Program-made: the position numbers and the translations under genes
In this document: piece after piece, positions 1-64,000 of the stretch
Numbering within the stretch: position 1 is the first letter of the stretch
Layout of the letters: every line of letters starts with the position of its first letter
The notes under the pieces: generated by a model
What the model saw: the letters and a program-made list of their open reading frames with translations, nothing else
What the model was told of the DNA's origin: nothing
Database searches by the model: none
Virus record (IMG/VR): IMGVR_UViG_3300046536_000804
From: an uncultured virus (IMG/VR IMGVR_UViG_3300046536_000804)
Lineage: Duplodnaviria > Heunggongvirae > Uroviricota > Caudoviricetes
Length of the DNA stretch: 64,000 nucleotides
Direction: 5' to 3' (one strand)

Positions 1-207
1 CACCGTCGGAGGCCGGCACAGCCTGCCGGTGCGGAGCAATACATTATTCCGCGCAGTGTACAAATGTCGGGTAGACATAAGTATCTTACGAAGAAAGACC
101 TTGTAATCAAATTGATGACACTTCTCGTCGGTGTATCAGATTGATGACAGTGTACACCCCCACCCTGACGGTGCGGAGCAGGAGGAAGAAGTAAATTCAT
201 GAGGTTG

Positions 208-447
208 TTAACTCTGCTCGCTGTACCAACGGTGACCTTCGTGACACTCCAGCAGCGCGCGCCCACTTTCATCACGATCTGGTCGTTGCGAGTTCCAGTC
301 GACATCGGTGTAGCCGTCATACTCAGCCTCGGCCGCACCTTTCTCCTCAGATTTATCAAAATTTAGCAGCGCGACACCGGTCAGGATCTCACACATGCCG
401 CGCGCAAGCCCGCCGCAGTCCGGACACCTCGGTGTTTCAAAGATCAC
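208..447 (-). CDS. small Zn-binding hypothetical protein
   Basis: 79 aa ORF with CPDC and CHEGH; overlaps the stop of the upstream gene. Confidence 0.55.
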   Translation of the reverse strand: MIFETPRCPDCGGLARGMCEILTGVALLNFDKSEEKGAAEAEYDGYTDVDWNSQRPDRDESGRALLECHEGHRWYSEQS

Positions 448-947
448 GGCGCCTCCTCTTCTAGCCGTTCACAGATCTCCTCGAGACCGTAAACCGTGTC
501 ATCAAAGACCTCAATGCCTAGCTTCGGCAGCTCACGTAACAAAATCCGATCCTCTGAACAGTCGTGATCAAGAACCAACCCTTGGTTTCGATCCAGTCCG
601 ACCTTCCGTAAGTCGATCTCGTGAACGCCTTCGATAGCCAGTGCCTCTGTAAGTCTTTCCTTGCCAAGGAGAAGCATCGCCACCGCCTCAGCTTCATCCT
701 TGGCGCTGAGATGAAAGGTTCGCAGCCAGATCTCGCGAACAGTCGCCTCAAACCGTTTAAGGGGTTTGACTTCCGGCTTATCGAACGATTGAAAGAACTC
801 TTGCTGCGCTGGCCATCTCCGGAACGGGTTTGGCGTTGACGGTGTGGTTGTGTTGTCCACCGGCATCGAGCTGGTGGTCGAACTATCGATCATCGGCTGT
901 CCGTTGCTCGACACGTAGACCTGGAACGTCTCAAAGAACATTGGCAT
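444..947 (-). CDS. hypothetical protein
   Basis: 167 aa ORF with GGAGGAG RBS upstream of the ATG. Confidence 0.6.
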   Translation of the reverse strand: MPMFFETFQVYVSSNGQPMIDSSTTSSMPVDNTTTPSTPNPFRRWPAQQEFFQSFDKPEVKPLKRFEATVREIWLRTFHLSAKDEAEAVAMLLLGKERLTEALAIEGVHEIDLRKVGLDRNQGLVLDHDCSEDRILLRELPKLGIEVFDDTVYGLEEICERLEEEAP

Positions 948-995
948 TGGTCTCCTCCGCTGCCGGGTTTGTTGATTTTGGTTGGGGCGAGGTTG

Positions 996-1064
996 AAAAC
1001 GACAAAAGACCCGTCAAATCCTCCAAGAGGCGTAATCGACGCCCTGGGAGGCCTGACGGGTCTT
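996..1064 (-). terminator. long imperfect hairpin with U-rich tail (terminator or RNase III-type site)
   Basis: AAGACCCGTCA...TGACGGGTCTT outer stem with further inner pairing, then TTGTCGTTTT on the minus strand. Confidence 0.55.
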
Positions 1065-1092
1065 GTGATCGGTATAACTTTATCCTACTTTA

Positions 1093-1953
1093 TCAGTAGT
1101 TAGTGTACAAACACTCCGTCATCACCTTCTTGGTGTCGGCGCCGGACGCGTGGTTGGCGATCGAGCACTCGTGGCGATTCCAACCGCAAGAAGTCGCCCA
1201 TTCGTCGTAGAGGTCGCTGCGATAGCCACTGAGCAGGAATCTGCCTTTGATATTACTCAGCGTGGCGAGCAGCTCAATATGTTGCTGCGCTGTCATCTCG
1301 TGCTCGTACACCTCAGGAGACGCCCTGGTCGATTTGAGGTAGGGCGGATCTAGGTAAAATAGCGTACGAGGACCGTCCTCGTCTTTGATAACGCCGATCG
1401 CGTCTTGCGCGTTCCTGACCACCACCCGCTTCAATCGCTCGTGCACCAGCGGCAAACCCTCTATAGCGTTGAGCCAGGCTGCGACCTGCTCGTTCATACC
1501 TCGGCGGGTTCTCTTCCGTGAGATGCTGGCGAAGTCTTTCATCCGACCGGTGAGAGATTGTCGGCACCGCACAAAGAAACGGTGCGCGACCTTGACTGGA
1601 TCGTCGCTCAGATCTTTGTAGTGGGCGACTGCCTCGTTGAACTCGCCTTCGGAGAACGGCGTCATCACACACAGCCGATGGAATTCTTCGAAACGAGTGG
1701 GCGACTGCAGGACACGCCAGAAGGTGGTCAACTGAGGGTTGATATCACTGACCAGCTCGCTGATTCCTTCCGGGTTGTTGGCCAGAAGAACCTGAAGCCC
1801 ACCAGCATAGGGCTCCACAAAATGCAAATAGCCAGGATCTCCTGGCTTAGGGTTGTTGGGGAGTTTCGCCCGCGGCGGGAAGTGGGCAATGATCCAGTCA
1901 GCTAGGTATTTTTTGCCGCCGTGAAATTTGATGGGACCTTCAGTCTTCGGCAT
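1093..1953 (-). CDS. dam: DNA adenine methyltransferase (Dam/D12 class)
   Basis: KFHGGKK, FVEPYAGG SAM-binding motif, catalytic YLDPPY. Confidence 0.9.
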   Translation of the reverse strand: MPKTEGPIKFHGGKKYLADWIIAHFPPRAKLPNNPKPGDPGYLHFVEPYAGGLQVLLANNPEGISELVSDINPQLTTFWRVLQSPTRFEEFHRLCVMTPFSEGEFNEAVAHYKDLSDDPVKVAHRFFVRCRQSLTGRMKDFASISRKRTRRGMNEQVAAWLNAIEGLPLVHERLKRVVVRNAQDAIGVIKDEDGPRTLFYLDPPYLKSTRASPEVYEHEMTAQQHIELLATLSNIKGRFLLSGYRSDLYDEWATSCGWNRHECSIANHASGADTKKVMTECLYTNY

Positions 1954-2027
1954 GCTTTCCTTTCTTTAGTTTCTGGGCGAGAAGTTTGGTTGGATATCTG
2001 GGTATTGCCGTCGGTCAGCATCTCTGT

Positions 2028-2096
2028 TCTTTGACCCGAACGAGAGGGTTGGCACGCACGCTTCTCGTCGCACTCTTTCACCCGAGGCGGAGGGTT
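2028..2096 (-). repeat. two tandem copies of the 23-nt motif AACCCT-N5-TCGGGT(G/C)AAAGA
   Basis: copies at 2028-2050 and 2074-2096, intergenic; four more copies elsewhere. Confidence 0.85.
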
Positions 2097-2104
2097 GGCT
2101 CAAC

Positions 2105-3592
2105 TCACTGGACGATATAGAGCTGCTTCGCGGCCCGGGTGAAGGCCGTGTAGATCATCCGCCGACGTTCCTGCGCGTTGCGGTTGTTGTAGATGTCGGG
2201 CGTGGCGATGTAAACGCGTTCGAACGTCGAGCCCTGGGCCTTGTGGACGGTACTCCAGTAGCACGGCTTCAGGTCGGCATACCGGTTGATGAACTGGTAG
2301 TACATCCGCCAGCGGCCGCTCCTGCCTTCCTTCGGCGGCCGTAGAGCATTCTGCCGCATCGCGTTGACGCGTTGGTCGTACACCACATGGTGCTTGGGAT
2401 CGATGACGAACAGCGTGCCGATGTCCGGTTCCAGCGAGTCGGTCAGCAGGTCGACCGTCAGGCGCCAGAAGTCCGCGTAGCCAGAGTCGTCGTTGCCGGT
2501 GTATCGCGTCGCCGTGATCACCTTGCACTCGTCCGAGGTGGCCATCAGGATGTCCTTGTCGTCGTTCGGATCGAAGACCGGACTGTTGGCGATAAGCACT
2601 TGCTCCGGCACGAAGGGCTCGGCGTTGTCGCCGTAGAGGTGCCGGTGGACAAGATCGTTGCCCCAGTCGACAGCCTTGTTGGTCCAGGCCAGAGCTCGCA
2701 CGAAGTTCGAATCCTCTTTGAACCTCGCGCTGCGGAAGTCAGTCAGCATCGAGTTGATCATCTGATCGCGGTTAACAAGGAAGACGCCTTCATCAGCAAC
2801 CTGAGTGTCGCCGGTGATGAATGGGTCCGTGTTCTGCTCCACCGAATCACGGATCTTGTTCACGCACTCCTGAATCGCACTGCCGTGCCGAACGATCTCT
2901 CGCAGAGTGACGCCGCCGGACAGATTGATCGTCGGCGAGCTCACCTCTTTGACGGGCGGCAACTGGGCTGGGTCGCCTACCCATACGATGACGTCGGTCT
3001 GGCAGATGCCGCGATCGCGGGTGTGGGCGTACAAATCACGGCCTACCATGGACGACTCGTCCACGATCAGTACGTCCACTGCGATCGGGTGCTTGCGTGT
3101 GTCCGGCTCGAAGATCTCTTCGCCAGTATCCTCGTTGAGCCGTGGCTTCAGGCCCATGAAGCTGTGGAGGGTGCCGAACCAGACCCGGTTATTTTTGGCC
3201 ACGGGCGAGAGCCGCTTCATGGCATGCACCGCCTTGTTGGTCGGCGCCGCACATCCGACAACGATGTCGGGATTCTTCAGCAGCTCCTTCACCAGCCGGC
3301 CAACGAGCCAGGTCTTGCCTGTTCCAGCAAAACCCCTGAGAGACAGCTCAGATTCGGTTTTCTCCTTCGTGATGCTGAGCAGGAGATAGTTGAACGCCAG
3401 CGTCTGGTCATTCGTCATCTTGTGGACGTACGGTTCCGGTACGACCTGGACGACTGCCGGCGCTGGTGCATTCTCCTCGGGTGGCGGTTCAGGCTCGTCC
3501 CAGGGTACTGAGTAGTGCCTCAGCGGCACCTGAAATATGTCAGGCTTCGCTGCTGGTTTCTGATCTTCAGGCGGGGTTGTCGGTTGCTCCAT
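2105..3592 (-). CDS. SF1B helicase (Dda/RecD-like)
   Basis: GFAGTGKT, AAPTNKA, IVDESSM, VGDPAQLPPV, STVHKAQGSTF, YTAFTRA. Confidence 0.92.
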   Translation of the reverse strand: MEQPTTPPEDQKPAAKPDIFQVPLRHYSVPWDEPEPPPEENAPAPAVVQVVPEPYVHKMTNDQTLAFNYLLLSITKEKTESELSLRGFAGTGKTWLVGRLVKELLKNPDIVVGCAAPTNKAVHAMKRLSPVAKNNRVWFGTLHSFMGLKPRLNEDTGEEIFEPDTRKHPIAVDVLIVDESSMVGRDLYAHTRDRGICQTDVIVWVGDPAQLPPVKEVSSPTINLSGGVTLREIVRHGSAIQECVNKIRDSVEQNTDPFITGDTQVADEGVFLVNRDQMINSMLTDFRSARFKEDSNFVRALAWTNKAVDWGNDLVHRHLYGDNAEPFVPEQVLIANSPVFDPNDDKDILMATSDECKVITATRYTGNDDSGYADFWRLTVDLLTDSLEPDIGTLFVIDPKHHVVYDQRVNAMRQNALRPPKEGRSGRWRMYYQFINRYADLKPCYWSTVHKAQGSTFERVYIATPDIYNNRNAQERRRMIYTAFTRAAKQLYIVQ

Positions 3593-3626
3593 CTGGTCCT
3601 CGGAAAAAGAATGGGCGATCGTTTGC

Positions 3627-4220
3627 TCACTTGAGCGGAAAGTCTTTCCACAGCTTCGACGCCTTCGGTCCGCGCTGTCCTTGATACTTGCCGGTGTACG
3701 GCGTCTGCTCGCCGACCAGCATTTCGTAGGCTATCTGGCAGATTGCTACGCCGGCATAGATACGTATCGGGTGAACCACGGTTAGCTCGAGGGTCCAGTC
3801 CCCCATGAATTTGCAGTCTCCGAACCCGGCGGTGAGATGCACCTGTACACCGAGGCGACCCACCGAGCTTCTTCCTTCGATGACCGGTGCAAAGCAGTGA
3901 GTTTCGGTGTATTCCGTCGTGCAACCAAGGAACAACCTGCCCGGATAGAGGATGATGCCGGTGGGAGGAATCTCTATCTCTTGCACCGGATTGTCTTTCG
4001 CCATATCGAGAATCCGGTCCGGATAGTCTGGAGACGGCACCAGCATGCTGTAGATACCGTAAAAACCGAGATTCACTTGCCCGTGTACATAGACGAGCAA
4101 CTTGTTGCTGAGGTGGAAGTTGTACGAATTTGGATTCAGGCATTTCTCGTCGAACGGGTCGATGACGATGTTGCCCAACTCAACCTGCCGCTTGATCTCC
4201 AGACCCGTCAAAATACTCAT
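3627..4220 (-). CDS. dcd: dCTP deaminase
   Basis: MSILTG...IVIDPF, NPNSY, EGRSSVGRLG, TAGFGD, WTLE, YTGKYQGQ. Confidence 0.92.
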   Translation of the reverse strand: MSILTGLEIKRQVELGNIVIDPFDEKCLNPNSYNFHLSNKLLVYVHGQVNLGFYGIYSMLVPSPDYPDRILDMAKDNPVQEIEIPPTGIILYPGRLFLGCTTEYTETHCFAPVIEGRSSVGRLGVQVHLTAGFGDCKFMGDWTLELTVVHPIRIYAGVAICQIAYEMLVGEQTPYTGKYQGQRGPKASKLWKDFPLK

Positions 4221-4866
4221 ACTGTTCGCTCCTTTGCTGTTGGCGTCGTTTTGCTAACTGAGCATCGACGACGAGGTACTTCCAAAACTTCTCGACGAAC
4301 ATCGACGTCAAGTTGGCCAGCCGCCTCAACTCGTTGACCGCCGAGACGTCGCCCGAATCGTCGTCGGATAGTTTAGCGAACCGGGCGGTCAAGCGGCGTT
4401 TGGCTTCTTCAGGATCGTGCAAGTAACGACTCGAGCAGACGTTGAGGATACGCTTCAAGTCTCGCTTGTTAGCCAGCGCGTTCTCCTCCGGGTTCTTCGA
4501 GAAACCCTTCGGCGAGGCCATCCTCAGGCGATTGATAAAATGCCGACGAGACTTGCGTAAAGCCACAGTATTTTCTGGCATTTCTTTTAGCGCCTTGAGG
4601 TGCGCCTTCTTTTGCGTCTCCGTAGCGATACGGTATCGCTTCGCCTTCGTCCGGATCAGATCGCCGCGGGTCACCAGGCCGAACCGGCCCATCAAGCTGG
4701 ACAGGATCTTGTTGGAGTCGGGATACTGGTCCTCGTAGCCTTCCAGGCCGAACAACTTCTGGTTGGCCGACCAAGCTAGTACCACGATCTCCTCCGCAGT
4801 GAAGTTCTGCTCTCGATACGGATCTGCTTCCAGTAGGCACTTCATAATCAGGTCACAGTTGCTCAC
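4180..4866 (-). CDS. hypothetical protein (possible winged-helix N-terminus)
   Basis: 228 aa ORF coupled to its neighbours; EEIVVLAW...FGLEGY...YPDSNK segment. Confidence 0.55.
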   Translation of the reverse strand: MSNCDLIMKCLLEADPYREQNFTAEEIVVLAWSANQKLFGLEGYEDQYPDSNKILSSLMGRFGLVTRGDLIRTKAKRYRIATETQKKAHLKALKEMPENTVALRKSRRHFINRLRMASPKGFSKNPEENALANKRDLKRILNVCSSRYLHDPEEAKRRLTARFAKLSDDDSGDVSAVNELRRLANLTSMFVEKFWKYLVVDAQLAKRRQQQRSEQYEYFDGSGDQAAG

Positions 4867-5477
4867 GGTGGGTCTCCCTGGACAGCCGTTGCCGAGTCAG
4901 TCTCGGTGAAAGTGTCCGTCAGGCCGGGTAACGTAACACCGGCAACGATATCCATGCTCTTCCGGCAGGTGCCGGCCAGATGATCCGCCAGCCGGTTGAG
5001 GCCTAGCACGCTCCGCGGCACCCACCGCCACTCCAGAAGGAAGCCTCGTTCTGCGACGGCTTCGATCATGGCCCAGTAGTAGTTGCCGGTCTTGCGAGAC
5101 GCCAGGCCGGCGCCTTGTTTCGAGAGAAGCTCACTATCTGTGATGGCGCCGATGCGGACCACACTGCTGGCCCGCAGACGCATCTTGGTGGTGAGCCGCT
5201 CGCGGCCTGGCCCTTCGATGTACCACGACAACGCGTGCACGTACGGAATGAGTTCGGCTAGATAGGACGTGCCGAAGTTCATGGCGCCGTAGAGGTGCTT
5301 ACGCTCTCTGCTGTGGAGATCGAGAAAGGTAGCTGCCCAGCCGCACGACTTGGCCCAGGTGGTGCCTGATCCGTCCGAGACGATCAGCGCGTCGCAGGTG
5401 TCCAGGTGAAGCTCAGCCAGCGTACTGGGCAGCAACGGATCGTTGATGCACAGGTCGAGGTCGATGTGCTTGTTCAC
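4863..5477 (-). CDS. ribonuclease H-like protein
   Basis: IVSDGSG, AEL, ITDSE, WVPRS, NRLADHLA; GTG start overlaps the upstream TGA. Confidence 0.8.
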   Translation of the reverse strand: MNKHIDLDLCINDPLLPSTLAELHLDTCDALIVSDGSGTTWAKSCGWAATFLDLHSRERKHLYGAMNFGTSYLAELIPYVHALSWYIEGPGRERLTTKMRLRASSVVRIGAITDSELLSKQGAGLASRKTGNYYWAMIEAVAERGFLLEWRWVPRSVLGLNRLADHLAGTCRKSMDIVAGVTLPGLTDTFTETDSATAVQGDPP

Positions 5478-5716
5478 GTTTTCTCCTCCGCGATCGGATA
5501 CTTCTTCATGGCGGCAGCAATCGCCTCGCGCAGCGTGCTGCCGACTTCGGGCGTCTTGTTCTGCAGCTCCACCTGAAAGGAGCGGGCCGACCAATCCGGT
5601 CGGCCATTGCGTCGGCCGGCAAGGTAGACCTCGACGTAACCGGTGGCCGGTCGCATCAATTCCTCCAGGTAGTCGATCATCTGCTCGTCTGTCGGGTGCG
5701 TGTCATCGTGTTCCAT
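5474..5716 (-). CDS. hypothetical protein
   Basis: 80 aa ORF with AAGGAAG RBS. Confidence 0.55.
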   Translation of the reverse strand: MEHDDTHPTDEQMIDYLEELMRPATGYVEVYLAGRRNGRPDWSARSFQVELQNKTPEVGSTLREAIAAAMKKYPIAEEKT

Positions 5717-5736
5717 ACCCGTCTTCCTTTCCCAAC

Positions 5737-5759
5737 TCTTTCACCGGAGCGGGACGGTT
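5737..5759 (-). repeat. 23-nt motif copy with compensatory change (AACCGT-N5-TCCGGTGAAAGA)
   Basis: same length and consensus as the other copies; ACCG/CGGT replaces ACCC/GGGT. Confidence 0.75.
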
Positions 5760-5973
5760 AGTCGGCCAAGCCGAAGTTGCTTTCATGGGCTGCGAGAGTT
5801 GTTTCGATCTCGTTGGCCAGCCGTAAGGCATAGTGGCGAATGTCTCCAAGCTGAACTAGCTCGTCTTCCGTCCAGTGTTGTTCCTCTGGAAGCTCTGAAA
5901 GTGCCTCGGTCATAGCTGCACAGTCTTCACGAACAGTTCCGAATGCCGGCTTCGTCGGCTTTTTGTTAGCCAT
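5758..5973 (-). CDS. hypothetical protein
   Basis: 71 aa ORF with AGGAG RBS. Confidence 0.55.
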   Translation of the reverse strand: MANKKPTKPAFGTVREDCAAMTEALSELPEEQHWTEDELVQLGDIRHYALRLANEIETTLAAHESNFGLAD

Positions 5974-5976
5974 TGG

Positions 5977-6252
5977 TCACTCCTGATCAGCAGCCAGACG
6001 GATCTCGATCATCTCACGGACACGATCCGTGATGTCAACATCCAGCCGTCGCGAGGGAACATAGGAGATCGCACCATTCTTGCACACCTTGGTCAACGCG
6101 TCTTTGCAGGCGCCGGGCTGCGTCCACGACAATTCGAATCGGTGCAGTACGTCATCAATCTGCAAAAGGTCTTCGACCGGTGTGTCTCGCAGCAACACTG
6201 CGAGCTCGGTTGTCATATTGAGGATCTCAGCGGCTCTCTTGCTGAATTCCAT
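5977..6252 (-). CDS. hypothetical protein
   Basis: 91 aa ORF with GGAG RBS. Confidence 0.55.
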   Translation of the reverse strand: MEFSKRAAEILNMTTELAVLLRDTPVEDLLQIDDVLHRFELSWTQPGACKDALTKVCKNGAISYVPSRRLDVDITDRVREMIEIRLAADQE

Positions 6253-6267
6253 GAATCGGTTCTCCGG

Positions 6268-6747
6268 CTATAGGGTCGAATGTGAAGAATCGAAGATCCT
6301 CGCCGTGTTTTCCATGATCCGCACCAGTTGCGGATTGATGTGGAACCGGGTGGAGTTCACCTCGATGGATTTGAGGATGTTGCCATTGTTGTGGCGTTCG
6401 CTGGCGGCCTTCCAGTCGACGAACATCTCCAGGATGTCGAGCAACGTCATGTCGTCGATACCGTTTTTGTGATGCTCTGGGTGGTGAGCGTTCCTCGCAT
6501 AGTGATGATCCAAGGCAGGCTTCAGCGCTTTGCGGAATCCTTCGTACTCTTCAGAGCCGTACGTACAGGCTGCGAGTTTCGGCGTCCACTCGGTGAACAG
6601 CTCGACTTCGGGGGACTCGAGCTTCGACTGGTCGTGTTCTTCTCCTCGACGGAGGAGGTCGGCGACAAAAAGGTTTAGCAGGTTACGCACCCGCTCGATG
6701 TGCCGCATGGTGGTGTAGTTCGTTGATTGCTGTTCGAGGGTTAGCAC
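6268..6747 (-). CDS. DUF5662-like (HD-related) protein
   Basis: HDQSK, HHYARNAHHPEH, EMFVDWKAA; GTG start after AGGAG. Confidence 0.75.
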   Translation of the reverse strand: MLTLEQQSTNYTTMRHIERVRNLLNLFVADLLRRGEEHDQSKLESPEVELFTEWTPKLAACTYGSEEYEGFRKALKPALDHHYARNAHHPEHHKNGIDDMTLLDILEMFVDWKAASERHNNGNILKSIEVNSTRFHINPQLVRIMENTARIFDSSHSTL

Positions 6748-7154
6748 TGTTTCTCCTGCTTGGTTTCTGGCGGCCGGTAGGAGGTTACTTCGCCCTCTAC
6801 CCCACGCCACGGCTCGGTGACCATCACCTTGCCCTGTTCGTTGATTACTCTCCACCGGTTCGACCGGCGGAAATGAAAGAAGATGGTCCACACCGGACCA
6901 TTCGGTAGCTCCAGACGATGATAGGTCGTTGCTGGCAAGAAGTGAAGAAGACGCCTGATCCTTGGTCTATCTCCATATCGTTGCTCGAGATACGAGCCGA
7001 TGATCAGGCTGATCCCTGACCAGGGATGGTTGTGGTAGACGCCCTTCTCTTCGTCGCAGTGCAACCGGTGAAGGAAGACTGCAAAGCCGAAAAGGGAGAT
7101 CAGGTAGTAGCGGTCACAGGTATCGCGGCGAGAGACTTTGACGGGGCACCACAT
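6741..7154 (-). CDS. cupin-fold protein
   Basis: HNHPW, GSYLE, YHRLEL, WTIFF; TAATG coupling to the upstream gene. Confidence 0.65.
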   Translation of the reverse strand: MWCPVKVSRRDTCDRYYLISLFGFAVFLHRLHCDEEKGVYHNHPWSGISLIIGSYLEQRYGDRPRIRRLLHFLPATTYHRLELPNGPVWTIFFHFRRSNRWRVINEQGKVMVTEPWRGVEGEVTSYRPPETKQEKQC

Positions 7155-7699
7155 TATTCCATCCTTAACGCTTTCATTACACGACGAATGTCGCCTCGGG
7201 TCGGGTCGGCCCACATCGAGTTAATACCACTCAGTGGCGCGATGCACAGACTGTAGGTGGCCGTCTTCGTCTTACCGTCTTTCGATGTCGTCACGAAGCG
7301 GGTACGCCACCATAACGGACCTTTCTCGAGCGATACCCAGTCCTGGTCGGCCAGGTTGACGGGTCGACACTCGGTGAAACCGATATGACGCAGCCATGCT
7401 TCGTCAGCGAGTCGCTCGTCGTCATCGTTTTCATCGACGTAAGCGTTGGCGATCCGCACAAGAGCATTGACCACCTTTGTCAATTCTTCGTCATGGAAGA
7501 CGAACGCGGTTCGGTCTTCCTGCTTGGCGGTCCACTCGCGAAATAGCTTGAGCGATTCTCGGAGTTTGTCCGATTTGTTATTCGGTTCTGCAAGAGCAGC
7601 CCGCTCGCTGCACCGCGGACACGGATAGCCGATGCAGTCCGATCCCATGAACCGGGTGTGACAGATAGGACAGCTTTGCTCGACTGGCATCACCATCAC
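7154..7699 (-). CDS. hypothetical protein with N-terminal Zn ribbon
   Basis: CPIC...CPRC. Confidence 0.55.
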   Translation of the reverse strand: MMVMPVEQSCPICHTRFMGSDCIGYPCPRCSERAALAEPNNKSDKLRESLKLFREWTAKQEDRTAFVFHDEELTKVVNALVRIANAYVDENDDDERLADEAWLRHIGFTECRPVNLADQDWVSLEKGPLWWRTRFVTTSKDGKTKTATYSLCIAPLSGINSMWADPTRGDIRRVMKALRME

Positions 7700-8028
7700 T
7701 TTTTTCCTTTCGTTGTATCAGGGAAAAGTAGCTCTTCGTAGCAGTATTCGAAATTGAAATCGCAATCCTTCGCTGTGCATTCAGCCTCGTAATGAACGAG
7801 AAACTTGGCAGGGTCGCCAAATTCCGCAGGTAAGCATCTGACCGTTATAAACTGTTCTCGCAGCATCTCACTTAGCGCAACCTCCTTGTCAACACTCGGT
7901 TTGGCTGCCAGCCACTCTGCGGCAGGTATTTTACCGTAATCATCCTTGTGCTTCTGCTGTTGCAAAGCTTTCGCTGCCCGTGCCTTCATCAGGCACTTCG
8001 GGCAGACACTCCACCGATCGGCCACCAT
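7696..8028 (-). CDS. hypothetical Zn-binding protein
   Basis: CPKC and CTAKDC; AGGAG RBS before the ATG at 8028. Confidence 0.55.
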   Translation of the reverse strand: MVADRWSVCPKCLMKARAAKALQQQKHKDDYGKIPAAEWLAAKPSVDKEVALSEMLREQFITVRCLPAEFGDPAKFLVHYEAECTAKDCDFNFEYCYEELLFPDTTKGKK

Positions 8029-8218
8029 GATCGTCTCCTGACTTTGAGTTTGCAAGAGCGAGTCGCCTCGCCCAGGCTTTCTTCAGCTTGACAAGACGCC
8101 TTATCTCTTCGGTGATTAGGTTGATCTGTAACGCTGCAAAGGACTTGGCGAGCTTGATCTCGACCGGAGTCTCCGGGCAACGTAGCGTATCTGGGTTGAG
8201 ACTGCTGATCATCGTCAT
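7940..8218 (-). CDS. hypothetical protein
   Basis: ATGA-coupled start, but a long 3' overlap with the next gene. Confidence 0.4.
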   Translation of the reverse strand: MTMISSLNPDTLRCPETPVEIKLAKSFAALQINLITEEIRRLVKLKKAWARRLALANSKSGDDHGGRSVECLPEVPDEGTGSESFATAEAQG

Positions 8219-8490
8219 CCCCTTTGTTGTTTGGCTCGTTTGATCGCACGATCGATCGCATCGCGAATGTTTTTGCCATCGAAGAAGCAGTCCGCCAGAT
8301 TATTACCTGGAGCACCGAGGACGACGACTGATGACTGATCGTGTAGCCAGTCAAGACGTTCGGCATCTTTGGTCAGGCGTTCGTTTTCTTCGATGAGTTG
8401 TTTTACCTGCTTTCGCAAGCAGTTAGGACACGAGCCACCATGGATCGCCGCGGCGATCTTGCTATTCTCGGTGTGTCTGCACTCCTTCAT
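8215..8490 (-). CDS. hypothetical coiled-coil protein
   Basis: ATG at 8490 coupled to the upstream stop; KDAERLDWL...IRDAIDRAI. Confidence 0.55.
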   Translation of the reverse strand: MKECRHTENSKIAAAIHGGSCPNCLRKQVKQLIEENERLTKDAERLDWLHDQSSVVVLGAPGNNLADCFFDGKNIRDAIDRAIKRAKQQRG

Positions 8491-8897
8491 AGATCTCTCC
8501 TCACGCCTTCCAGAGCCGCCTTGAGGATAAGTCGACGCATGATCTCGCCATCCGCAGATGGATGATGACGCCCGACAGCGGCGAGCACGTCCCCTTCTCG
8601 GTTCCTCAGAATGAACGTGCAACTGAACGACTTGCTGGCGAACATGATGAATTCCCAGCCGATGATGCGCATATGATCGATCACCATCCAGCAATCGTCC
8701 CAGCGGTCGATCGGCATGAACAAGTTGAGAACGATTCCCGGTGGCGGCGAACCACCGCATTCGATGAATTTTCGTCCCATCACCGTTCGGTACGATAACA
8801 TCGGCCCCCAGTTCATGACCTCAACTGCGACGTCCTGTACGAGGCTTTCGTCGGCGGCCGTCTGTTCGATGTAACTTTTTCCCGCTTGATTTTCCAC
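8487..8897 (-). CDS. phage ABA-sandwich/NinX-like protein
   Basis: VAVEVMNW...FMPIDRWDDCWMVID...LILKAAL pattern. Confidence 0.55.
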   Translation of the reverse strand: MENQAGKSYIEQTAADESLVQDVAVEVMNWGPMLSYRTVMGRKFIECGGSPPPGIVLNLFMPIDRWDDCWMVIDHMRIIGWEFIMFASKSFSCTFILRNREGDVLAAVGRHHPSADGEIMRRLILKAALEGVRRDL

Positions 8898-9240
8898 GGT
8901 TGACCTTCTTTCTTGTTGCTTCTGCCATTTTGCGGTTGGTTTCCATCACGACCTCGTGCCAGGCAGCCTCCAGCCTTGGCAAGAAATTGCCCGAATCGAT
9001 CAAAGACGCCACGCTTCTGGCGATCCGGAACAGGCGATTCAGTATCTTCAGATTTACCGGAGACACATCGTCCGCGTCGAAGCTGATCGTCGTGGTATCA
9101 CTACCATTCTTTTCGACCTCGATGACGACGTTATCCTGGCTGAGCCAGACTGAGATAAAGCCTTCGTCAGAACAGTGGTCCTCGAGATCGACGTCCTCAG
9201 GGATGATGTCATTGAACTCGTCGTTCATCCATTTGCTCAT
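8821..9240 (-). CDS. hypothetical protein
   Basis: AAGGAG RBS before the ATG at 9240. Confidence 0.55.
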   Translation of the reverse strand: MSKWMNDEFNDIIPEDVDLEDHCSDEGFISVWLSQDNVVIEVEKNGSDTTTISFDADDVSPVNLKILNRLFRIARSVASLIDSGNFLPRLEAAWHEVVMETNRKMAEATRKKVNRGKSSGKKLHRTDGRRRKPRTGRRS

Positions 9241-9254
9241 GTTCGCTCCTTGGG

Positions 9255-9288
9255 AAAATACTCCCCTCGACCGCAAGGCCGAGGGGAG
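9255..9288 (-). terminator. GC-rich hairpin, possible terminator
   Basis: CTCCCCTCG...CGAGGGGAG followed by TATTTT on the minus strand. Confidence 0.5.
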
Positions 9289-9363
9289 TTGCTAATTAGG
9301 GGTCAACAGGACCGGGTCCGGGTCAAAGCTCACCCAGCACGGCGGGAAACGTATCCCACCCCC

Positions 9364-9519
9364 TCAAACTAACCGGGAAAACAGGGTAGGCAAAAACCAG
9401 GTGACGGATACGGTGACCAAGAGGGTCGACCAACCACCGCCAGCAATGCCGACCACAACACCGGTTGCAACGAACAGGAGCGACAGCTTGCTAAGAAGAC
9501 TGTCAGCGAACGGAGGCAT
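9364..9519 (-). CDS. small hydrophobic (membrane) protein
   Basis: about 51 aa with two hydrophobic stretches; start uncertain. Confidence 0.35.
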   Translation of the reverse strand: MPPFADSLLSKLSLLFVATGVVVGIAGGGWSTLLVTVSVTWFLPTLFSRLV

Positions 9520-9554
9520 AGGGATGCCCCTTTCATGAGTCGCGCCGAAGGGCG

Positions 9555-11603
9555 GTGACGCGAAAGCCAACAACACGCCGCCTTCTTGGGCGACGATTTA
9601 CCGAAGAAGGCGTGGCAGACCTACTGCCATTGGGTAGAATGCTTCCGGTATCACTCTTTTCCGGAGGTTTTGTGCTCGTCAAGAAAATCCATCCGAAGTT
9701 GTTGCTCGCTCGACGCACGCTCGAATCGCTCAGCAACGTCGAAGTCTGCAGGTCGGTAACCGATCTGCAGCGTCTCGAAGCGATCCAAGCTCTTGTCGAG
9801 CACGGCAATTTGCAGACTTTCGTACCGCTCTTGCCTGCCTGCTTCAACCTGAACGGCTACCCATTTACTCTGGACGACCACTTTGCTCTCGAACCGGTCT
9901 TCAAGAGATCGATGCCGGAAGTCTTGACGATCAAGGGGGCTCGCCAGTTCGGCAAGTCGACGTTTCAAGCGGCGCGATCGCTGCTCGTCTCGCTAACGAT
10001 GCCTTACTTCTCCACCCTCTTCGTCTTTCCTCTCTTCGAACAAGTTAACCGGTTTTCAACACAGTATGTTGGCAAATTCCTTGAGGAATCGCCGATCAAA
10101 AGCGCCTGGATGGGACCGCGATCCAGCAATAGCGTTCTCACCAAGGCGTTCAGCAATTTCTCCAAGATGACCTTCAGCTTCGCCGGCCTCTCGGCCGAGC
10201 GTATCCGGTCGGTCAGTGCGAACAGCATCATCTTCGACGAGGCCCAGAATCTGGACCGTCGGCAGATGCCGGTCATCTCGGAGGTTATGTCGCATTCGCT
10301 GGTTTACGATCGACGCACCCAGCGTCGAGTCCACGCGAAGTTCACCGTCATCACGGGCACCCCGAAGACGCTCGACAACTTCCTCGAGGTGAAGTGGGCT
10401 GAGTCGAGTATGGCAGAGTGGGTGATCCCATGCGTATGCGGCAAGGAGAATTACCCGGCCAGGGGTATGGACCTGGAGAAGATGATCGGCCCTATGTATC
10501 TGGAGTCCGACAAACGCGAGATCGGCGAGGTGCGAGACAACAAGCGACCCGGCACCATCTGCGCCAAGTGCGGCCGCAGCATCGACCCTCGTATCGGCTT
10601 CTGGCATCACCGCCACCCCGATCGTATCGCTACGAAGCCAGGTCTGCACGTCCCGCAATGCATCATCCCGGTTCACTATGCCCAGCCCAAAGGCTGGGCC
10701 ACCCTGCTGGGCAAGCAGGCCGGCAGCGGCAACTACACGACCGCCAAGCTGTACAACGAGGTTCACGGCGAGTCGTTTGATCTAGGAGCTAAATTGCTTA
10801 CCGAAACCGATCTGAAAGCGGCAGCCGTATTGCCGTGGCATAACAACCCGATGAGTTTTGCGGACCTGGCTCGCAGCATCCGCAGCAAATACGTGTGTCT
10901 GTTCATGGGAGTCGACTGGGGCGGCGGCGGCGAGAGCGAGGTCAGCTTCACCACGGCAGCCGTTCTTGGCATGCTCCCAGACGGTCGCATCGACATCGTC
11001 TACGGTCGCCGACTGTTGCTGTCGCACGATAACCGAGGCGAGAACGAGATCTTGCTCAACATCTACGACACGTTCGGCTGCAGCTACTTCTGTCACGACT
11101 ACAACGGTGCCGGCGCCCTGATCGAGCAGTACCTGGTGCAGAGCGGTCTGCCGATCAACCAGGTGGTGCCGTTCGTTTACTACCGCTCCGCGGCGAAGGA
11201 TATCGTGGTATTCCACCAGGCGGCCGAAGAACATCACCGCAGTTATTATCACCTGGACAAGGCTCGTGCATTGGAACTGGTCTGCGAAATGATCAAGTTG
11301 AAGCAGATTCGGTCTTTCAAGTACGACCACATCTCCGAGGATGAACGAGGTCTGTTGATCGACTTCACCAGCTTGGCTCAAGCAAAAATCGAAACCGCCC
11401 GGGCAGGCGAGGTGCACACAGTGCAACGCGTTGGCTCCTTCCCGGACGATTTCGCACATTCGGTTACGTTTGCTGCTTGCGGTATCTGGCACGCCAACGG
11501 GATATGGCCGGACTTGCCTATGCTGGCGAAGCTTATGATAACGAAGGAGCAGGAGGAAGCCTTGAATCCGTCTAGCAGTCCGTGGGATGTCCAATCGACA
11601 TAG
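9555..11603 (+). CDS. terminase large subunit (GpA-like)
   Basis: KGARQFGKST Walker A, IIFDEAQ Walker B, GTPKT, Zn-finger insert, nuclease motifs MGVDWGGG and PDDFAHS; true start may be the ATG at 9639. Confidence 0.85.
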   Translation: MTRKPTTRRLLGRRFTEEGVADLLPLGRMLPVSLFSGGFVLVKKIHPKLLLARRTLESLSNVEVCRSVTDLQRLEAIQALVEHGNLQTFVPLLPACFNLNGYPFTLDDHFALEPVFKRSMPEVLTIKGARQFGKSTFQAARSLLVSLTMPYFSTLFVFPLFEQVNRFSTQYVGKFLEESPIKSAWMGPRSSNSVLTKAFSNFSKMTFSFAGLSAERIRSVSANSIIFDEAQNLDRRQMPVISEVMSHSLVYDRRTQRRVHAKFTVITGTPKTLDNFLEVKWAESSMAEWVIPCVCGKENYPARGMDLEKMIGPMYLESDKREIGEVRDNKRPGTICAKCGRSIDPRIGFWHHRHPDRIATKPGLHVPQCIIPVHYAQPKGWATLLGKQAGSGNYTTAKLYNEVHGESFDLGAKLLTETDLKAAAVLPWHNNPMSFADLARSIRSKYVCLFMGVDWGGGGESEVSFTTAAVLGMLPDGRIDIVYGRRLLLSHDNRGENEILLNIYDTFGCSYFCHDYNGAGALIEQYLVQSGLPINQVVPFVYYRSAAKDIVVFHQAAEEHHRSYYHLDKARALELVCEMIKLKQIRSFKYDHISEDERGLLIDFTSLAQAKIETARAGEVHTVQRVGSFPDDFAHSVTFAACGIWHANGIWPDLPMLAKLMITKEQEEALNPSSSPWDVQST

Positions 11604-11811
11604 GTGCGCTAGGATCGTAATTGGGGTCCAGGGCGGCAAAGGCTAGAGACAAATTTGCCTGGAACAGCTTGGTGGCAAGCGCCTTCATCTCTACAGATTC
11701 GTACGATGCGTTGGCGATAGCCTGCAGCTCGCTGACTGCTCCTTCCATGAATCTCAACCGTTTCAACTCCTTGCGCAGTTCCTCACTGTCGTGTTTCCTT
11801 GCTGTCGTCAT
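11572..11811 (-). CDS. hypothetical protein
   Basis: 79 aa ORF with GGAG RBS. Confidence 0.5.
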   Translation of the reverse strand: MTTARKHDSEELRKELKRLRFMEGAVSELQAIANASYESVEMKALATKLFQANLSLAFAALDPNYDPSAPMSIGHPTDC

Positions 11812-11825
11812 GATAGCTCTCCAGG

Positions 11826-14432
11826 TTAGTTGGCCAGCTTCAGCATGGCACGTTTGCGAACCGAGTATCTTTGCAGATGCCTTTCAAACCAGTAGTAGCT
11901 GAAGAGCCAGCCCGTCACACCGAACCGCTCTTCCATTCCTTTGATGTGTTTGCTCTTGCGCAGTTTCGCTTCGATCGTCTTCAGGTCGAACCGCGGGTAT
12001 CCCTTGTCGGCCAGCGTCAGGTTTAGATCGTCCATCGGCAGCCAGATCTTCTCGGCTTCCTTGTCCCAGACGATCGTAAACCCTCTCGTGCGGCCCGTGT
12101 TCTGGATCTTCAGTGGAGCAGGTTGCTTCGAGTCAACGACGGTGATACGGCCGTCCTCGTAAAGGTCAGCCAGCGTCCAGCCGACACAGAATGATGCGTA
12201 CTTCGAGTGATGGATCGACCGCCGCATCTCTGCCAGCGGCCTTATGGGGTCGGCGCCGCGGTCGGCCAGATACCCGGTTATCGCTGACGAGCAGCGAGCC
12301 AGCAGGTCTTCCGTCCACAGTCCACCTCGCAGATTGTCTTGTAGTAGGTAATGCAGAAAGTCAGGGATCACGCGTTTAGCGATCCGAGCAACATCCTCGT
12401 CGAGCAGACCTCGGGCAGCAGCCCGGAGAAACGCTGCGTCGCCGTTCGCACAGGCGATCTTGCAGACCGTCTCAGGGGCACGTACGATGACCGCCTGATC
12501 GGCGTGTAGCCACCTCTGCCATTCCGGACGCCAAGCGGTCTTGCCCACCACGGCGATGGGCCAGAGATCGTCACAGCCGTCGGCTTTCGCATCAACGATT
12601 CGGCAGCCGGCACAGGTGGCCGCGTCGATCAGATAGTCAGAGTCGCAGGCAATTGCCAGACGCAGGGGAGGCTGTTGGTGAACTTTGGCCAGGGCTCCGG
12701 TCGCCACGAACGCCAGGATCGGCCAGAGGGGGTGCCCAGACGGTAAACGCGACAGCATCGCGAGTTCGTCTGCAGCCAGTCGCACCGGCTTGCTGAACCC
12801 AATGGGCGCTTCACTGCTCAGAAAACCTTCAGGCAGGTCACGGATTGCACCTCCCATAGCAATAGAAAAATTCGGCAGGAGGAATTGCTGCTGCTTGTCG
12901 TCCCAGCCGCAACCGTCGACGGACTCGACGGTTGCGGGCGACTGGAACAACAACGACAGCTCAAAAGCCCGGGTTTGCCACGATTCCTTGAATCGGGCCA
13001 GCCCTTTACCAGCGTCCAGCAATTTTTGCCTGGCAAACTGGAAGGCTCGCCGCTCGATGTAACGGCCGGGTGATACGAAGGGGATATCCTCACCGTGATA
13101 GATGAGGCGGCCCTGGTAGAAGACCGATTGCGGCTTGTTGCGCTGCGACAGGACCCGATCGACTCGGATCACGACGTCGCTGAGCAGTTCTCCGGTCTTG
13201 TCCAGTTTCCACCCCTCCCTGGTTTCACGGATCGTCACACCGTTCATGCAGGTGGTTCGTTCTTCGCCAAAGTACCCGCTCCGACGCACCTTCTCGATCA
13301 GCGCTGGGTTGGAGTCCGAGATGATCGAGTCCACCACGGTGGGGTCGATGTTGCTGGCTTTCAGCAAGATCGCCGCATCTTGTGTCGGTAGCTGATTCAA
13401 CTCAGACTTCAACGCGTCACGCCAGAGAACCGATTTTCCATCGAGGATGTCGAGCCAGTTGCGGGGATTGCCAGCCAGATGGATGCTGTGCCGCAAGGTG
13501 ATCTCGTACACAGGTACCGCCAGGTGTGCGTTCAGCCTCGACGCCAGCGAGAAAGCTGCAGACGACTTGTCATCCCACCAGACGATCGACTTCCGGGATA
13601 GTCCGGCGTCTCGAACGTAGGCCGGCATCTCGTTGCTCGACATGCAGGCCACCAGCTCCAGGCGTTGAGAGGAGATCAGGAAGCCGCGGAGCTGTAGATA
13701 GGCGACCAGGAGTGGGTCATACGCGATGATCAGCCGCTTGTCCGCAGGCAGCATGCTGAGCACCTCGATGTTGAACGCAGCAGGACCATCAGCACCAAGG
13801 CAGTTACGTCGGACCACCATCTTGCTGCCGTCGACAACCAGCACCAGCAGAAAGGCTGCGATTCGGCCCGGGAGGTCACGCATCGGCAAGACGCACAAAT
13901 CGTCTTTGGAGACGCCCTTCGGCAGAACCGTCTGGAATTCCAGTTCAGTCAGCCGCTCCGCCGTCGTCCACCGGGCCAGGTGGTGCCCGGTCTCCGGCCA
14001 GAGCGTCTTCGAGCCGTCGTGGGAGCCAACCAGGCTTTGCACCCGGCCATCCGCCTCCAGGATGCTCTGCATGCCAGCCCAGGCCGCCTCAGCACGTGCA
14101 CGCATCCTCGGGAAGCCGTCCAGGTACTTCTGGATGTCCTCAACTTCCAGGGTGCCCGATAGCAGCCTCTGATCGGCCATCCATTGCACCGCCGCCGGGA
14201 CGCTGATCTTCCGCATTGCGGCGGCTAGCTGGAAACTATCTCCAGCGAAGCCGCAGCCGTTGCAGAAGTGCCAGTAGCCACCGGTGTAGGTATCATGGTA
14301 AGTTAATAGGGAGACTTGCCGGCAAGTCGTGCAGAGGGCTGCGCACGGCAACGCGGCGCCGGTTGGCGCCAGCGACAGTGTTTTCAGAAGTCCTTGCCAG
14401 TTAACCCTTTTCTCGAGGTCGACCATGAGCAT
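11826..14432 (-). CDS. large primase/helicase-derived protein (N-terminal CHC2-like Zn finger)
   Basis: CTTC...HFCNGCGFAGDSFQLAA; central GWD...FLLPN segment; no clear Walker A. Confidence 0.55.
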   Translation of the reverse strand: MLMVDLEKRVNWQGLLKTLSLAPTGAALPCAALCTTCRQVSLLTYHDTYTGGYWHFCNGCGFAGDSFQLAAAMRKISVPAAVQWMADQRLLSGTLEVEDIQKYLDGFPRMRARAEAAWAGMQSILEADGRVQSLVGSHDGSKTLWPETGHHLARWTTAERLTELEFQTVLPKGVSKDDLCVLPMRDLPGRIAAFLLVLVVDGSKMVVRRNCLGADGPAAFNIEVLSMLPADKRLIIAYDPLLVAYLQLRGFLISSQRLELVACMSSNEMPAYVRDAGLSRKSIVWWDDKSSAAFSLASRLNAHLAVPVYEITLRHSIHLAGNPRNWLDILDGKSVLWRDALKSELNQLPTQDAAILLKASNIDPTVVDSIISDSNPALIEKVRRSGYFGEERTTCMNGVTIRETREGWKLDKTGELLSDVVIRVDRVLSQRNKPQSVFYQGRLIYHGEDIPFVSPGRYIERRAFQFARQKLLDAGKGLARFKESWQTRAFELSLLFQSPATVESVDGCGWDDKQQQFLLPNFSIAMGGAIRDLPEGFLSSEAPIGFSKPVRLAADELAMLSRLPSGHPLWPILAFVATGALAKVHQQPPLRLAIACDSDYLIDAATCAGCRIVDAKADGCDDLWPIAVVGKTAWRPEWQRWLHADQAVIVRAPETVCKIACANGDAAFLRAAARGLLDEDVARIAKRVIPDFLHYLLQDNLRGGLWTEDLLARCSSAITGYLADRGADPIRPLAEMRRSIHHSKYASFCVGWTLADLYEDGRITVVDSKQPAPLKIQNTGRTRGFTIVWDKEAEKIWLPMDDLNLTLADKGYPRFDLKTIEAKLRKSKHIKGMEERFGVTGWLFSYYWFERHLQRYSVRKRAMLKLAN

Positions 14433-15633
14433 GATCCTTGATTCCACCGCCGATGGCAACAACGCCGGATTTCATCGGTTGGTGAAACTGTACGATGCAC
14501 CTGAGTTCGTCAAAGCAGCGATCGCAGAGGACTTGCGGCCAACCAAGGTGTTGCACCCGTCCCACTACGGCGATCCGCGGAACCTAATCTACCCGCTGCA
14601 CACCAAGGAAGCCACCTGGACCAACTACGCGATGTTCCTCGACAACTGCAGCAAGGGCGCCCATCACCCAGCGGACGTTGGCGCCATCGAGGAGCGGATC
14701 CTCCACGCCGGCAACGTGCACGGCATCACCACTTCGCTGCGGCAGCTCAAAGAAGCCGTCGCTAACAACCGGCCGAAGACCATCGACGAACTTCCGGACG
14801 ACTACTTCGCGATCGTCCTCAAACCGTCGAACGCCAAGTTCGGATCGGTTGTCGAGCGGCATCTACCGATGCGGAATCCGGTAGAGGTCGTCAAGGCGGC
14901 CGAGTACATCGAGCAGCACCGGGATCAGCTACCCTACGCGATGCGTCACGACGCTGCGTATCGAATCCTGGCCCGCGGCCAGGAGCTCGGCGCTGCTATC
15001 CCTAGCGAACTGCGTCAGACGATCGAAAAGCAAGCTGGCTTCGGTGTGTGCACCGCCCAGGATGTCATCGCGTTACTCGAGACCCGGGTGCAAGTCAGCC
15101 GGAACGGTCCGGGTCCTCTCTCCCCGCACCAGATCGAACTTCAGAAGCTGGCGGAGGTTCTGAAACGATCTCCGGCGGCGACCCGCAGCAGTGAGACGAG
15201 GATCAAGATCGCCGAAGCGGTCGATGCCTTCGACCGACTCAATGGTCTGACCCGGTCAGTGCAAGAAGGCTCGCTGTCTCGCGTGGAGGACGTCCTGTTC
15301 GGCTTTACCCGCGAGAAGCTGGCGTCTGCGGCCGCTGAACACACCAGCACGATCACTGGTTCGATCTACCGACTCGACTCGATCGAGCAACTCAAGATGG
15401 CCAGCGTGCGTCAGGCTCTCGGTGACGACATCGCTAGGTCTCTGTCCTCGGACGGGTTCCACCTGAGCGGCGAGAAAGCCGCTGCAGTGGTTCCGACGCT
15501 CGACCGATACTCGGCCGGACTGTTCGAACGGCTGATGGAGAGCCACGGCTTCGCCCCGGTCGGCAAGCAGGCCTCGTGCGACGGGTTCAAGATCTCCAAC
15601 GAGATGCTGCACGCGATGGCGAACTCTCAATAA
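14425..15633 (+). CDS. hypothetical phage protein (about 400 aa)
   Basis: long ORF with coding-like composition and two related YPLHT/HLPMRN segments. Confidence 0.7.
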   Translation: MSMILDSTADGNNAGFHRLVKLYDAPEFVKAAIAEDLRPTKVLHPSHYGDPRNLIYPLHTKEATWTNYAMFLDNCSKGAHHPADVGAIEERILHAGNVHGITTSLRQLKEAVANNRPKTIDELPDDYFAIVLKPSNAKFGSVVERHLPMRNPVEVVKAAEYIEQHRDQLPYAMRHDAAYRILARGQELGAAIPSELRQTIEKQAGFGVCTAQDVIALLETRVQVSRNGPGPLSPHQIELQKLAEVLKRSPAATRSSETRIKIAEAVDAFDRLNGLTRSVQEGSLSRVEDVLFGFTREKLASAAAEHTSTITGSIYRLDSIEQLKMASVRQALGDDIARSLSSDGFHLSGEKAAAVVPTLDRYSAGLFERLMESHGFAPVGKQASCDGFKISNEMLHAMANSQ

Positions 15634-15815
15634 TGAACCGGAACACTACGGATTGCCGAGACAACCTCCTGGTCCGTGACCTCTTCGGCGCTGCCGAGAA
15701 ATGACGTATCGTTTGGTTTCATCAGGATCGCGAGGTTGTCCTCGGCGTTGCCTCGCAAGGCTTCAACCAGGTTTTTGCGTTCTTCAACGCTCATCGGTTT
15801 GAACTGTACGGCCAA
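15627..15815 (-). CDS. hypothetical protein
   Basis: 62 aa ORF with GGAGG RBS. Confidence 0.4.
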   Translation of the reverse strand: MAVQFKPMSVEERKNLVEALRGNAEDNLAILMKPNDTSFLGSAEEVTDQEVVSAIRSVPVHY

Positions 15816-15837
15816 GGGACACCTCCACGGTTTGGGG

Positions 15838-16125
15838 TTACAGGATCTTCCTCAGATACTTTACCAACTGTTCGCGGGTCTTGACATCGGGAATTTGCTT
15901 CAGGCAGTGACTGCAATGATAGTCGCGAAGTCGGTGAGCGGGAAAGTCACCGACATGCACTTCAAGAATCTCACCCATCTTCAAATCCCTGTTGCCGTCA
16001 AGACCGATGATCCTAACTTCAACGTCACAATCGCTTGACGTCTCCACCAGGACAGGGTTCTGGCAGTGCGGACACTGCCAGGATTTGGCAACACCTTCTT
16101 CTTCAGTGCGATCGCCCTTTTTCAA
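15838..16125 (-). CDS. Zn-ribbon protein
   Basis: CPHC...CSHC. Confidence 0.55.
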   Translation of the reverse strand: MKKGDRTEEEGVAKSWQCPHCQNPVLVETSSDCDVEVRIIGLDGNRDLKMGEILEVHVGDFPAHRLRDYHCSHCLKQIPDVKTREQLVKYLRKIL

Positions 16126-16429
16126 GTGGCGCTCCTTCCAGAAACTGTTGAAGCCAATCTACTTCGGCGGCCAGAGCCTCATCGCGTCGGCGTGCCGTCG
16201 CGATGATCTGTTCTGGTCCACCTAGTAGCGGCGAAACATCGACCGACCAACCAGACGCTGAGGGCTCGCAATGGCTTGCCCTCGACGTCTTCAGGTTGGG
16301 AAAGGCGGGCTGTAGCACCTCGTGGAGGCTGTCGTCGAAAACGAAGACGATGTCGCCGTTCGCCTCTACGATGATGCTGTGTTCTTCATCACAGTCGTTC
16401 GGTTTGTCGAAGGGTGGTTGATTCTTCAA
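16103..16429 (-). CDS. conserved hypothetical protein of the DUF1257/DUF2997 neighbourhood
   Basis: RASHCEP...WSVDVSP...RDEALAAEVDWL. Confidence 0.6.
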   Translation of the reverse strand: MKNQPPFDKPNDCDEEHSIIVEANGDIVFVFDDSLHEVLQPAFPNLKTSRASHCEPSASGWSVDVSPLLGGPEQIIATARRRDEALAAEVDWLQQFLEGAPLEKGRSH

Positions 16430-16586
16430 CTCGAAACTCCTGTTTCTTGACGTCGCCGACGGTCTCGAAGAGATCCGTATACGGCTGACTCAGCTCGGAA
16501 CACGATGGTCCGATTACATTGAACACCTCGACCGACACCTGCCCTCGAGGATCGAGGGTGATGTGGATTTCTTTCTCCGGATTCAC
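16389..16586 (-). CDS. DUF2997-like protein
   Basis: IHITLDPRGQVSVEV...GPSCSELS. Confidence 0.7.
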   Translation of the reverse strand: MNPEKEIHITLDPRGQVSVEVFNVIGPSCSELSQPYTDLFETVGDVKKQEFRVEESTTLRQTERL

Positions 16587-16622
16587 GCGATCTCCTTTGT
16601 CAGACGAGCCGACTTGCTGGTA

Positions 16623-16645
16623 TCCTTGACCCGACCCAGAGGGTT
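16623..16645 (-). repeat. 23-nt motif copy
   Basis: AACCCTCTGGGTCGGGTCAAGGA, overlapping the TAA of the upstream gene. Confidence 0.75.
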
Positions 16646-17174
16646 AAAGTTCGTCGGTTGGGTGAACGCCGACCACGACCTTGGTTCGACCGCCTCCAAG
16701 GTCGTCGATCCGTTTGACGTAGTGGCCAGGCTGCTTGGCGACCTGCGCAACGACCTTGCTTTGCGAGATCATCTGCATCAGCTTGCCGTAGTCTTTACCG
16801 CCAACCTTGGCGAGAATCTGTTCGACGCCGATACCGTACTCCCACTGGTCGAACACCAGCCCGAAGGTTCCGTCCTTCATCTTCACCAGTCCGATCTCAT
16901 ACGGCCTGGAATCCGGTTTCGCTGAGAAGGTTTCCTCCTCATGAGGCGTGTACGGCAGGCGAATCACGTGATCGCATTTGCCGTAATCCTCAGTCCTTAT
17001 CTCACGATAAGCGGCATTGCCGCCGTTGTAGTCGCCTGCCCATTCACCGTACCACTGGTGCGTGGTGACCCCACGGCAGAACACCAGGCCGAGTGCTTTG
17101 CAGGCATCCTCGACCGCCTGCAGATCGCCAGGAGTATCGTTGATCCTGGCCTTGCTGAGAGTGACGTGACTCAT
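16644..17174 (-). CDS. DUF1257-like protein
   Basis: MSHVT...IND...ACKALGL...YEIGL...LVFDQW. Confidence 0.7.
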   Translation of the reverse strand: MSHVTLSKARINDTPGDLQAVEDACKALGLVFCRGVTTHQWYGEWAGDYNGGNAAYREIRTEDYGKCDHVIRLPYTPHEEETFSAKPDSRPYEIGLVKMKDGTFGLVFDQWEYGIGVEQILAKVGGKDYGKLMQMISQSKVVAQVAKQPGHYVKRIDDLGGGRTKVVVGVHPTDEL

Positions 17175-17213
17175 TGGACTGACCCTCGAGTATTAACAGT
17201 TAAAACGGCAAAT

Positions 17214-17957
17214 TCATTCCATCTTCGCGATGGCTGCACTAAGTGCGGACTCGATGTTCGGCATTTCACTGATCTTGTAGCGTAGGTTGACGAGGTCTTC
17301 GTCAGACACCGGCACTCTTGCATAAATGTCCGGGACGTGAGTGATCAAATGCAGCTTACGAGCTGCCTCGCGTATCATCTCCATACCAATGGCACGATCG
17401 GTCTGCGAGACAGCCGGTGTCGCATCCTCGGCAGGTTCCTCTGCATCGGTAGCCGTACACAGCAGCTCGGCGTGCAACTGTCGAAGGCTGATGATACGAC
17501 CTTCCATGCGACTGACACCTGCCAACGAGGTGGTTGTTTGATCGAAATTGACAGGCTGATCCAGAGAACCTGCCAATTCTTCGAGATCTGACGTCAGCAG
17601 CTCGATGAGCGTGTTCAGCCGATAGAGCTTGCTCTTCTGGACCGGCGGTTCGTCCGTCTCTTTGTCGTCGGGATGGAACTGCGGTTGATCGGCGTAAGCC
17701 GTGGCGAGCCGATTCTCGAGTCCGTCCAGAACCTTCTGCACTCGAGCCATCCTGAACGTTGAGACTGAATTAAACCACTCGGTCACAGCAGCCGCACCCT
17801 TCTTGTCGATCGTAGCAATAACGACCATACGACGGTCGAACTGCTCGGCGATCAGAGAAGCGATAGCGTCGGGAATCGGCGCCAGGATCTCGGTGTCGTT
17901 GTCATCGTCGAGTTCAGAGGTGACTATTTCGTCAGCGAGAACGTGAGGCGTGGTCAT
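17214..17957 (-). CDS. hypothetical protein
   Basis: 247 aa ORF, ATGA-coupled. Confidence 0.6.
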   Translation of the reverse strand: MTTPHVLADEIVTSELDDDNDTEILAPIPDAIASLIAEQFDRRMVVIATIDKKGAAAVTEWFNSVSTFRMARVQKVLDGLENRLATAYADQPQFHPDDKETDEPPVQKSKLYRLNTLIELLTSDLEELAGSLDQPVNFDQTTTSLAGVSRMEGRIISLRQLHAELLCTATDAEEPAEDATPAVSQTDRAIGMEMIREAARKLHLITHVPDIYARVPVSDEDLVNLRYKISEMPNIESALSAAIAKME

Positions 17958-18601
17958 GGTTGTTCCTTGGCTTCAGTTGATGCAGGCTCTGCCTGCTCGG
18001 GTTTTACTTCATTCTCCTCTGTCGGCAGCACGCTGCCGGTGTGGCCGGTGATGTGCCACTCTTGGGATTCCCACACTGGAAAGATTGGGTGACTGAAGAC
18101 CTCCTGAAGCATCCGATGGGCAGCCTGGATGGTCTTGGCCTGAATGACGATGTCATAGGGCAGACTGCTGTGGTAGAAGGTCTCGTGGCTGGCAAACCAG
18201 AAGATCGGCTTCTCTGGCATCGGCTCGATAACCGGGTATCCCCAGTTCGCATCGTTCATAAAGGCCTTCACCACCTTGCCGTTCAACGTCGGCGCCGACA
18301 CGACGGTTCTCATCCCGACTGTGTCTTCCGCCATGCACGAACGGATGATGACGGTTCCAGCCCAGACAGGACGACAATTCGGCTGGAACGCAAGCTCGAC
18401 GGGAAGCACCAACCAACAACCCGCCGGCCGCCTGACGAAGATCATTGGTGCGCCATCGCGCAGCGTCTGTGCAACAATGCATTTTAAGCCGGCAGCGATG
18501 GGATAGGTATCTCGGAACGTAGTGATATACGGAACGTCTCCAATCTTCCGCAAGATGCCCAACTCGAAACCCAACACTTCCGAGTCGTACGGACTACTCA
18601 T
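17954..18601 (-). CDS. hypothetical protein
   Basis: 215 aa ORF, ATGA-coupled. Confidence 0.6.
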   Translation of the reverse strand: MSSPYDSEVLGFELGILRKIGDVPYITTFRDTYPIAAGLKCIVAQTLRDGAPMIFVRRPAGCWLVLPVELAFQPNCRPVWAGTVIIRSCMAEDTVGMRTVVSAPTLNGKVVKAFMNDANWGYPVIEPMPEKPIFWFASHETFYHSSLPYDIVIQAKTIQAAHRMLQEVFSHPIFPVWESQEWHITGHTGSVLPTEENEVKPEQAEPASTEAKEQP

Positions 18602-18792
18602 TTCAGTCCTTTCTGTTCAGCGATCCAGTCGGTGATCTCCATCTCGAGATCGAACATGTCTTCGCTGTAGTTTTCGGGCTCCTTGATCTGCGACTTCGGC
18701 ATCCATTCCGTACCTTCCTCCAGGTGGAGCTTGAAGGCTTTATCGGTTTCCTTCTCGATCAGCAACACGTGAATTTCAAACCACGAGTCCAT
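18598..18792 (-). CDS. small phage protein
   Basis: ETDKA...WMPKSQI...ITDWIA motif. Confidence 0.65.
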   Translation of the reverse strand: MDSWFEIHVLLIEKETDKAFKLHLEEGTEWMPKSQIKEPENYSEDMFDLEMEITDWIAEQKGLK

Positions 18793-18816
18793 GACGATCT
18801 CCCACTCGAGACGAGA

Positions 18817-19755
18817 TCAGTCGACGCTGATCTTTCGTCGGTACCTGCCACCAGCATCTTTCTTGGCCTCTTTGGTAAGGGCCGTGATTGCCTGGCTGAT
18901 CGAACTCACCACCCCGGCGCCGCCTTGACGCACATCGGTGTTGAAGTTGCTGATGAGCTCCTCAGAATCCATCTCCTGCTCGACCTTTTTCAACGCGTTA
19001 AGCGTTGCTTCGTCGGCCAGGAAGGAGAAGTCACGCAGCATCTGAAACTGCTGCCGGATCAGGGTGAAACTGCCTTCGCGGAACATTTGCCCCTTGGCGA
19101 TCTTCTCTGCGATTTTACCGGCTTCTTCCTCCAGGGTCTCCGACACACCGCGTACGATGCTCTCCGCCACCTCCTCGGCCAGGGCACGACCGGCTTCATT
19201 GAGGAAGGTGAACGGCAAGATGACGAACCTAAGGCAAATCGCTGCCCTGAGTTGCGTCGGGCTGGGAATACGGGCCAGCATGAGGTCCCAGGTCGATTTG
19301 CTGGCGATCTGCTGCCGCCGGCTCTCAAGGATTTCAGGAAAGGCGTCACAAAAGGATTCCCTCAATGGGATCAGCTCCTCGTTCATGATGCGATTCACCT
19401 CTGCGGCGATCGTCTCCTTGCGGTGCCCGGCGATCAGGTAACAGCCGTTCGGTAAGGACAGCTCTTTCACCTCCGACTTCGGCGGTGAGGCCGCCTGCAC
19501 GAGTTTCTCCGCCTTGGTGTGGAGCTGGGTGAATTTCTTGCCCCAGTCCGGCGGTATCAGCCTGAGCGTTGGCGCCGACAGCAGTTCCTCTTCGATAAGC
19601 TTGCCGTCGATGGTGGTGGTTGAGTTGGGTACTCTGCGGTTGCCAGGAAGTCCTTGCATCCTGAGCATGACGACCGCGACGCTCGCCTCCAGCACCTGGG
19701 CGAGCCTGTCTTTGCTTGCAGACGCCTGGGCGGCGTCTTGAGTTGTCTCAGCCAT
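18817..19755 (-). CDS. DUF3150-like protein
   Basis: LSAPTLRLIPP...GCYLI...F...P..LRA..CLRF pattern; AGGAG RBS before the ATG at 19755. Confidence 0.55.
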   Translation of the reverse strand: MAETTQDAAQASASKDRLAQVLEASVAVVMLRMQGLPGNRRVPNSTTTIDGKLIEEELLSAPTLRLIPPDWGKKFTQLHTKAEKLVQAASPPKSEVKELSLPNGCYLIAGHRKETIAAEVNRIMNEELIPLRESFCDAFPEILESRRQQIASKSTWDLMLARIPSPTQLRAAICLRFVILPFTFLNEAGRALAEEVAESIVRGVSETLEEEAGKIAEKIAKGQMFREGSFTLIRQQFQMLRDFSFLADEATLNALKKVEQEMDSEELISNFNTDVRQGGAGVVSSISQAITALTKEAKKDAGGRYRRKISVD

Positions 19756-20203
19756 TGGTCTCCTTGGGGTCAAAGTCGCCGATCTTGATTCGGTCGAGTA
19801 AATCATTGAAGTTCGGCTCATCAACTGTCACCTGAATGCTGACGAGATCGTCCAGAAGCAGATTGCTGGCGATTTCGAACGCCTTCCTGAAGGCGTCATC
19901 AAGCATCCAGCCCTCTCGTAACGAGATGCATTTACCAGCCTCATCGGTGTCGACGCAGATGTACGAGTGAGAAGGGCCGATGGTGTACAGGCGGGAATTG
20001 ACAGGCTTGTCGACTATCGTCGCAAGTATCATGCACGGATTGTTTATTCCGGTGAAGGCGACTAGACAAAGCTTTGAGCCGAATCGATTTAACAAGGCGT
20101 TCATCGCAGTGATGTAGATCATTCGAAGAGAATCAGCTTCGATTGGGATATTATCGCCGTCGTCGAACCCTTTCTTGTCGATCATGTTTTCAAAGTGGTA
20201 CAT
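19748..20203 (-). CDS. hypothetical protein
   Basis: 151 aa ORF with GAGGA RBS. Confidence 0.55.
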   Translation of the reverse strand: MYHFENMIDKKGFDDGDNIPIEADSLRMIYITAMNALLNRFGSKLCLVAFTGINNPCMILATIVDKPVNSRLYTIGPSHSYICVDTDEAGKCISLREGWMLDDAFRKAFEIASNLLLDDLVSIQVTVDEPNFNDLLDRIKIGDFDPKETNG

Positions 20204-20210
20204 GTTCCTC

Positions 20211-22073
20211 CTAGTTGCGGTTGGGATCCAGGCGGATCATCTTTTTGCTGGGCGCAACCGTCTGAACCTTGTCACGTTTCTCCCGGTTCGACACGCTGAC
20301 CGCGACGCCGTCCAGATCTCCCATGGCGGTCACTTCCGCCTTGTTGAGCTTCGAGACCGGAGTCACCACCGAACGAGCTTCCTTGAAGTCGTCCAGGGTT
20401 GGCTCCTTGATACCGCTACGAGCAGCGGACAGGGTGATTGCCTCGTTGACCATCTCAGCCAGTTCGGCGCCAACCAGGTCAGCAGTGATCTTGTCAGCAG
20501 CCACGTCCTTGATGTTGGCCGGTACGACAGCTCCCTGTTCGGCCAGCTTCAGACGCAAGATGACCTCCCGGTCAATCGCGTCCGGGATCGGCGTATAGAA
20601 GAACCGGCTGATTCGGCCGGCACGCAACGATTCGATCGGACCTGTGACGCGGTTCATCGTGAGCACGAGGAAGGCCCGACGAGACGGATCGGAGGCGAAA
20701 TCCAGAATCAGGCTGAGCATGCCCGAGCTGGTATTGCCATCGGAGGCACCACCGATGATGCCGCCGGTTTGCTTGTCGAACTCGTCCATCAACACCACGA
20801 CGTCACCCATCGCTCGAATGGTCTCAATCGCATCGGCTGTGTTGCTTTCCGAGGCGCCGACAAAGCTGTCCTTCAGTGTGCCGAGGTTCAGCACACACAG
20901 AGGCACACCGATCCATCGAGCGAACAGCTTCGCACTTATGGTTTTTCCCGTGCCGGGCGGACCAGCGATGGCGAAGCCGCTTGGCGAAACGATTCCCAGT
21001 GCCTTAGCTCTCGCGCTTCGGCAGAACTTGATCCGCTCGGCCAGCTCCTTGACGTTCTCGTAGCCACCCAGGTCACCCAGGCACGACAGCTCAGGATCCG
21101 AAGGATCGATGATCCGCAGGCCCTGACCTGCGGACAACTGCTTCGACCGCATATTGCGGATGGTGGGGATCAGTTGCTTCTTCTTGCCGTCGGGAGCCAG
21201 GATCTCTGGGACGAAGCCGTTGAAGCTGCTCACGCAGTAGGCAAGAGTTCGTTCGATGGTTATCGTGTCGAGACCCTTCAACGAACTGATCAACTCCGAA
21301 CGAATCTCGGGCGGGCAGCCTCGTTTGTCCGGGTTGGAGATGTTCTGCTGGGCGATCGTTACCTCGTTGTCGATCTCCGCTTCACCAGGCAAAGGCAGAT
21401 CAAGACGTACGAGGCAGTGGCGGATGTCCTCATGCACCCGCATGTACGGCTGGAGGAAGATCAGGTGTCGCGACATTTCGCCATTGGCGATCGTGTTCTG
21501 TTCACAACAGTTTCGCAAGGCTCGCCGCCACTCCGGCTTCTCGTGATTGAGATGCGTGTGGCAGTCCTTGAAGACGATGAAGCACTTGTGTTTCATCTGA
21601 TCGGAAACTTCACGGCCGCGTACTCGAAACAGAGCATTACGCAAACTGTCCGCCGTCAGCTTGGTGTCGCTGAAGCCGTCGACCATGTCCCAGGTGATCG
21701 TCGTCGCGCCGAACTGATTGAGGACGTTCAACAGTTCCTTTTGCAAAAGTTCGAGCTCTTTGCCGTCACCGTCGTCACGGCTGATCAGTCGGTTGAGACC
21801 AGCCAAAGCGTCAATGAGATAAGACGTCTGGAAGTTACCAGTCTTTTCGACCTGATCACAGATCTTCGTATCGATACCGCCGCGGAGCATCGCAGTGACG
21901 ATCGTGCCTCGGAAAACCTCGACATCGTCGAGGTTGTTTATCTTCTTGTCGGTCATCCTCCAGCCGGCGACACGCACGGCATCGACCACGCGAGACTCTT
22001 CGCGAGAATTCACATAGAACGCAGCCTGACCTGACCTGGCGTATCGCACCAGTTCTTCGATGAAAGATTCCAC
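20211..22073 (-). CDS. AAA+ ATPase (Ycf46/CDC48-like, degenerate N-terminal AAA domain)
   Basis: GPPGTGKT, VVLMDEFDK, TMN sensor, LRAGR arginine finger, LVGAEL; GTG start after AAGGGG. Confidence 0.88.
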   Translation of the reverse strand: MESFIEELVRYARSGQAAFYVNSREESRVVDAVRVAGWRMTDKKINNLDDVEVFRGTIVTAMLRGGIDTKICDQVEKTGNFQTSYLIDALAGLNRLISRDDGDGKELELLQKELLNVLNQFGATTITWDMVDGFSDTKLTADSLRNALFRVRGREVSDQMKHKCFIVFKDCHTHLNHEKPEWRRALRNCCEQNTIANGEMSRHLIFLQPYMRVHEDIRHCLVRLDLPLPGEAEIDNEVTIAQQNISNPDKRGCPPEIRSELISSLKGLDTITIERTLAYCVSSFNGFVPEILAPDGKKKQLIPTIRNMRSKQLSAGQGLRIIDPSDPELSCLGDLGGYENVKELAERIKFCRSARAKALGIVSPSGFAIAGPPGTGKTISAKLFARWIGVPLCVLNLGTLKDSFVGASESNTADAIETIRAMGDVVVLMDEFDKQTGGIIGGASDGNTSSGMLSLILDFASDPSRRAFLVLTMNRVTGPIESLRAGRISRFFYTPIPDAIDREVILRLKLAEQGAVVPANIKDVAADKITADLVGAELAEMVNEAITLSAARSGIKEPTLDDFKEARSVVTPVSKLNKAEVTAMGDLDGVAVSVSNREKRDKVQTVAPSKKMIRLDPNRN

Positions 22074-22089
22074 AAGCAATCCCCTTACA

Positions 22090-22123
22090 GAGAAGAACCC
22101 GACCGGCACGATGCCGGCCGGGT
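22090..22123 (-). terminator. hairpin between the E1 and AAA genes
   Basis: ACCCGGCCGGCA-TCG-TGCCGGTCGGGT then TCTTCTC. Confidence 0.45.
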
Positions 22124-22135
22124 GGACAGAGATGA

Positions 22136-22873
22136 TCACTCGACGTCGGTCGTCATCTCTGAAGATAACAAATTCAACAACTGGTCCGGCGCCACCGCCA
22201 TATGCCGCAGCCACCGGCTGAACTGGTGCAACATCAGCCCGGCGCTGATCGATGCCGTATAGATGGTGGCCCGCGCCGTGCAGGACCCGGAATACGCGTC
22301 GATGCTGCCGAACAGCGTCGTCTCGTAATACTTGTCGGTGTACGGCTTGTCCACGGCCAGGATGCGCAGCGTCTCGGACGCCATGCGGCCGTCCACGAAG
22401 AAACTGATCTGCTGCTTGACGGCGTCCCAGATCATTTTCCTGGTCTCGATGCTGTCGACGCAGCAGAAGACAGCCAACCGCAAGTCGCCGAGGGCTGACG
22501 CTATGTTCGTAAGATCTCGCATCGACGCGCGGGTGAACTTCTCCGGAAACTCGGTGACTTCACAGTCCGGGTTGATACGGCCACAGAGATCAGCAGTGGC
22601 CTTGACCTTGGGCCAGTTGATATCGTCTGGCCAATAGCCTTGCGGCGCCAGGTTCTCGATTGCGACGATGTCGTGATCGAAAAGGACGATACGTTTGGCC
22701 CCGAGGGCCGCGAGCTGCAAGGCGGTCTGCCGTCCGCCAGCTCCAACGCCGATAACGATCGGCAAGCACTTCTCGAGATTCTCCGGCGGCACCAGGCTGC
22801 GTTGACGAGAGTCACGCTGCAGGGGCGCCTCCTTGACTTCCGCACCAGGCGGATCAAGCGTTGCTTCGAGCAT
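22136..22873 (-). CDS. E1-like activating enzyme (ThiF/MoeB family)
   Basis: RDSRQ, IGVGAGG, FDHDIV..ENL..Q, CVDSIETR, DGRM; candidate catalytic Cys in GSCTAR. Confidence 0.9.
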   Translation of the reverse strand: MLEATLDPPGAEVKEAPLQRDSRQRSLVPPENLEKCLPIVIGVGAGGRQTALQLAALGAKRIVLFDHDIVAIENLAPQGYWPDDINWPKVKATADLCGRINPDCEVTEFPEKFTRASMRDLTNIASALGDLRLAVFCCVDSIETRKMIWDAVKQQISFFVDGRMASETLRILAVDKPYTDKYYETTLFGSIDAYSGSCTARATIYTASISAGLMLHQFSRWLRHMAVAPDQLLNLLSSEMTTDVE

Positions 22874-22901
22874 GGGAATCCTTTGTAAAAGGGGTATGTA
22901 G

Positions 22902-23060
22902 AAAAACAGCCGAACGCAGTGGGCTAGTTCTGTGTTGCCGGTGAGGCAGATAGGCTTTCCCTGTTATCGGCGTAGAGGATTTACCTAGTACGAGCCGCCG
23001 AATATGCCTTCCAGAGCCACATCGACCGCGTCAACACAGATCTAGACCACCGCTGTCGGC
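22902..23060 (-). ncRNA. candidate rod-like structured RNA element
   Basis: nested complementary segments GCCGA/TCGGC, GCGGTGG/CCACTGC, CTAG/CTAG, TCTGTGTTG/CAACACAGA, GGCT/AGCC, TCGGCG/CGCCGA; U-tract at the 3' end. Confidence 0.5.
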
Positions 23061-24272
23061 TCAATCGTTACGAGCCGAGGCGTACCGGAACGACATCTCC
23101 GCATCAGCCATATCGTCACCGCTCGCTGCGAGATCCTGAAGTTCAAAGTCGTCGAGGGAGCTGTAATACGCCTCCATTTGTGCCTCTTCCTCTTCCGCTT
23201 CGAGATCCATATCGATCTCGAGCTGGCGGCGATCTCGTTCTGCCATGATGAGGCGATCCTCCTCGAGGGCAGCTTCCCACTCAGCATCCTCGTCAGCCCG
23301 TTGCTGCCGTCGCTCCTGAGCGAGAGCGGCCTCGATGTCGGCATTTGTCGGCAGACCGTACTGCTCGGCCAGGACTCGGTAGGCCCGAATGTCACCGACA
23401 GCGTATCGAGCACGCAGCTCACCCTCGGTCATCCTCTCGTAGTCGAGAGTCGTGTCAGCCGAGGTGTGCAGCAGATCATTGATCTCGATAGCGGTCGTGC
23501 TGGCCGCTTGAGCCACTGGCGTCGTCAACGTCGTGTCTGGCGACGGCTTCTGCACCATCTCCAGAACTGCTATGGCGTCCTTGTCGCCTTTTGTGGCCCG
23601 GGCGACGAGAGAGTCGAGCGTTTCGGCACCCTCGAACTTCTTGCTGTTGCCGTGACTTTGCCAGCTAGCGTACGACGCCTGTCGCTGGTCGATTGACAGA
23701 TGACCGTAGTGGTCGTAATCGAACTGCCCTTGAGGATTCACGTGCTCGTTGAACTCGTCTTGCCAGTTACAGATTTCGTTGTCGATATCGTACCTATCGA
23801 CGAGAGCGGGAAATCCTGACCAGTCGACCGCGACGGCCAACTCTGTGGAATAACCCGGTCCGATGTTGAACTTCAGCCGAGCATACGTTCGATCGGTGCG
23901 GCTGAGAATGAACATGATCGCCCAGTCGCACGTGCCGAACGCTTCGCGAAAGGTCGTCTCATCTGCGTGGCTCGGCTCCGGGGAAGACCCGGGATGGGTA
24001 TGACACCAGATGCGAAGAAATTCACAAGGCTGAAGCTTGCGATCGACGCATTCGTCGGTGAATTCACCGACCGCGATATCGTCCAGGTCGACGCTGTCGC
24101 TTTCGTTGAGCTGCTTGACGGTGTGGAACTCGTCGATGTAGAGAGGCTGATGCTTCGAGGAGATGGCGAACCCACCGATCTCGGTGTGACCGCGGTGACA
24201 GAACCACTGCAATTTCATCCAAGCAATTGCCGAGAAGGTGAGAACCTTCCCTTTGTTTGAGTAAAAACTCAT
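23061..24272 (-). CDS. JAB/MPN+ metallo-isopeptidase (deubiquitinase-like) with acidic tail
   Basis: TEIGG and HTHPGSSPEPSHAD match E...HxHx7SxxD. Confidence 0.88.
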   Translation of the reverse strand: MSFYSNKGKVLTFSAIAWMKLQWFCHRGHTEIGGFAISSKHQPLYIDEFHTVKQLNESDSVDLDDIAVGEFTDECVDRKLQPCEFLRIWCHTHPGSSPEPSHADETTFREAFGTCDWAIMFILSRTDRTYARLKFNIGPGYSTELAVAVDWSGFPALVDRYDIDNEICNWQDEFNEHVNPQGQFDYDHYGHLSIDQRQASYASWQSHGNSKKFEGAETLDSLVARATKGDKDAIAVLEMVQKPSPDTTLTTPVAQAASTTAIEINDLLHTSADTTLDYERMTEGELRARYAVGDIRAYRVLAEQYGLPTNADIEAALAQERRQQRADEDAEWEAALEEDRLIMAERDRRQLEIDMDLEAEEEEAQMEAYYSSLDDFELQDLAASGDDMADAEMSFRYASARND

Positions 24273-24311
24273 GAGTTCCTCGTTGGTGATGGAAGTTGGT
24301 AAACGCCGGCG

Positions 24312-25469
24312 TCAGAACACCGGGATGGCCTCAACTACTTCATTCATCTCGTTCATCTCATCGACTGTGTCCGTAATTCCGTCGATACAACGGTTGGTAG
24401 CGCACTTGCGGCACACCCGCAACGCATTGAGCTCCTGGATGGTCTCCGTGAGAGTTCTGCAGGTGACGCACGTTTGTCGAGTTACACAATTCGTGCAAAG
24501 ATTGGCATCCCCTGCCGTTACCGTAACACACGCAGGACACCGGACGGCGTTGCAACCGTCACAAACTATTTGACAGTCGTTGCAAGCCACCTTGCGACAA
24601 GAACACCGCATCAGGCAGTTCGAGCATCCGTACTTGTCTTCGCAGTGAGCACAACAACGCGAGCAATCCTCGCAGATTAGGTTATCGCATCCTGTGCAAT
24701 TCTCGAGACAGTGAGTGCTGGCGCAGTTGGAGCAAATGTCGTCACTTGACGACTCCGGTTCGAACCACTGAGAGATTTCGGCGTATACGCTGTCGGGTGC
24801 GTAGTTAATCAGGACTGCTTCCGCCATTTGGAAAACGTCGACGAATCGACCTTCCGCCATGGCTTTATTAACTGGAGCTTGGGCGTCACCCAGGCAGATG
24901 TAGTTGCTATCGACATGTGGATGGGTCACCGACACGTCGCTCGGACAGCGATTCGGACTCACTGCAATTGCCTGCAGACACTTGTGCCAAAAGGCACCAC
25001 TCGTCATGTGTTTCCAACTGATCGTCAGTCGGAAACTGCCGAGGTAGAGATCATTATCACCGTCGCTGAGTTCGATCGGTTCGGTTAGCACCGAGATCGT
25101 ACCATCGCTGAAGTCGATCTTGACGTCGTTGAAGTCCCGCTTGATCTCTTGCAGGTTGTTCCACAGCTCCTTATACAACCACTTACGCCGTTTCGCCCAC
25201 GAGATCGCCTCTGCGATGTTATTCTTGTTCTGGGTGATCATTTCGAGAATGTTCTTCAGCTTCCCGTCCGTGTATAGCCACGGGTCGAACATCCGGTTGC
25301 TGATATTCAGCTTCAGCCTCTCGCCGATGTCTGTGAGATCGTAAGCGAGCTGCGTTATCGCCTCAGCTTCTGGAGCGATTTTGTCCCACGGGTTTTCGCG
25401 AGACTCGTAGGCCTGGTAAAACTTCCGAAACGCCGTTCGGTACGGATTCTTGTTTATGGTGTTAGCCAC
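24312..25469 (-). CDS. prokaryotic E2-like conjugating enzyme with Cys-rich C-terminal tail
   Basis: HPHVDSNYICLG (HPx...C catalytic motif); about 11 CxxC pairs in the tail. Confidence 0.78.
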   Translation of the reverse strand: MANTINKNPYRTAFRKFYQAYESRENPWDKIAPEAEAITQLAYDLTDIGERLKLNISNRMFDPWLYTDGKLKNILEMITQNKNNIAEAISWAKRRKWLYKELWNNLQEIKRDFNDVKIDFSDGTISVLTEPIELSDGDNDLYLGSFRLTISWKHMTSGAFWHKCLQAIAVSPNRCPSDVSVTHPHVDSNYICLGDAQAPVNKAMAEGRFVDVFQMAEAVLINYAPDSVYAEISQWFEPESSSDDICSNCASTHCLENCTGCDNLICEDCSRCCAHCEDKYGCSNCLMRCSCRKVACNDCQIVCDGCNAVRCPACVTVTAGDANLCTNCVTRQTCVTCRTLTETIQELNALRVCRKCATNRCIDGITDTVDEMNEMNEVVEAIPVF

Positions 25470-25490
25470 GGGTTTTCCTGGTTAGATCAA

Positions 25491-25526
25491 CCAACAACGC
25501 CCCGGTCGAAACCGGGGCGTTGTTGG
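25491..25526 (-). terminator. perfect 16-bp hairpin with UUCG loop between Ubl and E2
   Basis: CCAACAACGCCCCGGT-TTCG-ACCGGGGCGTTGTTGG. Confidence 0.7.
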
Positions 25527-25563
25527 AAAGGTTATGTTCTACGATCTACGCGTTTTCCGCGGC

Positions 25564-25857
25564 TTACGAGTTCTGCCCCTCGATCTTGGTGGGCGTCATC
25601 GTGAGACGATCGTTGTTCTGCAACACCTCGGTATCGCCGGCCTGCACGATCTGCCCACAGCGGGTCAGGCGGATCTTGTAGTTCTCCGGCTTGGCCAGCT
25701 TGCCGACCATCTCCTTGAAGACCTGCATCGCCGTCGTACCCTTTGGGTAGTCGACCGCATTGGCGAAACCGGCGCCTTCGTTGTGGATGACCATGACCTT
25801 GATGGTATCGGGGGACTCGCTGCCGCTGCCGATGTCCGGGGTCGTTTCGTCGCTCAT
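25564..25857 (-). CDS. ubiquitin-like beta-grasp protein (Ubl)
   Basis: 97 aa; IKVMVI...KGTT...YKIRL...VLQNNDRLTMTPTKIEG-QNS; first gene before E2, JAB and E1. Confidence 0.82.
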   Translation of the reverse strand: MSDETTPDIGSGSESPDTIKVMVIHNEGAGFANAVDYPKGTTAMQVFKEMVGKLAKPENYKIRLTRCGQIVQAGDTEVLQNNDRLTMTPTKIEGQNS

Positions 25858-25875
25858 TCAACTGACTCCTACGTG

Positions 25876-25907
25876 AAAAGAAAAAGGCAGCCAATTTGGC
25901 TGCCTTT
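25876..25907 (-). terminator. intrinsic terminator upstream of Ubl
   Basis: AAAGGCAGCCA-AAT-TGGCTGCCTTT followed by TTCTTTT. Confidence 0.65.
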
Positions 25908-25928
25908 GAGATTCCGGCTGATATCCGG

Positions 25929-26678
25929 TTATCCGGCTGACGCTGCTTCAAGCTTTGTCAGCATCTTCTGTACGAACGCGGTCTGCCCATTTCGGATCGG
26001 CAACGATTGAAGTTGCCGGAGCAGAGCCATCGTTTTTCCTTTCACGGCTGCATTGATCGCTTCCGTTTTAGCGCCTTCGGCGCTCTGGATCGCGGCGAAC
26101 ATCTCAGGATCGTCTGAGAACTCGAAATTCACGCGATCGACAAGTTGCCGGCCATTGACGGCAATTCTTAACACGTCAGGCGGCTTTAGGATCCCTTCCT
26201 CGGAGAGAGCTTCGCCGATAAATCCGACGATCTCTTTGTCGAAAGGGTTTTCGTCCTCCTCGTCTGGAGGGGAGATCAGCAAAGCTTCGGTAATTCCCCA
26301 GGCAAGTTCTTCGCAGTCAGGCATGATCATCGAGTCGGCCGGTGTCACAGTCCCCGCGAGGGAGACGCAGTCCCTGATAAAGGTTGGCACGCTCGTGAAG
26401 AAGCCATTACTGGTCAGAACGCTGATCGCCGTCATGAGACGGTCATAGTTGCCCGAGGAGATATCGACACCGAAGTCGTCGCGGATCTCCATTTCGATTG
26501 TTTCCGGCGACCAGGCCAGTGCCTCGGCGCCGTAGGTGTCCATGAATGCGGTGAGCAGGTTGAAGGCAAAGGCGTCCGGGTTCAACCAGAACATAGCGAG
26601 GCTGCGATCCGGCTTGTCGGAGCCGACCGTCACCACGTTAGTTTCTGTTCCCAACCTTTGCATTCCCTGATCCGCCAT
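25929..26678 (-). CDS. hypothetical phage protein
   Basis: 249 aa acidic ORF. Confidence 0.7.
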   Translation of the reverse strand: MADQGMQRLGTETNVVTVGSDKPDRSLAMFWLNPDAFAFNLLTAFMDTYGAEALAWSPETIEMEIRDDFGVDISSGNYDRLMTAISVLTSNGFFTSVPTFIRDCVSLAGTVTPADSMIMPDCEELAWGITEALLISPPDEEDENPFDKEIVGFIGEALSEEGILKPPDVLRIAVNGRQLVDRVNFEFSDDPEMFAAIQSAEGAKTEAINAAVKGKTMALLRQLQSLPIRNGQTAFVQKMLTKLEAASAG

Positions 26679-26682
26679 GGCG

Positions 26683-27153
26683 TTATCCTGTCTTGGTTTG
26701 CGGCACGTCGAGCAGCCGCTTCTTGTGGAGGCAGTACATTGCGGTCAGATTGATCGCGGTGATCTCGATCGGTAACTGGGTCGGTCCGTCGATGACGTCG
26801 CCCGACCTCAGATCGAGATACCCTTTGACGCCGCTCATCACGACGAGAGTCGAGTCGAGAATCAGCAACTGCACGGTTGGCAGCGATTCGGCTTCTTGCT
26901 GCAGATACTCTTCCAGGACGTCGATGCTTTGAGCGATCGTTTTGCCGAACGTCGCAGTGATGCAGGCCATCGGTTCATCTGCGACTGGCTTTCGTTTCTT
27001 GAGCCAGTCAACCAGATACAGAACAGCCATTTCACCTGCTGACAGTTCCCACGTCGTGATCGGCCCTTCCCGGGCCGTTACTCCTGCATCCCGCAACGCA
27101 GTCCGCACCTGCAGCGGACTGAGTGCGAGAGTCAACTGGGACAATAAAGGCAC
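26683..27153 (-). CDS. hypothetical protein
   Basis: 156 aa ORF with AAGGAG RBS. Confidence 0.65.
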   Translation of the reverse strand: MPLLSQLTLALSPLQVRTALRDAGVTAREGPITTWELSAGEMAVLYLVDWLKKRKPVADEPMACITATFGKTIAQSIDVLEEYLQQEAESLPTVQLLILDSTLVVMSGVKGYLDLRSGDVIDGPTQLPIEITAINLTAMYCLHKKRLLDVPQTKTG

Positions 27154-27170
27154 GCTTTCTCCCTTTTGAA

Positions 27171-27443
27171 CTACCCGGCCGCGGAGAACTTCAACGTCAG
27201 CGCGTAACCGGCAACTTTGACACGACCCATTGCCAGGTCGACACTGGTCTCGCCGTTCGCATCGACCGGCAGGATCTCACCGATCTTGCTGAATCCTCGA
27301 ATGCCTGGGGCGACTCTGTTGGCTTCTTGAAGGGCGAACTGTTGCACAGGCTTGCCGACCAGCTCTTCGCGTGTCTCGCTGAAGAGCGTGATGGCTCGCT
27401 GGTTGCCTTCATCGGGGACGTTCTTGAGGACTCGTACCGGCAT
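27171..27443 (-). CDS. hypothetical 90-aa protein ending in ...FSAAG
   Basis: AGGAG RBS 6 nt before the ATG at 27443. Confidence 0.65.
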   Translation of the reverse strand: MPVRVLKNVPDEGNQRAITLFSETREELVGKPVQQFALQEANRVAPGIRGFSKIGEILPVDANGETSVDLAMGRVKVAGYALTLKFSAAG

Positions 27444-27492
27444 GGTCTGCTCCTGTTGATCTGGGATACCTAAGAAATTCGTCACGCCGCCG

Positions 27493-27520
27493 ATTATAGC
27501 TACTTACCGCCCTGGCACAA
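27493..27520 (-). promoter_or_regulatory. sigma70-like promoter
   Basis: TTGTGC-N16-TATAAT in the intergenic gap upstream of the 27443 gene. Confidence 0.55.
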
Positions 27521-27773
27521 GCTCAATAGATTGGCCGGTCGTTACATCTAGCGCCGTACTGCGCTGAGACGTGACAAACGGGCCAAGCTAAAGAGCTTGC
27601 GCCAGGGGAGACCGCTGAACGCGGTCCAGACCAAAACACTACGGACGCCGGGCAATCCCGGTCATGAGCGAACACGGACTTCTGCATACGTACTACATTT
27701 CACACCTCGTCTGAAGTGGCAAAGCAAATCCTAAAGGATTTCCAGATGATAATGCCGCGTTTTGGGCAAAATT

Positions 27774-28058
27774 TTAGCCGATCGTGATATCGATCGTTTT
27801 GCCATTTTGACGGTAAATCAACCTAGCCTGGGTGAGCCCAACGACCGCCAGAAGTCGCCGTTGAGCTTCAACGGGAAGTGCCGCGATGGCTGCCTTGATT
27901 GCTGCGTAATCGGGTGACTTGGTCGGCTGAAGGGTCTTCTCACCGCAACAGCCAACCCGTTGAACGCTGGTGGCGGTGAGCGTCAGGAAGGGGAACTCCC
28001 GACTCAGCGGCCCGTGCCCCGCCAGGCGTCGAATGCAAGATGAATCGAAGGCTCGCAT
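27774..28058 (-). CDS. hypothetical protein
   Basis: 94 aa ORF at the end of the virion gene run. Confidence 0.45.
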   Translation of the reverse strand: MRAFDSSCIRRLAGHGPLSREFPFLTLTATSVQRVGCCGEKTLQPTKSPDYAAIKAAIAALPVEAQRRLLAVVGLTQARLIYRQNGKTIDITIG

Positions 28059-28062
28059 TGTG

Positions 28063-28452
28063 TCAACCGGTGATATCGACAGTAGTAGGCGCCATGCCTT
28101 CTGCGTTCAGGATCATAGCGTGGACCAGCGACCTAACGTCTGCCTGGATGGCTAACCAGGCGTCGTCAGCCTCTGCTCGGGTATGAAACACTTGTGAAAG
28201 TGTTGTGGTTCTGAAATAGAAATTGCCCGGCAACGGGTTGTTGATCGGTAAGTTGAGTAGTTCCGCCGGTGTCGCAATATGACTGAGGTTCTCTCTTGTC
28301 GCTCCCGACGGTTGCGACGGATCTCGAGGTGACCGGATTATCACAAAAAGCTCGCTTGGCATGCTAAAGCCAAGCGCCACAATTACCTGCTGAAAGCTTT
28401 GATCACTCTGCAGACTCGGTGTCCTGGTTAGTTGAACATGGATAGTCGGCAT
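28063..28452 (-). CDS. hypothetical (virion-associated?) protein
   Basis: 129 aa ORF. Confidence 0.6.
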   Translation of the reverse strand: MPTIHVQLTRTPSLQSDQSFQQVIVALGFSMPSELFVIIRSPRDPSQPSGATRENLSHIATPAELLNLPINNPLPGNFYFRTTTLSQVFHTRAEADDAWLAIQADVRSLVHAMILNAEGMAPTTVDITG

Positions 28453-28483
28453 GAGATAACTCTCGAAATATACCGATGACTAC

Positions 28484-29413
28484 TTACGAGACAACCTTCA
28501 AAGGAAACCACCGCGGCGGATTGTCCGGACACGTCTGCTCGGCCCAGCTTGTCCGCTTGTCCACTGGGCACCCGCAGATGCCACACTGATCGCAGAACCG
28601 GTGTTCGCACAGCAAACACGATTCTAACCGACTTTCCCAGGTCGCGTCATCGACCAGGTGCATGCCCGATGCCGCATGCTCGGCTAGAGCCTTGCTGAAA
28701 TTGAGAGCCTGCTTCAAAATCCCGGGCGGTTGCTTCTTGTCTCGATCGTCGCGACTCATGATCGTCAGCCCGGGCACCCGCAACGTGACGGTCCATTCTC
28801 GGTTTTTCTTGATAAACTCCCGCACAGCGTGGAGTGGGCCGACGTCGTTGACGTGATCGTTCTTGCCGGTTATGACGATCCACCGCTTTACCTGGCCAGC
28901 GTAACTGCGCAGCAGCGCTATGACGTGACCAGAGCCGTGAGACTCGTCCAGGAAAAGAAGATCCGTCGCCTCGATCCTTGTTTTGGTGTCACGCTTGACG
29001 AAGGTGAATTCACACTTCCCTTGGCGAGACTGCAGGTTGAGCAGGATCGGGTCGTCTGTTGATGTGTACGTAGTGAGCTTCTTCGGCTGACCGGCAAGGA
29101 AGGAAAGCGTGCTGTAGACGGGGCGTATCGCAAGTTCCGTGACGGTTTCGCACTGGCCAGCCATTTCCTTCAGACGCTGCATGTGCTCATTGAGATAGCC
29201 TGGTTGCTGGCGGGTGCCTTCGAACATCTGGTCGAGCGTGATGGAGTCAGGCAGCGCAACGGGTGTTCGCATGGTGGTCGGGCGAGGTTGATGTTGAACG
29301 ACGGCCGGTAGTGGCTGCCCACCGCCGCAACAGCCTTTTGGTTGCTCGACGCGAACCGGGTTGGCTGGATTTTCCATCAGAGTGGCCCATTCTTTTTCCG
29401 AAATCTTCCCCAT
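28484..29413 (-). CDS. class I methyltransferase-like protein with C-terminal Cys-rich domain
   Basis: INEH-like LNEHM, VTELAIR, TDLLFLDESH, GLTIM; tail RLESCLLC...CGICGC...CP. Confidence 0.6.
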   Translation of the reverse strand: MGKISEKEWATLMENPANPVRVEQPKGCCGGGQPLPAVVQHQPRPTTMRTPVALPDSITLDQMFEGTRQQPGYLNEHMQRLKEMAGQCETVTELAIRPVYSTLSFLAGQPKKLTTYTSTDDPILLNLQSRQGKCEFTFVKRDTKTRIEATDLLFLDESHGSGHVIALLRSYAGQVKRWIVITGKNDHVNDVGPLHAVREFIKKNREWTVTLRVPGLTIMSRDDRDKKQPPGILKQALNFSKALAEHAASGMHLVDDATWESRLESCLLCEHRFCDQCGICGCPVDKRTSWAEQTCPDNPPRWFPLKVVS

Positions 29414-29476
29414 GGACGTCTCCTCTGCGAGCTGAGGCCCGAGCACGATTACTCGGGCCTCATTGTCGACACAACA

Positions 29477-30469
29477 CTACTCGTAGGTCTTCAACAGAGC
29501 GTCGATGTCAGCCATGACATCTGCCAAATAGGTGTAATTCTCTGCTGCGAGTTCATTACAACTGGCTACGTCAGCGGCGCACTGACCCATATAGTCTGCC
29601 CAATAAAGTGCGCTTTCATAATCCTCAGAACCGTAATTGGAACTGTAAGCCCCATCGCTGTAATCGTACCAGCCTGCACTGCCCACAACATATGAAGTTA
29701 GATCCGCGATCGAGCCCTGGAAGGCCACGGCTTCTGCCACCAGGTCGAGATACGTACCATAATCTTCGCACGACATAGATACGTTATATTGACGAACTGA
29801 GAAGTCGTAGAGCACATCCGTTATATCAGAATCGACGGTGTCGAGCCAACCGATCGACGTGCCTGATGCAAGAGTAGTAGCTTCACCGTAAGCATCATCC
29901 GCACTGTCTTGGATTGTCGCATTCCCGTTATCACCCAGTTCGTCTGGAGGACAACAAATGTAGTCCTTCACAATTCCCAACATAATGTTGGCTTCAATAC
30001 CGCCGTCAAAAGCTCTGCTGGATGCCTTTCCAGCGGCATCGGTAGCCTCATCAACAAGTCGCAATGCTTGGTCCATACGCCTGTTGGCACTGACAAAATC
30101 AAGAGCTTTAGCCGACTCGGCGGCTAATGAAAGCCAAACTTTGGCCGCAGCGATCTGCCCTTTTGCCAGTGTCAAACTGCTGTCTGCGCTACTTGCAGCG
30201 GAATTTGCGGCGATCTTGTTGAAGGCGTAGTCGTTCTTTTGTTTGTCAGTAAGAAAACCGGCGCCCAATGTATAGCCACCGTCTAAGAGGTACAATCGCT
30301 CACTCAGGGCGGCGCTCTTAGCAGTAGACGCTGTTTGGGTAGTACCAAAAGCAGTCTCTTTGGCCGCATACGTTGTTGCACTCGCCGTGTACTTTTTCTC
30401 CAACGTAGTTTGACCGTTAACGACGCCCGAAACCAGAAACGCGAGACACAGAAACACAAACTTCTTCAT
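29477..30469 (-). CDS. exported protein with Sec signal peptide
   Basis: MKKFVFLCLAFLVSGVVNG; Ala-rich helical body. Confidence 0.65.
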   Translation of the reverse strand: MKKFVFLCLAFLVSGVVNGQTTLEKKYTASATTYAAKETAFGTTQTASTAKSAALSERLYLLDGGYTLGAGFLTDKQKNDYAFNKIAANSAASSADSSLTLAKGQIAAAKVWLSLAAESAKALDFVSANRRMDQALRLVDEATDAAGKASSRAFDGGIEANIMLGIVKDYICCPPDELGDNGNATIQDSADDAYGEATTLASGTSIGWLDTVDSDITDVLYDFSVRQYNVSMSCEDYGTYLDLVAEAVAFQGSIADLTSYVVGSAGWYDYSDGAYSSNYGSEDYESALYWADYMGQCAADVASCNELAAENYTYLADVMADIDALLKTYE

Positions 30470-30503
30470 ATCAGACCCCTAAAAAGGAAACACACAACTT
30501 GCC

Positions 30504-31691
30504 CTACTTCACGACCGCAACCCCATCAACAAAATGGGCTTTGACACGATCAAGAGGTATACCAAGCTCGTTGTGTCCGATCACATAGTTACGAACCTTG
30601 TCGTGAACGTCAAGGCGGTACTTCGGACCGCCTGATCTGCCAAACCGATGCGGCCAGCCTAACCACGGCAGGCACCAACACTTACGACCGGCCTTGCGGA
30701 ATTTCTCGTGGATGTACCACTCCTCGCCACCGAAGCCGCGGAAGTTCTCATTGAAGCCAAGCCAGGCATCCTTTCGGCAGGTGAACAGCCCGAGACCCAT
30801 GGCGCCGATCTCGAACGGTTCGCCCGTGTACTGCATTCGATATTTTGTGAACCCGTGCTCGAGCAATCGGTCATTGGTATCGGAAAGCATGAACGGGAAC
30901 TCTTTCCCGCACCTCGGACAAAGGGAGCCAAACTGGTGATCTTTATCTCGGTCGATCAACGAACCGTCAGGAAGATAGTAGTAGGCGACAGGTGACGGTG
31001 TCGTCGGACATTCCGGTGACCCGCCGTTTCGATTGACCTCAACAGTGAACTCTAATCCGCACGGGCAGTACCAAACTACCCGACCTTTCGAGTTCGGATC
31101 GCCACGATGATCCGTCGCCCATGTGCCCCACATCTCACCACGCCAAACGTTGGCAAAGTGCGTGGCTCGCTGTCGCAGGTCGTCGTAAAGCATCGGTCCC
31201 GAGAAGAGGTCGTCCCGTGACGGCTCGTCGTACGGTGGTGGCGTGGTCGTCGGCCAGCCACTGCGAGGGTCGGGCAGTGAGTCGTAGAAGTCGATCAGCT
31301 TCTTAATAGCCCCCGGCGCGATGAAGATGTGCGGATCGATGCACATTACGTTCTCGCTCGACGCCTCGATAAAGACTTGGTTGCGAGGAGCAGCAGTGCC
31401 GATGATGTCGGTGTAGGGGATGTAGCGGGCCGGTATCGGGTCGTTGCGCATCCAGCCAATGAGATTCTTGGTCAGTTTCCCGTCGGGACTGTCTGGGTTG
31501 TTATCCACGACGATCAGCTCGACGTCCTGCATCACGTCCGCGTGAAACAGCCGCAGACCCTGCACGGTGGCCCAGACTCCGTCGTAATCATCGTAAACTG
31601 CCATACCAATCGTTAGCTTGGGACGGCTAACTTCTCCACAATCATCCGTTTGAGGATCGAGAGAAGCTCCTGGTTGAACGGATTGCACCAT
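30504..31691 (-). CDS. GT2-family glycosyltransferase with inserted Zn ribbon
   Basis: LTIGMAVYDD, LIVVDN, APRN, CIDPH, FRGFGGEE; CPCG...CPRCG insert; start uncertain. Confidence 0.82.
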   Translation of the reverse strand: MVQSVQPGASLDPQTDDCGEVSRPKLTIGMAVYDDYDGVWATVQGLRLFHADVMQDVELIVVDNNPDSPDGKLTKNLIGWMRNDPIPARYIPYTDIIGTAAPRNQVFIEASSENVMCIDPHIFIAPGAIKKLIDFYDSLPDPRSGWPTTTPPPYDEPSRDDLFSGPMLYDDLRQRATHFANVWRGEMWGTWATDHRGDPNSKGRVVWYCPCGLEFTVEVNRNGGSPECPTTPSPVAYYYLPDGSLIDRDKDHQFGSLCPRCGKEFPFMLSDTNDRLLEHGFTKYRMQYTGEPFEIGAMGLGLFTCRKDAWLGFNENFRGFGGEEWYIHEKFRKAGRKCWCLPWLGWPHRFGRSGGPKYRLDVHDKVRNYVIGHNELGIPLDRVKAHFVDGVAVVK

Positions 31692-31924
31692 CGGTCGGGT
31701 CCGATATGAAAGGGGATGATCTTGTCAGCGTGCTCCGATGGTACAGCGCGGTCAGCCACGACGTCAAGGGTCAGAATCTTGTCAGCCCATTCCGCCAGTA
31801 ACGGAATTGCATCGCTGCTAGTTAACCAACCCACTGCCACGGCAGGGTGCCCAGCAGCATGAAGAGTCTTGGCTAGAGCTACGGATCGACAATGTCCATA
31901 CTGGCATATGCAAAGATATTTCAT
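31613..31924 (-). CDS. low-molecular-weight PTP-like phosphatase
   Basis: LCICQYGHCRS (CX5RS P-loop), WADKI, IGPD. Confidence 0.72.
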   Translation of the reverse strand: MKYLCICQYGHCRSVALAKTLHAAGHPAVAVGWLTSSDAIPLLAEWADKILTLDVVADRAVPSEHADKIIPFHIGPDRWCNPFNQELLSILKRMIVEKLAVPS

Positions 31925-31933
31925 GTGCAGCTC

Positions 31934-33574
31934 TCAAGGCGTTGAAATAGTCGCAGTTGAAGTCGGCTCGCACATACCTGTCCAGGCAACGAGATCAAAC
32001 GTGACGGGTAGCGTGCAGTCTGAATTGTAGGGAGGACCTTGATCGTAGATAACGTGAGTACCAACTCCGGTCTGATCCAAATTCAAATACCACCGACTGT
32101 AACCGAAGCCTTGATAGAGACGCCAAACAAATGTGCTCCCGCAGGTAGATATCAAATCGGATTGCCAGAGGCATTGACCATCAATGTTGGAGACGAAATT
32201 TAGTGTGAGAGGCCCAGAAAAAGTACCGCAAGTTATACAAGTAGCGTTGGCAAGAGTCACATCCAGGGTAATGGTGGCCCCACTTACGTCTGGTCCCGCC
32301 AAGCAGCACGGTGTTGGTCCTGCCGTCGTCGTGGTCGTCGTGGTCGTCGTGGTCGTCGTCGTTGTTGTGGTCGTCGTGGTCGTCGTATCACAGCCGCCAG
32401 CGCTGGTCTCGCCGTCAGTCGATCCGTCATAGGACGGCGGGTAGCAAGTACAACCTCCACAACCGCCGCTGCTGATATTAACCCACGTCGATGAGCCAGA
32501 GAACCACTGCCATATACATGTTCCGTCGCAAGGAGGTGGCGTTGTTGTCGAGGTTGTCGTGGTACCGCTACAGGCGGTATCACAGTCGTCGGCTGTGCCA
32601 TACGGTATGGCATCGGTTTGAGCAGTGAAAAAATAACCGCCACCGCAATCCACATCCTTGAGACTTGATCCGAGCACCCCCTGCTCGCAATAGGTAATCC
32701 CCAGCCCCGGACACGGTCCGCAGCCTGGAAATGGGCCTGTGCATTCGATAACATCCCAGCAATAAAACGGGGCTGCGGTCGTTGTCGTCGTGGTCGTGGT
32801 GCTTGTGCACGGGTCTGGTGGGATCGTCCCCTCAGGACAGTGAAAGGCACAGTCTGAAGAGGCGACGGCGCCGCAACTGCAAGGCACCGTGGGCGTATCT
32901 GCATAGCAACCGCCAAACCCGACGCACGGCAAGCCGTCGGCCGAGCAGAAACCGTCCAGGAACTGCCATTCACTGGAATCGTCGCAGAAGTAACGCAACG
33001 TCCCCGTGCAGGTTGGCGGTGGCGGTGGTGGAGGTGGCGGTATTGTGACGCACGGCGTCGAAGCTAGCTCGCACTCGCTACCAGGATCGGCCGGAACATC
33101 ACAAGGGCACGTTAAACCGCACGGATCGTTCTTGAGAACCCAGCCACCCAGAATGGTGAAGTAGACCCACTCGCAACTACCTAAGCAGTCATCTGGAGGG
33201 ATGGTGGTTGGGCAAGGTGTCGAGGTGGTGGTCGTCGTAGTGGTCGTCGTTGTGCCCGGGCAAGGAGGCGTGTCGGGCAGGCCGTCAATGTTGCAACTCG
33301 TCAGGGTGGTCTCGCCCGTGAAGGAGCCGCAATAAGTCGGCGGCTTGCAGATGCAGCCACCTAAACACTCATTATCGATCTCAGTCCAAGTCTTGGCGGT
33401 ATTGTCCCACTCGAAGAAGCAAGTTCCGTCGCACGGCGGTGGTGTTGTCGTGGTAGTGGTCGTTGTCGTTGTCGTGGTGGTGGTCGTTGTGCAGCTTGGA
33501 TCTACAACCTCATCGATCGGTTCCTCTTCGGCGAGGCTGCCGCTCCACTGAGGTTGAATTGGGCACGGATCCAT
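31934..33574 (-). CDS. Cys-rich protein with poly-Thr/poly-Pro linkers (putative virion surface protein)
   Basis: several Thr runs separating repeated C.G.C...W....W...C...C.C modules. Confidence 0.7.
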   Translation of the reverse strand: MDPCPIQPQWSGSLAEEEPIDEVVDPSCTTTTTTTTTTTTTTTTPPPCDGTCFFEWDNTAKTWTEIDNECLGGCICKPPTYCGSFTGETTLTSCNIDGLPDTPPCPGTTTTTTTTTTSTPCPTTIPPDDCLGSCEWVYFTILGGWVLKNDPCGLTCPCDVPADPGSECELASTPCVTIPPPPPPPPPTCTGTLRYFCDDSSEWQFLDGFCSADGLPCVGFGGCYADTPTVPCSCGAVASSDCAFHCPEGTIPPDPCTSTTTTTTTTAAPFYCWDVIECTGPFPGCGPCPGLGITYCEQGVLGSSLKDVDCGGGYFFTAQTDAIPYGTADDCDTACSGTTTTSTTTPPPCDGTCIWQWFSGSSTWVNISSGGCGGCTCYPPSYDGSTDGETSAGGCDTTTTTTTTTTTTTTTTTTTTTAGPTPCCLAGPDVSGATITLDVTLANATCITCGTFSGPLTLNFVSNIDGQCLWQSDLISTCGSTFVWRLYQGFGYSRWYLNLDQTGVGTHVIYDQGPPYNSDCTLPVTFDLVAWTGMCEPTSTATISTP

Positions 33575-33607
33575 GATGACACCACGACATCGCAACTACA
33601 AAAACCA

Positions 33608-33979
33608 TTAGGCAACCAACAGCTCGCCTTCCCCTTCAATCGTCAGACTGGTCGCAGCACTTGCCAGACCAGTCAAGAAGTCGGTCGTGCTGAGAGGCAT
33701 TCGACCGTACCAATCGACCGCGTCGTTTGCAGGGACCGATTTGGCGGTCCCCATGAATTCGGTACCCGCGGCAGAGCCACCGGTGCCGCCGACATAGAGC
33801 GAGAAGGTGATTGCACCTGCCGTCTTGTTGACGATGCGGATGTGCGTCAGGAGGACCATCAGCTTGTCGTTTGGCGCCGCGGTACAGTTGACGCCGCCCG
33901 TAGTGGTGCCAGGGTTGAGAAGGTTGCCCACGGAATTCGCCAGGGCGACGGGACCAAACCGGAACGGTTTTGCTTGCAT
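33608..33979 (-). CDS. small beta-rich virion protein
   Basis: 123 aa, Gly/Thr/Ala-rich, GAGG RBS. Confidence 0.6.
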   Translation of the reverse strand: MQAKPFRFGPVALANSVGNLLNPGTTTGGVNCTAAPNDKLMVLLTHIRIVNKTAGAITFSLYVGGTGGSAAGTEFMGTAKSVPANDAVDWYGRMPLSTTDFLTGLASAATSLTIEGEGELLVA

Positions 33980-34000
33980 GTTCGACCTCGAGGTTAATTG

Positions 34001-34681
34001 TCAAAAAGTTGCACTGCGCCAGTTTGCTTCTCCCGGCTCGCCCTGCGGACCCGGAACGCCTTGAATACCTTGCTGACCGGTCGCACCTGTTGCCCCCGTC
34101 GCCCCTTGTGGACCGGGAAGCATCGAGGCCTCACCTTGCGGTCCGTCATTACCTTGAGGTCCAACCGGACCGATAGGCCCAACGTTATCGGAAACCTGCG
34201 GCGTCGCAATGACACTGTCCGTGGCAAAAGCAATGCAAACCAGCACGCTGTAACCAGCCGGCCGTGTTGCCACCAGGCCACCGGGGGTGGATGCCGACAG
34301 CCAGTATCGTTCGTTGCCTGGCGTGCCGCCTACCGCTGCGGTCAGATCGATATGGGCAAAGCCGGCGACCAGCAGATCGCCTTGCGTTGACCCGGCTTTC
34401 GAGTACACGATGCCTGCGACATTCTGCTTAACCGTCCCGTCAGCCAGGGCCGGCTCGAACCGATTATTGCCGTTGTTCCAGTATACCGGTTGCCCGACGA
34501 CGCTTGTGGAGACCAGGGTAACATCCCGAAGAAACAAGGCAGTCGATTCGGTCATCGCATCGACGCGGTCCTTCAGCCAGAGCGTGTTCTGCAGGAGTTG
34601 TGCGATCGCTCGGTTTGTCACCAATGCATTGACCGATTCGCCATCGCTAACGGTATTCAGCGTTTCGGAGAAATTCGGCAT
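34001..34681 (-). CDS. fibre-like protein with collagen G-X-Y repeats
   Basis: [10 protein letters not shown]...GATGATGATG...GEPGE. Confidence 0.7.
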
Positions 34682-34724
34682 GTCGGTGTCCTGGGTGTTT
34701 CTTCGTCGATTAAGGCCATTATAA

Positions 34725-36089
34725 CTAACTGGTGACGGTCGTCAGTAACCCGGTATGCGGTGAGATGATATGTCGCAGCCAGGACAACGCGGCCAGGCCC
34801 AGATTGTTCGGTCCCAATCGGCTCTCGTTGATCCTCGCGGATATCAGGTTATTCCGTATCGCGTTCTCGACCAGCATCGTTGCCGGGTTGATTGTGATCG
34901 GCAGGTTGAAGGCACTGGGCTGACCGACGGGAGTTTCTCGGATATCGAGCCAGTTGGCCAGCGTCTTGCCGGCGGCGACCCCGCGGGCGTGCATTTCAGT
35001 GAAGAAAGCTGTCACGTCGGCCGAGGCGCCCGTAAGTGGGAAGGTGATCTTGGTGAAGCCGCTCACGTTGGTGGTGACGGTAATGCTCTGCTCGGAATTA
35101 GCAAAGGTAAGGTCACCAGCGATGCCGTCCCAAAGAAACCCGCTATCGAGTGTCACTTCGGTCACGTCGCTCGGCAAGCGACCGTTGAGTCTGGATACGA
35201 TCAGTCCGTCGGTCATGCTCTGACCAGCCACCAGCACGTCTCCAACCGAGACACTGACAAGGCTGGAACTGTCGAACCTGTAAACGTTTAGGTCGGTGAT
35301 GATGATCGTGCCATCAGCATCGGCAGTGATGATTTCGACGGTCTCGCCGCCGACGGCGAGAGGGATGTCGGTGATCGCCACCAAGGCGTTAAGAACATCG
35401 TGATAGGTGCTGCCCTGCACGCTGGCGTCGAGGGTCGCGTTGACGAGCTGTTTGTAATTCGCGGTGGAAGGTCCCTCACCGCCCGAGACGGCGCCCCACA
35501 CGCGCTGGATATACCTCGGATCGAACTCCGCGTCGCCGAGAAACATTCGGATGAATCGCTGACCGTCTTCTTCGTAAGACGTGAACTGCGGATCCTCAAA
35601 GGGATTGCCGATCATGACGAGAATGCCGTTGGCAACGTCGACCTCGAAGCCAGAGCCGATCGTCAGGGCGATCGTCGGATTGGTCAGAGCATTCGTCAGC
35701 AACGAGGCATTCAGAAGGCCGGTCGGCAGAGGGAAGGCTACTGCGTGACCGGTGCGAGCACCGTAAGCGTAGGTCGTACCGTCACCGGGTTGCGGACCGT
35801 ACAGAGCTCCGTCACCGAAGTCTAGGTAACGTCCGATGACCATCTCGCTCTCTGCCAGCACGACCGGGAACCACCGCCAGAAGTTGGTGACCGGGCATTC
35901 GGTCCTGGAGATCGAGGCATACAGTTCATCCGCCCGCTGATCCACCTGACGATCAATCACGACACACGCGCGCAATAGATCCTCGATCAGGCTGCGACCG
36001 TCGTAGATCGACAGCCAGAAGTCTGGGACGGTGGTCGTCAGGAGTGAAACCGTATCAAAACGGTCGACGGGATACGTGAGCATTGGCAC
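34725..36089 (-). CDS. putative baseplate wedge protein
   Basis: 454 aa directly downstream of the baseplate J-like gene. Confidence 0.55.
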
Positions 36090-36090
36090 C

Positions 36091-37710
36091 CTAGCTCTCG
36101 CTGATGGTCAAGGCGATATCGGTCGGTACGACGAAGAAGGTCACCGTTCGAGCGGTCGTCATATCTGCAGGCAGGTCAGGCACCGTCAGGTCACCACTGC
36201 CCGATAGTGCGACGGTGGTGCCGTCTGGCTTGCGGATACGCCCGGTGAAGTTGTAACCAGAGATCGCGCTGAGGCTTGGCACCAGGTTGTGCAACTGCTG
36301 ACTGACATACGACTTAGCGAGGATGCCTGGAAAGTTGAGACGGTTGATCGAGTCAGCCAAACTTGTAGCCACAGCAGTGCTATCCACCACCGTACCAGCC
36401 GGAACGACCAGCGTTGCGGTGATCGTGGTAAAGCACGGCACCGGCGCCTTGACCAGCACGTCCCCTGACGTCGGTGAGTTAGCCACCGAGCCCCAGAAGG
36501 TTTGCAGGGTGTCAATGAGCGGCAATCGACGTACGGTGACCGAATACGATGCGGTTGCACCGACAGTCATAGCTGCTGCGTTGGTGACTGTGTCGGCGAA
36601 CTGAATAACCACAGCCTGGTAACTGCTGTAGACCGCCTCCACTGCGTCAACGATATCGGGCAGCAGTCCATCGCCTGCCACGTCCGCAGATCGAGAATCC
36701 GAAGCCACGGCAAAGACCGTTGCATTGGTCGGCAGCGAGATCGACACCACCTCGTACAGACCGGCAGCCTGCTCGCGATCGAGGCCGAACTGCCAGGTGC
36801 CGATCGTGCCGGCCACGCTGACCAGTGAGGCCGTCTTCGTGATCTGCTCCTCGACGTAGAGCGGAGCGGTCTTGGCGTACATATCGGCACGCCCGCCGCC
36901 GGATACCGGCCACAGCGAGTGTTGATCGCGAAGCATCTCAGCATCGCCATAGCCGATGATCGACATGTTGACCAACGCAAAAAAGGCGGCCTGCTCTCGA
37001 GTGGCAGCCTCAACGGTTCGACGATTTGACCAGGCTCTGGCTGCTGGACCTGAAGTCAATCGCGACACCAGGCTGGCATTCGATTCACCGTCGGCGCCGC
37101 CAGTGAAGTCGGTGGCAGCATAAGAACGTACAAAGGCAAACATGGTGGCGGACGGAACTGCTGAGGCTCCGCGGCGAATATTACCAGCGGCGCCAGCAAT
37201 CTTGGCAACCACATCGATGTCGAAGGCGAAATTGCCACCAGACACTGCTGTAATGAGCTTGTCGGTACTTGTCACAACCGCACCGGCTGACGTGCGGCCG
37301 GTCTGGATGCTTGTCGTCGTAAAGACCTGCGTACCGATAGTAAAGGTACTGCCGTTCGGGATGATCGTGGTGATGAGACGATTGAGCAGGATCGTGACCC
37401 GGCCTTCCGCTTTGGCGGCCGGTTGCCGCGTCATCCGGAAGTTGCCGAGCACGCGATCTACCTCGGCGCTATCGGCGATCGCCGGGTCGGCGACGATCTC
37501 CGTCAAGCTGGTCGAACTCAGCGCCGTATCGACTGCCTGCTCGGTGCTTGCAGTCAGCAAGGCTCTCGGAAAGAGAGCCAGGTCGGCGACGACGCCGCGG
37601 CGAAGATCAATATCGGGGTTGTACTCGACGATCGTCTCGGTCAGCAACGCCTTGAGTGCGGCGAACCGAACCGGATCGAGATCGGCCAGAGCTGGGTAGG
37701 TTAGCGGCAT
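36091..37710 (-). CDS. baseplate J-like protein
   Basis: PDIDLRRG, RQPAAKAEG.V, IPNGSTF, GAAGNI, FTGGADGES. Confidence 0.82.
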   Translation of the reverse strand: MPLTYPALADLDPVRFAALKALLTETIVEYNPDIDLRRGVVADLALFPRALLTASTEQAVDTALSSTSLTEIVADPAIADSAEVDRVLGNFRMTRQPAAKAEGRVTILLNRLITTIIPNGSTFTIGTQVFTTTSIQTGRTSAGAVVTSTDKLITAVSGGNFAFDIDVVAKIAGAAGNIRRGASAVPSATMFAFVRSYAATDFTGGADGESNASLVSRLTSGPAARAWSNRRTVEAATREQAAFFALVNMSIIGYGDAEMLRDQHSLWPVSGGGRADMYAKTAPLYVEEQITKTASLVSVAGTIGTWQFGLDREQAAGLYEVVSISLPTNATVFAVASDSRSADVAGDGLLPDIVDAVEAVYSSYQAVVIQFADTVTNAAAMTVGATASYSVTVRRLPLIDTLQTFWGSVANSPTSGDVLVKAPVPCFTTITATLVVPAGTVVDSTAVATSLADSINRLNFPGILAKSYVSQQLHNLVPSLSAISGYNFTGRIRKPDGTTVALSGSGDLTVPDLPADMTTARTVTFFVVPTDIALTISES

Positions 37711-37712
37711 GG

Positions 37713-38141
37713 TTAATTGAGGACAAAGTTAAGCGGGATGGTCACGACGCTAGTTTGATTCGAGCGGTTTCGCAACCGCAGGTCGAGGCTCATGGTTCCT
37801 GTGGCTAGCGTCAATCGAAGGATCTTGACGCTCAGCAGTCGCTCTTCTGGCGGGTCGCTTGCCAGTGCTGTCGACTCCAACCGCTGCTGGACCAGACTCA
37901 AGGAAGAGCTAAAAATAAGAAAGACGTCGGTCTCGGATGCCACGCCATTCTGCAACCTGGCTACGAAATCACAACCCTGCTTTGACATCGGAACGCCGTC
38001 CTTGAGCGTCATCAATTCGAGCACGAACCGTTGCACCAGCTTGCTCATGCCGTGCACGGCTCGCCCATTGTCGTTCGCGGTTGCCAGAGCCTGCTCGGCA
38101 TAAGGCGAGCCTTGTCGAAATGCTGAAACGTCAACGGTCAT
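37713..38141 (-). CDS. gp25-like baseplate protein
   Basis: GMSKLVQRF..ELMT..G...GCDF; PEERL; size and position. Confidence 0.6.
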   Translation of the reverse strand: MTVDVSAFRQGSPYAEQALATANDNGRAVHGMSKLVQRFVLELMTLKDGVPMSKQGCDFVARLQNGVASETDVFLIFSSSLSLVQQRLESTALASDPPEERLLSVKILRLTLATGTMSLDLRLRNRSNQTSVVTIPLNFVLN

Positions 38142-38551
38142 GGTGCGGCCCCCGCATCAAGGAGCGTCTGGGCGTACGCTCGGACACGAGCAATGCAACC
38201 TGCTGCGTCACCGTGGGCTGTTCTTCGAGCGGAGGCCTGAGCCCTGGCTCGGATCGGTGACATGTGTCGAATCCGGAAGGCTCGCTCCGCCATGGCTAGA
38301 TAGTCTGACTGGAGCTTGGTACTGCCTGCTTCACCGACCGTACCATCATCGGCAATGGCTTCACTGTAGAGCACGCCAACATCTTCGCGATCGAACGCGT
38401 CACTGATCGCGTCGACGTCGAGAACATCACCCGACCACAGTGACAGGTCAGAGAGAAACCAGGCCATCAGCTCTTGGTTGCGCTCTGCATCGCCGTTGGT
38501 TTGGGCGTTGTCGATGAGCTGATCGATCAAGCCTGAAAAAATAGGATCCAC
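38138..38551 (-). CDS. hypothetical protein
   Basis: 137 aa coupled ORF. Confidence 0.55.
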   Translation of the reverse strand: MDPIFSGLIDQLIDNAQTNGDAERNQELMAWFLSDLSLWSGDVLDVDAISDAFDREDVGVLYSEAIADDGTVGEAGSTKLQSDYLAMAERAFRIRHMSPIRARAQASARRTAHGDAAGCIARVRAYAQTLLDAGAAP

Positions 38552-38566
38552 AAGGATTCTCGCTGA

Positions 38567-39352
38567 TTAAAGAATACCGGACTCTTCGTGCTGGTCGATG
38601 ATCTTCTGAATCTTGGCAGCCCGCTGACTGACGGCGCCGGGTGATATCCCTAGTTTACCGGCGATCCTGCCCTTGGGAAGGACCGGTTTACCGTGTAAAC
38701 CAAGCGAGTATTCCATGATCACCTGATCGATCGGATGCAGATCGCCATAGACGAACTGCAGGTAGACATCGCGGTTACGTGGCGCCGTCATCTGCGTATC
38801 GTCGCGGCTCTGGTCACTGTCGAACGACGAGTCGGCAAGCTGTCCTTCGGCGAGCGTCGGACGCAGCTTGTTGATGTGCCCGAGACGACGCAGAGAGATA
38901 CCGACGTGAGAAGCCAGCTCTCGTGCAGACGGTTCTCGACCGAGCTTGTCAATCAGTTCGACCGAGCTGGTATGTAGCTTCTGCCGATCCAGGCGAATCC
39001 GTTCAGGCACGTCGATGATGTTACCCTCTTCGGCCGCTTCTCGCCGCAACGACTGGAGGTTGGTCATCAGATAGGTGCGCAACTTGGTTTGTTTCTGATC
39101 GTACCGGCCCAGACTGTTCAACGCGATGAGCTTGGCCTTGGCCTTGAGGTTGGGGCTCGTATGGCTGACTCCGGTATAGGTGCGTAACGCAGATTGCAGG
39201 ATCGGGTCGACCGTCTTGAGGAGCTGCCCGGCCGTCTCTGGAGTGGGCGACTTCTGCCACGCATTGAAGTGCGGCGCGAACTCCTCCTCCAGGTGCGTTT
39301 CCGGTTGCTTGTCTCCGGCCCGGACACCCAGCATGTTAATGAACTGAGCCAT
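38567..39352 (-). CDS. RNA polymerase sigma factor (sigma70 family, FliA/WhiG-like regions 2-4)
   Basis: RYDQKQTKLRTYL, IDVPER, LGREPSARELA, IAGKLGISPGAVSQR. Confidence 0.8.
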   Translation of the reverse strand: MAQFINMLGVRAGDKQPETHLEEEFAPHFNAWQKSPTPETAGQLLKTVDPILQSALRTYTGVSHTSPNLKAKAKLIALNSLGRYDQKQTKLRTYLMTNLQSLRREAAEEGNIIDVPERIRLDRQKLHTSSVELIDKLGREPSARELASHVGISLRRLGHINKLRPTLAEGQLADSSFDSDQSRDDTQMTAPRNRDVYLQFVYGDLHPIDQVIMEYSLGLHGKPVLPKGRIAGKLGISPGAVSQRAAKIQKIIDQHEESGIL

Positions 39353-39354
39353 GA

Positions 39355-41058
39355 TTAGTCTGCCTCCTCTTCATCTTCGAATATCTGGATCACTTCGGGG
39401 CGAAACTCTTCGTTTTCTGCCAACGGTGCTCCTCGCCATGTTTGCTCGTAGAGCGGATGAACGTCGATCGATGAAGAATCCGCCTCGTTCTCGGCAAACG
39501 TTCGGACGTTCATCAGCTCGAAGACAGTCGAGGCTAACATACTTTCCGCGTCAACGGTGATACCAACTGATTGCACTTCTGCATAGAGCAGGTCACCGTC
39601 TTTACCGGTCAATGAGGAGACAAATTGATCCTCGACGCCTTCAATGGCGATCGTTGAACCAGGAGCGATATCAAAACGCAGGCGTCCCTGCAGAGAACCG
39701 CGACGTCCTCGCAGAGCTTCTCGAATATAAACAGCTCTCGCCAGCCCGTCGCCTATCTCTGTCGCTCCGGCCAATACCGCTGGAATGTCGATCGCATTGA
39801 TAAGCCCTAAGCCTGGAAACATCGCACTGCCACGGGCCGCAAACGGTGCTGCAGCCCCCGGACCGAAGCTAGATGCAGAAACACTGTTCGCGATCCATCG
39901 AGGTGCATTGTCGTAGCGGATCATTCCTTCAGGAAAGTCAGGATTATCATAACGCCCGAAGAATTCTGGCGGCGACGCCGCCGCGTTACCAAAACCTAGC
40001 GAACCGTCGGTCGAGGTGATTCCCGAGAACAGCCGAACACCCTTCACCGGTCGGGACTGTGTCGATTGCACATCGATCATGTTGTATTCTTCGCCGTAGA
40101 TGGTTACCCACGGCTCGCGTTGTCCGTCAACCTGGGGAACCACCAGTGCCGAATTAACCAGAGGAATGACGCTGAACTCGTAGTTCGAGCCGTAGGCGAT
40201 GAGCTTGTCCCACAAAGTTGCCGAGCGGAAGCATTCGAACGTCTCTTGAGCGATCTCCTCCGAGATACCTGTGGAGAGTGCATCGGCACCGACAATCGAT
40301 GCGATCGGTAATTCAAGAGGAACTCCGTAGAGGTAAGTGCCTTCAGGGTTGGCGCCAGTGGCATAAATAAATGGCTCGAAGCGAGATAACGCCGCTAACC
40401 CTTCGCTGTTGTTCTGTAGATCTTCATCTTCGCCATCGTCATCGAGAATGTCCAGATCGCACAATTGCTGCAGCCACGGACCGAGAGCCAGGCCCCAAAA
40501 GTCCTCGTTGATGTTATCTGTGGTGAACAGTTCCGCCGATCCGTCAATGGAGAAGTAGTTGCTCGACGCGCCTTGATTGAGCTGAAACGATGCCAGGTTA
40601 TTCATCTGCTGCGGAGTGATCGTATGCGTGTTACCTATCAGCAGAGACGAACTGTTTGTATTAACCAGCCAGTGAGCGATACCAAGGTTAAAAGAAACCC
40701 GCTCTCGGTCTTTGGTGTAGCCGGTGCTGACCAGGTCGCCGTGGAAGACACGAAAGTAATGCGCAGGCCACAGCTCGACCGGATCGATCGTTGAAGCGGC
40801 CCGCGGAATCACTTTCAGGTAGATCTCGATCGGCAAGGTTACCCGCAGATCGTCCACCAATGTGTGAATTTCAGCTACCTTGCCGTCGACAATGCTACGC
40901 CCGAGGATGACACTAGCATGAGCGGTCGGGATGGTGTTCTTGGCGAAGGTTAACGTGAATCTCGCAAGATCGATTTCGACCGGATCTTCATCGTCTTGCA
41001 TGTCGATCCTGGCGAACGCATTGATTTTGTGAACTTGAAAACCTACCAGATTCGCCAT
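39355..41058 (-). CDS. putative baseplate hub protein
   Basis: 567 aa; RVFHG, TLWDKL, RFDIAPGSTI; position in the tail module. Confidence 0.55.
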   Translation of the reverse strand: MANLVGFQVHKINAFARIDMQDDEDPVEIDLARFTLTFAKNTIPTAHASVILGRSIVDGKVAEIHTLVDDLRVTLPIEIYLKVIPRAASTIDPVELWPAHYFRVFHGDLVSTGYTKDRERVSFNLGIAHWLVNTNSSSLLIGNTHTITPQQMNNLASFQLNQGASSNYFSIDGSAELFTTDNINEDFWGLALGPWLQQLCDLDILDDDGEDEDLQNNSEGLAALSRFEPFIYATGANPEGTYLYGVPLELPIASIVGADALSTGISEEIAQETFECFRSATLWDKLIAYGSNYEFSVIPLVNSALVVPQVDGQREPWVTIYGEEYNMIDVQSTQSRPVKGVRLFSGITSTDGSLGFGNAAASPPEFFGRYDNPDFPEGMIRYDNAPRWIANSVSASSFGPGAAAPFAARGSAMFPGLGLINAIDIPAVLAGATEIGDGLARAVYIREALRGRRGSLQGRLRFDIAPGSTIAIEGVEDQFVSSLTGKDGDLLYAEVQSVGITVDAESMLASTVFELMNVRTFAENEADSSSIDVHPLYEQTWRGAPLAENEEFRPEVIQIFEDEEEAD

Positions 41059-41060
41059 GA

Positions 41061-41855
41061 TTACCCTCCGTTCAATCGATAGATGACGGCCAGCGTCAGA
41101 CCAGCCAGTCGGTTTGGAAGATGTTCATGCTGTTTCCAGAGATTGCCAAAAGTGGCATACGGTTCAGGACTGCCGACGGGAAAGAGTACGTCTTCAAGCT
41201 CTTCCGTCATACCACTCTCAGCGATCGCCAGGACGTCCGTGAGATCGGTGTTAGGCTTCTGCAGCCAGGTGATCTGCCAGTGCGTCGGCCAGACATCGTT
41301 GAACCGGAAGTGGAGCCCGGTGCCAGGAAGATCGATCAGGTCGGACATACCGTCCGTGATGGTGTATTCGAACGGATACTGATTCGTTCGGCCCAGACCG
41401 TTGGTGGTCACCAGCAATCCAGTGTCGCTATCCTGTACGGTCAGCGCCCAGTTATTGTAAATCGATTCAGTGTCGGGGGTCTGCAGCGTATCGCCGACGA
41501 ATATTAGTTGTTGCGAGGTGCCGGACAGTTGCACGGCTCGCGGCCCCATCAACAGTTCCTCGAAGAGCCGCGTCGAATCAAAGCCGTAAGTGATCCGTGG
41601 ATCGAGTGCCGTCAGATAGTCATTGAGCCGGCTGGCGTGAATGCAGACGAGCAATTCCCGCAACCGCCAGTTCAACCCCGCCCGATCTGGTGAGATACCC
41701 ATCAGGAATCGCCGACAGATCGCCAGTTCAGACGGCAGATGCCTGGCGACGAAGTCGGCCGGTACGTACTCCTCGCCAGGGTAGTCTGGCCCGGGCGACA
41801 AACTACCGTCGACATTCAGCAGCAATGTTCTTCCGTGATTAATCATAATTTTCAC
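41061..41855 (-). CDS. hypothetical tail protein
   Basis: 264 aa coupled ORF. Confidence 0.55.
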   Translation of the reverse strand: MKIMINHGRTLLLNVDGSLSPGPDYPGEEYVPADFVARHLPSELAICRRFLMGISPDRAGLNWRLRELLVCIHASRLNDYLTALDPRITYGFDSTRLFEELLMGPRAVQLSGTSQQLIFVGDTLQTPDTESIYNNWALTVQDSDTGLLVTTNGLGRTNQYPFEYTITDGMSDLIDLPGTGLHFRFNDVWPTHWQITWLQKPNTDLTDVLAIAESGMTEELEDVLFPVGSPEPYATFGNLWKQHEHLPNRLAGLTLAVIYRLNGG

Positions 41856-42577
41856 GATCCGGGGTTTTGGATAATATCGGGCGGCGGAGCTGGCGGATTT
41901 TGGATAATACCGGGCGGCGGAGCTGGAGGGTTTTGAATGAAACCGTCCTCACCTTCACCATCATCAAAAGGAATATTGAGATTACCAGGATTGTCGATGA
42001 GGATCGTTGCTGCGTTATTCTCTATGATCTCGAGAATTGTAGTCTGTGAGGTACCCTTAAACTCGAGCGTGAAATTGCAGACCTGTTGACTAGCATCCTG
42101 AAGGCTGATATCGAGATCGGTCAGAAAGCCGTACAGAACGGTGCTGATCCCTAGCACGATCGTCACAGGGGCGCCGAAGGAGGACACCCGCCACACGTCG
42201 TAGTAACTCATCACATACTCAAGGCCGTGATAGTTAGGGAAGAACAGCGATTGTCCTGTGGTGGGGATGTTGATACGCTCATCGGACCTTTCACATACAT
42301 GCGCGAAGGACACACCCGAGATGCTGATAGGTGATATACGCTCACCGAACGTGTAGATCGAAATAAAGTCACGCAACGAATGCATGAACATCGGCCCGGA
42401 GCTGTTGTGTACACGAAAGCCAGTGATGATCGACTTCATAGGCACGTAGCCGTCCCAGGCTCCCAGGTACATCGCCATGGGAATTCCAGGGCTGGGAACA
42501 GCAACTACGGCGCCAGGTTGATTCGAGAAGATATCCACACAGACCTCAGAGGCTGGATACAGATGATGGTGACCCAA
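41852..42577 (-). CDS. putative tail-tube initiator-like protein
   Basis: IYTFGERISPISISG; immediately follows the tape measure gene. Confidence 0.5.
   Translation of the reverse strand: MGHHHLYPASEVCVDIFSNQPGAVVAVPSPGIPMAMYLGAWDGYVPMKSIITGFRVHNSSGPMFMHSLRDFISIYTFGERISPISISGVSFAHVCERSDERINIPTTGQSLFFPNYHGLEYVMSYYDVWRVSSFGAPVTIVLGISTVLYGFLTDLDISLQDASQQVCNFTLEFKGTSQTTILEIIENNAATILIDNPGNLNIPFDDGEGEDGFIQNPPAPPPGIIQNPPAPPPDIIQNPGS
41860..41940. repeat. 33-bp tandem repeat encoding IQNPPAPPP(G/D)I
   Basis: about 2.5 copies at the 3' end of the 41852-42577 gene. Confidence 0.8.
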
Positions 42578-45470
42578 GACGATTCGGGACCGCGTCGATC
42601 TCGGCCGTCATATCATCTTTGATCTTCAGTTCGCCGACCACACGCAGGACACCGCCACCTTCTTGGCGAGCGGTCATATCGCCGAGCGTGATGGCGTTCG
42701 TTCGTGTCGGCGACATCATCATTGGTGTTGAGCTAGCTTGCATGGGCACATCGCCACCCTGCAGTGCGGCTCGTTGCTGTAGCTGCATCGCCCGGTTGGC
42801 GACCGCCACGTCGTTGGCGGACGTCGCACCGGTGCCCAGAGCAGCTCGCTGGATCTGTCGCATCTTTCGGATCGTCGCGTCAGGGTCGCCGCGGACCGAT
42901 GACACGTCCATCGGGACATGCCCGCTCGTCGCATAGTGTCGCCCATCAGGACCGGTTTGCAGATTGTACTGGGGCGGACCTGCGGCATGCGGGCCGGCAG
43001 CCGCAAAGTGGCTCTCTTCCTGAGCCCTTACGGCCATATCACGCTGCTGAAACGCTGCCAGATCGCCGCCTGAGAAACTGCCAGCACTAGACGCTGCCAT
43101 CGGCGCCTCGCCAGAGAACATCTTATTCCACAGCCACATCGTCGAGGCTGCACCCGGGACGGTATCACGAATCGCTGATGATAACGCTCCACCAATTCGG
43201 CTGCCGACTGATGGTCCTTCTACTGCGCCTGCCACCGGTCCGACGAATCCTGGCTCGCCAGGTCTCGGCGGTGTAGACTCCCGATCGGCCTGACTTAAAG
43301 CCAATTGGCTAAAAATCGTAGCCGCTGCCGCCGAATTGTTGCGAAGTCTGGTTGCAGCCGCATCGTCGTGACCGTGCAACAGGGTGTTACGATCGGCCCG
43401 CATCTCCGACATGATCGGCTCAAGTGCTGCAATGATTTGAGGTTGTGGCACGCCACCCAGCACCTGAGAGATCACTTCCCTCAGGTTAGTGTCTGGGCCT
43501 GCCGTGGCGATGGTCTGGAAGAGCCTGGCCGCCATAGGCACCTGACCCAAGCCGGACGTCAAATCTGCGATTCTGGCCTCAGCGGAGGCCCTGCGGACCT
43601 CTTCGTTAGCCTGGGCGACCACCTCGCCGCTGTGCATACTGACAACGCCGGCCAGATTACGGAACCGCCTGAGGCCCGGGTTGCGTTGAATTGACCCTTC
43701 GAGGCCTCGAATGGCTGCCAAGGCCAAATCGCCGATCTTCGCGTCACCAATGCGGGCGTGGAGATCGGGCGGTAGGGCCGAGCCGATTGCTTCAGCGACG
43801 ATACCGCTCTTCCGGTGGACCATTTCAGGTTCTGTACTGGAGAGAAGTTCACCATCCATACCCATCAGCGCCTGGCGGGCGGCCTCGCTGGCCAGGCGCT
43901 GGGCCATAGTAATCTCCGACCGGTTCAGTCCAGCCTCGCGGAGGACGCCACCCATGCCGCTCTGCAGCCCAGATCGCATTAACCTGGCGATGTCGCCTTG
44001 TCCTTGGAGTTGACGCACGAGGTTGTCGATTCCGTGCGCCTGGACGAATGCTTGGTTGGCATCGGTGGCCCGCAGATACTGGCCAGCCAGAGCTGGACTA
44101 ACTCCTGATTCTTCAAGGAGTTGCCGCAGTTGTGGTTGTCGAAGATTGATGACCAGTTCCGAGAGCCTGGTCATATCCCGATTTGCCACCGCTGTGGCGA
44201 TCTGATCGGCCGGGCTACCGGCGGTGATCTTACCCGCGGTCTTCAACGCCATGACGGCGCCGAGCATGTTCGCCATCGGGCTGGCTGCGGCCGCGTGACG
44301 GAGTTGCATGTCCAGCGACTCAGCGTCGTCGCGGGTGAGGCCGCCAGGCCCCTGGCGACCAGCCCGTTGGGCGAAGGCATTGCCGAACGCCATCGACATC
44401 GCCGCTGTCGAGGCGCCAAATGACCGGTCGAGACCGGCTTCCTGGGCCGATCGCCCGCCTTGCCGGAGGAGGTTGATGTACCGGTCGAGACCGCCAGGGA
44501 CATTGCGGGATAACTGGTGAGCCCTGCGGATCATCATCTGCACATGACCCGGATTCATGTTCGTCCCGGCGCCTTGAGTAAGATCTTCGATGAGGTTGAA
44601 GATCTCGGTCATGTTGGCTGCAGGACGGTTGTGGGCCTGTAAGAGGTCCCGTACCGAGGCGACCGCTCCTGACCAGTTCTGGACTTGCTCCGCCGCCCGG
44701 GCGACGTCGGCGCCACGGACGTACGTCTGCAGACTAGGGTCCGAAGCGATGATCTGCTGCATCGTTTCGTTCTGCAGTCGAGAACCGACCGTCTGACCGT
44801 TGGCAGTCTGACGGTTCATGAGCTGCATGGCCATGTCACGCTCGGACTGGCTTCGCAGCAGACCACGGCGAGATAGCTCCTCGAACAGTTGTCCGGCCAT
44901 ATTGCCGCCGAGGCCGTTCATGTCTCGAAGGTTGCCGGCAGAGTTGGCGCCGTATAGCTGCTGATGTAACTCAGTGGAGAAGGCTCCAGCGTCGTGAGGC
45001 GTGGCCGAATAACGAAGACCTTCCGATACACCGCGGGCCAGGTTGACCGCCAGGCCATTGACGCCGCCGATCTGGTCGACCAGTTCGGGCGAGATCATCG
45101 CGGCATTCGTGGTGATCATCTCCACGATCCGACCAGCCCGCTCGGCCGCCTGCTGCTGACTGACACTCACACCGCCATTGCCCGACTGGGCGATCATGTT
45201 GGTCAACATCCGTGTGAGATGCGGTCGATCCAGACGGCCAGCCTCCTGCATGGCTCGAAGCTGGTTGGCGTTGAACTGGTTGCCCTGCATCTGGTCGGAC
45301 AGCGGCATCCCTGGATTGAACTGGCCTGGTGATCCGCCGTGGATCATGGAGCCGAATGCTTGCAAACCCATCTGCGCAAGTGGGTTCGACATCAACGGGT
45401 TGTTGAAGTTGAACTGATTCGATTGCGGGAATGGTGTACCTGAAAACCCGCCTGGTCGGTTCGTCGTCAT
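42546..45470 (-). CDS. tape-measure-like protein with C-terminal SprA-related domain
   Basis: 974 aa, Ala/Gly/Gln-rich and helical, downstream of the chaperones; RDMAVRAQEESH...GPDGRHYA...DPDATIRKM. Confidence 0.7.
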   Translation of the reverse strand: MTTNRPGGFSGTPFPQSNQFNFNNPLMSNPLAQMGLQAFGSMIHGGSPGQFNPGMPLSDQMQGNQFNANQLRAMQEAGRLDRPHLTRMLTNMIAQSGNGGVSVSQQQAAERAGRIVEMITTNAAMISPELVDQIGGVNGLAVNLARGVSEGLRYSATPHDAGAFSTELHQQLYGANSAGNLRDMNGLGGNMAGQLFEELSRRGLLRSQSERDMAMQLMNRQTANGQTVGSRLQNETMQQIIASDPSLQTYVRGADVARAAEQVQNWSGAVASVRDLLQAHNRPAANMTEIFNLIEDLTQGAGTNMNPGHVQMMIRRAHQLSRNVPGGLDRYINLLRQGGRSAQEAGLDRSFGASTAAMSMAFGNAFAQRAGRQGPGGLTRDDAESLDMQLRHAAAASPMANMLGAVMALKTAGKITAGSPADQIATAVANRDMTRLSELVINLRQPQLRQLLEESGVSPALAGQYLRATDANQAFVQAHGIDNLVRQLQGQGDIARLMRSGLQSGMGGVLREAGLNRSEITMAQRLASEAARQALMGMDGELLSSTEPEMVHRKSGIVAEAIGSALPPDLHARIGDAKIGDLALAAIRGLEGSIQRNPGLRRFRNLAGVVSMHSGEVVAQANEEVRRASAEARIADLTSGLGQVPMAARLFQTIATAGPDTNLREVISQVLGGVPQPQIIAALEPIMSEMRADRNTLLHGHDDAAATRLRNNSAAAATIFSQLALSQADRESTPPRPGEPGFVGPVAGAVEGPSVGSRIGGALSSAIRDTVPGAASTMWLWNKMFSGEAPMAASSAGSFSGGDLAAFQQRDMAVRAQEESHFAAAGPHAAGPPQYNLQTGPDGRHYATSGHVPMDVSSVRGDPDATIRKMRQIQRAALGTGATSANDVAVANRAMQLQQRAALQGGDVPMQASSTPMMMSPTRTNAITLGDMTARQEGGGVLRVVGELKIKDDMTAEIDAVPNRLGSPSSVSSL

Positions 45471-45478
45471 GCGTTCGC

Positions 45479-45940
45479 TCAGGATATCCGGGTATTGTGG
45501 GAGGCTCGGTTGTTGCTAGCGGCGCTGTTCTTTGCCCGGTTCAGCAGCCGGGCAGTGGACTCGGCGACTTTCTTCTGGATCTCAGGATCGTCCATGCGAC
45601 CGTAAGCACGCTCCCAGGCCTCGTTGAGGGACCGGTAAGCGTTCTTGGTCTCGGATTCCAGCCACGGGAACAGGCAACTCTTCATCCTCGATTGTAGGGC
45701 AATTGCCTGTTCCCAGTGGGTATCCAGAGTCTTCTGTCCAGCCAGGTAGGTGAGGGCGCCGCAATGCAGGTCGTGCTCGACCGCAGCCAGTTTCTGCCAG
45801 TTGGCCTGTTCAATCCAGGCCATCGTCCACTGCCACTTGCGGCACCAGTCGCGGTCGAGAGGGCGTGCTTCTTCTAGGTTGATTGTCTTTTCGAAGTACG
45901 CCTGCCGCAGCAATGCTAGCTCCCGACCGCTGACCAAAAA
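45479..45940 (-). CDS. tail assembly chaperone extension (GT-like, probably via -1 frameshift)
   Basis: -1 frame ORF overlapping the end of the upstream chaperone at TCT TTT TGG; no ATG or RBS at the overlap. Confidence 0.55.
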   Translation of the reverse strand, partial: FLVSGRELALLRQAYFEKTINLEEARPLDRDWCRKWQWTMAWIEQANWQKLAAVEHDLHCGALTYLAGQKTLDTHWEQAIALQSRMKSCLFPWLESETKNAYRSLNEAWERAYGRMDDPEIQKKVAESTARLLNRAKNSAASNNRASHNTRIS

Positions 45941-47076
45941 GACGGGTCGTCTGCCTTGGCTTCCAGAGCCAACACGAGATCCTGGAATCGACGATTGTTG
46001 CTGTCCAGGATGTTCCAGATGACCTCATTAAGGAACATCGGCTGACTGGCCAGCGCCTCGAGAAGTTCGGGCAGTGGTGTTTCTGTATCGGTGGCGGACG
46101 TCGCATTCAGACGCTCGTCTACCTCCGCGGCGACATTGTACGCGTCGCTATCGAAGATGACCGAATCCAGGCTGACGACCAGACGATAGTTCCACAGGTA
46201 TCGCCAAAACTCGGCCTCGTCGAGCAATCGACCAGCCCGCCGATCTGCACTGATCTGCTTGTAGATCAGATCGGAATCCCTTCTCGAGATGCTTCGATAC
46301 GTGACCTGCATCGACGTACCGAAAAAGGTCTTCGTGCTCTGGAACGGCTTGCCGCCCAGGATCGACATGGCGAAGCGGATGATCTCGTCCGTCGTCGGTT
46401 CTGCCTTCTCAGGAATGGCGAGTGGCCAGTTGCAGTGCTGGCAGCGACTCAGCGCGGCCGAGCCGTCAGAGAAACCTTGCGGATCTTCTTGGTCAGCCGC
46501 AACTGTCGGTGTTTCCACCGGCGGTGCTGCATTCTCGGCCGGTGGCGGCGGAGCTGGGTCGGTTAGCCGCTTGGTCACTGGCTTGCTGCGGAACACTTCC
46601 ACCGGAGCGGCTGCTGCCTTTGCAGCCTCGCGAACCGAAGGAGGTAGCTGAGCCATTGCCGCTCTTGCTGCCTTCTCTTGCTCGAACGCCTCCAGATCCG
46701 CATTCGCTTGCTTCATGGCCGTGCGCAGCTCGGCCTGTTTGGCGGGCGGCAATGACCCGATATCAATGGGCGGAATCACATGGAGAACCTTGCCGTCTCG
46801 TTCGACCTTCTTGAGAGCCTGCTGAAAGTCAGTCGCCTGTACCTTGCGAATAGCACTCAATTTTTCAGCCAGTTCGCCAGGGATCGCATCGCCTTCGACG
46901 TAGCCGAGTGATTCCAGGTCGACGCGTTCCTGATCGGTCATTACAATCGCACCCGGCCGGAGCGGCGGACGGTTAGTCATTTGGATAGGTGGTGCGTCAG
47001 CCGGCGGACCGACAGGCGGTCGCGAGGGATTCGAGATGCTCGGCTTGCGCAGACTGAACTGTTTCTTGAGAACCAT
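45916..47076 (-). CDS. putative tail assembly chaperone
   Basis: AGGAG RBS; CQHCNW; ends DDPSFWSAVGS; upstream of the tape measure gene. Confidence 0.6.
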   Translation of the reverse strand: MVLKKQFSLRKPSISNPSRPPVGPPADAPPIQMTNRPPLRPGAIVMTDQERVDLESLGYVEGDAIPGELAEKLSAIRKVQATDFQQALKKVERDGKVLHVIPPIDIGSLPPAKQAELRTAMKQANADLEAFEQEKAARAAMAQLPPSVREAAKAAAAPVEVFRSKPVTKRLTDPAPPPPAENAAPPVETPTVAADQEDPQGFSDGSAALSRCQHCNWPLAIPEKAEPTTDEIIRFAMSILGGKPFQSTKTFFGTSMQVTYRSISRRDSDLIYKQISADRRAGRLLDEAEFWRYLWNYRLVVSLDSVIFDSDAYNVAAEVDERLNATSATDTETPLPELLEALASQPMFLNEVIWNILDSNNRRFQDLVLALEAKADDPSFWSAVGS

Positions 47077-47099
47077 AGAAACTCCTGAGGATGCGGATC

Positions 47100-49712
47100 T
47101 TACGTAGAGATAGTAGTGATGGGCCAATTACCTTCGAGGGTTACCCATTCCGTGTCCGCGAACGTCGGGTCCTCGTAGTCGGCGCCACGATCAACAGCCT
47201 GCATGCCGGCCGGATCGAACAGGTTCAGATCTTGTAGCCCGTACGAGTCTTGATCTCTCCAGATATCAAGGCCAGGGTACGGTGACGAATCGTCATGCGA
47301 ATCGCCAGTCACCACGTCTTCTTGCCACGTCTCCAGCGCAACATCGTTCAGTCGGGCGATCTGTGCCCAGAACGGTTCGTAAATGGTGAAGTCAGTCGTG
47401 CGAAGACTTAGCTCCGCCCGGAAGTAGAACTCCATCTCAGCCAGGTCACTGTTGTCAGGCAGCCAGGTCACCAGGGCTAGCGAATCTTCGATCTCTGTAG
47501 AGATGTCGCGGCCGTCGATCGTTTCGCCGATCGAGTCGAGCGTATCCTGCTGCTCGGCTGACAGATAGCAATATTCTGTGGCAGTAACAATACCTCCGAA
47601 GACTGCATCACTGTTCGCTGTTACCTGGCCCCAGAAGTAGGTCGGCCCATCGACCACCAGTTGCGTGCTGATTCGGGTGGTCGTGGCCCAATACTCGTTC
47701 ACCACATCGCCATCTGCACCGAAGGCGTCGAGGGCACCGGATATCAGATGCCGCCGGAACTGATTGGAACGTGTGACGATGTCGGCGGTCTCGCCCGCAT
47801 CGATCACGATTGCTCCAGGCTCATCGCCTTCCCAGGCCGCGGTGCTCAGATAGAGCTGCTTGGCCACGGCCACCACAACACTGTTCCTGGCCTTCAGCAT
47901 CACACCGCCGATGGCGTCTTCTTCACCGTCCTCACCGAGTTTGAATACCGGGGTATTCGACTTGCTCTCAATCAGGACGCCACCACAGCCTCCGTTGCCA
48001 CCCATGATCATCACGTTATCGTGAGCTTTGACCCGGACCGATCCTAGGCTTGCTGAGGCGTCGACGTTGTTGTAACCCTTGAGGATCACATCACCGCCGG
48101 CCTGCAGCACAATGTTGCGTCCTGCTGTCATAACGATGTCACCGGGAACATGAAGATATTGAGTCCCGCCGCTGGATCGTTGCTCGGCACCCCAGCCGTC
48201 AACTTGAGCGAACCCGCCATTGGGGAGCATTGCAAAGAAAGACAGGTTGGCATAATACTCGACCATACCGTACCGGTCATCCACTTTCACGGAATATTTC
48301 TGTGCCTGAGGAAGGAAGGTCTGTTGATCCAGATCGGCGAATGGTGGAACCTCCATCAAATCGGCGGCCTCCAATTCGCTTTCCTCGGCCACGTACCAGT
48401 CTTTGGTGTGGTAATGAAACGGATGAAGGCTCTTCCAGTTGAACGCATGAGCCATGAGATCGAGCACGACCGACGGCTCGATGAGGTGGATATCGTCACC
48501 ACCACCAGCCGGAGCGGACTGAACCTTGTGAAGATCCCCGTCACCGAATTGCCCATTGCTGGCGTAGTCGTCGTCGGTACGATCGCCGGTTTGAGACTCT
48601 GGTCGCTGCCCCCGCTTCGGCGCCGGGATCAGTGGCGATTTAACAAAGTAAGCGCCTCGAGCAGTCCGCAGACCGAAAGTGCCATCGATAAGACGGTTCT
48701 CTTCGAGCAAGCCGCTGACCGACAACGCGTCGCTGTCATACGTATGAGGATCAGGCAAGTCCGCGGGAACGATAATCTGGCTCTTGCTGCCTTGGCCAAG
48801 ATAGCCGCGAAAGCATCGATCTCGATAGATACCGAGTTGGCGATCGGAGACCGGTTCAAACCTGGCCCGGTTCTGGGCGTCCTGTTGACAGTCTGCAGCC
48901 GTTTGCTCCTCGAACGCCACACCAGAGGGATCCACCAACCCCATTGCTTCCCATGGATAGAGAGCATACTCTTCGACACTGGAGAATTCACTTTCGTCGT
49001 CGCGATCTTCGCGACAGTAGCCCGATGACCAGATATCCAGATTCAACCCGGTGATGCGCGTGTACTGGTCGAAATAGGAAGCAAAGAAACCGGTCATCTC
49101 ATCTACCGCAAGCTGCACCTGGAAAGAGTCCAGGAAAGCTCGCAGTGCCAGCTCCGAGATGGCGCCCCAGTCACCTGCTTGTAACGAGTCTGTCGGCCGA
49201 CCTGCCGAGAAGTCGATGATGCCGACATCCGGCATTGTGAACGGGAAGTAGTGAGCCGCGTCTGCGTTAAGGCCGACATTGGAACCTTGCCCGATGTAGT
49301 CCGAGAGGGCGTCCTTGGCACTGACCATCCAGTCGGGCACCGAGCAGATGATCACGTGCGTTAACGCTTGCGGGTGGTAGAAGAGCAGGACACCCGTCCC
49401 GACGGGATAGGTATTAAGCTGTCGAGCACCAACCACACCGAGACCGGTCGCCGCACTGTCACAACATCGCAGCGTGCCGAGGCCTCGTTCGCACTGGACC
49501 TTGTAGAGGCGAATATAGGCGATCGAGTCCACGACGCGACCGAAAACGAGAAAGCCGCCTTGATTCAGTGCGTTTCGGCTGCGACCCAGGGAAGATGTCG
49601 GGTCGCGAGCCGATACGGTATTGCTGTTGAAGGCAGGTTGTTCGTTGAGGAGCTGTTGTTCAAGTTCGACCGCCCGGCGGTCAGGCGCCGGACGGGTGAA
49701 GAGTCTTCTCAT
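47100..49712 (-). CDS. VgrG/gp5-like central spike protein
   Basis: N-terminal OB-like GRVVD...YPVGTGVL; beta-helix-like PGDIVMTAGRNIVLQAGGDVILKG. Confidence 0.6.
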   Translation of the reverse strand: MRRLFTRPAPDRRAVELEQQLLNEQPAFNSNTVSARDPTSSLGRSRNALNQGGFLVFGRVVDSIAYIRLYKVQCERGLGTLRCCDSAATGLGVVGARQLNTYPVGTGVLLFYHPQALTHVIICSVPDWMVSAKDALSDYIGQGSNVGLNADAAHYFPFTMPDVGIIDFSAGRPTDSLQAGDWGAISELALRAFLDSFQVQLAVDEMTGFFASYFDQYTRITGLNLDIWSSGYCREDRDDESEFSSVEEYALYPWEAMGLVDPSGVAFEEQTAADCQQDAQNRARFEPVSDRQLGIYRDRCFRGYLGQGSKSQIIVPADLPDPHTYDSDALSVSGLLEENRLIDGTFGLRTARGAYFVKSPLIPAPKRGQRPESQTGDRTDDDYASNGQFGDGDLHKVQSAPAGGGDDIHLIEPSVVLDLMAHAFNWKSLHPFHYHTKDWYVAEESELEAADLMEVPPFADLDQQTFLPQAQKYSVKVDDRYGMVEYYANLSFFAMLPNGGFAQVDGWGAEQRSSGGTQYLHVPGDIVMTAGRNIVLQAGGDVILKGYNNVDASASLGSVRVKAHDNVMIMGGNGGCGGVLIESKSNTPVFKLGEDGEEDAIGGVMLKARNSVVVAVAKQLYLSTAAWEGDEPGAIVIDAGETADIVTRSNQFRRHLISGALDAFGADGDVVNEYWATTTRISTQLVVDGPTYFWGQVTANSDAVFGGIVTATEYCYLSAEQQDTLDSIGETIDGRDISTEIEDSLALVTWLPDNSDLAEMEFYFRAELSLRTTDFTIYEPFWAQIARLNDVALETWQEDVVTGDSHDDSSPYPGLDIWRDQDSYGLQDLNLFDPAGMQAVDRGADYEDPTFADTEWVTLEGNWPITTIST

Positions 49713-49727
49713 GATGTGTTGCCGTTA

Positions 49728-50204
49728 CTACTGCGGCGGAACCATGCTGATGAACATTGCCTGGGCTTGTTCGCTGATGAGCATCTGTTCGGCCTGAACG
49801 CTGAAACCGACGCTCTGCAAGAGTACGCCAACCATGGACAGCGTGTCAAGGTTGCCGGTACCGGTGGGATCATTTGCGTTGCCGCAACCTTGCTGCATCG
49901 ACACGTTGATGGTGTTCCCGGCAGCGTTGCAGGGGTTGCCGTACACCGTGTAGAACGCGAAGGCAAGCGGACGCGGACCGAGAACTCGATTGAGTCCCGC
50001 AGTGCCCTGCGATCGACCAACGATGTAATACTGAAAGTTGGTGCCCACCTCGTAGATGCGCGTGACGCTCTGCTGGTAGTTGAAGTTGATCTGCTGCGTA
50101 ATGAGACCGACGCCGGTGATGCCGGCGAAGGTCAGCAGCGCTGAATCGGCCGAGAAAGCCCCGCCAAAGATGGGCTCTTCACGTCCATAAAGATCGAAAG
50201 CCAT
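49728..50204 (-). CDS. tail tube protein
   Basis: 158 aa directly after the sheath; QQINFNYQQSVTRIYEVG, GRSQG..GLNRV. Confidence 0.72.
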   Translation of the reverse strand: MAFDLYGREEPIFGGAFSADSALLTFAGITGVGLITQQINFNYQQSVTRIYEVGTNFQYYIVGRSQGTAGLNRVLGPRPLAFAFYTVYGNPCNAAGNTINVSMQQGCGNANDPTGTGNLDTLSMVGVLLQSVGFSVQAEQMLISEQAQAMFISMVPPQ

Positions 50205-50249
50205 GTTTCAACTCCAAGCAGAGGTACGTCACTTGATCAGATCGACACC

Positions 50250-53200
50250 TTAGCCGCCCGCAGACGGGCTCTCGAAGGTCATTGTCAGGGTCGTATCGTT
50301 GAGCGGGAAGGATCGAGTGATGCTGGCTGCCAGCACCAACCGATCAGCGAGCGTCAGATGCGGTTCAAAACGCGTGATGACGGCCGACAGGATCATCGGA
50401 CCGATACGGTCGATGTTCGTGTTTGCCACGCCACGCTGGATCGCCGACTGAACCTCGGTACGCAACCGGGCGATCGTCAGGCCGTTCACGTTGGTGCTGC
50501 CTCGGTTGGCGAGCACCGTATTCCAGAACAGGTAGCGGATCGCATCGTCGAGTCGGTTGGTCACCTCTTCGCGAGACTCAATGCTCGTCATATCGGAGGT
50601 TCGAGCGAACAGCGTGTAGACGTCGCCATTGGGCGACTGCGAAGCGATCACGAACCCGGCGTCCGCCAGGGTGTTGAGCTGGGCGTTGTTGAACAGGGCT
50701 GTCGATCGCGGCACTGCGTTGATGCCCGAGAGTGTGATCGACCGCAGGCCTTGCTGAGGAGCAACGGCGCCGGCCATCGCAGCGTAGATGGCGCACAGGT
50801 GGTAGCCTTCCGCCACGTTGCCCTGATCGTCGGTGAACTGGTCGGGCCAGACGTAGAGGAACCGCTGGTTGCTCGCGTCGCCGGTGGTCTGCGAGGCCAG
50901 GTTGGTAGCGACCTGCGACCGACTCAGGTTGCGATGCACCTCGACGCGTTGCGGCTGGGTCACCGCCACCGAATTACCGGTGGTGAAGATCAGCGAATCC
51001 TCGTTGACGACGCTGGCGACCGTGAAGCTGGTGTAGGTCTCGTTGCCGTAGACATCGACCGAGAACAGATAGCGAACCGTGTCGCCGGCCATCACACCGT
51101 TCGTGATGAACTTGCCATTGCCGGTGGTTACCGACAACAGCGTGTATTGCGTGCCCGACACCGACGGGTTATCGCCCAGCGTCGCCAAGACCGTTGCGTG
51201 GTCGGACGAGGTGGTCGTATCGACGATGGCGGACGTGGTGGACGCCGCAATATTGAACCACACATGACGCCACTCGCCACCGACAGAGTCGAGGGATCGA
51301 GCAAGGACGTGCGTGCGGTAGGCATCCCACACCGCAGTGTCTCGAGTGAGGGGGACCAGGTTGAACGTGTTGGTGTAACCCACCAACATCGCAACGACTT
51401 CTTCCCAGTCAGCCAGCGTCAGCGGGTTTGCGACGCCGGAGAACAAAATCTCGCTACCGTTGCCGTTCTGGACGGCCTTCTTGACGCCGTAAGCCAGCAT
51501 GTGGTCGGGAACGATGTTGGCGAACGGAATGCCGAACTCGTCCTCGACATCCGCCTCGGTGACAACCGAATACATACCGCCTGCGTGCGTGGCCTTCCAG
51601 GCTCGGTAGTTGATGTAGATGGTGCCGCCTTCCACAGGCACGGCGAACTGAACACCGCTGTTGGTCAGAGTGGTGTCGTATGCATCGACGGCCGAGTTGA
51701 CCGTGACGCCGTTCGCATCGGCGGTCCAGTTCAGGTCGGGTGGCGAGCTGGCTCGGTGCGCAGGGACGGTGACGTTCTTCTTGAGGTAGAGCTTCAAGCT
51801 GAGGTCGGTGCTGGTCTGCAGAGCCGCCGTCAGGTTGTCGTTCAGGAGGATGGTCTTGTACGCACCCGGAGCCGGGCCAGTCACCTCGACGTAGTAGACG
51901 TCGCCCTTGTCGAGGCCGGTGCCAGCAAACTGAATGAGCGCACCGAGCGTACCGACGGCGACGTTGGTCCCTGCCGTACTGACGGTGGTTGGTCCGCTGC
52001 TGTCGGTGCCTCGATCCGTGGTGACCGTGATCTGCGGCTTGATGCTGTCGGCGTACTTCCCGCCGCGGGAGATCAGCACGATGTACGTGACGCTCTGCTC
52101 ACCGGTGAAGGTGCCGCCGCTGGTCGGCACGGCCTGAGCCCAGGCTTGCCGAACCGTCAACTGCCAGGTCTGTCCCACGACGAACACGTCGCTCGTGTGG
52201 GTGAACGTGACGGTGAGGCCTCGGGCACCAATGGTCGTCGGCGAGGCGAACGCTGCCGGGGTAACATCCGACGCGTTGTCTCGGCCGCTGGCGGAGGTGA
52301 TGAGCAGTCGCGCGGAGGCTGCAATGCCACCCGTAGTGACTTCGATCGTGTAGGTCTCGGTGATGTCGCCCGTGGACAGCCCGTTGTACGAGGTCTCGGT
52401 CACCGTGCTCAGGGCAACATCGTTGACCGTACCCGAGGTCTGGGTGCTGGCCGGCGGATAGGCTGCCCCGGTCACGTAGGCCGTGGTGAGATCGGTGGTC
52501 GTGGTCACAACGCCGGTCTTGTAGAGCGTGCACTGCAGAGCCGTGCCGCCTGGCGGTGACAGGTAGATCTTGGCCGAGGTCGCACCCGTCGGCAGGGCCG
52601 GAATGGTGACACGCGGAATGTTGCCAGCGGACACCGTGAACATGGACGAGGCTGCCGAGGCATACGTCTCGCCGAACGGGCCTGCGAAGGTGTATCGAAC
52701 GAAGAAATTGCCGGCGTCCAGCAGGCCGCCGCTAGAACCGCCGCCGGTGGCCGCCACGGTCGGCGCGATGCCGGGGTTGCTGCTCGGCTGGGCAAACGCA
52801 TTGCCGGTGTCCGAGGTGGCTGCTTCGATGACTGCGGCGGTCTGGTCGGCGATGAGACCCGCCACGGAGGTGAGCTGTTCGTCGGAGCCGTCCTGCAAGT
52901 GCACGATATCGCCGATCGCAACATCACGGTCGAATAGCAGAGCATTGCGTGGATAAGTCGCCCCATTGGCCTTGAAGCCTTGGGAAGCGTCGGTGTTGAT
53001 TCGATTGAGGTAGCCAGCAACCGGCGCGATGGTGGTGCCGCCACCAGACAAGTCCTGGAAATAACGCAGCAGCGCGTCGTCGATGTGGACGGCCACGGAG
53101 GTCAGATCGATCACCGCATCCGCCGACACACTGGGGTAATCGTAGGTCGTATCAACGGTCGCGTCGTAGTCGCCGACGTTGATGTCAGCCTTCTCCGCAG

Positions 53201-53327
53201 CATCCGCATACCGGTGGAGCTCGCCCTCCGGACCAGCAATGTGCGGTCGCAGGGGCGCCATCATGTCTGCCGGCATGATCTTCGACGCTTCGGTAAAGAC
53301 GGTCGCTTGATTCAGAGTCGTAGGCAT
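50250..53327 (-). CDS. tail sheath protein with inserted beta-rich domains
   Basis: 1025 aa; C-terminal LVPLT, AAMAG..PQQGL, QLNTLA..G, EE...R.DD, FPLN; tube gene follows. Confidence 0.8.
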   Translation of the reverse strand: MPTTLNQATVFTEASKIMPADMMAPLRPHIAGPEGELHRYADAAEKADINVGDYDATVDTTYDYPSVSADAVIDLTSVAVHIDDALLRYFQDLSGGGTTIAPVAGYLNRINTDASQGFKANGATYPRNALLFDRDVAIGDIVHLQDGSDEQLTSVAGLIADQTAAVIEAATSDTGNAFAQPSSNPGIAPTVAATGGGSSGGLLDAGNFFVRYTFAGPFGETYASAASSMFTVSAGNIPRVTIPALPTGATSAKIYLSPPGGTALQCTLYKTGVVTTTTDLTTAYVTGAAYPPASTQTSGTVNDVALSTVTETSYNGLSTGDITETYTIEVTTGGIAASARLLITSASGRDNASDVTPAAFASPTTIGARGLTVTFTHTSDVFVVGQTWQLTVRQAWAQAVPTSGGTFTGEQSVTYIVLISRGGKYADSIKPQITVTTDRGTDSSGPTTVSTAGTNVAVGTLGALIQFAGTGLDKGDVYYVEVTGPAPGAYKTILLNDNLTAALQTSTDLSLKLYLKKNVTVPAHRASSPPDLNWTADANGVTVNSAVDAYDTTLTNSGVQFAVPVEGGTIYINYRAWKATHAGGMYSVVTEADVEDEFGIPFANIVPDHMLAYGVKKAVQNGNGSEILFSGVANPLTLADWEEVVAMLVGYTNTFNLVPLTRDTAVWDAYRTHVLARSLDSVGGEWRHVWFNIAASTTSAIVDTTTSSDHATVLATLGDNPSVSGTQYTLLSVTTGNGKFITNGVMAGDTVRYLFSVDVYGNETYTSFTVASVVNEDSLIFTTGNSVAVTQPQRVEVHRNLSRSQVATNLASQTTGDASNQRFLYVWPDQFTDDQGNVAEGYHLCAIYAAMAGAVAPQQGLRSITLSGINAVPRSTALFNNAQLNTLADAGFVIASQSPNGDVYTLFARTSDMTSIESREEVTNRLDDAIRYLFWNTVLANRGSTNVNGLTIARLRTEVQSAIQRGVANTNIDRIGPMILSAVITRFEPHLTLADRLVLAASITRSFPLNDTTLTMTFESPSAGG

Positions 53328-53376
53328 GATTTTTTGCCCTTTTTCACGCTGGTTAGGCCTGGTGGCAGGCTTGAAC

Positions 53377-54015
53377 TCACTCCGGGAACATCAACGACAA
53401 GTCCAGGCTCTTGAGGAACGGCGCTTCCTGCCGCAACGTCCAGGTGTCGGCCAGAACATAGCCGACATTGATCGGCACCACGTAGTTCTTACCGCTTTCT
53501 TCGAGTTTACCATATTCGCCCGCCTCCGCAACCTCCAGGCGGATGAGGTCCATCTTGCGTCGGACGGCTGGTGCAAAGCGGTTCAGGTCTTCAAATACCT
53601 CGGTGGCGAGCCTCTCGACCTCGGCCGGCACGCCGGAAATGCAGAAAAGGGTGTGGGAGCCTTGCCAAAGGTTGACGTAGTATTCGGCGCCGTCTAGCGA
53701 GATCTCGCCCATCCGCATGTTGTTGATACCGATCCGGATACGCTGCCACCCTTGGCGTTTGATGATGATCGCCGGGCGTTTTTCGGTCAGGTCGGTCTTG
53801 TAAGCCGAGTGCGGCTCGATAGAAATCCTGGTCTCTTTCGGATCGGCGTGCCATAGCTTCTCCTTCAAGATGTCATCGATGATGCGGCTGGAATCTCCGA
53901 AATGGTAGGTCATCCAGACACGGAATAACCCGTTCATGGAGAGAAGACGCGGCGCCAGACCGCAGAGCTGCGGTAGAACGGCCGTGTCGATAACGGATTG
54001 ATATGGATAGGGCAT
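53377..54015 (-). CDS. putative tail terminator/neck protein
   Basis: RPAIIIKR; immediately upstream of the sheath. Confidence 0.55.
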   Translation of the reverse strand: MPYPYQSVIDTAVLPQLCGLAPRLLSMNGLFRVWMTYHFGDSSRIIDDILKEKLWHADPKETRISIEPHSAYKTDLTEKRPAIIIKRQGWQRIRIGINNMRMGEISLDGAEYYVNLWQGSHTLFCISGVPAEVERLATEVFEDLNRFAPAVRRKMDLIRLEVAEAGEYGKLEESGKNYVVPINVGYVLADTWTLRQEAPFLKSLDLSLMFPE

Positions 54016-54033
54016 AGGTTACTCGCGGCGCGA

Positions 54034-54429
54034 TCACATACTTGACGCATCGTAGACCAGGATATCGGCCACAAGCCGTGTAGCTTCACCTTTGACCCAT
54101 TCGAGATCATTAGCACGGATCAGGTGATGACTTCCGGCGAGCAACATCCACTCGTCCGGCTCGAACCAGTGATAGCGGTCATTCGGCAAGCTGTTGGAGA
54201 AATAACTTTCAACAATATCGCCTCGTTTCCGCAGGAGCCTCAGATTGAATTGACGACCGTCGACTTCAAGCTGAAACCAGCGTTCGCTCTTGCGAACCCA
54301 GGAATGCCGGTTAAAGCCAATCGCCTTTTGCTGTACCTTCTCGATGACGGCCTTCGCCGTTGTCGGCAAAAAGGCCCAACCGACAATGGCTGAAAGAATC
54401 CCTACAAATTTTCTACGTGTCAAATACAT
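54034..54429 (-). CDS. protein with twin-arginine (Tat)-like signal
   Basis: MYLTRRKFVGILSAIVGWAFLPTTAKA. Confidence 0.6.
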   Translation of the reverse strand: MYLTRRKFVGILSAIVGWAFLPTTAKAVIEKVQQKAIGFNRHSWVRKSERWFQLEVDGRQFNLRLLRKRGDIVESYFSNSLPNDRYHWFEPDEWMLLAGSHHLIRANDLEWVKGEATRLVADILVYDASSM

Positions 54430-54456
54430 TAGTTCTCCTTCGATTGTTGAAGTATG

Positions 54457-54636
54457 TCACTCTTTGGGCTTTGCACGATCACGAAGCTCTGTGAATCGCT
54501 TGTTCAGTTCTTCGAGCTGTTTGGTCGTCTCTTCCTTGCCGCTAGCCTTGTCGCTTCCCCACAACGCTTGATTGAGTGCCTTTTCGCTCGGCTTGTAGGT
54601 CTCCATGCTGATCGTCGGAAGCATCTTGTTGGCCAC
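54457..54636 (-). CDS. small hypothetical protein (59 aa, below the ORF-track cutoff)
   Basis: GGAG RBS then GTG; ANKMLPTISMETYKPSEK...RAKPKE; fills the gap. Confidence 0.4.
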   Translation of the reverse strand: MANKMLPTISMETYKPSEKALNQALWGSDKASGKEETTKQLEELNKRFTELRDRAKPKE

Positions 54637-54640
54637 GGGG

Positions 54641-55654
54641 TTACTCCAGAGGAAGACGGTAGGCCAGATGACTAAAGGGTAGCTGCCACAACTGGCAATA
54701 CAGGGTCAGCGGCACTCCGTTCAGTTGGTTCTCGCACTTGACCGTCTCCACATGATAACGCAAGTCGTTGGCCGCGTTCACCCAGATGTCTCCGGTCGAC
54801 AGCAATGGTGAGCCGATGAACCGTCCTTGAATCGCCGTCTCTGCAGACCAGCCTTCAGGTCCAGCCGTACGCTGCTCGTCGATCGACACAGGCGTGACAC
54901 CGCCAAACTGGCACGGCATGGCTCGATAGTAGCCGACGATATACCCGGTGCCGCTGCAGATCGGGCATTCGCTGTCGGTAACCTCGCCGGTGTACTGATC
55001 GAGACAGCGGGTGCAGGGCGACCCTTTACGTTTCTTCTTGAGTAGAAATCCCTGCAGACCGCCCGGCCCCTTGCGGAAGCTGAGACGGACTTGGCGAATG
55101 ATCTCCCGGGCAGCCAGCCAGTATCTGGCGGTGAGCTGGCCCAGCGCAGTGGCCGGCTGACTGTAGTAGATCTGGTCGTCAGCGTCGGTCAGCTTCACCC
55201 GGTAGTGTGTCGTCAACTGTTTGCCGCGTACTCGCCGAGTCGGGTCAGTCATGGTGAATGCGTCAGTGACAGCGATGCCGACGTCTTCCCAATCGTCCGC
55301 CAACGGGTTACCGGTATCGCCGACCTGGAGCTGGAAGGTGTACGGCGTCGGCGCCAGAAAGTCATCTCGCAGATCCCAGGTGATGCGGCTGACTCCCTCC
55401 ACCATAAAGTCGATCTCCACCCGCGGGAATGGATTGCAGCGTTCGGTGTCGACGCAGATCACACCACACGGTTCTGGTGCCGGTGGATTGACGAGAACTT
55501 CAACATTCCAGAGAATCGTCCGAGACAGGCCGACAAGGCTGTGAACGTTCCAGAGGATGGTCCGATCGATGTGGACCTGGCCCAGACCGCCAGCGGGTGG
55601 GGGGAACACACCGCCCGGGAATACGCCAGCCGAAAATACACCTTTTGGCCACAT
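54641..55654 (-). CDS. putative head-closure/neck protein with Zn finger
   Basis: CTRC...CPICSGTGYIVGY; PLLSTGDIWV...RYHV. Confidence 0.6.
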   Translation of the reverse strand: MWPKGVFSAGVFPGGVFPPPAGGLGQVHIDRTILWNVHSLVGLSRTILWNVEVLVNPPAPEPCGVICVDTERCNPFPRVEIDFMVEGVSRITWDLRDDFLAPTPYTFQLQVGDTGNPLADDWEDVGIAVTDAFTMTDPTRRVRGKQLTTHYRVKLTDADDQIYYSQPATALGQLTARYWLAAREIIRQVRLSFRKGPGGLQGFLLKKKRKGSPCTRCLDQYTGEVTDSECPICSGTGYIVGYYRAMPCQFGGVTPVSIDEQRTAGPEGWSAETAIQGRFIGSPLLSTGDIWVNAANDLRYHVETVKCENQLNGVPLTLYCQLWQLPFSHLAYRLPLE

Positions 55655-55657
55655 GCG

Positions 55658-57061
55658 TCACCAGGTCACGATAGAGCGGTTGCCGACCCCGTCGTTAGTG
55701 ATACTAGCCAGATCGGCAGTATCCGTCAGATTGCGCACAACGTAGGTTTGAGGACCACTGGTCATTGCACCGTTGGTCTTCGCGGCGCCCACCATTGCCA
55801 CGATGAATTCCATCGCTTCGGAGTAGTCTTTACCGTTGGGTAAGGTCAGTGCTTGCCAGGCAGCAGCAGTCGCGGCTGGCAACAGGGTTTGATCCGCAAT
55901 ATTGTTGATCGGCAGCTTGGTGAACACCGTGTTCAGTTTTGTACGATCGGCACTCGTGAAGTCGACCGCAGTAGTGTCGACAATTTGGGTGTAGGCCGGC
56001 ATGCGACGCAGCTTGCCGTTGATCGTGCCGGAGACGTCCCAGTGCAGCCCGTCAATCGCATCCGTCGACGTGTTGGTATACGGCACGACGTACTTGCCCG
56101 TGGCCGGGTTGGTGACCGAACCGAGTCGCGACGAAAGGTCAGTGCCGGCATCATTGACCAGCGTGATGATCGGGTTGCCGCTGTCCAGATTCTTCGCCGT
56201 GCCGGTCTCGTCAGAGAAAACGATGCTGATGTTGATCGTCGCAGAGCCTGTGTCAGGCCGCTCCAGGGTCATCGGTATCGAGGTCGCGATGAACGTATTG
56301 TTCTGGATGTTCTGCGCAGCCGTCAGTAACGCCGCATTGCCGTAGGTGCCGTTGTTGACGATCGCGAAGGCATCACCCGTGAGGAAGTCGACGATCCGTT
56401 TGCCAATACTGCCTACTGTGGTAAGCCCCGAGGACAAAGCCGCCCAGATACCGGCGACCCCGAGTGCGGTTAACGCACGATCATTGTTCGAATTTCCCCA
56501 AACATCTTGGGTGATCGAACTGACCGTATGCACATGGCTGGCGAGGATGTAGACCAGATCGCCATCTACTGGCGGAGTCGACAATCCTTCGCCCAGAACG
56601 ATCGCACCGTTGGTATTGTTGAACGAGGAAATCGGTGCCGACTCAATCCTTGTACCGCTGACGATGACAAAAATCATGTCTCGGAAGCTGTCCGTTGCGT
56701 GCGTCAAACTGGTGTGGCAGGCGTTGGATACCCCGCTATTCCCGACCACAACCCCCGAATCGAGCACGAGGCTGGATCGCGTGTCTTCGTCGTAGAGAGT
56801 CCAGAGGGCAGGAACGGTGAGCAGATCAGCAGTACCAGTGGTGACAAAGGTCGCTACGTAATCGTAGGTCGTCAGATCGGCCGTGGTCAACCGGTAGTAG
56901 TAGACACCACCAGCCAGGTGTGTAGCCGATCCGCCGCTAACCACCGAGGCTGTTGCACCGGTGGAACGATTCACGGAGGAAATGTTGATCGTGACAGTCA
57001 AGCCGGTAGCGCCGTTGCCGCCAGTCGTGAACTGCCCGTAGAAGACCTTTTTTGTAGTCAC
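55658..57061 (-). CDS. virion structural protein
   Basis: 467 aa, Thr/Gly/beta-rich; GATGLTV...GGVYYY. Confidence 0.6.
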   Translation of the reverse strand: MTTKKVFYGQFTTGGNGATGLTVTINISSVNRSTGATASVVSGGSATHLAGGVYYYRLTTADLTTYDYVATFVTTGTADLLTVPALWTLYDEDTRSSLVLDSGVVVGNSGVSNACHTSLTHATDSFRDMIFVIVSGTRIESAPISSFNNTNGAIVLGEGLSTPPVDGDLVYILASHVHTVSSITQDVWGNSNNDRALTALGVAGIWAALSSGLTTVGSIGKRIVDFLTGDAFAIVNNGTYGNAALLTAAQNIQNNTFIATSIPMTLERPDTGSATINISIVFSDETGTAKNLDSGNPIITLVNDAGTDLSSRLGSVTNPATGKYVVPYTNTSTDAIDGLHWDVSGTINGKLRRMPAYTQIVDTTAVDFTSADRTKLNTVFTKLPINNIADQTLLPAATAAAWQALTLPNGKDYSEAMEFIVAMVGAAKTNGAMTSGPQTYVVRNLTDTADLASITNDGVGNRSIVTW

Positions 57062-57062
57062 G

Positions 57063-57296
57063 TTACGTACCTTGAGTTAGTGCCGTATCGATAGCTGCGA
57101 TCTGCGACTGCGTCGACTGAATGTCTGCGTCGGCAGCCGCCGCAGCGACTTGCTTAGCTGCTTGCTTCGCCCCCACAGAGTAAGCAAGCGCATTTCGCTG
57201 CACGAGCAGTCGGCTCGTCTTGAGCATGATCGTCAGTTCCGCTGGATCGGTGAAGCCGGCGTCCGTGACGGCCTGCAAGAGATCGTTGATTGTCAT
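57063..57296 (-). CDS. small hypothetical protein
   Basis: 77 aa with AGGAG RBS. Confidence 0.6.
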   Translation of the reverse strand: MTINDLLQAVTDAGFTDPAELTIMLKTSRLLVQRNALAYSVGAKQAAKQVAAAAADADIQSTQSQIAAIDTALTQGT

Positions 57297-57309
57297 AATA
57301 ACTCCTAAG

Positions 57310-58938
57310 TTAAGGGACGGGTATCACACGAGCCGCTTCGGCGATTAGCGTGCCTGGTCCTGCTCCTACATCGGACACAGTCACCTTGAGTGTACCGCTT
57401 GCGCAGTGAAACGTGCCAAGGTTGTTGAAGGCGGGATCGAGATCGTCAATAATCCAGGTCGAGAGCAGGCTGCCGCCAGTCACACGGATTGCGTCTGCGT
57501 TTACTAGGTTGTCAGCGGCATCGTCAGCGACGGTCACCGTCAAATCACCCGCTGAAATTGTGTAACTGCCGAGGATCTGGAAGTTGACCGTCCTTGCTCC
57601 CGAATCGATCTCGGTCGCTCCACCGGAGGCGGAGATTTTCTGGTTGACGCGTATCGTATCGAGAAGCACGCCATTGTTGTAAATACGGTAGGGAGCATTG
57701 CTGGCGAAAACAGCATTCGCCCGCCAGGACGCTTGAACTTGGTAGGTGCCGGCTTCAAGTCCGTGGAACGAATAGCTGCCGACACCGCCCGAGTTGGCTG
57801 GCGAGTATGAGGACTGACCGTTGTAGATGGACGGGTCGGTGGTGATAGCCCACGGGGTAGAACCGTCAACAAATCGACCGTTTAGCTGGGGATTTTTGAA
57901 GACCGTACCTAGCAGTGTCGTGTCATCGTAGATGCGATAAGGTACGGAAGGAGAACCACCAAGCGGATGCCAAGCAACACTCACCGCATAGTCGCCCACC
58001 GGTAGACCAGGGAATGTCCAGGTTCCAACGCTTGAACCTGTCTGTGTAAGGAGGTAAAAAAAGTGATTGTTGTATCCTCCACTCGGACTTACACCCGTCT
58101 CACCGCCGTCGGTCCAAGAACCAACAAAGGAAAAGCCCGAGTCGACACTGCTGACAATAGTTTCTAACGGCGCAGCCGGACACTGAAGCTGCGTTGGCAC
58201 GTCGACAGACCAGGACGCCTTGCTAAACGTTCCAGTTAGGCCCGCACTGCCGTAGTCCGGCACACTGATCGTGCCCTCATTTCTTCCGCCGTCTAGTTTC
58301 CACCACAGATAGGGATCATTCACTGTCGGATTCTGCCCGAGTGCAATTTTGCCGATATCGGCCGGGCTGAGAATCCGCGTATAAACGCGAACATCATCAA
58401 CGCGACAATGAGCGAAGTCGACACTGGGGAACTCACCCGCGGCAAAATAGTTAGAGTTGCTGATGTTAGGTGTTATTCCGCTTGAGCCTCCCTGAATGAC
58501 ACCGAGAACTCCGTCAAGCCAGAACGCGCCGGTAGTGTTTAGCGCGCCGGGTGTCTTTGTCACAACAACATTATGCCACGCATCAACACTGAATGGCTGA
58601 GCGGTCCAGAAACCGTTGCCAGCGCCGGTCTCAACAGAAAGGATATTGCCAGCTCCGCGAAAGCCATAATAAAGCCCCATTCCGCCGCCGGCCACAGAGG
58701 CTGATCCCCAGCCCAGCAGTCCGTTGCCACTCAAAAGTCTTACCCAGCACGAAAGCGTGAATGTCGGATTGCCGACCAACGGAAACGGCCCAGCCGTTCT
58801 GCAAGACTTAGTGGTGTTGCCGTAGAGCGAGTAACGCGAGCAAGTGTGGGAGACCACACTGGTCGGCATTATCGTCAACGGTCCCAGATTTCGTAAAAGC
58901 GGATACATACTTGATTCAGTCTTTGTGCCTGGCAACAC
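57310..58938 (-). CDS. LamG/ConA-like plus golvesin/Xly-like carbohydrate-binding protein
   Basis: FTLSCWV, WHNVVVT, LDG, VDDVRVY.RILS; two W.F.GL..G.Y.V...W...APYRIY modules; start uncertain (58869, 58908 or 58938). Confidence 0.75.
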   Translation of the reverse strand: MLPGTKTESSMYPLLRNLGPLTIMPTSVVSHTCSRYSLYGNTTKSCRTAGPFPLVGNPTFTLSCWVRLLSGNGLLGWGSASVAGGGMGLYYGFRGAGNILSVETGAGNGFWTAQPFSVDAWHNVVVTKTPGALNTTGAFWLDGVLGVIQGGSSGITPNISNSNYFAAGEFPSVDFAHCRVDDVRVYTRILSPADIGKIALGQNPTVNDPYLWWKLDGGRNEGTISVPDYGSAGLTGTFSKASWSVDVPTQLQCPAAPLETIVSSVDSGFSFVGSWTDGGETGVSPSGGYNNHFFYLLTQTGSSVGTWTFPGLPVGDYAVSVAWHPLGGSPSVPYRIYDDTTLLGTVFKNPQLNGRFVDGSTPWAITTDPSIYNGQSSYSPANSGGVGSYSFHGLEAGTYQVQASWRANAVFASNAPYRIYNNGVLLDTIRVNQKISASGGATEIDSGARTVNFQILGSYTISAGDLTVTVADDAADNLVNADAIRVTGGSLLSTWIIDDLDPAFNNLGTFHCASGTLKVTVSDVGAGPGTLIAEAARVIPVP

Positions 58939-58941
58939 AGT

Positions 58942-59484
58942 TCACGCTTCGGTGTCGCCTTCAACATGAAATACACAGTCGGCGGCATCAACCGCTATCC
59001 CGTTAACGGCTGTTCGACGCAACCAGATTGCCCGGCAGAACCCTGGCGGTATATCTCCAACGGCTACCCCCGACACTTTGAGAATCGGCGTGCTGAAGAT
59101 GACGCTGGCAGGCGGCGTGAAGCGGTCAACCACCATCAAGGCTTGCGGCGTCGTATTGTCTAGCTGGCTCGCGACGGTGGGATCGGCACCGACGGCGAAG
59201 AGCGATGCTTCGTCACTCAGTGTGGTGAACCAGCCCACGACGCTTTGCAAGGTAAGGGTAGCGTGCTTATTGAGGATGAATATGCAGCGGTATTCTGCCT
59301 GCTGAGCAACGTTCTGGTCGCCCGTTACTGCAGAGAACAGGTCGTGGAGCGCACCGCCCAACCAGACTGAGCTGGAGATGTACTTGCCAAGGCTTGCTCC
59401 GGGAGTTCCTTGAGCGAGTTCACCACCTGCGGAGGCTGTCGGCACGGAGAACCGTGTATCGATATCGTCCCCAGTGATCGGCAT
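58942..59484 (-). CDS. virion-associated hypothetical protein
   Basis: SLGKYISS...LFSAV...EYRCIF...AIWLRR. Confidence 0.6.
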   Translation of the reverse strand: MPITGDDIDTRFSVPTASAGGELAQGTPGASLGKYISSSVWLGGALHDLFSAVTGDQNVAQQAEYRCIFILNKHATLTLQSVVGWFTTLSDEASLFAVGADPTVASQLDNTTPQALMVVDRFTPPASVIFSTPILKVSGVAVGDIPPGFCRAIWLRRTAVNGIAVDAADCVFHVEGDTEA

Positions 59485-59491
59485 GATCGCC

Positions 59492-60373
59492 TCAACTCCA
59501 TCCCATAAAGCCCAATGCGTTCTCTCCGACCTTCATCTTCTGCACCCAGGCTGTGTACTCGGCCCACAACTCTTGAGCCTTGCGTTCGTATTCTTGATCC
59601 TTGTTCAGATCGTCAAGCCCGATGCTGCCTTCTGCCTGAAACTTCAGCTTGTTGCGACGGAACCAGTGGGCTGCGGTCAGGTACAGTCGCGACACGATCG
59701 CCTGCATCCAATGATACCGATGCGGAAACGATTGCGTCGTGTATCGGGTGACCGGCGGCAGTGCCTCGTTCCAGTAGAGGATCGGATACTCGATCGCCGC
59801 AGCGATCTCGGCCAGATCAAACTGCACATCCTCGATCAGCGTGTTGTCGGCCGGCGAGGAATCCCGCAAGTGCAGGCGGATCTCCGCGACGGATGGTAGC
59901 CCGGTCACCTGGCTCGGATCGGCCGTGAACAACCCGCGGTTGACGATCAAGTAAAACTGGTTGGCGAATATCAGCTTGTCCGAGGCGTTGAAGACGCCGA
60001 ACTCAGCCAGGTAGATGCCCGCCAGCCGGGTCATGTCCGCGTTGGTGGTGGCTTCGACCCAGCCATTGAGCAGATCGTCGGGATCCAGGTCGCACGTAAC
60101 GTCGAGCGGCGCCGAACAGGTGCCAGGAATGATGAGGGCCTCGCGGACCCGCAACTTCACCGAGCCGGTGAACGGTTCATCGGTTCCCAGGCAGGTGGTC
60201 AGGTCGACCATGACGCCGTGTTGATCCGCCATTTGCCAGCGGATCGTGGCGAGCTGACCCTGCGTGATACTGATGGCTTTGCGGCGTGCGATGGAGTCGC
60301 AGCCAAAGACTTGCGTGGTCGTTGCTGAGACGGTCGACTGATCGCTGCAGGACGCTGGTACGTTGGTTGGCAT
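59492..60373 (-). CDS. putative head-tail adaptor with N-terminal Ig/BppU-like domain
   Basis: AGIYLAEF; EIRLHLRD...NTLIEDVQF...WNEALPP. Confidence 0.6.
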   Translation of the reverse strand: MPTNVPASCSDQSTVSATTTQVFGCDSIARRKAISITQGQLATIRWQMADQHGVMVDLTTCLGTDEPFTGSVKLRVREALIIPGTCSAPLDVTCDLDPDDLLNGWVEATTNADMTRLAGIYLAEFGVFNASDKLIFANQFYLIVNRGLFTADPSQVTGLPSVAEIRLHLRDSSPADNTLIEDVQFDLAEIAAAIEYPILYWNEALPPVTRYTTQSFPHRYHWMQAIVSRLYLTAAHWFRRNKLKFQAEGSIGLDDLNKDQEYERKAQELWAEYTAWVQKMKVGENALGFMGWS

Positions 60374-60424
60374 GGGATATCGTCCAGTGTCGCTGTGCGA
60401 TCAGGCGACCGTTCGCAAGGTTGA

Positions 60425-61150
60425 TTACACACCCGCCTGGACCGTGCTGCCCCAGCTCGGGTCGGTGGTGTCGAGAACGTCGTCGGTCAGGATGACTGCG
60501 CGGGACGTGTGGCCGGCGGTCAGGTTCGCCGTCGGTACCGCAGGAGCCGCGGCGAAAGCCTGTGTGCCTTCGTTCCAGGTGGCCGAACTCATGTCCAGCG
60601 TGGTGCCGGACGTGATTTTGTTGTAATACTTCTTCGCAGCCCCGGCAGTGACGGCGCCGACCGAGGTGTCGCTGAGGTACACCTTGATCCCGGTCGCACC
60701 GGTCGGGATGGCTGGCAGGGTGACACGGGGGATGTTGGTCGCACCAACGGTAAAGTCGGCCGACTCACCTCCGGCCAAGGTTTGACCCCACTCGTTGTAG
60801 AACGTGTAGGAGACACGGTAGTGCCCGGCCACCAGCGATCCGCCGGTGGCACCACCGCCGGTGGGGGCCACGGTGGCCGTGGTGGTTGGATCGGCCAGAG
60901 CCGGGTCGGGCGTGGTGTCGAGAAGGATCGGCACCGGGTTCTTCAAGAACGTGATGGCCCCGGAAAGGATGTCACGCTCGAGCGACGCCTGCTTGCGTTC
61001 GTTCCAGCTTGGCTGCGACTGCAGATTGCCGAAGATGTTATAGATCTCGCCACTGGCCAGTGTGCGGCCGTGACGCGTGACATAGGTGAAGAACCGCGGC
61101 GCACCGGAGGTGTTCTTCAGTCGCGTGTAGAGATCAGAGGTGTCGGACAT
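60425..61150 (-). CDS. putative head decoration protein
   Basis: 241 aa; shares a 69-aa segment with the sheath insert. Confidence 0.55.
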   Translation of the reverse strand: MSDTSDLYTRLKNTSGAPRFFTYVTRHGRTLASGEIYNIFGNLQSQPSWNERKQASLERDILSGAITFLKNPVPILLDTTPDPALADPTTTATVAPTGGGATGGSLVAGHYRVSYTFYNEWGQTLAGGESADFTVGATNIPRVTLPAIPTGATGIKVYLSDTSVGAVTAGAAKKYYNKITSGTTLDMSSATWNEGTQAFAAAPAVPTANLTAGHTSRAVILTDDVLDTTDPSWGSTVQAGV

Positions 61151-61211
61151 GTCGAGATTCCTCGTTCAAGGTTATGCGGGTAGTTCCTGATATCGGGATA
61201 TCGCGGTGAAT

Positions 61212-61607
61212 TTACTTCGCCAGAGCGACTTGCGTCGCTTTGACGGCTTCGGCTTCGAGGTGATCGAGGTACCGCGAGGCGGCCGCCTTGATCGCCGCAT
61301 CGCTCAGGATGTTGTCGGCGGCTTCCTTGAACATGGCCTGCGAGACGACCGGCTGGCCGATCGCCTGGCGGACGGCGCCGATGGTGCGGGTCAGGAAGGG
61401 GTCTTCGCCGACGGAGGCCTTCTTGATGACGTCTTGCTGCTGGGCCGCAACGACGAGGTCGGCCAGTTCCATCAACTGGTCTTCCTGCTCGACCGTGCGG
61501 GCGTGGATGTTCCAGTCGCGAGCGAGCTTCTCCAGAATGACCGGCCGGCTGATGCTCTGAATGAGCAGGGCCTTGTCTTGTTCCTGGGTGGCGGCGGTTG
61601 CGCTCAT
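61212..61607 (-). CDS. hypothetical Ala-rich (head assembly?) protein
   Basis: 131 aa with AAGGA RBS; first gene of the virion run. Confidence 0.6.
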   Translation of the reverse strand: MSATAATQEQDKALLIQSISRPVILEKLARDWNIHARTVEQEDQLMELADLVVAAQQQDVIKKASVGEDPFLTRTIGAVRQAIGQPVVSQAMFKEAADNILSDAAIKAAASRYLDHLEAEAVKATQVALAK

Positions 61608-61653
61608 AGTATTGATCCTTGAGGTTGTACGGGACTGCTATCCGAATAGGTTG

Positions 61654-61682
61654 AGTTTACACGGCAGGAGGTCGGAACGCAA
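61654..61682 (-). promoter_or_regulatory. sigma70-like promoter
   Basis: TTGCGT-N17-TAAACT upstream of the 61607 gene. Confidence 0.5.
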
Positions 61683-61720
61683 GTTGGGGAGCTGCAATAG
61701 CTAAAAGAAAGCCGAAGACA

Positions 61721-61748
61721 CCCCACCCACCTGTCTAGGTGGGTGGGG
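61721..61748 (-). terminator. 12-bp hairpin after the kinase gene
   Basis: CCCCACCCACCT-N4-AGGTGGGTGGGG. Confidence 0.55.
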
Positions 61749-61757
61749 GTCGATTCA

Positions 61758-62288
61758 TTAAGCGTTGCCGACAAACGGCCGGACTGACTCCCAGGTTAGC
61801 GGACCCGTGTTGCGATAGACGTGCAGATCCTTCACGCCAGCCTGCAGTTGTGGCAGGTCGGCCATCCACTCGTCATACAGCATAGCTGCAAGATCCTCGA
61901 ACGTCCTGACGTGGGCGTAGCTGGTCGGCTCGCCGGTGCGAATCGCCTTACGTACCCTTCGAGCCGTACGCCTGGAGACCACTAGCTCTTTCGGCGGCAG
62001 AACAACCAGTACCCGGTGCTCGAAGAGCGACCGTGGCGTAGCCGCAAGCTGACCACCCTCGACGATACCGATGCCCTTGCTCAGGATCAGAGTCTCGCAA
62101 GCGACTTTGACTCGCAACGCCGCGTAGCCGTCCGGCTGACCTTGTCTCAGCAGCTCTTCTGCCGGACGAAGTTTCGGCAACCATTCGGGATGCTTATCGC
62201 ACCGCAATAATGGAAGAGCCATGTTACTGGCGACCAACTCAGCGACCGCCGTCTTCCCTGCCCCTGACGGACCAGTGATGCACAACAT
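61758..62288 (-). CDS. P-loop nucleotide kinase-like protein
   Basis: ITGPSGAGKT, LRCD, IVEG, RRTAR. Confidence 0.7.
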   Translation of the reverse strand: MLCITGPSGAGKTAVAELVASNMALPLLRCDKHPEWLPKLRPAEELLRQGQPDGYAALRVKVACETLILSKGIGIVEGGQLAATPRSLFEHRVLVVLPPKELVVSRRTARRVRKAIRTGEPTSYAHVRTFEDLAAMLYDEWMADLPQLQAGVKDLHVYRNTGPLTWESVRPFVGNA

Positions 62289-62311
62289 ATCCTTACCCCA
62301 GCAAGTGTACG

Positions 62312-62349
62312 AAAAAAGCCCTAAGTTGCACTTGCACAACTTAGAGCTT
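62312..62349 (-). terminator. intrinsic terminator closing the tRNA array
   Basis: AAGCTCTAAGTTG-N8-CAACTTAGGGCTT followed by TTTT. Confidence 0.7.
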
Positions 62350-62446
62350 CGGCAAGTTCAGAATCTGAACTAGCTATGCTGCACCACGATATACTGACAC
62401 ACTTTCGAGGCTAATTTAGCACAAATGGACCCAATGACTTTTGTCG

Positions 62447-62469
62447 TCTTTGACCCGACGCAAAGGGTT
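62447..62469 (-). repeat. 23-nt motif copy just 3' of the tRNA array
   Basis: AACCCTTTGCGTCGGGTCAAAGA. Confidence 0.8.
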
Positions 62470-62476
62470 AGTGAAT

Positions 62477-62549
62477 CGCCCTCGCTCGGATTCGAACCGA
62501 GGTCTCAACCGTTTAGAGCGGTAGTGCGATGCCGCTTCGCCACGAGGGC
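62477..62549 (-). tRNA. tRNA with CUA anticodon (amber suppressor type)
   Basis: acceptor GCCCTCG/CGAGGGC, D arm GCGA/TCGC, ACCG-CT CTA AA-CGGT, T arm CTCGG-TTCGAAT-CCGAG; no encoded CCA. Confidence 0.85.
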
Positions 62550-63140
62550 TTTATTCCTTCCGCAGAATGTTTCTGTCTGCGAGTTGCAGTTTGGGCACAG
62601 CAACCTCAGGTTGCTTACGAGACCATTGCGACGATTTCCGTCTATGTGATCCAAGATAAGTACAAGCGGTTTGCCGAACCAAGACGGTGAATTACCGCAT
62701 TCGTAGCAGTTGTTGTTCAGGATGCCTTCGGCGATCAGTCTTCGTTTTCTACCGCCACCGATGGGGTGGTCACTGTCTGCAACTAACACCTCCGCCCACG
62801 GCGTACGTTGTCTGATTCCTGACGTGCCGTGACTTAACCCTTTCCAGTGGCTGGTATCAAGACCGTGTCTCGCCACTTCGCGTTTCACCCAGCTATAGGC
62901 AGAGCCTACAATAGCTCGATTCATCTTGCGAAGGACTGCTGATATGCTCAAGCTCTCTGCAACAGCCTGTTTGAACGCGTCAACGTCGTATCCTTGCCGT
63001 CGGTTACTTACTAGATGGTCAAGGCGGTGTTTCTTGATCCACCAGCGAACAGTTGATCGCGAACAATCAAAATAATCGGCGATCTCCTGTAGCGATTCGT
63101 CGTGGATCGTCAAACGCTGCTCGAGAATATTTTTGTCCAT
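62505..63140 (-). CDS. HNH homing endonuclease with N-terminal HTH
   Basis: LQEIADYFDCSRSTVRWW; CYECG...LDHIDGN..N..SNLRLLCPNC; 3' end overlaps tRNA-CUA. Confidence 0.88.
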   Translation of the reverse strand: MDKNILEQRLTIHDESLQEIADYFDCSRSTVRWWIKKHRLDHLVSNRRQGYDVDAFKQAVAESLSISAVLRKMNRAIVGSAYSWVKREVARHGLDTSHWKGLSHGTSGIRQRTPWAEVLVADSDHPIGGGRKRRLIAEGILNNNCYECGNSPSWFGKPLVLILDHIDGNRRNGLVSNLRLLCPNCNSQTETFCGRNKALVAKRHRTTALNG

Positions 63141-63147
63141 ACATACT

Positions 63148-63176
63148 ATCGTAGCACAACAGGAGTGGCGGAGCAA
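63148..63176 (-). promoter_or_regulatory. sigma70-like promoter for a probably leaderless HNH mRNA
   Basis: TTGCTC-N17-TACGAT with extended TG; ATG follows after a 7-nt spacer. Confidence 0.55.
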
Positions 63177-63207
63177 TTCGCTGCTCTGCCAATTGAGCTA
63201 CGGCCGC
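63174..63207 (-). pseudogene. tRNA 5' half truncated in the anticodon loop
   Basis: GCGGCCG TA GCTC AATTGGCA GAGC A GCGAA TT G, then the HNH cassette; no matching 3' half seen. Confidence 0.7.
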
Positions 63208-63213
63208 TTACAT

Positions 63214-63287
63214 TGACCTCGCCTGGAGTCGAACCAGGATTACGACCGTTTAACGGGTCGGGAATTAGCCAATTATTCGACGAGGTC
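63214..63287 (-). tRNA. tRNA with 8-nt anticodon loop, probable UUA (ochre) anticodon
   Basis: GACCTCG/CGAGGTC, GAAT/ATTC, CGACC-CGTTAAAC-GGTCG, CCTGG-TTCGACT-CCAGG. Confidence 0.7.
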
Positions 63288-63292
63288 TAAAG

Positions 63293-63464
63293 AGCCGGTG
63301 GCAAGATTCGAACTTGCGTCCAACGGTTTATTAAACCGCTGCTCGAGCAGTGTCAGCTCTGGCGTTCTTCACCGGTTGTACTTCCCGGCTATCACCGCTT
63401 TCGCTTGGCTGCCAGATCATCGCAACGTTAACGCCCGCGACGATCCCCACTGAGCTACACCGGC
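63293..63464 (-). ncRNA. tRNA-like RNA with 107-nt D-loop and AAU anticodon
   Basis: perfect GCCGGTG/CACCGGC, GCTC/GAGC, GCGGT-TTAATAA-ACCGT, GCAAG-TTCGAAT-CTTGC. Confidence 0.75.
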
Positions 63465-63468
63465 ATAG

Positions 63469-63587
63469 CGGCGGTGGCTGGATTCGAACCAACACCTCCC
63501 AGCAAGCTGGGTGCTCACCACCCCGGAAGGGGAGTGCCGATCTTTGCCGGCGAACCGGTTTCGAAGGACACATTGAGCTACACCGCC
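63469..63587 (-). ncRNA. tRNA-like RNA with 58-nt D-loop and CUUG tetraloop instead of an anticodon loop
   Basis: perfect GGCGGTG/CACCGCC, GCTC/GAGC, CCCAG-CTTG-CTGGG, GTTGG-TTCGAAT-CCAGC. Confidence 0.75.
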
Positions 63588-63594
63588 GTTGTCC

Positions 63595-63617
63595 TCTTTC
63601 ACCCGAGGCCAAGGGTT
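63595..63617 (-). repeat. 23-nt motif copy just 5' of the tRNA array
   Basis: AACCCTTGGCCTCGGGTGAAAGA. Confidence 0.8.
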
Positions 63618-63624
63618 ATCTGTC

Positions 63625-63981
63625 TCACGCTGCTGCCAGGGACAAGCCCCGCAGCAACTTCTGCTTACGGAACACCCGCCGCTGCTCGCCCGACACCAAC
63701 TCGGTGGCAAACGCCGTCATCTCGTTGTCGAGATCCTCTTCCCAGAACTCGCTGCAGCGGATGCCGGCAGCTCTCGCAGTCTTCAGCATCTCGACGAGTT
63801 CTTTCTCGTCGGCGACGGTGCAGATGACCAGGTTGGGACTCTCGACGTCTTCAGGGGTGAGATGGTTGCGTGCCGATTTGATGGCAGCATGGCAAGCCTG
63901 GACGGCCTGCTGTGGGACAGAAAGGTCTTCGCGGACGACGCAATAAATGTACTGCGTTGGACTGGAGATCTAGTGAGTCAT
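63625..63981 (-). CDS. Pth2-like peptidyl-tRNA hydrolase with in-frame TAG at codon 4 (absent from the ORF track)
   Basis: AAGGAG-N6-ATG ACT CAC TAG, then 114 open codons: YIYCVVREDLSVPQQAVQACHAA...LVICTVADEKEL...FWEEDLDNEMTAFAT...KLL. Confidence 0.8.
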
Positions 63982-64000
63982 GACTCGCTCCTTGGGGTTG

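Follow-up and report, generated by a model that had tools for sequence, protein, structure and literature searches.

Repeated, co-oriented motifs in the intergenic gaps of phages are most often promoters. Among these, the promoters of the phage N4 virion RNA polymerase are hairpins with a 3-nt loop and need that giant virion enzyme. Other small phage elements are read as RNA. The RNase III sites of phage T7 (R0.3 to R18.5) are irregular duplexes of ~50–60 nt, about two helical turns long. Host RNase III reads them, so that the transcript is divided into units whose 3′ ends carry protective hairpins. In the nut sites of phage lambda, boxA sits a few bases 5′ of boxB, a hairpin in which 5 bp close a GNRA-like loop of 5 nt. 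The autoregulatory pseudoknot of phage T2/T4 gene 32, an H-type pseudoknot whose one-base loop 1 spans a stem 2 of 6–7 bp, is a translational operator present in a single copy at the translation start of one gene. The stoperators of cluster A mycobacteriophages are co-oriented and lie close to stop codons. In cluster M mycobacteriophages, short conserved repeats (CR1–CR4), some with stem-loops, separate many genes of the non-structural region, inserted genes bring their own repeat copy, and large tRNA sets are also carried (PMC7953290). Here we describe a repeated intergenic element in the window (the whole 64-kb stretch of DNA analysed, from an uncultivated soil phage) and compare it with these systems.

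Six co-oriented copies of an intergenic motif

A pattern search of the 64-kb window with up to two mismatches returned exactly six minus-strand sites for a 23-mer, at 2028–2050, 2074–2096, 5737–5759, 16623–16645, 62447–62469 and 63595–63617 (hereafter c2028 to c63595, by first coordinate), recovering every copy reported in the initial annotation. Five copies match the pattern without mismatch and c5737 has two mismatches; none of 100 dinucleotide shuffles of the window contained any match. In a weight-matrix scan of both strands, the six copies scored 35.9–42.6 and everything else at most 12, so the window holds no weak copies; the window is part of a genome whose DNA continues beyond the reach of both scans. 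The six copies are confirmed as a real, discrete class, far beyond chance expectation. Neither the pattern search nor the weight-matrix scan found a copy in 16646–62446; the initial annotation had spotted none in the virion module. In an alignment of the copies (A1), conservation covers the motif and 1–2 pyrimidines before it, and the flanks beyond vary. The same alignment upholds two earlier observations, that the 5-nt centre is variable and that c5737 carries ACCG...CGGT for ACCC...GGGT.

All copies are intergenic and in gene sense. Each follows a stop codon or the end of a tRNA by 0–8 nt, or another copy by 23 nt, and together they occupy five of the 32 inter-feature gaps of at least 20 nt (our own ORF calls). 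The helicase ORF 2105–3592 ends with a TGA 8 nt ahead of the c2074 start, and the methyltransferase unit that comes after c2028 is followed by a strong terminator in the gap 948–1092. Two copies begin within TAA stops, as had been noted, the AA of the stop supplying motif positions 1–2 in c5737 (ORF 5758–5973) and in c16623 (ORF 16644–17174). From motif position 23 of c5737 there are 20 nt to the next ATG. The DUF2997 ORF 16389–16586 comes after c16623; in a relative, G003, the genes homologous to those flanking c16623 overlap, with no element between them. The described bracketing of the tRNA array also holds. On one side, c63595 starts 7 nt past the TGA of a Pth2-like ORF and lies 7 nt before the first tRNA-like RNA (63469–63587), its stem ending 1 nt short of position 63587; on the other, c62447 lies 7 nt after the last tRNA (62477–62549). 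The latter copy is not 'just ahead of a terminator', however: the minus-strand intrinsic terminator 3′ of it (62312–62350; ~15-bp stem at ~62318–62350, UUUUUU at 62312–62317) is ~96 nt downstream.

A predicted fold with a constant loop and a variable stem

The motif is probably part of a nucleic-acid element of ~30 nt that folds on the minus strand. The variable 5-nt centre, together with TC, pairs with GA and the 6–7 bases 3′ of the 23-mer, giving a stem (helix 2) of 6–8 bp with a one-base bulge or mismatch on its 3′ side in 6/6 copies; the stem sequence differs in each copy and complementarity is kept. This stem closes an 8-nt loop formed by the conserved GGGUSAAR, and the ACCC 5′ of the stem complements the GGGU of the loop (helix 1), a pairing that the ACCG/CGGU swap in c5737 retains. 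The order of parts is the helix-1 5′ arm, a U, the helix-2 5′ arm, the helix-1 3′ arm, a 4-nt A-rich loop and the helix-2 3′ arm, and the topology is either that of an H-type pseudoknot or two competing or alternative folds. U6 is paired in 4/6 copies, which leaves no linker, so the base of helix 2 and helix 1 may be mutually exclusive. The initial annotation had described an RNA hairpin with a purine tail. A base-paired element on the gene-sense strand stands, but its anatomy differs: the centre is the 5′ arm of the stem and not the loop, with the 3′ arm lying partly beyond the 23-mer, and what was taken for a tail consists of the second half of the loop and the two bases that open the 3′ arm.

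Numbered by motif positions 1–30, and all on the minus strand, the stem pairs 6–13 with 22–30 in c2028 (2021–2050; AACCC, A26 unpaired, loop GGGUCAAA), in c5737 (5730–5759; ACCG/CGGU in place of ACCC/GGGU, U25 unpaired) and in c62447 (62440–62469; A26 unpaired). It pairs 8–13 with 22–28 in c2074 (2067–2096; U25 unpaired, loop GGGUGAAA), 7–13 with 22–29 in c16623 (16616–16645; A25 unpaired, loop GGGUCAAG) and 6–13 with 22–29 in c63595 (63588–63617; G9/A26 mismatch).

In 4/6 copies GGGUSAAR is the loop of the minimum-energy fold even without constraints. When halves were swapped among copies, cognate combinations averaged −9.1 kcal/mol versus −5.6 for non-cognate ones, and the true assignment of 5′ to 3′ halves was the best among all 720 permutations. 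The stems are short, and the six copies served both to derive the structure and to test it. Against 2000 random window 10-mers as the 3′ partner, per-copy values were P = 0.009–0.14 (Fisher's combined P = 6e-5). An ungapped alignment (A6) has 61 of 66 stem cells paired and five of 11 stem pairs changed on both sides; none of 500 shuffles reached the stem covariation score, and slid partners paired in only 30–52% of cells. Helix 1 is paired in 24/24 cells, its covariation within the window resting on a single CG-to-GC double change, at c5737. Single-copy folds were no more stable than shuffles (z −1.2 to +0.4). A search of Rfam gave no match overlapping any copy at E up to 10, and the element fits no RNA family catalogued there.

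Several known identities were considered separately, and the copies lack features that define them. A sigma-70 promoter has −35 and −10 elements 16–19 bp apart (or an extended −10) and an A/T-rich −10; AACCCT and TCGGGT are 5 bp apart, and the promoter scan lists 0/6 copies among its minus-strand sites. A T7-like RNA polymerase promoter is a 23-bp block conserved along its whole length, AT-rich at −4 to −1, with a cognate polymerase gene; the motif centre is variable and GC-rich, and no polymerase family was found among the 73 window ORFs scanned. T7-type RNase III sites need ~20 bp of mostly double-stranded RNA, compared with stems here of 6–8 bp. Intrinsic terminators have a U run directly after the hairpin; all six stems lack one, and the terminator scan lists none of the copies. 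A CRISPR or solitary repeat unit is discarded by a stem sequence that is different in every copy and by irregular spacing (46 nt to 46 kb between copies).

Repeats of similar layout in related phages

Distant relatives of the same terminase clade (TerL 41–43% identical in the locus tables; contigs of 57–226 kb) carry another repeat of like layout, which is either scattered or arrayed, with as many as 28 copies in an array. It has a 3-bp helix 1, a 1-nt linker and a 6–7-bp helix 2, with the 3′ arm of helix 1 opening the loop. Across L069, L078 and L079, 34 distinct copies have 87.6% of cells paired and a covariation score that 0/500 shuffles reach, with double changes in four helix-2 pairs and one helix-1 pair. 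The 28 copies of the G001 array, spaced 48–126 nt apart, are 99.6% paired; helix 1 changes from GC to AU in two copies, and read in this sense there are 18 G–U and 0 A–C cells. In alignment A3 of the relatives' repeats, A–C cells (16) outnumber G–U cells (9), so that either strand may be the one that folds there. Copy number differs within a close pair (11 in L078, 17 in L079). Orientation does not always match that of adjacent genes: plus-strand genes flank one L069 copy on both sides, and a copy in L079 is on the other strand; several L069 copies sit at convergent gene ends, and the L079 array adjoins iteron-like repeats.

These GGCUUCGUA-loop repeats (L069, L078, L079, L145 and the G001 array) have layout and spacing as in the window element: a helix 1 of 3–4 bp, a 1-nt U linker, a helix 2 of 6–7 bp and a helix-1 3′ arm that forms the first loop bases. 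Like it, they start with AAC and lie on the strand opposite TerL. The helix-1 5′ arm covaries with the start of the loop, GCC/ACC going with GGC/GGU in the repeats and CCC/CCG with GGG/CGG in the window. The repeats differ in having another loop sequence, of 9 nt instead of 8 nt, no bulge, arrays, and stems that are largely constant within a phage, whereas those in the window vary between copies. A covariance model of 36 relatives' copies matched 0/6 window copies (filters off, E up to 10), and kinship is therefore a likeness of layout only; the test is a weak one, since plainly related G001 copies reach only 8.5–11.7 bits. It is conceivable, although on balance improbable, that a single undescribed superfamily of small protein-binding RNA pseudoknots unites the window element with the GGCUUCGUA-loop repeats of related large phages. 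Uncultivated phages of one soil and water clade would then deploy its members one at a time to punctuate gene boundaries, or as arrays of 10–28 that form a dedicated non-coding RNA (sponge, decoy or processed small-RNA array), and a partner protein would co-evolve with the loop.

Discussion

Taken as a whole, the element is best read, tentatively, as a transcribed ~30-nt RNA recognition site at gene boundaries, serving processing or stabilisation. It would be transcribed with the minus-strand genes and fold in the RNA, where its constant loop, flank and bulge could be read by a trans-acting factor, whether a phage or host RNA-binding protein or a nuclease. The sequences of the copies, where they lie and how they covary are observations; such a factor, and its action at gene boundaries of long polycistronic transcripts, we infer. 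Its most likely action would be transcript punctuation, in which an endonuclease cuts the RNA, or the folded end protects the adjoining segments, or both, comparable to T7 RNase III sites; the tRNA block would then be released as an RNA of its own, apart from the PTH2 mRNA and from the units downstream. Processing or stabilisation as the specific function is a possibility that we hold with some doubt; a processing site was already proposed in the initial annotation and is plausible. Antitermination comes next after it, and a promoter is the main rival.

As a promoter, which we consider rather unlikely, the 23-mer would be recognised in its DNA form, either by the host RNA polymerase with the phage sigma-like protein (ORF 38567–39352) or by a polymerase whose gene lies outside the window, with transcription starting near the 3′ end of the motif; in a variant, it could be an extruded DNA hairpin, as with the phage N4 virion RNA polymerase. 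This is what such phage motifs usually mean, and the window does contain a divergent sigma-70-family ORF: ORF 38567–39352 matches the PHROG sigma factor family (E = 5e-7), Sigma70_r3 (22.9 bits) and SigB/F/G (26 bits), all 49 of its PDB sequence matches are sigma factors (best E = 0.006), and it is kept in G003 at 43% identity. A same-strand gene or RNA follows each copy at a workable 7–74 nt, and the first signal met further downstream is, at three of five loci, either a terminator or the end of a convergent gene. The conserved blocks, however, are 13 bp apart centre to centre, unlike −35/−10 geometry, with no TAnnnT and no AT-rich melting region, and no copy stands ahead of the late genes at 16.6–62.4 kb, home of the sigma gene itself. 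RNA polymerase families gave no match among the 73 ORFs scanned, and a DxDGD-type motif occurs in 0/72 translated ORFs; the genome continues beyond the window, so a polymerase gene could be unseen. The G001 arrays, with 28 copies at 48–126 nt, leave no room for genes, and the L069 copies at convergent gene ends also sit poorly with a promoter. The sigma-promoter or operator alternative raised earlier gains a sigma-like gene, but a double-stranded DNA reading leaves the covariation of the centre with bases beyond the motif unexplained.

Nut-like processive antitermination, in which an N-like factor of the phage would be brought to the elongating polymerase by the RNA hairpin for terminator read-through, is unlikely; it draws on a gene-sense RNA hairpin with a constant purine-rich loop and a constant single-stranded word before it, on strong terminators after c62447 and after the methyltransferase unit beyond c2028, and on the long late-gene block beyond the terminators 3′ of c62447. 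Yet boxA-like words (CGCUCUUA-like) have 12 loose matches in the window versus 28 expected by chance, none adjoining a copy, the loop is of 8 nt rather than a 5-nt GNRA-like boxB loop, and the six copies, two of them in tandem, all lie away from any recognisable promoter. Family scans of 73 window ORFs, small ORFs excluded, gave no match to an N-like arginine-rich antiterminator, and the relatives' arrays do not fit. The boxA and loop results, the 6–8-bp bulged stem, the tandem copies and the copies on both sides of the tRNA array speak against the nut/boxB-like identity suggested for the element. A single-stranded DNA hairpin for replication or recombination, either a priming or assembly signal on the lagging-strand template or a mark of cassette boundaries, is very unlikely. 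Single-stranded DNA would be equally expected to covary, the strand bias is strict (6/6), orientation in relatives is not always tied to neighbouring genes, iteron-like repeats lie beside the L079 array, and c16623 resembles an insertion at a gene junction (the G003 homologues overlap without spacer), as reported for the cluster M repeats (PMC7953290). A second, pseudoknot-forming helix is nevertheless typical of RNA and not of DNA signals, stems of 6–8 bp are short for cruciform extrusion, and no recombinase, primase or HUH nuclease was recognised among the window ORFs scanned. Less probable still is a double-stranded DNA site for a regulator (operator, stoperator-like elongation block or dispersed centromere-like site): ACCC-N8-GGGT forms a dyad about one helical turn apart and the co-oriented copies hug stop codons like cluster A stoperators, but the varying arms stay complementary where protein half-sites would not, the symmetric C-to-G/G-to-C change in c5737 is a signature of pairing and not of protein contact, and no repressor was identified. 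We give the same slight chance to an RNA decoy or sponge, in which a host RNA-binding protein of defence or decay would be captured and inactivated by the pseudoknot (compare ToxI repeats and ToxN) and the relatives' arrays would be its high-dose form. Arrays of 10–28 pseudoknot units in non-coding stretches of related phages and the differing copy number of L078 and L079 would suit it; the window, however, has only single or paired copies within mRNAs, the array units have variable spacers, unlike type III antitoxins, and they are tied to the window motif by likeness of layout only.

Set against described systems, the preferred RNA recognition site shares features with each and coincides with none. 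As with T7 RNase III sites, related stem-loops recur co-oriented in the gaps of long phage transcripts; the element, known here from sequence alone, differs in its 6–8-bp stem, constant 8-nt loop and loop-to-flank helix. With lambda nutL/nutR it has in common a short RNA hairpin, a constant purine-rich loop, an upstream constant single-stranded word and gene sense, and it departs from them in the lack of boxA, the 8-nt loop, the longer, variable and bulged stem, the six copies and the absence of any N-like protein among the window ORFs scanned. N4 hairpin promoters are likewise phage-specific signals in several copies, with a short hairpin and constant loop bases, but the window has no gene for a giant virion RNA polymerase (longest ORF 1025 aa). 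The cluster M repeats CR1–CR4 are alike in lying between genes, some with stem-loops, in phages with large tRNA sets, and are unrelated in sequence (PMC7953290). The gene 32 pseudoknot of T2/T4 is, like the element, small and phage-encoded, with a helix 1, a 1-nt linker, a helix 2 of ~7 bp and an A-rich last loop, whereas the element is repeated at gene ends, 20–74 nt from the next start.

Detection and placement of the six copies

A pattern search of the window returned exactly the six minus-strand sites reported in the initial annotation (named by their lower coordinates c2028, c2074, c5737, c16623, c62447 and c63595), against none in 100 shuffles. No site scored between these copies and background in a weight-matrix scan of the window, and sequence conservation ended at the motif borders. 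All six copies lie in gene sense within gaps, 0–8 nt past a stop codon or tRNA end. We confirmed that two of them have their first two bases in common with a TAA stop and that 7 nt separate the motif from the first and last tRNAs; the c63595 stem finishes one base ahead of the 5′ end of the first tRNA. The late region of the window has no copies.

Terminators are found downstream of c62447 and of the methyltransferase unit, the former at ~96 nt from the copy rather than directly beside it as initially described. The ~96 nt between c62447 and this strong terminator (62351-62446, minus strand) are non-coding and contain further hairpins when folded; they could be a small RNA or, by analogy with lambda PR′-tR′, a short terminated leader before the late genes.

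Two covarying helices

Each copy had been read as a hairpin in which ACCC and GGGU pair around a variable centre. The pairing itself was retained as helix 1: 24 of 24 cells pair, and c5737 carries a CG-to-GC swap. By a rough count, we infer the chance of two complementary changes falling on one of four pairs to be ~1 in 100. The stem-loop anatomy had to be redrawn, with the variable centre forming a stem arm and not a loop. In the unconstrained fold of four of the six copies, the variable centre plus TC pairs with GA and the following 6–7 bases, and the conserved GGGUSAAR forms an 8-nt loop.

Folds of single copies showed no extra stability over shuffles (z from −1.2 to +0.4); we therefore tested complementarity directly, all stem tests using the same six sequences from which the structure was derived. 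Chimeras of 5′ and 3′ halves from different copies folded at −5.6 kcal/mol, versus −9.1 for cognate pairs, and the true 5′/3′ assignment ranked best among 720 permutations. With AACCC held single-stranded, every copy formed a 6–8-bp stem (helix 2), and comparison of the 3′ arm with random window 10-mers gave a combined P of 6e-5 over the six copies. A single unpaired 3′-arm base after 3–4 pairs is common to the six stems, as a 1×1 mismatch in c63595. In an ungapped alignment, 61 of 66 cells were paired, with double-sided changes in 5 of 11 pairs; no shuffle (0/500) reached the covariation score, and slid registers paired only 30–52% of cells.

The arms follow one another as in an H-type pseudoknot: U6 is a one-base linker, the second helix has ~7 bp, and the last loop is A-rich and 4 nt long. 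Such geometry is feasible, as in the T2/T4 gene 32 pseudoknot. Because U6 is itself able to pair in four of the six copies, the two helices may be alternative conformers rather than simultaneous.

Phage and gene setting

The 64-kb window covers only part of an uncultivated phage genome recovered from a rhizosphere metagenome. By our own ORF calls (length and codon bias, no gene finder), 69 ORFs are on the minus strand versus 3 on the plus strand, and the GpA-type large terminase gene (TerL) is on the plus strand at 9555-11603. Other recognisable genes encode a Dda-like helicase, a dCTP deaminase, a Dam-type methyltransferase, an AAA/ThiF/JAB cluster, and baseplate and tail-fibre proteins; the majority of ORFs had no family match. 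The cluster (16103-24272, minus strand) comprises DUF2997, a small adjoining ORF, DUF3150, an AAA ATPase, a ThiF-family E1-like protein and a JAB-domain protein, and looks like a ubiquitin-like conjugation set. Within the baseplate/tail gene block lies a divergent, group-3-like sigma-70-family ORF (38567-39352, minus strand). Host-type promoters are seemingly also used, since a good sigma-70-type look-alike (TTGTGC, 16 nt, TATAAT) occupies a gap amid late-region genes (27486-27522, minus strand).

Megablast against GenBank phage records found no close relatives; the best tblastn match of TerL in those records was 29% identical, and helicase and TerL queries run singly against viral_contigs gave no match. 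The nearest complete relative is G003 (an IMG/VR record of 194 kb, TerL 47% identical), which keeps the sigma-like ORF at 43% identity and has 31 of the 72 window ORFs in common, with order kept. These 31 ORFs span only ~42 kb of G003, so the window is probably a conserved core plus the margins of a more extensive accessory region. At these margins lie five of the six copies. The homologues of the genes flanking c16623 overlap in G003 with no spacer, which implies that the element was gained or lost at this junction.

A tRNA array and an in-frame amber codon

The tRNA array (62477-63587, minus strand) has unusual members, among them a tRNA at 62477-62549 with a CUA anticodon that would read amber, labelled Pyl by ARAGORN. 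On the same strand are a tRNA with an 8-base anticodon loop (ttaa; 63214-63287), a partial tRNA match (63301-63348) and a 119-nt tRNA with a long insert (63469-63587). Amid the tRNAs lies an ORF for an HNH endonuclease with an N-terminal HTH (62505-63176, minus strand). It begins just past a stretch (~63177-63213) resembling the 5′ half of a tRNA, and the region 62505-63213 may represent an intron or a homing insertion.

The ORF adjoining the CUA-anticodon tRNA (63625-63981, minus strand) is Pth2-like, encoding a candidate peptidyl-tRNA hydrolase; its codon 4 is an in-frame TAG, with no other start codon nearby. With the TAG read through, it matched arch_pth2 weakly (24 bits, E = 3e-5); two codons past its TGA comes a second in-frame stop, TAA, which overlaps the motif. 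Global recoding of TAG was rejected, and any amber suppression would be local or partial, because TAG ends 9 of the 69 called ORFs.

A similarly built element in relatives

The exact motif gave two single matches in viral_contigs, both without the downstream complement, and 42 single matches in genome_contigs, where a rough estimate expects ~70 by chance; the sole two-match contig is a 1.9-kb record with the same sequence at both ends. Terminase-seeded scans of genome, metagenome and viral collections yielded ~170 loci on contigs from ~1-kb fragments to 235 kb (57–226 kb for IMG/VR contigs with the full 10-kb flank). None carried the window motif, and looser scans of these loci gave only scattered matches with 2–3 mismatches. 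The loci closest in TerL (L056, L058, L096 and L109; 45–50% identical) showed no intergenic motif that recurs within 10 kb of that gene. G003 has a different 15-mer (ACWTAATTTTTAAGT-like), AT-rich and nearly palindromic; allowing up to three mismatches gives 38 matches, two palindromic places being counted twice. These fall on the two strands, mostly on one, some within genes, in a genome of 56% GC. This 15-mer is absent from the window.

Other relatives carry a separate element, approximately ..AAC..GCC-U-[stem]-GGCUUCGUA-[stem]-GAC, with 11 copies each in L069 and L078, 17 in L079 (identical to L145) and 28 in the IMG/VR record G001. Like the window copies, nearly all lie on the strand opposite TerL. 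The layout is also common to both: helix 1, of 3 bp, joins the 5′ flank to the bases that open the loop, a single nucleotide serves as linker, and helix 2 has 6–7 bp. Covariation is seen in both helices. Helix 2 varies from phage to phage (CACAGA/UCUGUG versus ACARUG/CAUUGU), with more double changes within phages; in helix 1, several copies have ACC:GGU in place of GCC:GGC. When the two element types are compared, the opening base of helix 1 tracks its partner's last base (GCC:GGC, CCC:GGG, CCG:CGG). Because a covariance model of the relatives' element missed the window copies, and barely detected those of G001, we claim from these comparisons a shared architecture and not homology. Neither element matched Rfam.

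The copies are scattered in L069; in L078, L079 and G001 they are grouped in arrays within long non-coding stretches. The G001 array (L215 8783-10374, or G001:C1 ~74.8–76.4 kb) places 28 tandem units, ~48–103 nt start to start, in 1.6 kb of non-coding sequence between same-strand genes; its exact loop 9-mer was found nowhere else in the 156-kb record. The L079 array includes eight tandem 11-nt units (ACGCACGTAAC; 7540-7640, minus strand) that look like iterons. Repeats of other kinds were also seen: a CRISPR-like array in L183 (448-1171; 11 repeats of ~36 nt, 72–73-nt period, unique spacers), CRISPR-like repeats of 61–62-nt period at two loci in L187 and L189 (5405-5602 and 20760-20893), and long runs of 6-nt GGTCTN-type units and a repeated TTGGAG-N9-ATGATA word in L192 (~2077-2871), L207, L212 and L213.

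Candidate functions

The arms vary yet stay complementary, and the loop, flank and bulge are constant. This pattern points to a nucleic acid that folds and is recognised by a factor, and not to the half-sites of a protein or the hexamers of a promoter. We take the folding molecule to be RNA. Our best guess is that the element would punctuate transcripts through processing and/or end protection. Processing was one half of the initial proposal; the other, a nut/boxB-like antitermination site, is a possible reading given the terminators that follow c62447 and the methyltransferase unit, but the defining nut features of the RNA, a boxA and a boxB-type loop, are missing.

The main rival to transcript punctuation is a promoter, which has prior grounds and a sigma-like gene in its favour. 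Against it, the geometry and GC-rich centre do not fit, the covariation would go unexplained and the late region lacks copies. Readings at the DNA level are kept alive by the relatives: in L069 one copy has a plus-strand gene on either side and several occur at convergent gene ends, a single L079 copy has the opposite orientation, and wobble counts gave an ambiguous answer on the folding strand. In two alignments of the relatives' repeat, these counts were 9 G-U versus 16 A-C cells (A3) and 18 versus 0 (A5). A stimulator of stop-codon read-through or frameshifting was rejected on the spacing to the stop (−2 to +8 nt) and because two copies come after a tRNA or another copy, not an ORF; a ribozyme, riboswitch, CsrA site or T-loop mimic was rejected on the lack of an Rfam match and a consensus that misfits by eye.

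Discussion

Phages organise expression via small repeated signals between genes. To our knowledge, only a handful of such signals are understood, namely T7 promoters and RNase III sites, nut sites and stoperators. The element described here is compact (~30 nt), supported by covariation and not in Rfam. Its layout is found again, with other sequences, in a large clade of uncultivated phages (57–226 kb), sometimes in 28-copy arrays. Were its partner found, the element would offer a new RNA–protein recognition module and a way to study how transcripts are organised in phages without a cultured host.

The GGY-rich runs of some relatives are loosely like the VIPR vrRNA repeats, with a different unit length, and the window has no VIPR-type GGY/NN repeats (bioRxiv 10.64898/2026.04.26.720920). 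The gain or loss of an element at the c16623 junction resembles the situation in cluster M mycobacteriophages, in which conserved repeats are reported to accompany gene insertions (PMC7953290).

Follow-up and report, generated by a model that had tools for sequence, protein, structure and literature searches.

A viral CUA tRNA as the candidate gatekeeper of a PTH2-fold gene with an in-frame UAG codon

In 64,000 nucleotides of DNA from an uncultured Caudoviricetes virus (the whole stretch, which we call the window), a gene for a protein with the fold of peptidyl-tRNA hydrolase 2 (PTH2) carries an in-frame TAG at its fourth codon, and a tRNA with a CUA anticodon (tRNA E) is encoded downstream on the same strand. 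We propose, with a probability of about 0.7, that tRNA E gates the PTH2-fold gene through this UAG codon, that the genome as a whole is not recoded, and that a second tRNA of the same array (tRNA C) is an altered duplicate of tRNA E rather than an ochre suppressor. Judged by comparison of sequences, the pairing of a TAG-reading tRNA with a PTH2-like gene recurs in dozens of further phages and bacteria, and where the stop codon of the gene differs, the anticodon of the tRNA differs with it.

Results

The PTH2-fold gene and its fourth codon

The gene lies just upstream of the tRNA array (Table 1) and begins AAGGAG-N6-ATG ACT CAC TAG, with no ATG, GTG or TTG between the TAG and residue 13, at which the match to the PTH2 profile starts. 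It is the sole place on the coding strand of the window where a Shine-Dalgarno-led ATG is followed within 12 codons by TAG and then by a long open reading frame (ORF), and its codon 4 provides tRNA E with a cognate in-frame UAG inside the window. The original prediction for this DNA had described the genes here as uninterrupted by TAG, which is correct for the remainder of the window but not for this gene. The 12 nucleotides ATGACTCACTAG at the start of the gene also occur at a related locus, L001, whose protein is 60% identical, and there they are followed by two tRNA(cta) genes.

The product has a PTH2 fold. It matches Pfam family PF01981 (E = 1.2e-6; 29.1 bits, with a cut-off of 23), and the top Foldseek matches of its AlphaFold model (pLDDT 89.3) are archaeal Pth2 structures (2zv3, 1wn2 and 3erj) and human Bit1 (1q7s), with E values of 4e-7 to 5e-6 and TM scores of about 0.7. 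Going down the Foldseek ranking, the first 11 distinct rows are all chains of Pth2 or Bit1 type, among them an unannotated archaeal chain (1rlk), at TM scores of 0.66-0.75, and a profile of the family matches solved Pth2 chains in the PDB at E values of 5e-7 and 1e-6. In Pth2, a lysine of the GK(G)K loop has a catalytic role. At the positions of the GK(G)K lysines, where chains 24bt and 2zv3 have K, the family carries Q24 and Q25 without exception (39 of 39 aligned members), and the lysine-bearing loop is replaced by an invariant QQAVQACH motif; D83 is nearly invariant and T89 is invariant, and the protein retains both. Because glutamines occupy the lysine positions, the activity of the enzyme may differ from that of canonical Pth2. 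For a conserved neighboring protein with the motif RWGFHPC, no Pfam or PHROG family was found, and ESM Atlas scores of at most 0.82 gave no lead.

The CUA tRNA

In the window ARAGORN finds two tRNAs and no more, each encoded on the minus strand, and it assigns the anticodon cta to tRNA E. Against the Rfam tRNA model (RF00005; gathering score 29 bits), tRNA E scores 52.7 bits and tRNA C 45.5 bits, too high in both cases for a chance match. The anticodon loop of tRNA E, CUCUAAA, is laid out as in an amber suppressor, being seven nucleotides long with C32, U33, the anticodon C34-U35-A36, a purine at position 37 (A37) and A38. Six layers make up the anticodon stem (C-G, U.U, A-U, C-G, C-G and G-C). 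In a pattern search of IMG/VR, the L001 contig was the sole other contig with a tRNA of this type, and the counterpart there (positions 8915-8988) forms six Watson-Crick layers by means of compensatory changes. To judge from these changes, which preserve the stem in one relative, the six-base-pair anticodon stem of tRNA E is real.

The combination of a CUA anticodon with a six-base-pair anticodon stem recalls tRNA-Pyl. The latter also has a small D loop lacking G18G19, a single base separating the acceptor and D stems, a variable loop of three nucleotides and an atypical T loop. In contrast, tRNA E has GG in its D loop (AGCGGCA), two bases (TG) between the acceptor and D stems, a variable loop of four nucleotides (AGAC) and the T loop TTCGAAT. 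The description of the loop, the six-layer stem with its U.U mismatch, the D-loop GG and the TTCG in the original prediction was accurate in each detail, and its comparison with tRNA-Pyl holds for the length of the anticodon stem but for no other tRNA-Pyl feature. Among the 56 window ORFs scanned with Pfam, neither pylS nor pylBCD occurs near tRNA E, and there is no aminoacyl-tRNA synthetase or pyl family.

Table 1. Positions of the features discussed, numbered from the first letter of the window.
Feature	Position	Strand	Remarks
Shine-Dalgarno AAGGAG	63988..63993	-	Spacing of 6 nt to the ATG of the PTH2-like gene; read from sequence
PTH2-fold (peptidyl-tRNA hydrolase 2-like) gene	63625..63981	-	118 codons; starts ATG ACT CAC TAG, ends TGA
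In-frame TAG, codon 4 of the PTH2-like gene	63970..63972	-	Proposed target of tRNA(CUA)
30-nt direct repeat, copy 1	63589..63618	-	With hairpin; between PTH2 stop and tRNA-like A
tRNA-like A	63469..63587	-	119 nt; acceptor stem and T arm intact; Rfam tRNA 48 bits
tRNA-like B	63293..63464	-	172 nt; acceptor GCCGGTG/CACCGGC, T arm intact
tRNA C	63214..63287	-	74 nt; all stems perfect; discriminator A73; 8-nt anticodon loop CGUUAAAC
D, 5' tRNA fragment	63183..63207	-	GCGGCCG TA GCTC AATTGGCA GAGC; read from sequence
HNH homing-endonuclease-type ORF	62505..63140	-	HTH N-terminus; phrog_10822, E = 1.1e-38
tRNA E, amber-suppressor type	62477..62549	-	73 nt; 7-nt loop; variable loop 4 nt; discriminator G73
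30-nt direct repeat, copy 2	62441..62470	-	Begins 6 nt past tRNA E
Terminator-like hairpin	62311..62345	-	CTAAGTTG-loop-CAACTTAG, then GGC and TTTTTT; 3' of array; weak

Stop codons and anticodons among relatives

We surveyed 98 loci that carry relatives of the PTH2-like protein, grouped into 65 clusters. All clusters were retrieved with peptide patterns that include QQAVQACH, and the sample thus covers close members of the family; the clusters are related to one another, such that the counts given here are not numbers of independent events. An in-frame stop is present in the PTH2-like gene of 43 of the 65 clusters, located either 2-13 codons past the ATG or at one fixed internal site. The leader position accounts for 30 clusters (26 with TAG and four with TGA) and the internal site for 13 (12 with TAG and one with TAA). 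A suppressor tRNA is encoded in the same locus in 48 of the 65 clusters, and wherever both elements are seen, the anticodon matches the stop (33 of 33 clusters: TAG with cta in 29, TGA with tca in three and TAA with tta in one). On the protein tree, leader TGA needs two changes and leader TAG six (at least three of them forced), and the internal site of TAG is separate from that of TAA. The stop designs, as read from this tree, arose several times.

The pairing is not seen everywhere. No suppressor tRNA was seen in eight of the 26 TAG-leader clusters, six of these eight being short contigs. Despite a leader TAG, L022 has none within flanks of 10 kb on each side and L039 has none within 10 kb upstream and 4 kb downstream. 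These two loci and L036 were scanned with relaxed ARAGORN settings, which make many false calls, and with an acceptor/T-arm finder; the tca tRNA of L036 was accepted as the sole call found by both methods. Conversely, 22 of the 65 clusters have no in-frame stop, yet a cta tRNA persists in 15 of these, which means that the pairing does not require the gate. A profile search recovered 2,348 representative clusters of the family at E values up to 1e-10. Many database entries of the family begin inside the core of the protein.

A different account of the leader stops is that Met-Thr-His-stop is a separate leader peptide, acting through termination and re-initiation or through attenuation, with TAG as a true stop. 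Very short ORFs ahead of genes are common regulators, and the stop is followed directly by ATG in L004 and by GTG in L024 and L036. However, in most leader clusters the stretch from the stop to the conserved core contains no start codon. When we searched for a Shine-Dalgarno-led ATG in all frames, up to 110 nucleotides upstream of the core, in the 30 leader clusters, 27 had one and three had none; in 26 of the 27 it was found solely in frame with the core, and the remaining cluster has such starts in frames 0 and 2. Moreover, a leader peptide would leave the clade with internal stops unexplained, and it does not account for the covariation of the stop with the tRNA anticodon. We consider a leader peptide extremely unlikely. 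A purine follows directly 3' of the leader stop in all 30 leader clusters. Taken together, the covariation of stop and anticodon over all three stop codons, the repeated gain of stops at two sites and the strictly in-frame start constitute comparative evidence for programmed read-through by a dedicated tRNA in phages and bacteria.

Genetic code of the window

The window uses the standard code. Its 60 curated ORFs end in TAG (11), TAA (19) or TGA (30), and the terminase, AAA ATPase, GT2 and baseplate J genes are among those ending in TAG, as had originally been predicted. With a single gene that has an in-frame TAG and 11 of 60 ORFs that are ended by this codon, the window does not present the pattern of code 15. 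The distance from a TAG stop to the next in-frame stop has a median of 12 codons and is not clearly different from that after TGA or TAA. Coding density is 0.908 under code 11 and 0.915 with TAG read through, a test that was applied to the window alone and that barely discriminates in GC-rich loci, because removal of any stop lengthens ORFs. One further pair of ORFs (29477-30469 and 28484-29446) is in the same frame and split by TAG, but the second gene starts from an ATG and a Shine-Dalgarno sequence of its own, and we rejected this case as a coincidence.

The CUA tRNA might nevertheless serve many TAG-containing genes outside the window, as in ordinary or incipient TAG recoding. A 70.8-kb contig from sequencing run X1, which is probably the source sample and hence not independent, implies that the sequence continues for between 6.8 and 39 kb past the end of the window, which could carry more such genes; several relatives sit on contigs of 240-510 kb, and the gene of one relative (L002) has two TAGs. 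Furthermore, standard-code phages with acquired suppressor tRNAs have been described as a possible step to recoding (10.1101/2021.08.26.457843). Against this, the 60 window ORFs, among them replication, packaging and tail genes, are otherwise free of in-frame TAG. The stop also recurs at two fixed places of one protein in clusters whose mutual identity is only 30-60%, and it changes to TGA or TAA in step with the tRNA, whereas a freely recoded codon would be expected to alternate with synonymous sense codons. Recoding is thus a quite unlikely explanation. Based upon the standard code and the conserved match of stop and anticodon, tRNA E is best read as a working amber-suppressor-type tRNA, predicted to be dedicated to reading the UAG of the PTH2-fold gene. 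The suggestion that the CUA tRNA is a regulatory suppressor rather than a recoding tRNA gains from these findings, while the idea of a stop-codon decoy, put forward alongside it, found no support.

The tRNA with an eight-nucleotide anticodon loop

The second tRNA is a paralog of the first. The acceptor stems (GCCCTCG/CGAGGGC in tRNA E and GACCTCG/CGAGGTC in tRNA C) are equal except for one compensated pair, both tRNAs contain TAAACGGT, as noted in the original prediction along with the common acceptor, and they share a layout of one base, a six-layer stem and a four-nucleotide variable loop. ARAGORN reads a four-base 'ttaa' in the eight-nucleotide loop CGTTAAAC of tRNA C and prints it as 'Stop|Leu'. 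Infernal aligns the loop as C32-[g]-U33-U34A35A36-A37-C38, with the extra base 5' of the anticodon, an alignment that departs from the canonical ochre layout of U33 followed by U34-U35-A36.

In the original prediction, tRNA C was a probable ochre (UUA) suppressor and the partner of the amber tRNA. The letters TTA are indeed in the loop, consistent with the ARAGORN label, and ochre suppressor tRNAs do adjoin PTH2-like genes in L064 and L071-73. However, taking UUA as the anticodon places a G at position 33 in lieu of the universal U, the true tRNA(tta) genes of L064 and L071-73 have a normal seven-nucleotide loop (CUUUAAA), and none of the window genes has a conserved in-frame TAA, a codon that ends 19 of the 60 ORFs. 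The ochre assignment is therefore highly unlikely, and of the proposed amber and ochre pair only the amber member stands.

Alternatively, tRNA C might decode in another manner, either as a SufJ-like +1 frameshift suppressor at UUA/UUG-N or as a supplier for the rare UUA codon. Its four stems are perfect, its Rfam score is high, and TTA is the rarest leucine codon of the window (55 of 18,810 codons). The long variable arm that is a feature of bacterial tRNA-Leu is missing from tRNA C, and its loop ends in C38, unlike the A36-A37-A38 run of tRNA E. An exact anticodon-arm pattern retrieved no relatives from the 98 loci or from IMG/VR. A scan of the TTA and TTG codons of the window for +1 shifts yielded only trivial overlaps with downstream genes, and no gene that needs a shift at UUA or UUG. 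The eight-nucleotide loop with its extra base 5' of U33 resembles that of tRNA-SufJ, but SufJ, a tRNA-Thr mutant made in the laboratory, has known target codons (Fagan et al. 2014, PMC4238358), whereas the searches above returned neither a target nor relatives for tRNA C. We regard decoding by tRNA C as unlikely. What had been taken for an ochre suppressor is more probably an aberrant or decaying copy, a duplicate of tRNA E whose anticodon loop has been damaged or altered. Any decoding that it performs would be of UUA/UUG or, as with SufJ, of a UUA-N quadruplet.

Remainder of the array

Between the PTH2-like gene and tRNA E, a distance of 1.07 kb, there are four other tRNA-type genes and an HNH ORF. 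The array as a whole (63587-62477) is a tightly packed series of five tRNA-type genes with this ORF, which the original prediction had not included, and it would presumably be transcribed together with the PTH2-like gene. An acceptor/T-arm finder that we built picks up tRNA-like A and tRNA-like B. The D arm of A holds a branched insert of about 54 nucleotides with UUCG and UUCC tetraloops, and its 'anticodon' arm is CCCAG-CUUG-CUGGG, which has a tetraloop and no anticodon; the minimum free energy (MFE) is -51.6 kcal/mol (z = -2.35; MFE frequency 0.49). Two gapped patterns gave no matches to relatives of A, a result of little weight because the pattern is one A too long to fit L012. B has a structured insert of about 100 nucleotides in the D region (fold z = -3.62) and an anticodon arm, GCGGT-UUAAUAA-ACCGT, with the nominal anticodon AAU, and it matches the Rfam tRNA model only in part (63301-63348; 29.1 bits). 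Long tRNA-like genes also adjoin PTH2 in other phages.

Fragment D lacks a matching 3' half and ends where the HNH segment starts. The last 45 nucleotides of the HNH ORF overlap tRNA E, such that the TGA stop of the ORF lies within that tRNA. When the array was compared with INPHARED by blastn, the sole match was 61 nucleotides inside the HNH ORF, in two Streptomyces phages. The array is flanked by an imperfect direct repeat whose two copies are identical at 26 of 30 positions (alignment and fold), and the repeat was not found in the other loci. The terminator-like hairpin is absent from the consensus scan, because its T run begins 3 nucleotides past the stem. With E values up to 10, Rfam revealed no ribozyme or other family in 61000-64000. 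The matches to YrlA, mascRNA and mir-127 in this region are far under their gathering scores, and the YrlA match at C/D (19.8 bits, with a gathering score of 69) is an artefact of the T arm of tRNA C standing beside the D arm of fragment D. An exact 30-nucleotide pattern from the window had no match in IMG/VR, and a metagenome scan gave no match at 100%. Sequencing run X2 contributed only a 209-nucleotide piece with three differences, and no RNA run was among the runs listed.

Discussion

Our findings suggest a simple mode of action for tRNA E. Ribosomes would initiate at the Shine-Dalgarno-led ATG and synthesize Met-Thr-His, and at the UAG they would either terminate, giving no enzyme, or accept the suppressor tRNA together with the amino acid that it presumably carries, giving the full protein. 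Synthesis of the enzyme would consequently require a suppressor tRNA that is present and charged and can compete with release factor 1. A natural gate of this kind would form a feed-forward or feedback loop. The most likely target of the PTH2-fold protein is the ester bond at the 3' end of tRNAs. It may recycle peptidyl-tRNAs that result from the read-through of stops, or it may set the level of charged suppressor.

A bolder proposal, which we consider doubtful, is that the PTH2-fold protein and the suppressor tRNA together make up a self-contained mobile switch in which the enzyme acts back on the suppressor tRNA as part of a homeostat. The mRNA of the enzyme would sense suppressor activity through a stop that is matched to the tRNA, the Gln-Gln enzyme would hydrolyse, for instance, the aminoacyl or peptidyl form of the suppressor tRNA, and this feedback would fix a level of stop read-through that is tolerable in a standard-code cell. 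In that case the RNAs of tRNA-like A and B and of tRNA C, like those of the long tRNA-like genes that adjoin PTH2 in other phages, could be further substrates or decoys. If true, read-through would be under the control of a natural homeostat or commitment switch, and the module would form a stepping stone on the way to recoded stop codons.

Until now, the discussion of phage suppressor tRNAs has centered on their use in the recoding of whole sets of genes. At the present locus there are one tRNA, one gene that it would gate and a standard code, in a use that is apparently widespread, and the candidate target gene itself belongs to tRNA recycling. The module may also illustrate how a phage can live with a suppressor prior to the evolution of recoding. 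The in-frame stop would also explain why gene callers truncate members of the PTH2-like family. In the open literature that we searched, no paper linked PTH2 to suppressor tRNAs or in-frame stops.

An early in-frame stop in the gene of a translation factor has a precedent. The prfB gene, which encodes release factor 2 (RF2), is autoregulated through an early in-frame UGA and a +1 frameshift that senses RF2. Synthesis of RF2 depends on how a stop codon is handled, as that of the PTH2-fold protein would, but prfB relies on a +1 frameshift and the present gene would rely on in-frame read-through by a dedicated tRNA.

The closest viral parallels are provided by recoded phages (crAss-like, Lak, Agate and Jade), for which phage-borne suppressor tRNAs have been reported and read-through has been proposed as a translational regulator (10.1101/2021.08.26.457843). 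A phage-borne CUA, UCA or UUA tRNA in a standard-code host is common to both situations. The recoded phages, however, have many late genes with in-frame stops where our window has a single TAG, and their 'code change module' is described as a tRNA with an aminoacyl-tRNA synthetase plus a release factor, rather than a tRNA with a PTH2-fold gene beside it. The words 'peptidyl' and 'hydrolase' do not occur in the text of that preprint. Jumbo phages carry a PTH2 of the archaeo-eukaryotic type near tRNA and RNA-repair genes, and ribosome rescue has been proposed as its function (Iyer et al. 2021, PMC7824862). A phage-carried peptidyl-tRNA hydrolase near tRNA genes is common to both cases, but the present family differs in having the invariant QQAVQACH in place of the lysine-bearing loop, and in the text of that article the word 'suppressor' is absent and in-frame stops are not mentioned.

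The logic of the proposed gate has already been engineered. In a synthetic coherent feed-forward 'leak dampener', a gene with a nonsense codon is expressed only with a co-regulated suppressor tRNA, and both amber and opal versions work (Ho et al., NAR 2020, PMC7969014). The module described here would be natural, conserved and repeatedly arisen, and its gated gene would itself act on tRNA. Since the same logic functions in the synthetic device, the module may offer natural parts for suppressor-gated circuits.

A PTH2-fold gene with an early TAG directly upstream of the tRNA array

The two minus-strand tRNA genes that ARAGORN detects in the 64-kb window, C and E, score 45.5 and 52.7 bits with the Rfam tRNA model (gathering score 29), the score of C being visible only with a short stretch as search input. 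Their architecture is as originally predicted: E carries the anticodon loop CUCUAAA on a six-layer stem with one U.U layer, C has the 8-nt loop CGUUAAAC, normal GG and TTCG are present in the D and T loops, and the acceptor stems of C and E are a single compensated pair apart. Both genes are members of a tight array (see table) with the order A, B, C, D, HNH ORF, E, successive tRNA-type genes being 4-6 nt apart. Element A carries a 54-nt branched insert in its D arm, and its 'anticodon' arm closes on a CUUG tetraloop (fold z -2.35, MFE frequency 0.49). The HNH/HTH homing-endonuclease ORF overlaps tRNA E by its 3'-most 45 nt and ends at a TGA inside the tRNA; together with the truncated tRNA half D that precedes it (62505-63207), it resembles a mobile insertion into the array.

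Copies of a hairpin-forming 30-nt repeat, with one compensatory C-G/G-C change between them, bracket the whole array. The repeat has no match in Rfam and was not found among the 98 related loci described below; other contigs of run X1, the probable source sample of the window, contain similar motifs. Theta ribozymes are known beside phage suppressor tRNAs (preprint 10.1101/2023.06.13.544163), and the repeat might conceivably be a comparable processing site.

The product of the gene preceding the array scores 29.1 bits against Pfam PTH2 (peptidyl-tRNA hydrolase 2; cut-off 23). Its AlphaFold model, with 39 relatives in the alignment, has a pLDDT of 89.3, and Foldseek ranks archaeal Pth2 enzymes and human Bit1 highest (E 4e-7 to 5e-6, TM about 0.7). 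The gene opens with AAGGAG, six bases and then ATG ACT CAC TAG; from this TAG to the start of the PTH2 profile at residue 13 there is no ATG, GTG or TTG. It is the sole case on the window's coding strand of an SD-led start followed within 12 codons by TAG and then by a long open frame, and the one exception to the original prediction that long genes are not interrupted by TAG.

Stop-codon use is ordinary within the window. The 60 curated ORFs end in TGA (30), TAA (19) or TAG (11), and 65 greedy ORFs give 33, 21 and 11; those ending in TAG include terminase (phrog_675), an AAA ATPase, a GT2 and a baseplate J protein. Coding density moves from 0.908 to 0.915 when TAG is read through. Positions 62400-64000 are identical (0 differences) to positions 30071-31671 of a 70,819-nt contig from a rhizosphere run, probably the source sample, which implies either at least 39 kb past the window's end or a circular genome of about 70.8 kb with 6.8 kb outside the window. 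Since sequence exists beyond it, the absence of recoding is valid for the window only. At 28484-30469 (minus strand), two same-frame ORFs of 330 and 320 aa are separated by TAG plus 10 codons, and read-through would fuse them; we take this arrangement as coincidence because the second ORF has its own SD and ATG.

Coordinates of features in the window and in related loci (L numbers)
Feature	Location	Strand	Remarks
PTH2-like gene	63981-63625	minus	118 codons; directly upstream of array
30-nt imperfect direct repeat, copy 1	63618-63589	minus	26/30 identical to copy 2
A, tRNA-like gene	63587-63469	minus	119 nt; acceptor and T arms intact; 48 bits (Rfam tRNA)
B, tRNA-like gene	63464-63293	minus	as A; insert of about 100 nt; loop UUAAUAA
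tRNA C	63287-63214	minus	ARAGORN four-base anticodon 'ttaa', 8-nt loop
D, tRNA 5' fragment	63207-63183	minus	
HNH endonuclease ORF	63140-62505	minus	phrog_10822, E 1.1e-38
tRNA E	62549-62477	minus	ARAGORN anticodon cta
30-nt imperfect direct repeat, copy 2	62470-62441	minus	26/30 identical to copy 1
Second conserved ORF	L094:6412-6810; L096:6396-6800; L097:6402-6800		also in L004, L015, L017, L019, L020, L026/27, L036, L037/39, L095
Putative HD-type protein	L022:10321-10947		adjoins PTH2-like gene
Integrase and HTH gene	L001:5498-6505		1-3 kb upstream
Long tRNA-like genes	L007:10283-10427; L058:10312-10457; L079:1865-2012; L012:10344-10467; L086:8545-8734		
Odd-looped tRNAs	L018:695-772; L018:866-941; L028:682-758		directly after PTH2-like gene; ARAGORN 'gcaa', 'ca', 'gaaa'

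Stops of related genes match the anticodons of neighboring tRNAs

With the window protein as query, loci were fetched from IMG/VR (13), metagenomes (80) and species genomes (5), one of the last, a canonical archaeal Pth2 lacking the family motif, being left out. The resulting 98 loci, window included, group into 67 clusters at 90% identity, and merging two duplicates (L059 with L008, L090 with L002) leaves 65; the loci were collected via peptide patterns containing the family motif, so that all counts cover motif-bearing members. The four remaining species-genome loci come from Planctomycetota or uncultured MAGs and thereby hint at the phylum of the host. The family retains the Pth2 fold, a nearly invariant Asp and the invariant Thr of the second motif. 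It also has an invariant Gln-Gln at positions where solved Pth2 chains carry lysines, and canonical peptidyl-tRNA hydrolysis is therefore not assured.

A leader stop 2-13 codons past an ATG occurs in 30 of the 65 clusters (TAG in 26, TGA in 4), with recurrent leader peptides MTH*, MT* and M..GF[TVLA]*. Another 13 clusters (TAG in 12, TAA in 1) have an internal stop at one fixed site, about 14-21 codons after the invariant QQAVQACH and typically in the context ..P-stop-[VL]xxW..HKT, and 22 have no in-frame stop. Suppressor-type tRNAs are present in the fetched locus for 48/65 clusters, the remainder being mostly 1-2 kb contigs. Wherever both stop and suppressor tRNA are found, codon and anticodon agree (33/33 clusters), a conserved pairing that covaries: leader TAG with cta in 18 clusters, internal TAG with cta in 11, leader TGA with tca in three (L004; L026/27; L036, whose tRNA was detected by our own acceptor/T-arm finder and a relaxed ARAGORN run) and internal TAA with tta in one (L064, L071-73). 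The closest relative, L001 (60% protein identity), has an identical ATGACTCACTAG, with a pair of tRNA(cta) genes following at most 11 nt past the stop. Apart from the second gene of this pair, whose six-layer anticodon stem is kept by compensatory changes, IMG/VR yielded no further E-type tRNA.

Eight TAG-leader clusters lack a suppressor tRNA in the fetched sequence, six of them short contigs; none was found within 10 kb on each side of L022 or within 10 kb upstream and 4 kb downstream of L039, both with TAG leaders. Two further clusters, L024 (TGA leader, 1 kb) and L088 (internal TAG), likewise show none.

Evidence for read-through

Five features of the sequences lead us to infer that the stop is translated through. 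First, we scanned the 110 nt before the conserved core in all frames for SD-led ATGs. Of the 30 leader clusters, 27 have one (three have none under the SD rule used); all such ATGs are in frame with the core in 26 and occupy frames 0 and 2 in one, whereas an independent upstream ORF is expected in frame about one third of the time. Second, most leader clusters have no canonical start between stop and core. Third, no enzyme is possible without read-through in the internal-stop clade. Fourth, a purine, which favors suppression in E. coli, follows the stop in 30/30 leader clusters and 10/14 internal cases. Fifth, in a maximum-likelihood tree calculated from 63 rows (the two duplicates were omitted, as were two rows shorter than 70 residues), leader TGA requires two changes and leader TAG six, at least three of these forced by well-supported branches, and internal TAG and TAA sites lie in different places, the clusters being related so that counts on the tree and across clusters are not independent events. 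Such repeated gain of in-frame stops argues for selection over decay.

The same gaattcac[g/a]-STOP (Glu-Phe-Thr-stop) occurs at both the L019 leader TAG and the internal TAA of the L064/L071-73 lineage (L072 site), and Phe-Thr-stop is the commonest leader ending. The two codons preceding the stop may be selected for read-through.

A profile search of 1.84 billion representatives returned 2,348 clusters (E up to 1e-10). Among the top 20 matches, several start inside the core, for example at MYVFVRRDL or VYVFVRRDL; database gene calls of this family often do so (P0007, P0009, P0019, P0020, P0024, P0029), such as at the V of Y-V-Y. These starts are consistent with upstream in-frame stops that block gene callers and hide the true start.

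Neighbors and possible mobility of the module

In many relatives, a second conserved ORF (about 130-160 aa) separates the PTH2-like gene from the suppressor tRNA. It carries the motif SRWG[FY]HPC.YE.F.KLK.L..WYWQT..F..W.RW.RK.PQNR and has no family match in Pfam or PHROG; proteins P0003 and P0034 have it joined to the PTH2-like domain as a fusion, and the window and L001 lack it. The protein adjoining the gene in L022 was assigned to the HD type by eye from motifs, and the N-terminal half of P0015, a PTH2-like protein, is related to it. Genes flanking the module in Planctomycetota MAGs (L094, L096, L097, L020) look chromosomal (ribonucleotide reductase, Ser/Thr kinase, DUF1501, transposase). 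These flanks and the integrase and HTH genes of L001 suggest that the module may move as a small cassette. In the Rubripirellula-type genome from which L096 comes (G001:C1), the 87 Rfam tRNA matches include dense runs of about a dozen and about thirty, at about 591-595 kb and 628-633 kb, an unusually large tRNA island.

tRNA C and other aberrant tRNA-like genes

tRNA C is a paralog of E. The two have in common an unusual layout of one base, a six-layer stem and a 4-nt variable loop; they differ in the discriminator (A73 in C, G73 in E), and relative to E the loop of C shows a GC-to-CG swap at the stem end and loss of C34. Infernal aligns this loop as C32, an inserted g, U33, U34-A35-A36, A37 and C38, which makes the anticodon UAA rather than UUA. 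The original prediction of an ochre (UUA) suppressor is thus very improbable: such a reading puts G at position 33, the loop is a normal CUUUAAA in true ochre-type tRNAs that neighbor PTH2-like genes of other loci, and the window yielded no conserved in-frame TAA. Some other decoding role is conceivable and seems unlikely to us. TTA is the rarest Leu codon of the window (55/18,810 codons), so that C might decode UUA; C also resembles SufJ, in which +1 frameshift suppression relies on an extra base 5' of the anticodon (PMC4238358), and a scan of the window's TTA and TTG codons for genes that require a +1 shift gave only trivial overlaps with downstream genes. No relatives of its anticodon arm were found in the 98 loci or in IMG/VR. 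Most probably, C is a duplicate that is decaying or was altered recently, or else a tRNA-like RNA with no decoding role; its perfect stems argue against long decay.

tRNA-like genes of the kind of A and B (119-190 nt; acceptor and T arms intact, large structured inserts, no usable anticodon loop) also occur in other loci. In L007/57, L058, L079 and L012/74, as in the window, such genes separate the PTH2-like gene from the CUA tRNA; in L086 the PTH2-like gene has one about 1.3 kb upstream. Element A and its L012 counterpart have their first 16 nt and a GTCCTTC..AAAC stretch in common. Odd-looped tRNAs adjoin the module in L018/L021 (8-nt and 6-nt loops, CCA encoded in L018) and in L028. Given their presence in several loci, aberrant tRNA-like RNAs may be a regular component of the module.

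Proposed mechanism and comparison with known systems

A ribosome starting at the ATG would terminate after three residues unless charged E outcompetes release factor 1, in which case it would read on past TAG to yield the PTH2-fold protein. Because read-through would be needed, this protein would be made only while the suppressor is active. It might clean up peptidyl-tRNAs arising from stop read-through; alternatively, it might exert feedback on the suppressor tRNA itself.

The early in-frame stop recalls that of prfB. Iyer et al. reported PTH2 in jumbo phages and proposed ribosome rescue, with suppressors absent from their text (PMC7824862). Suppressor tRNAs, aaRS and release factors are treated as parts of code change by Borges et al. 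(10.1101/2021.08.26.457843), and the words 'peptidyl' and 'hydrolase' do not occur in that text. A full-text search, with subscription-only papers and preprint supplements outside its scope, returned no literature linking PTH2 to suppressor tRNAs or in-frame stops. Phage suppressor tRNAs and programmed read-through are already known; by this search, a conserved, anticodon-matched, stop-gated PTH2-fold gene is new. The window gate would follow the same logic as an engineered system, the suppressor-tRNA feed-forward 'leak dampener' (PMC7969014).

What the first reader, a model, noticed from the sequence alone, without database searches (positions are those of the whole stretch)
63293..63587. Two tandem tRNA-like RNAs with large structured insertions in the D-loop
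Seen: both have perfect 7-bp acceptor stems, TA-GCTC/GAGC D-stems and canonical T-arms, but D-loops of 58 and 107 nt with unrelated sequences. Both inserts fold. RNA A has GTGTC/GGCAC enclosing CCGG-TTCG-CCGG, plus CCCC-TTCC-GGGG. RNA B has AGTG/CACT closing GATCGTCGCG/TGCGATGATC and a TGGC/GCCA multiloop with a GAAA hairpin. RNA A has a G(CUUG)C tetraloop where the anticodon loop should be, so it cannot decode. RNA B has a Thr-like body with an AAU anticodon, which is rare in bacteria. Intact stems argue against random decay. Inference: a tRNA-scaffolded ncRNA class (decoys for anticodon nucleases or tRNA sensors, Y-RNA-like, or RNAs with D-loop introns) that standard tRNA finders would probably miss.
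Basis: partly seen in the sequence, partly recalled or inferred. Interest (0 to 1): 0.82.

Follow-up and report, generated by a model that had tools for sequence, protein, structure and literature searches.

The report
tRNA-framed phage RNAs with D-loop modules
A soil phage carries two tandem genes for RNAs that keep the outer frame of a transfer RNA but hold a large folded insert in one loop; they resemble the little-understood "tRNA-like stable RNAs" of phages T5 and T4, whose job is still unknown.

Summary
On the minus strand, RNA A (63587..63469, 119 nt) and RNA B (63464..63293, 172 nt) are complete cloverleaf frames. Their D-loops are 58 and 107 nt. RNA A's anticodon loop is a CUUG tetraloop. 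RNA B has the loop UUAAUAA on a Thr-like body. Rfam's tRNA model scores RNA A at 48 bits. My cloverleaf parser finds 3 hits in the window, all in this array, against 0.075 per shuffled window.

They lie in a tight tRNA cassette of a novel large phage from a rhizosphere metagenome, with an HNH endonuclease gene and an amber-suppressor tRNA. No homologue of either insert was found, and no RNA data exist.

Analogous RNAs, with a D-loop insert and a capped anticodon arm, occur in other viral and metagenomic contigs. One is a megaphage fragment that also has about 50 normal tRNAs. None was seen among 121 cellular-genome loci.

The closest known things are phage T5 RNA1 and RNA2 ("tRNA-like stable RNA with unknown functions") and T4 rnaC and rnaD. 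This scan has reported the same class before on other DNA.

Verdict: real, probably selected, non-decoding tRNA-framed RNAs. They are a D-loop variant of a known but unexplained kind, and their function is inferred only.

The parts
63469..63587 (-). RNA A: a 119-nt tRNA-framed RNA with a full cloverleaf frame, a 58-nt D-loop and a capped anticodon arm.
   Evidence: Rfam tRNA 48.0 bits over model positions 1-71, with a 54-nt insertion in the D-loop. Parser hit. MFE cloverleaf -51.6 kcal/mol. Identical in a 209-nt contig from a second study.
63517..63574 (-). D-loop of RNA A (58 nt). It predicts two hairpins: GUGUC..CCGG-UUCG-CCGG..GGCAC and CCCC-UUCC-GGGG. A UGGU that could supply G18 and G19 follows.
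   Evidence: Folds. The insert alone is not better than shuffles (z -1.1). No similar sequence in any held locus.
63498..63511 (-). RNA A anticodon arm, closed by a CUUG tetraloop (CCCAG-CUUG-CUGGG). There is no anticodon.
   Evidence: Read directly from the sequence. The Rfam alignment shows the loop 3 nt short. Parser loop length 4.
63293..63464 (-). RNA B: a 172-nt tRNA-framed RNA with a Thr-like frame, a 107-nt D-loop and anticodon loop UUAAUAA (AAU).
   Evidence: Parser hit. Rfam partial hit at 63301-63348, 29.1 bits. Cloverleaf-constrained fold -71.2 against MFE -72.1. Nearest tRNAs are Thr, 10 of the top 15.
63345..63451 (-). D-loop of RNA B (107 nt). It holds a 14-bp hairpin with three G-U pairs (GGAUCGUCGCGG...UUGCGAUGAUC) and a long irregular hairpin with GA-rich internal loops and a GC-GAAA-GC element.
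   Evidence: Strand-specific stability: sense -41.3 kcal/mol, z -2.6; antisense -29.2, z -0.76. Constrained fold. No homologue found.
63214..63287 (-). tRNA3: a tRNA-shaped gene with an 8-nt anticodon loop (CGUUAAAC), 5 nt downstream of RNA B.
   Evidence: ARAGORN calls it 'tRNA-??? (ttaa)'. Parser hit. No Rfam tRNA hit at E up to 10.
63167..63207 (-). Orphan tRNA 5' half: the acceptor 5' strand and a complete D-arm, ending against the HNH gene.
   Evidence: Sequence. No 3' acceptor strand preceded by a T-arm within 1.5 kb downstream.
62505..63140 (-). HNH endonuclease gene with an N-terminal helix-turn-helix, lying inside the tRNA array. Its last 45 nt overlap tRNA-CUA.
   Evidence: PHROG 10822 'HNH endonuclease', E 1.1e-38. 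Weak Pfam HTH and HNH hits. 61-nt match at 84% to an HNH gene of Streptomyces phage Karp.
62477..62549 (-). tRNA with anticodon CUA (amber suppressor), the last gene of the array.
   Evidence: ARAGORN. Rfam tRNA 52.7 bits.
63589..63618 (-). Copy 1 of the 30-nt motif TAACCCTTGGCCTCGGGTGAAAGAGGACAA, ending 1 nt before RNA A.
   Evidence: 2 matches in the window against 0 in 100 shuffles. The stem covaries with copy 2. Further copies lie on other contigs of the source run.
62441..62470 (-). Copy 2 of the 30-nt motif, starting 6 nt after tRNA-CUA. With copy 1 it brackets the whole cassette.
63625..63981 (-). PTH2-domain (peptidyl-tRNA hydrolase 2) ORF directly upstream of the cassette, with an in-frame TAG at codon 4.
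   Evidence: Pfam PF01981, 29.2 bits against a cut-off of 23. Translation.

Best explanation
RNA A and RNA B are genes for tRNA-framed small RNAs that do not decode. This is certain from the sequence for A and probable for B.

They are transcribed with the neighbouring tRNA genes. The spacers are 4, 5 and 6 nt. Because the acceptor stem, T-arm and elbow residues are intact, the host's tRNA-maturing enzymes would cut them out: RNase P at the 5' end, a 3' exonuclease or RNase Z at the 3' end, and CCA addition, since no CCA is encoded.

The tRNA frame acts as a processing and stability chassis. The folded module inserted in the variable pocket of the D-loop, next to the elbow, is the part that does the work. 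It probably binds a protein or RNA of the host or the phage.

Shown here: the anatomy, its non-random nature, the cassette context, and the existence of analogous RNAs in other phages. Inferred: transcription, processing, stability, and any binding partner.
For: 1. The frame is intact while the loops are altered.
- All four stems pair fully in both RNAs: 7, 4, 5 and 5 pairs.
- U8, A14, an R15:Y48 pair (A15:U48 in A, G15:C48 in B), a GG in the D-loop, G53:C61 and the UUCGAAU T-loop are all kept.
- Rfam scores A at 48 bits despite the insert.

2. RNA A's anticodon loop is replaced by a stable CUUG tetraloop.

3. RNA B's module is stable only on the tRNA-sense strand, with three G-U pairs in its 14-bp hairpin.

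4. The design recurs independently.
- By strict parse, 5 of the 11 rows with a D-loop insert and a non-7-nt anticodon loop are convincing: window A, L009, L116, L161 and L167.
- By eye and by folding, L035/L194, L233, L009-2, L009-3 and L161-3 also fit.
- In all of these a GG lies beside the insert.

5. These RNAs are extras, not decayed tRNAs. The L009 contig (238,888 bp) has 53 Rfam tRNA matches, 50 over the cut-off. Nearly all are normal-length and lie at 113-129 kb. The tRNA-like array is separate, at about 141.5-142 kb.

6. Within L009 the module is conserved more than the frame: 34 of 37 identical against 34 of 64 (3' frame) and 13 of 20 (5' frame).

7. None of the 25 non-duplicate D-insert rows from 121 cellular-genome loci has a convincingly capped arm. 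The one exception is an alternative parse in an archaeal MAG.

8. Precedent exists. T5 RNA1 and RNA2 are annotated as tRNA-like stable RNAs in a tRNA/HNH cluster. T4 RNAC and RNAD were validated by Northern blot and have unknown function (passages of PMC9697503).

9. A 209-nt contig from another study covers 63432-63640. It has 0 differences in the 156 nt of RNA A plus the start of B, and 3 differences in the 53 nt upstream. By my hand calculation the one-sided probability is about 0.016.
Against: - No homologue of either module was found, so there is no covariation evidence for A or B themselves. This covers the phage records, an exact 27-mer in viral contigs and all held loci.
- RNA A's module does not fold better than shuffled sequence.
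- The array shows signs of erosion. There is an orphan tRNA 5' half against the HNH gene and a tRNA3 that Rfam does not recognise.
- A21 is not kept in either RNA.
- 66 loci from the nearest IMG/VR relatives, at about 40% protein identity, have no tRNA genes at all near the marker gene. The cassette is therefore young or lineage-specific.
- RNA B keeps a formally normal 7-nt anticodon loop.
- The analogous RNAs were found with a pattern that fixed the D-stem and T-loop sequences. How common the class is remains unmeasured.
Confidence: 0.5

Rival explanations
1. Processing punctuation. The tRNA-like folds serve only as cut-here signals for RNase P and RNase Z. These cuts would separate the PTH2 mRNA upstream from the kinase-like gene's mRNA downstream. 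The D-loop inserts would be tolerated passengers.
For: - RNA A starts 38 nt after the PTH2 stop codon.
- The cassette is bracketed by a 30-nt hairpin motif that could cap the mRNA ends left after cutting.
- A capped anticodon arm is what a pure processing signal would tolerate.
- Earlier notes of this scan reached this reading for insert-less mimics (unchecked by me).
Against: - One tRNA-like element would be enough, yet there are four in tandem plus a real tRNA.
- The reading does not explain structured, strand-specific modules of 58 and 107 nt.
- It does not explain why the module is better conserved than the frame in L009.
Confidence: 0.15
2. Decoy or inhibitor. The RNAs mimic the upper half of a tRNA to bind and occupy a host factor. 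That factor would recognise the acceptor end, T-arm or elbow, for example a defence toxin that modifies or cuts tRNA 3' ends, or a processing or modifying enzyme. The missing anticodon and the bulky D-loop would keep the RNAs off the ribosome.
For: - The acceptor, T-arm and elbow are intact while the decoding end is disabled.
- The cassette holds translation-related neighbours: a PTH2-domain ORF and a suppressor tRNA.
- Phage tRNA clusters are known anti-defence loci. In PMC13096335 (listing and abstract only), Septu cuts tRNA-Tyr and SegB amplifies the T6 tRNA region.
Against: - No defence or target gene is identifiable here.
- RNA A cannot be a decoy for anticodon nucleases.
- Host tRNAs are very abundant, so a stoichiometric decoy would need much higher affinity (my inference).
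- Nothing tested here distinguishes this from the payload reading.
Confidence: 0.13
3. Eroding tRNA genes. Ordinary phage tRNA genes, Thr-like for B, were hit by small insertions in the D-loop and by a 3-nt loss in A's anticodon loop. The damage would belong with the mobile-element traffic that brought in the HNH gene, and the RNAs would have no function.
For: - An orphan tRNA 5' half abuts the HNH ORF.
- tRNA3 is aberrant.
- RNA A's insert folds no better than chance.
- No homologues were found.
- A 2,970-nt contig of the same run aligns to 63447-63496 at about 84%. It continues with an uninterrupted D-loop where RNA B has its insert (table 7). Whether it is homologous is uncertain.
Against: - All 21 frame base pairs and the tertiary-contact residues survive in both RNAs, while only the loops changed.
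- The tetraloop cap is a recurrent design elsewhere.
- RNA B's module has a strand-specific fold.
- RNA A is identical in a second study while the flank varies.
Confidence: 0.14
4. Interrupted tRNA genes. The insert would be removed, as an intron or as an RNase III-excised intervening sequence that leaves a nicked but working tRNA. RNA B at least would then become a decoding tRNA(AAU).
For: - RNA B keeps a 7-nt loop with U33 and A37.
- D-loop introns exist in archaea and one red alga (PMC3241643, PMC3695527, PMC9602550; listings and abstracts only).
- My scans found many archaeal tRNA-Arg(CCU) genes with 40-65-nt D-loop inserts.
- RNA B's 14-bp hairpin is long enough for RNase III (my inference).
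Against: - RNA A has no anticodon, spliced or not.
- No group I, group II or small-ribozyme family matched at E up to 10.
- The inserts are far too short for group I introns.
- No bulge-helix-bulge arrangement would remove the insert, although my control failed, so this point is weak.
- The T-loops are UUCGAAU, as in the bacterial hits. The archaeal hits mostly have UUCAAAU.
- The A34 anticodon AAU on a Thr-like body fits no normal bacterial charging rule (established identity rules, recalled).
Confidence: 0.06

Closest known systems
Phage T5 RNA1 (144 nt) and RNA2 (125 nt), GenBank AY543070 misc_RNA features 'tRNA-like stable RNA with unknown functions'; also RNA3
   Same: - They are encoded inside a phage tRNA gene cluster interspersed with H-N-H endonuclease genes.
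- They have an acceptor/T-arm frame plus a large extra folded domain and no usable anticodon loop in the predicted fold.
- The size range is similar.
- Function is unknown.
   Different: - In the T5 folds the extra domain sits in the anticodon arm and the D-arm is normal. Here it sits in the D-loop.
- There is no sequence similarity beyond a 15-nt T-loop match.
- T5 RNA1 scores only 24 bits on Rfam tRNA, against 48 for RNA A.
- The record describes the T5 RNAs as stable RNAs. Expression here is untested.
Phage T4 rnaC (species 1, 139 nt) and rnaD (species 2, 119 nt)
   Same: - They are small stable RNAs at the end of a phage tRNA cluster that also holds a homing endonuclease gene, segB.
- rnaC has a canonical T-arm and paired ends.
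- Their functions are 'yet unknown' (PMC9697503, passages).
   Different: - rnaD shows no tRNA frame in my fold.
- rnaC reaches only 17.5 bits on a tRNA-clan model.
- There is no D-loop module and no sequence similarity.
Archaeal pre-tRNAs with introns in the D-loop, for example the tRNA-Arg(CCU) genes of Bathyarchaeota and other archaeal MAGs found here
   Same: The insert is 40-65 nt, lies in the D-loop beside the GG, and sits in an otherwise perfect cloverleaf.
   Different: - Those genes keep a normal 7-nt anticodon loop: 12 of 19 metagenome rows and 15 of 25 genome rows are CCU.
- They lie in cellular, mostly archaeal, genomes.
- They are removed by the archaeal splicing endonuclease (literature, listings only).
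- RNA A has no anticodon, and the window is a phage with bacterial-type T-loops.
Bacterial Y RNA YrlA (Rfam RF02553)
   Same: It is a non-coding RNA that mimics tRNA D-arm and T-arm features and is found in some phages (recalled).
   Different: - YrlA is circularly permuted relative to tRNA (recalled; the Rfam alignment order shows the T-arm before the D-arm).
- The only match, 19.8 bits against a cut-off of 69, spans two adjacent genes.
- No Ro/TROVE gene was found among the 61 ORFs scanned.
Anticodon-less tRNA mimics and 'two-slot tRNA-framed' phage RNAs reported earlier by this scan (e1-6107528, e1-5892779, e1-5677029, e1-5410931, e1-6028075 and others)
   Same: - A tRNA frame with the anticodon loop sealed or replaced.
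- e1-6107528 also has a 56-nt D-loop insert.
- All are phage-borne and of unknown function.
   Different: - They lie on other genomes, and no shared sequence was found.
- Here two such genes stand in tandem, and one of them keeps a 7-nt loop.
- Those notes are AI reports that I did not re-test, apart from the T5 and T4 annotations.

Membership tests
Canonical decoding tRNA (Rfam RF00005) | Cloverleaf with a 7-bp acceptor stem, D-arm, anticodon arm and T-arm, scoring at or above the gathering score of 29 bits | tested here: met
   RNA A scores 48.0 bits over model positions 1-71. RNA B scores 29.1 bits over positions 10-63 only, and my parser finds its full frame.
Canonical decoding tRNA (Rfam RF00005) | A 7-nt anticodon loop with U33 and a usable anticodon | tested here: not met
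   RNA A has the 4-nt loop CUUG. RNA B formally meets this feature (UUAAUAA), but its anticodon AAU sits on a Thr-like frame.
Canonical decoding tRNA (Rfam RF00005) | A D-loop of about 7-11 nt | tested here: not met
   58 nt in A and 107 nt in B.
Phage tRNA-like stable RNAs (T5 RNA1/RNA2 type) | Encoded within a phage tRNA gene cluster | tested here: met
   The array is RNA A, RNA B, tRNA3, a tRNA half, the HNH gene and tRNA-CUA. Compare the T5 layout.
Phage tRNA-like stable RNAs (T5 RNA1/RNA2 type) | A tRNA acceptor/T-arm frame carrying a large extra structured domain, with no decoding loop | tested here: met
   The insertion site differs: the D-loop here, the anticodon arm in T5.
Phage tRNA-like stable RNAs (T5 RNA1/RNA2 type) | Accumulates as a stable RNA in infected cells | not testable with these tools
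   No RNA run holds the stretch. The laid runs are DNA contigs.
Phage tRNA-like stable RNAs (T5 RNA1/RNA2 type) | Sequence or module homology to the T5 or T4 RNAs | tested here: not met
   blastn-short found only a 15-nt T-loop match to the T5 locus and none to the T4 locus.
Archaeal-type intron-containing pre-tRNA | A bulge-helix-bulge motif at the exon-intron boundaries | tested here: inconclusive
   My scan found 0 motifs in A, and none in B that removes the insert. It also failed to recover sensible splice sites in the archaeal control genes.
Archaeal-type intron-containing pre-tRNA | Splicing yields a functional decoding tRNA | tested here: not met
   RNA A lacks an anticodon loop whatever happens to the D-loop insert.
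Group I intron-interrupted bacterial or phage tRNA | A group I catalytic core, usually over 200 nt, in the anticodon loop | tested here: not met
   No intron family matched at E up to 10 in 62300-63700. The inserts are 58 and 107 nt and lie in the D-loop.
YrlA / bacterial Y RNA (RF02553) | A match to the covariance model at the gathering score, and a partner Ro60/Rsr gene | tested here: not met
   19.8 bits against 69, at 63183-63239, outside the finding. No TROVE hit in the 61 ORFs.
tmRNA | A tRNA-like domain plus a tag reading frame | tested here: not met
   ARAGORN reports no tmRNA. There is no Rfam tmRNA hit.

The most novel reading that the evidence does not exclude
Phages use the tRNA fold as a general display chassis. 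Unrelated, exchangeable RNA modules are plugged into the D-loop, the anticodon arm or the variable loop. The resulting RNAs are cut out and stabilised by the host's own tRNA machinery, and each module targets a different host or phage factor, for example a defence protein. RNA A and RNA B would be two D-loop-loaded members with different payloads. The 50-year-old orphan RNAs of T4 and T5 would be members of the same system.
Probability: 0.25. Interest if true: 0.8.

Novelty: new variant of a known kind. Interest (0 to 1): 0.55.

Why it matters
Small stable RNAs with a tRNA-like frame have been known in the tRNA clusters of T4 and T5 for decades without a function. Finding the same design in an unrelated soil phage and in several other uncultured phages points to a widespread, selected RNA class that neither tRNA finders nor Rfam cover. 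Here the insert sits in a different loop, and the tertiary-contact residues are kept.

If the modules are payloads or decoys, they would be a new kind of phage-host interaction. They would also be a natural counterpart of the engineered 'tRNA scaffold' used to express RNAs (recalled).

For annotation, such genes are currently missed or mislabelled. This single locus adds an example and a variant, not a mechanism.

Tried and rejected
- No whole genome is held for the window.
- A single-protein search for relatives in viral contigs found none. A profile search found 66 loci at about 30-43% identity. None has a tRNA by ARAGORN or a long tRNA-like by my strict scan. None encodes the PTH2-like, kinase-like or HNH protein. 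Synteny therefore gave no orthologues.
- An exact 27-mer of RNA A's module had 0 hits in viral contigs.
- The 30-nt flanking motif had 0 hits in viral contigs and in genome contigs.
- blastn against 50,697 phage records matched only the HNH gene or generic tRNA junctions: 242 records, none covering an insert.
Only L009 itself had a tRNA context, so that scan was wasted.
- The bulge-helix-bulge scan failed its archaeal control.
- tblastn of six window proteins against the class loci gave no hits, so no shared neighbour gene was found.
- No RNA holder is listed for the stretch. Only DNA contigs could be laid.
- Seven literature searches found no paper describing phage tRNA-like RNAs with D-loop expansions. 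PMC10690425 (passages) mentions 'tRNA or tRNA-like' candidates only in general terms. Supplements were not consulted.
- Recoding of TAG across the window was considered and rejected as a general feature, because many genes end in TAG.
- RNA A's frame could not be assigned to an isotype.
Full report
**What is there**

All features are on the minus strand. Reading 5' to 3', the layout is:
- a PTH2-domain ORF, 63981..63625 (Pfam 29.2 bits against a cut-off of 23);
- a 30-nt motif, 63618..63589;
- RNA A, 63587..63469;
- a 4-nt spacer;
- RNA B, 63464..63293;
- a 5-nt spacer;
- tRNA3, a tRNA-shaped gene with an 8-nt anticodon loop, 63287..63214 (ARAGORN only);
- a 6-nt spacer;
- an orphan tRNA 5' half, 63207..~63167, with no matching 3' part within 1.5 kb;
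- an HNH endonuclease gene, 63140..62505 (PHROG E 1.1e-38);
- a tRNA with anticodon CUA, 62549..62477 (Rfam 52.7 bits);
- a second copy of the 30-nt motif, 62470..62441 (2 matches against 0 in 100 shuffles).

**The observation**

RNA A and RNA B each have a perfect 7-bp acceptor stem, U8, a GCUC/GAGC D-stem, a 5-bp anticodon stem and a 5-bp T-stem with the loop UUCGAAU. Their D-loops are 58 and 107 nt.

RNA A's anticodon arm is CCCAG-CUUG-CUGGG. RNA B's loop is UUAAUAA.

Several tests show this is more than chance:
- Rfam's tRNA model scores RNA A at 48.0 bits, with E 3.5e-7 over the whole window.
- My cloverleaf parser finds three hits in the window, all in this array. Forty dinucleotide shuffles gave a mean of 0.075 hits.
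- The canonical cloverleaf of B costs only 0.9 kcal/mol more than its MFE.
- RNA B's insert is stable only on this strand: z -2.6 sense against -0.76 antisense. RNA A's insert alone is no better than shuffled sequence, with 36 of 300 shuffles as good.

ARAGORN calls neither RNA. Rfam's default run misses A. With the insert removed in a script, B's frame is nearest to tRNA-Thr: 10 of the top 15, against 48 of 304 overall. A's frame has no clear isotype.

**Context**

The window is part of a 159,470-bp contig from a rhizosphere metagenome. It is a novel tailed phage.
- Only 5 of 22 large ORFs hit PHROGs, among them a baseplate wedge and a Dda-like helicase.
- Pfam adds Baseplate_J, a Dam methylase, ThiF and JAB.
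- Marker-gene relatives in IMG/VR are only about 30-43% identical. They have no tRNA genes within 10 kb: 0 of 66 loci.

The cassette is therefore lineage-specific. No RNA run holds the stretch, so expression is untested.

A 209-nt contig from a second study is identical over RNA A and the start of B. It differs at 3 positions in the upstream motif.

**Related RNAs elsewhere**

A pattern fixing only the D-stem, the GAGC and the T-loop, with a 40-70-nt gap, returned 47 viral loci.
- 42 of them are one 114-nt family that I did not pursue.
- 2 are false positives made of adjacent tRNAs (L018, L019).
- L017 has its insert in the anticodon loop.
- L009 and L035 are D-loop-insert tRNA-likes with tetraloop-capped anticodon arms and an encoded CCA.

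It added L116, L161, L167 and L233.

In every case a GG lies beside the insert. The inserts therefore occupy the variable pockets of the D-loop and spare the elbow contacts.

The L009 contig is a 238,888-bp fragment with 50 Rfam-grade tRNAs elsewhere. Its three tRNA-likes are extras. Two of them share a D-loop module at 34 of 37 identity, while their frames are 34 of 64 and 13 of 20 identical.

In L161 each tRNA-like has its own promoter-like palindrome. Two copies share a hairpin in the D-loop.

The D-loop-insert genes there almost all keep 7-nt anticodon loops. They are mostly archaeal tRNA-Arg(CCU): 15 of 25 rows. These are the known archaeal D-loop introns and are a different thing.

**What is known**

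A note from an earlier stage of this scan pointed to phage T5, and I checked the record. AY543070 annotates RNA1 (144 nt) and RNA2 (125 nt) as 'tRNA-like stable RNA with unknown functions', and RNA3 as 'putative tRNA-like RNA'. They lie among the tRNA genes and two H-N-H endonuclease genes.

Their predicted folds keep the acceptor and T-arm and a normal D-arm, and they expand the anticodon arm.

T4 annotates rnaC and rnaD next to segB in its tRNA cluster. rnaC has a canonical T-arm. [quoted passage not shown]

None of my seven literature searches found a description of D-loop-expanded phage tRNA-likes.

**Interpretation**

The simplest reading that fits all of this is that A and B are selected, non-decoding tRNA-framed RNAs. 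The frame recruits tRNA processing and gives stability, and the D-loop module is the working part. I put this at about 0.5.

Only the anatomy, its non-randomness and the recurrence of the design are shown. Transcription, processing and any partner are inferred.

The rivals, with the weights I give them, are:
- pure processing punctuation, 0.15;
- decoy or inhibitor of a tRNA-binding factor, 0.13;
- eroding tRNA genes, 0.14, supported by the orphan half-tRNA and the aberrant tRNA3;
- an excised insert restoring a tRNA, 0.06, which is impossible for A.

The Y-RNA and tmRNA readings fail their membership tests.

**Limits**

- No homologue of either module was found, so there is no covariation test for these two RNAs.
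- My bulge-helix-bulge scan failed its control.
- The host is unknown. Weak hints point to Actinobacteria: an HNH match to Streptomyces phages and tRNA-junction matches mostly to Mycobacterium phages (208 of 242 records).

Noticed in passing
63589-63618 and 62441-62470 (minus strand): A 30-nt motif, TAACCCTTNGNNTCGGGTNAAAGANGACAA, brackets the whole tRNA/HNH cassette. Its 4-bp stem covaries between the copies (CCUC/GAGG against CGUC/GACG). A variant in another study keeps the pairing as U-G. Other contigs of the source run carry several more copies. It could be a phage promoter, a processing site or an mRNA-end hairpin.
   Followed up: partly
63625-63981 (minus strand): The PTH2-domain ORF has a good Shine-Dalgarno sequence and an ATG, but an in-frame TAG at codon 4. 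With canonical starts, only a 54-aa C-terminal piece is open. An amber-suppressor tRNA (CUA) lies 1.1 kb downstream in the same cassette. TAG is an ordinary stop for many other genes in the window.
   Followed up: partly
63214-63287 (minus strand): A tRNA-shaped gene with an 8-nt anticodon loop (CGUUAAAC). ARAGORN reports the anticodon 'ttaa', but Rfam's tRNA model gives no hit even at E up to 10.
   Followed up: partly
63167-63207 and 62505-63140 (minus strand): An orphan tRNA 5' half (acceptor strand and a full D-arm) runs straight into the HNH endonuclease gene, with no 3' half within 1.5 kb. The HNH ORF's last 45 nt overlap the tRNA-CUA gene. This looks like the scar of an endonuclease-gene insertion.
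   Followed up: partly
L355 (G001:C1:134000-152000), array at about L355:7540-8165: In the 238,888-bp viral contig of L009, the tRNA-like array lies between an ORF with Major Vault Protein shoulder and repeat domains (67.2 bits) and ORFs for ThiF, JAB and a weak Prok-E2. The window also has ThiF (22136-22873) and JAB (23061-24272) ORFs, about 40 kb from its array.
   Followed up: partly
L161:820-1600: An AT-rich metagenome contig carries at least four tRNA-like genes. Each is directly preceded by the same palindromic promoter-like motif (CTGTTAATG..TATAAT..TTAACAG). Two share a conserved hairpin inside the D-loop insert. ARAGORN also calls a tRNA with anticodon AAA there.
   Followed up: partly
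L167:130-1700 (minus strand): A GC-rich 56,870-bp metagenome contig has several tRNA-like genes with inserts of about 40 to 130 nt in the D-loop, the anticodon loop or the variable region, separated by small ORFs.
   Followed up: no
L017:1200-1760: Two tRNA-likes with 62-65-nt inserts in the anticodon loop, and a dispersed repeat (GTGGCGA..CGGTTACTTC) that recurs at least six times, both inside and between them.
   Followed up: no
L001-L047 (42 of 47 loci), for example L001:1490-1620: A 114-nt pattern match is shared by 42 viral contigs. Rfam reads it as one 131-nt tRNA (43.9 bits) with a large internal insertion. By eye it looks like two truncated tRNA-like units fused.
   Followed up: no
L239, L261, L271, L277, L279, L293, L306, L307, L315, L320, L345 and others: tRNA-Arg(CCU) genes with 40-65-nt D-loop inserts are common in Bathyarchaeota and other archaeal MAGs. 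Some of the inserts share conserved cores (for example GGGGGUUCCCG). A few bacterial MAGs (L236 Muribaculaceae tRNA-Gly(CCC), L300 cyanobacterium) also show D-loop inserts.
   Followed up: no
63447-63496, source-run contig 'record 5': A 2,970-nt contig of the same run matches the RNA A / RNA B junction at about 84%. It continues with TAGAGCA, an uninterrupted D-loop, where RNA B has its insert. What follows is again not a standard anticodon arm.
   Followed up: no
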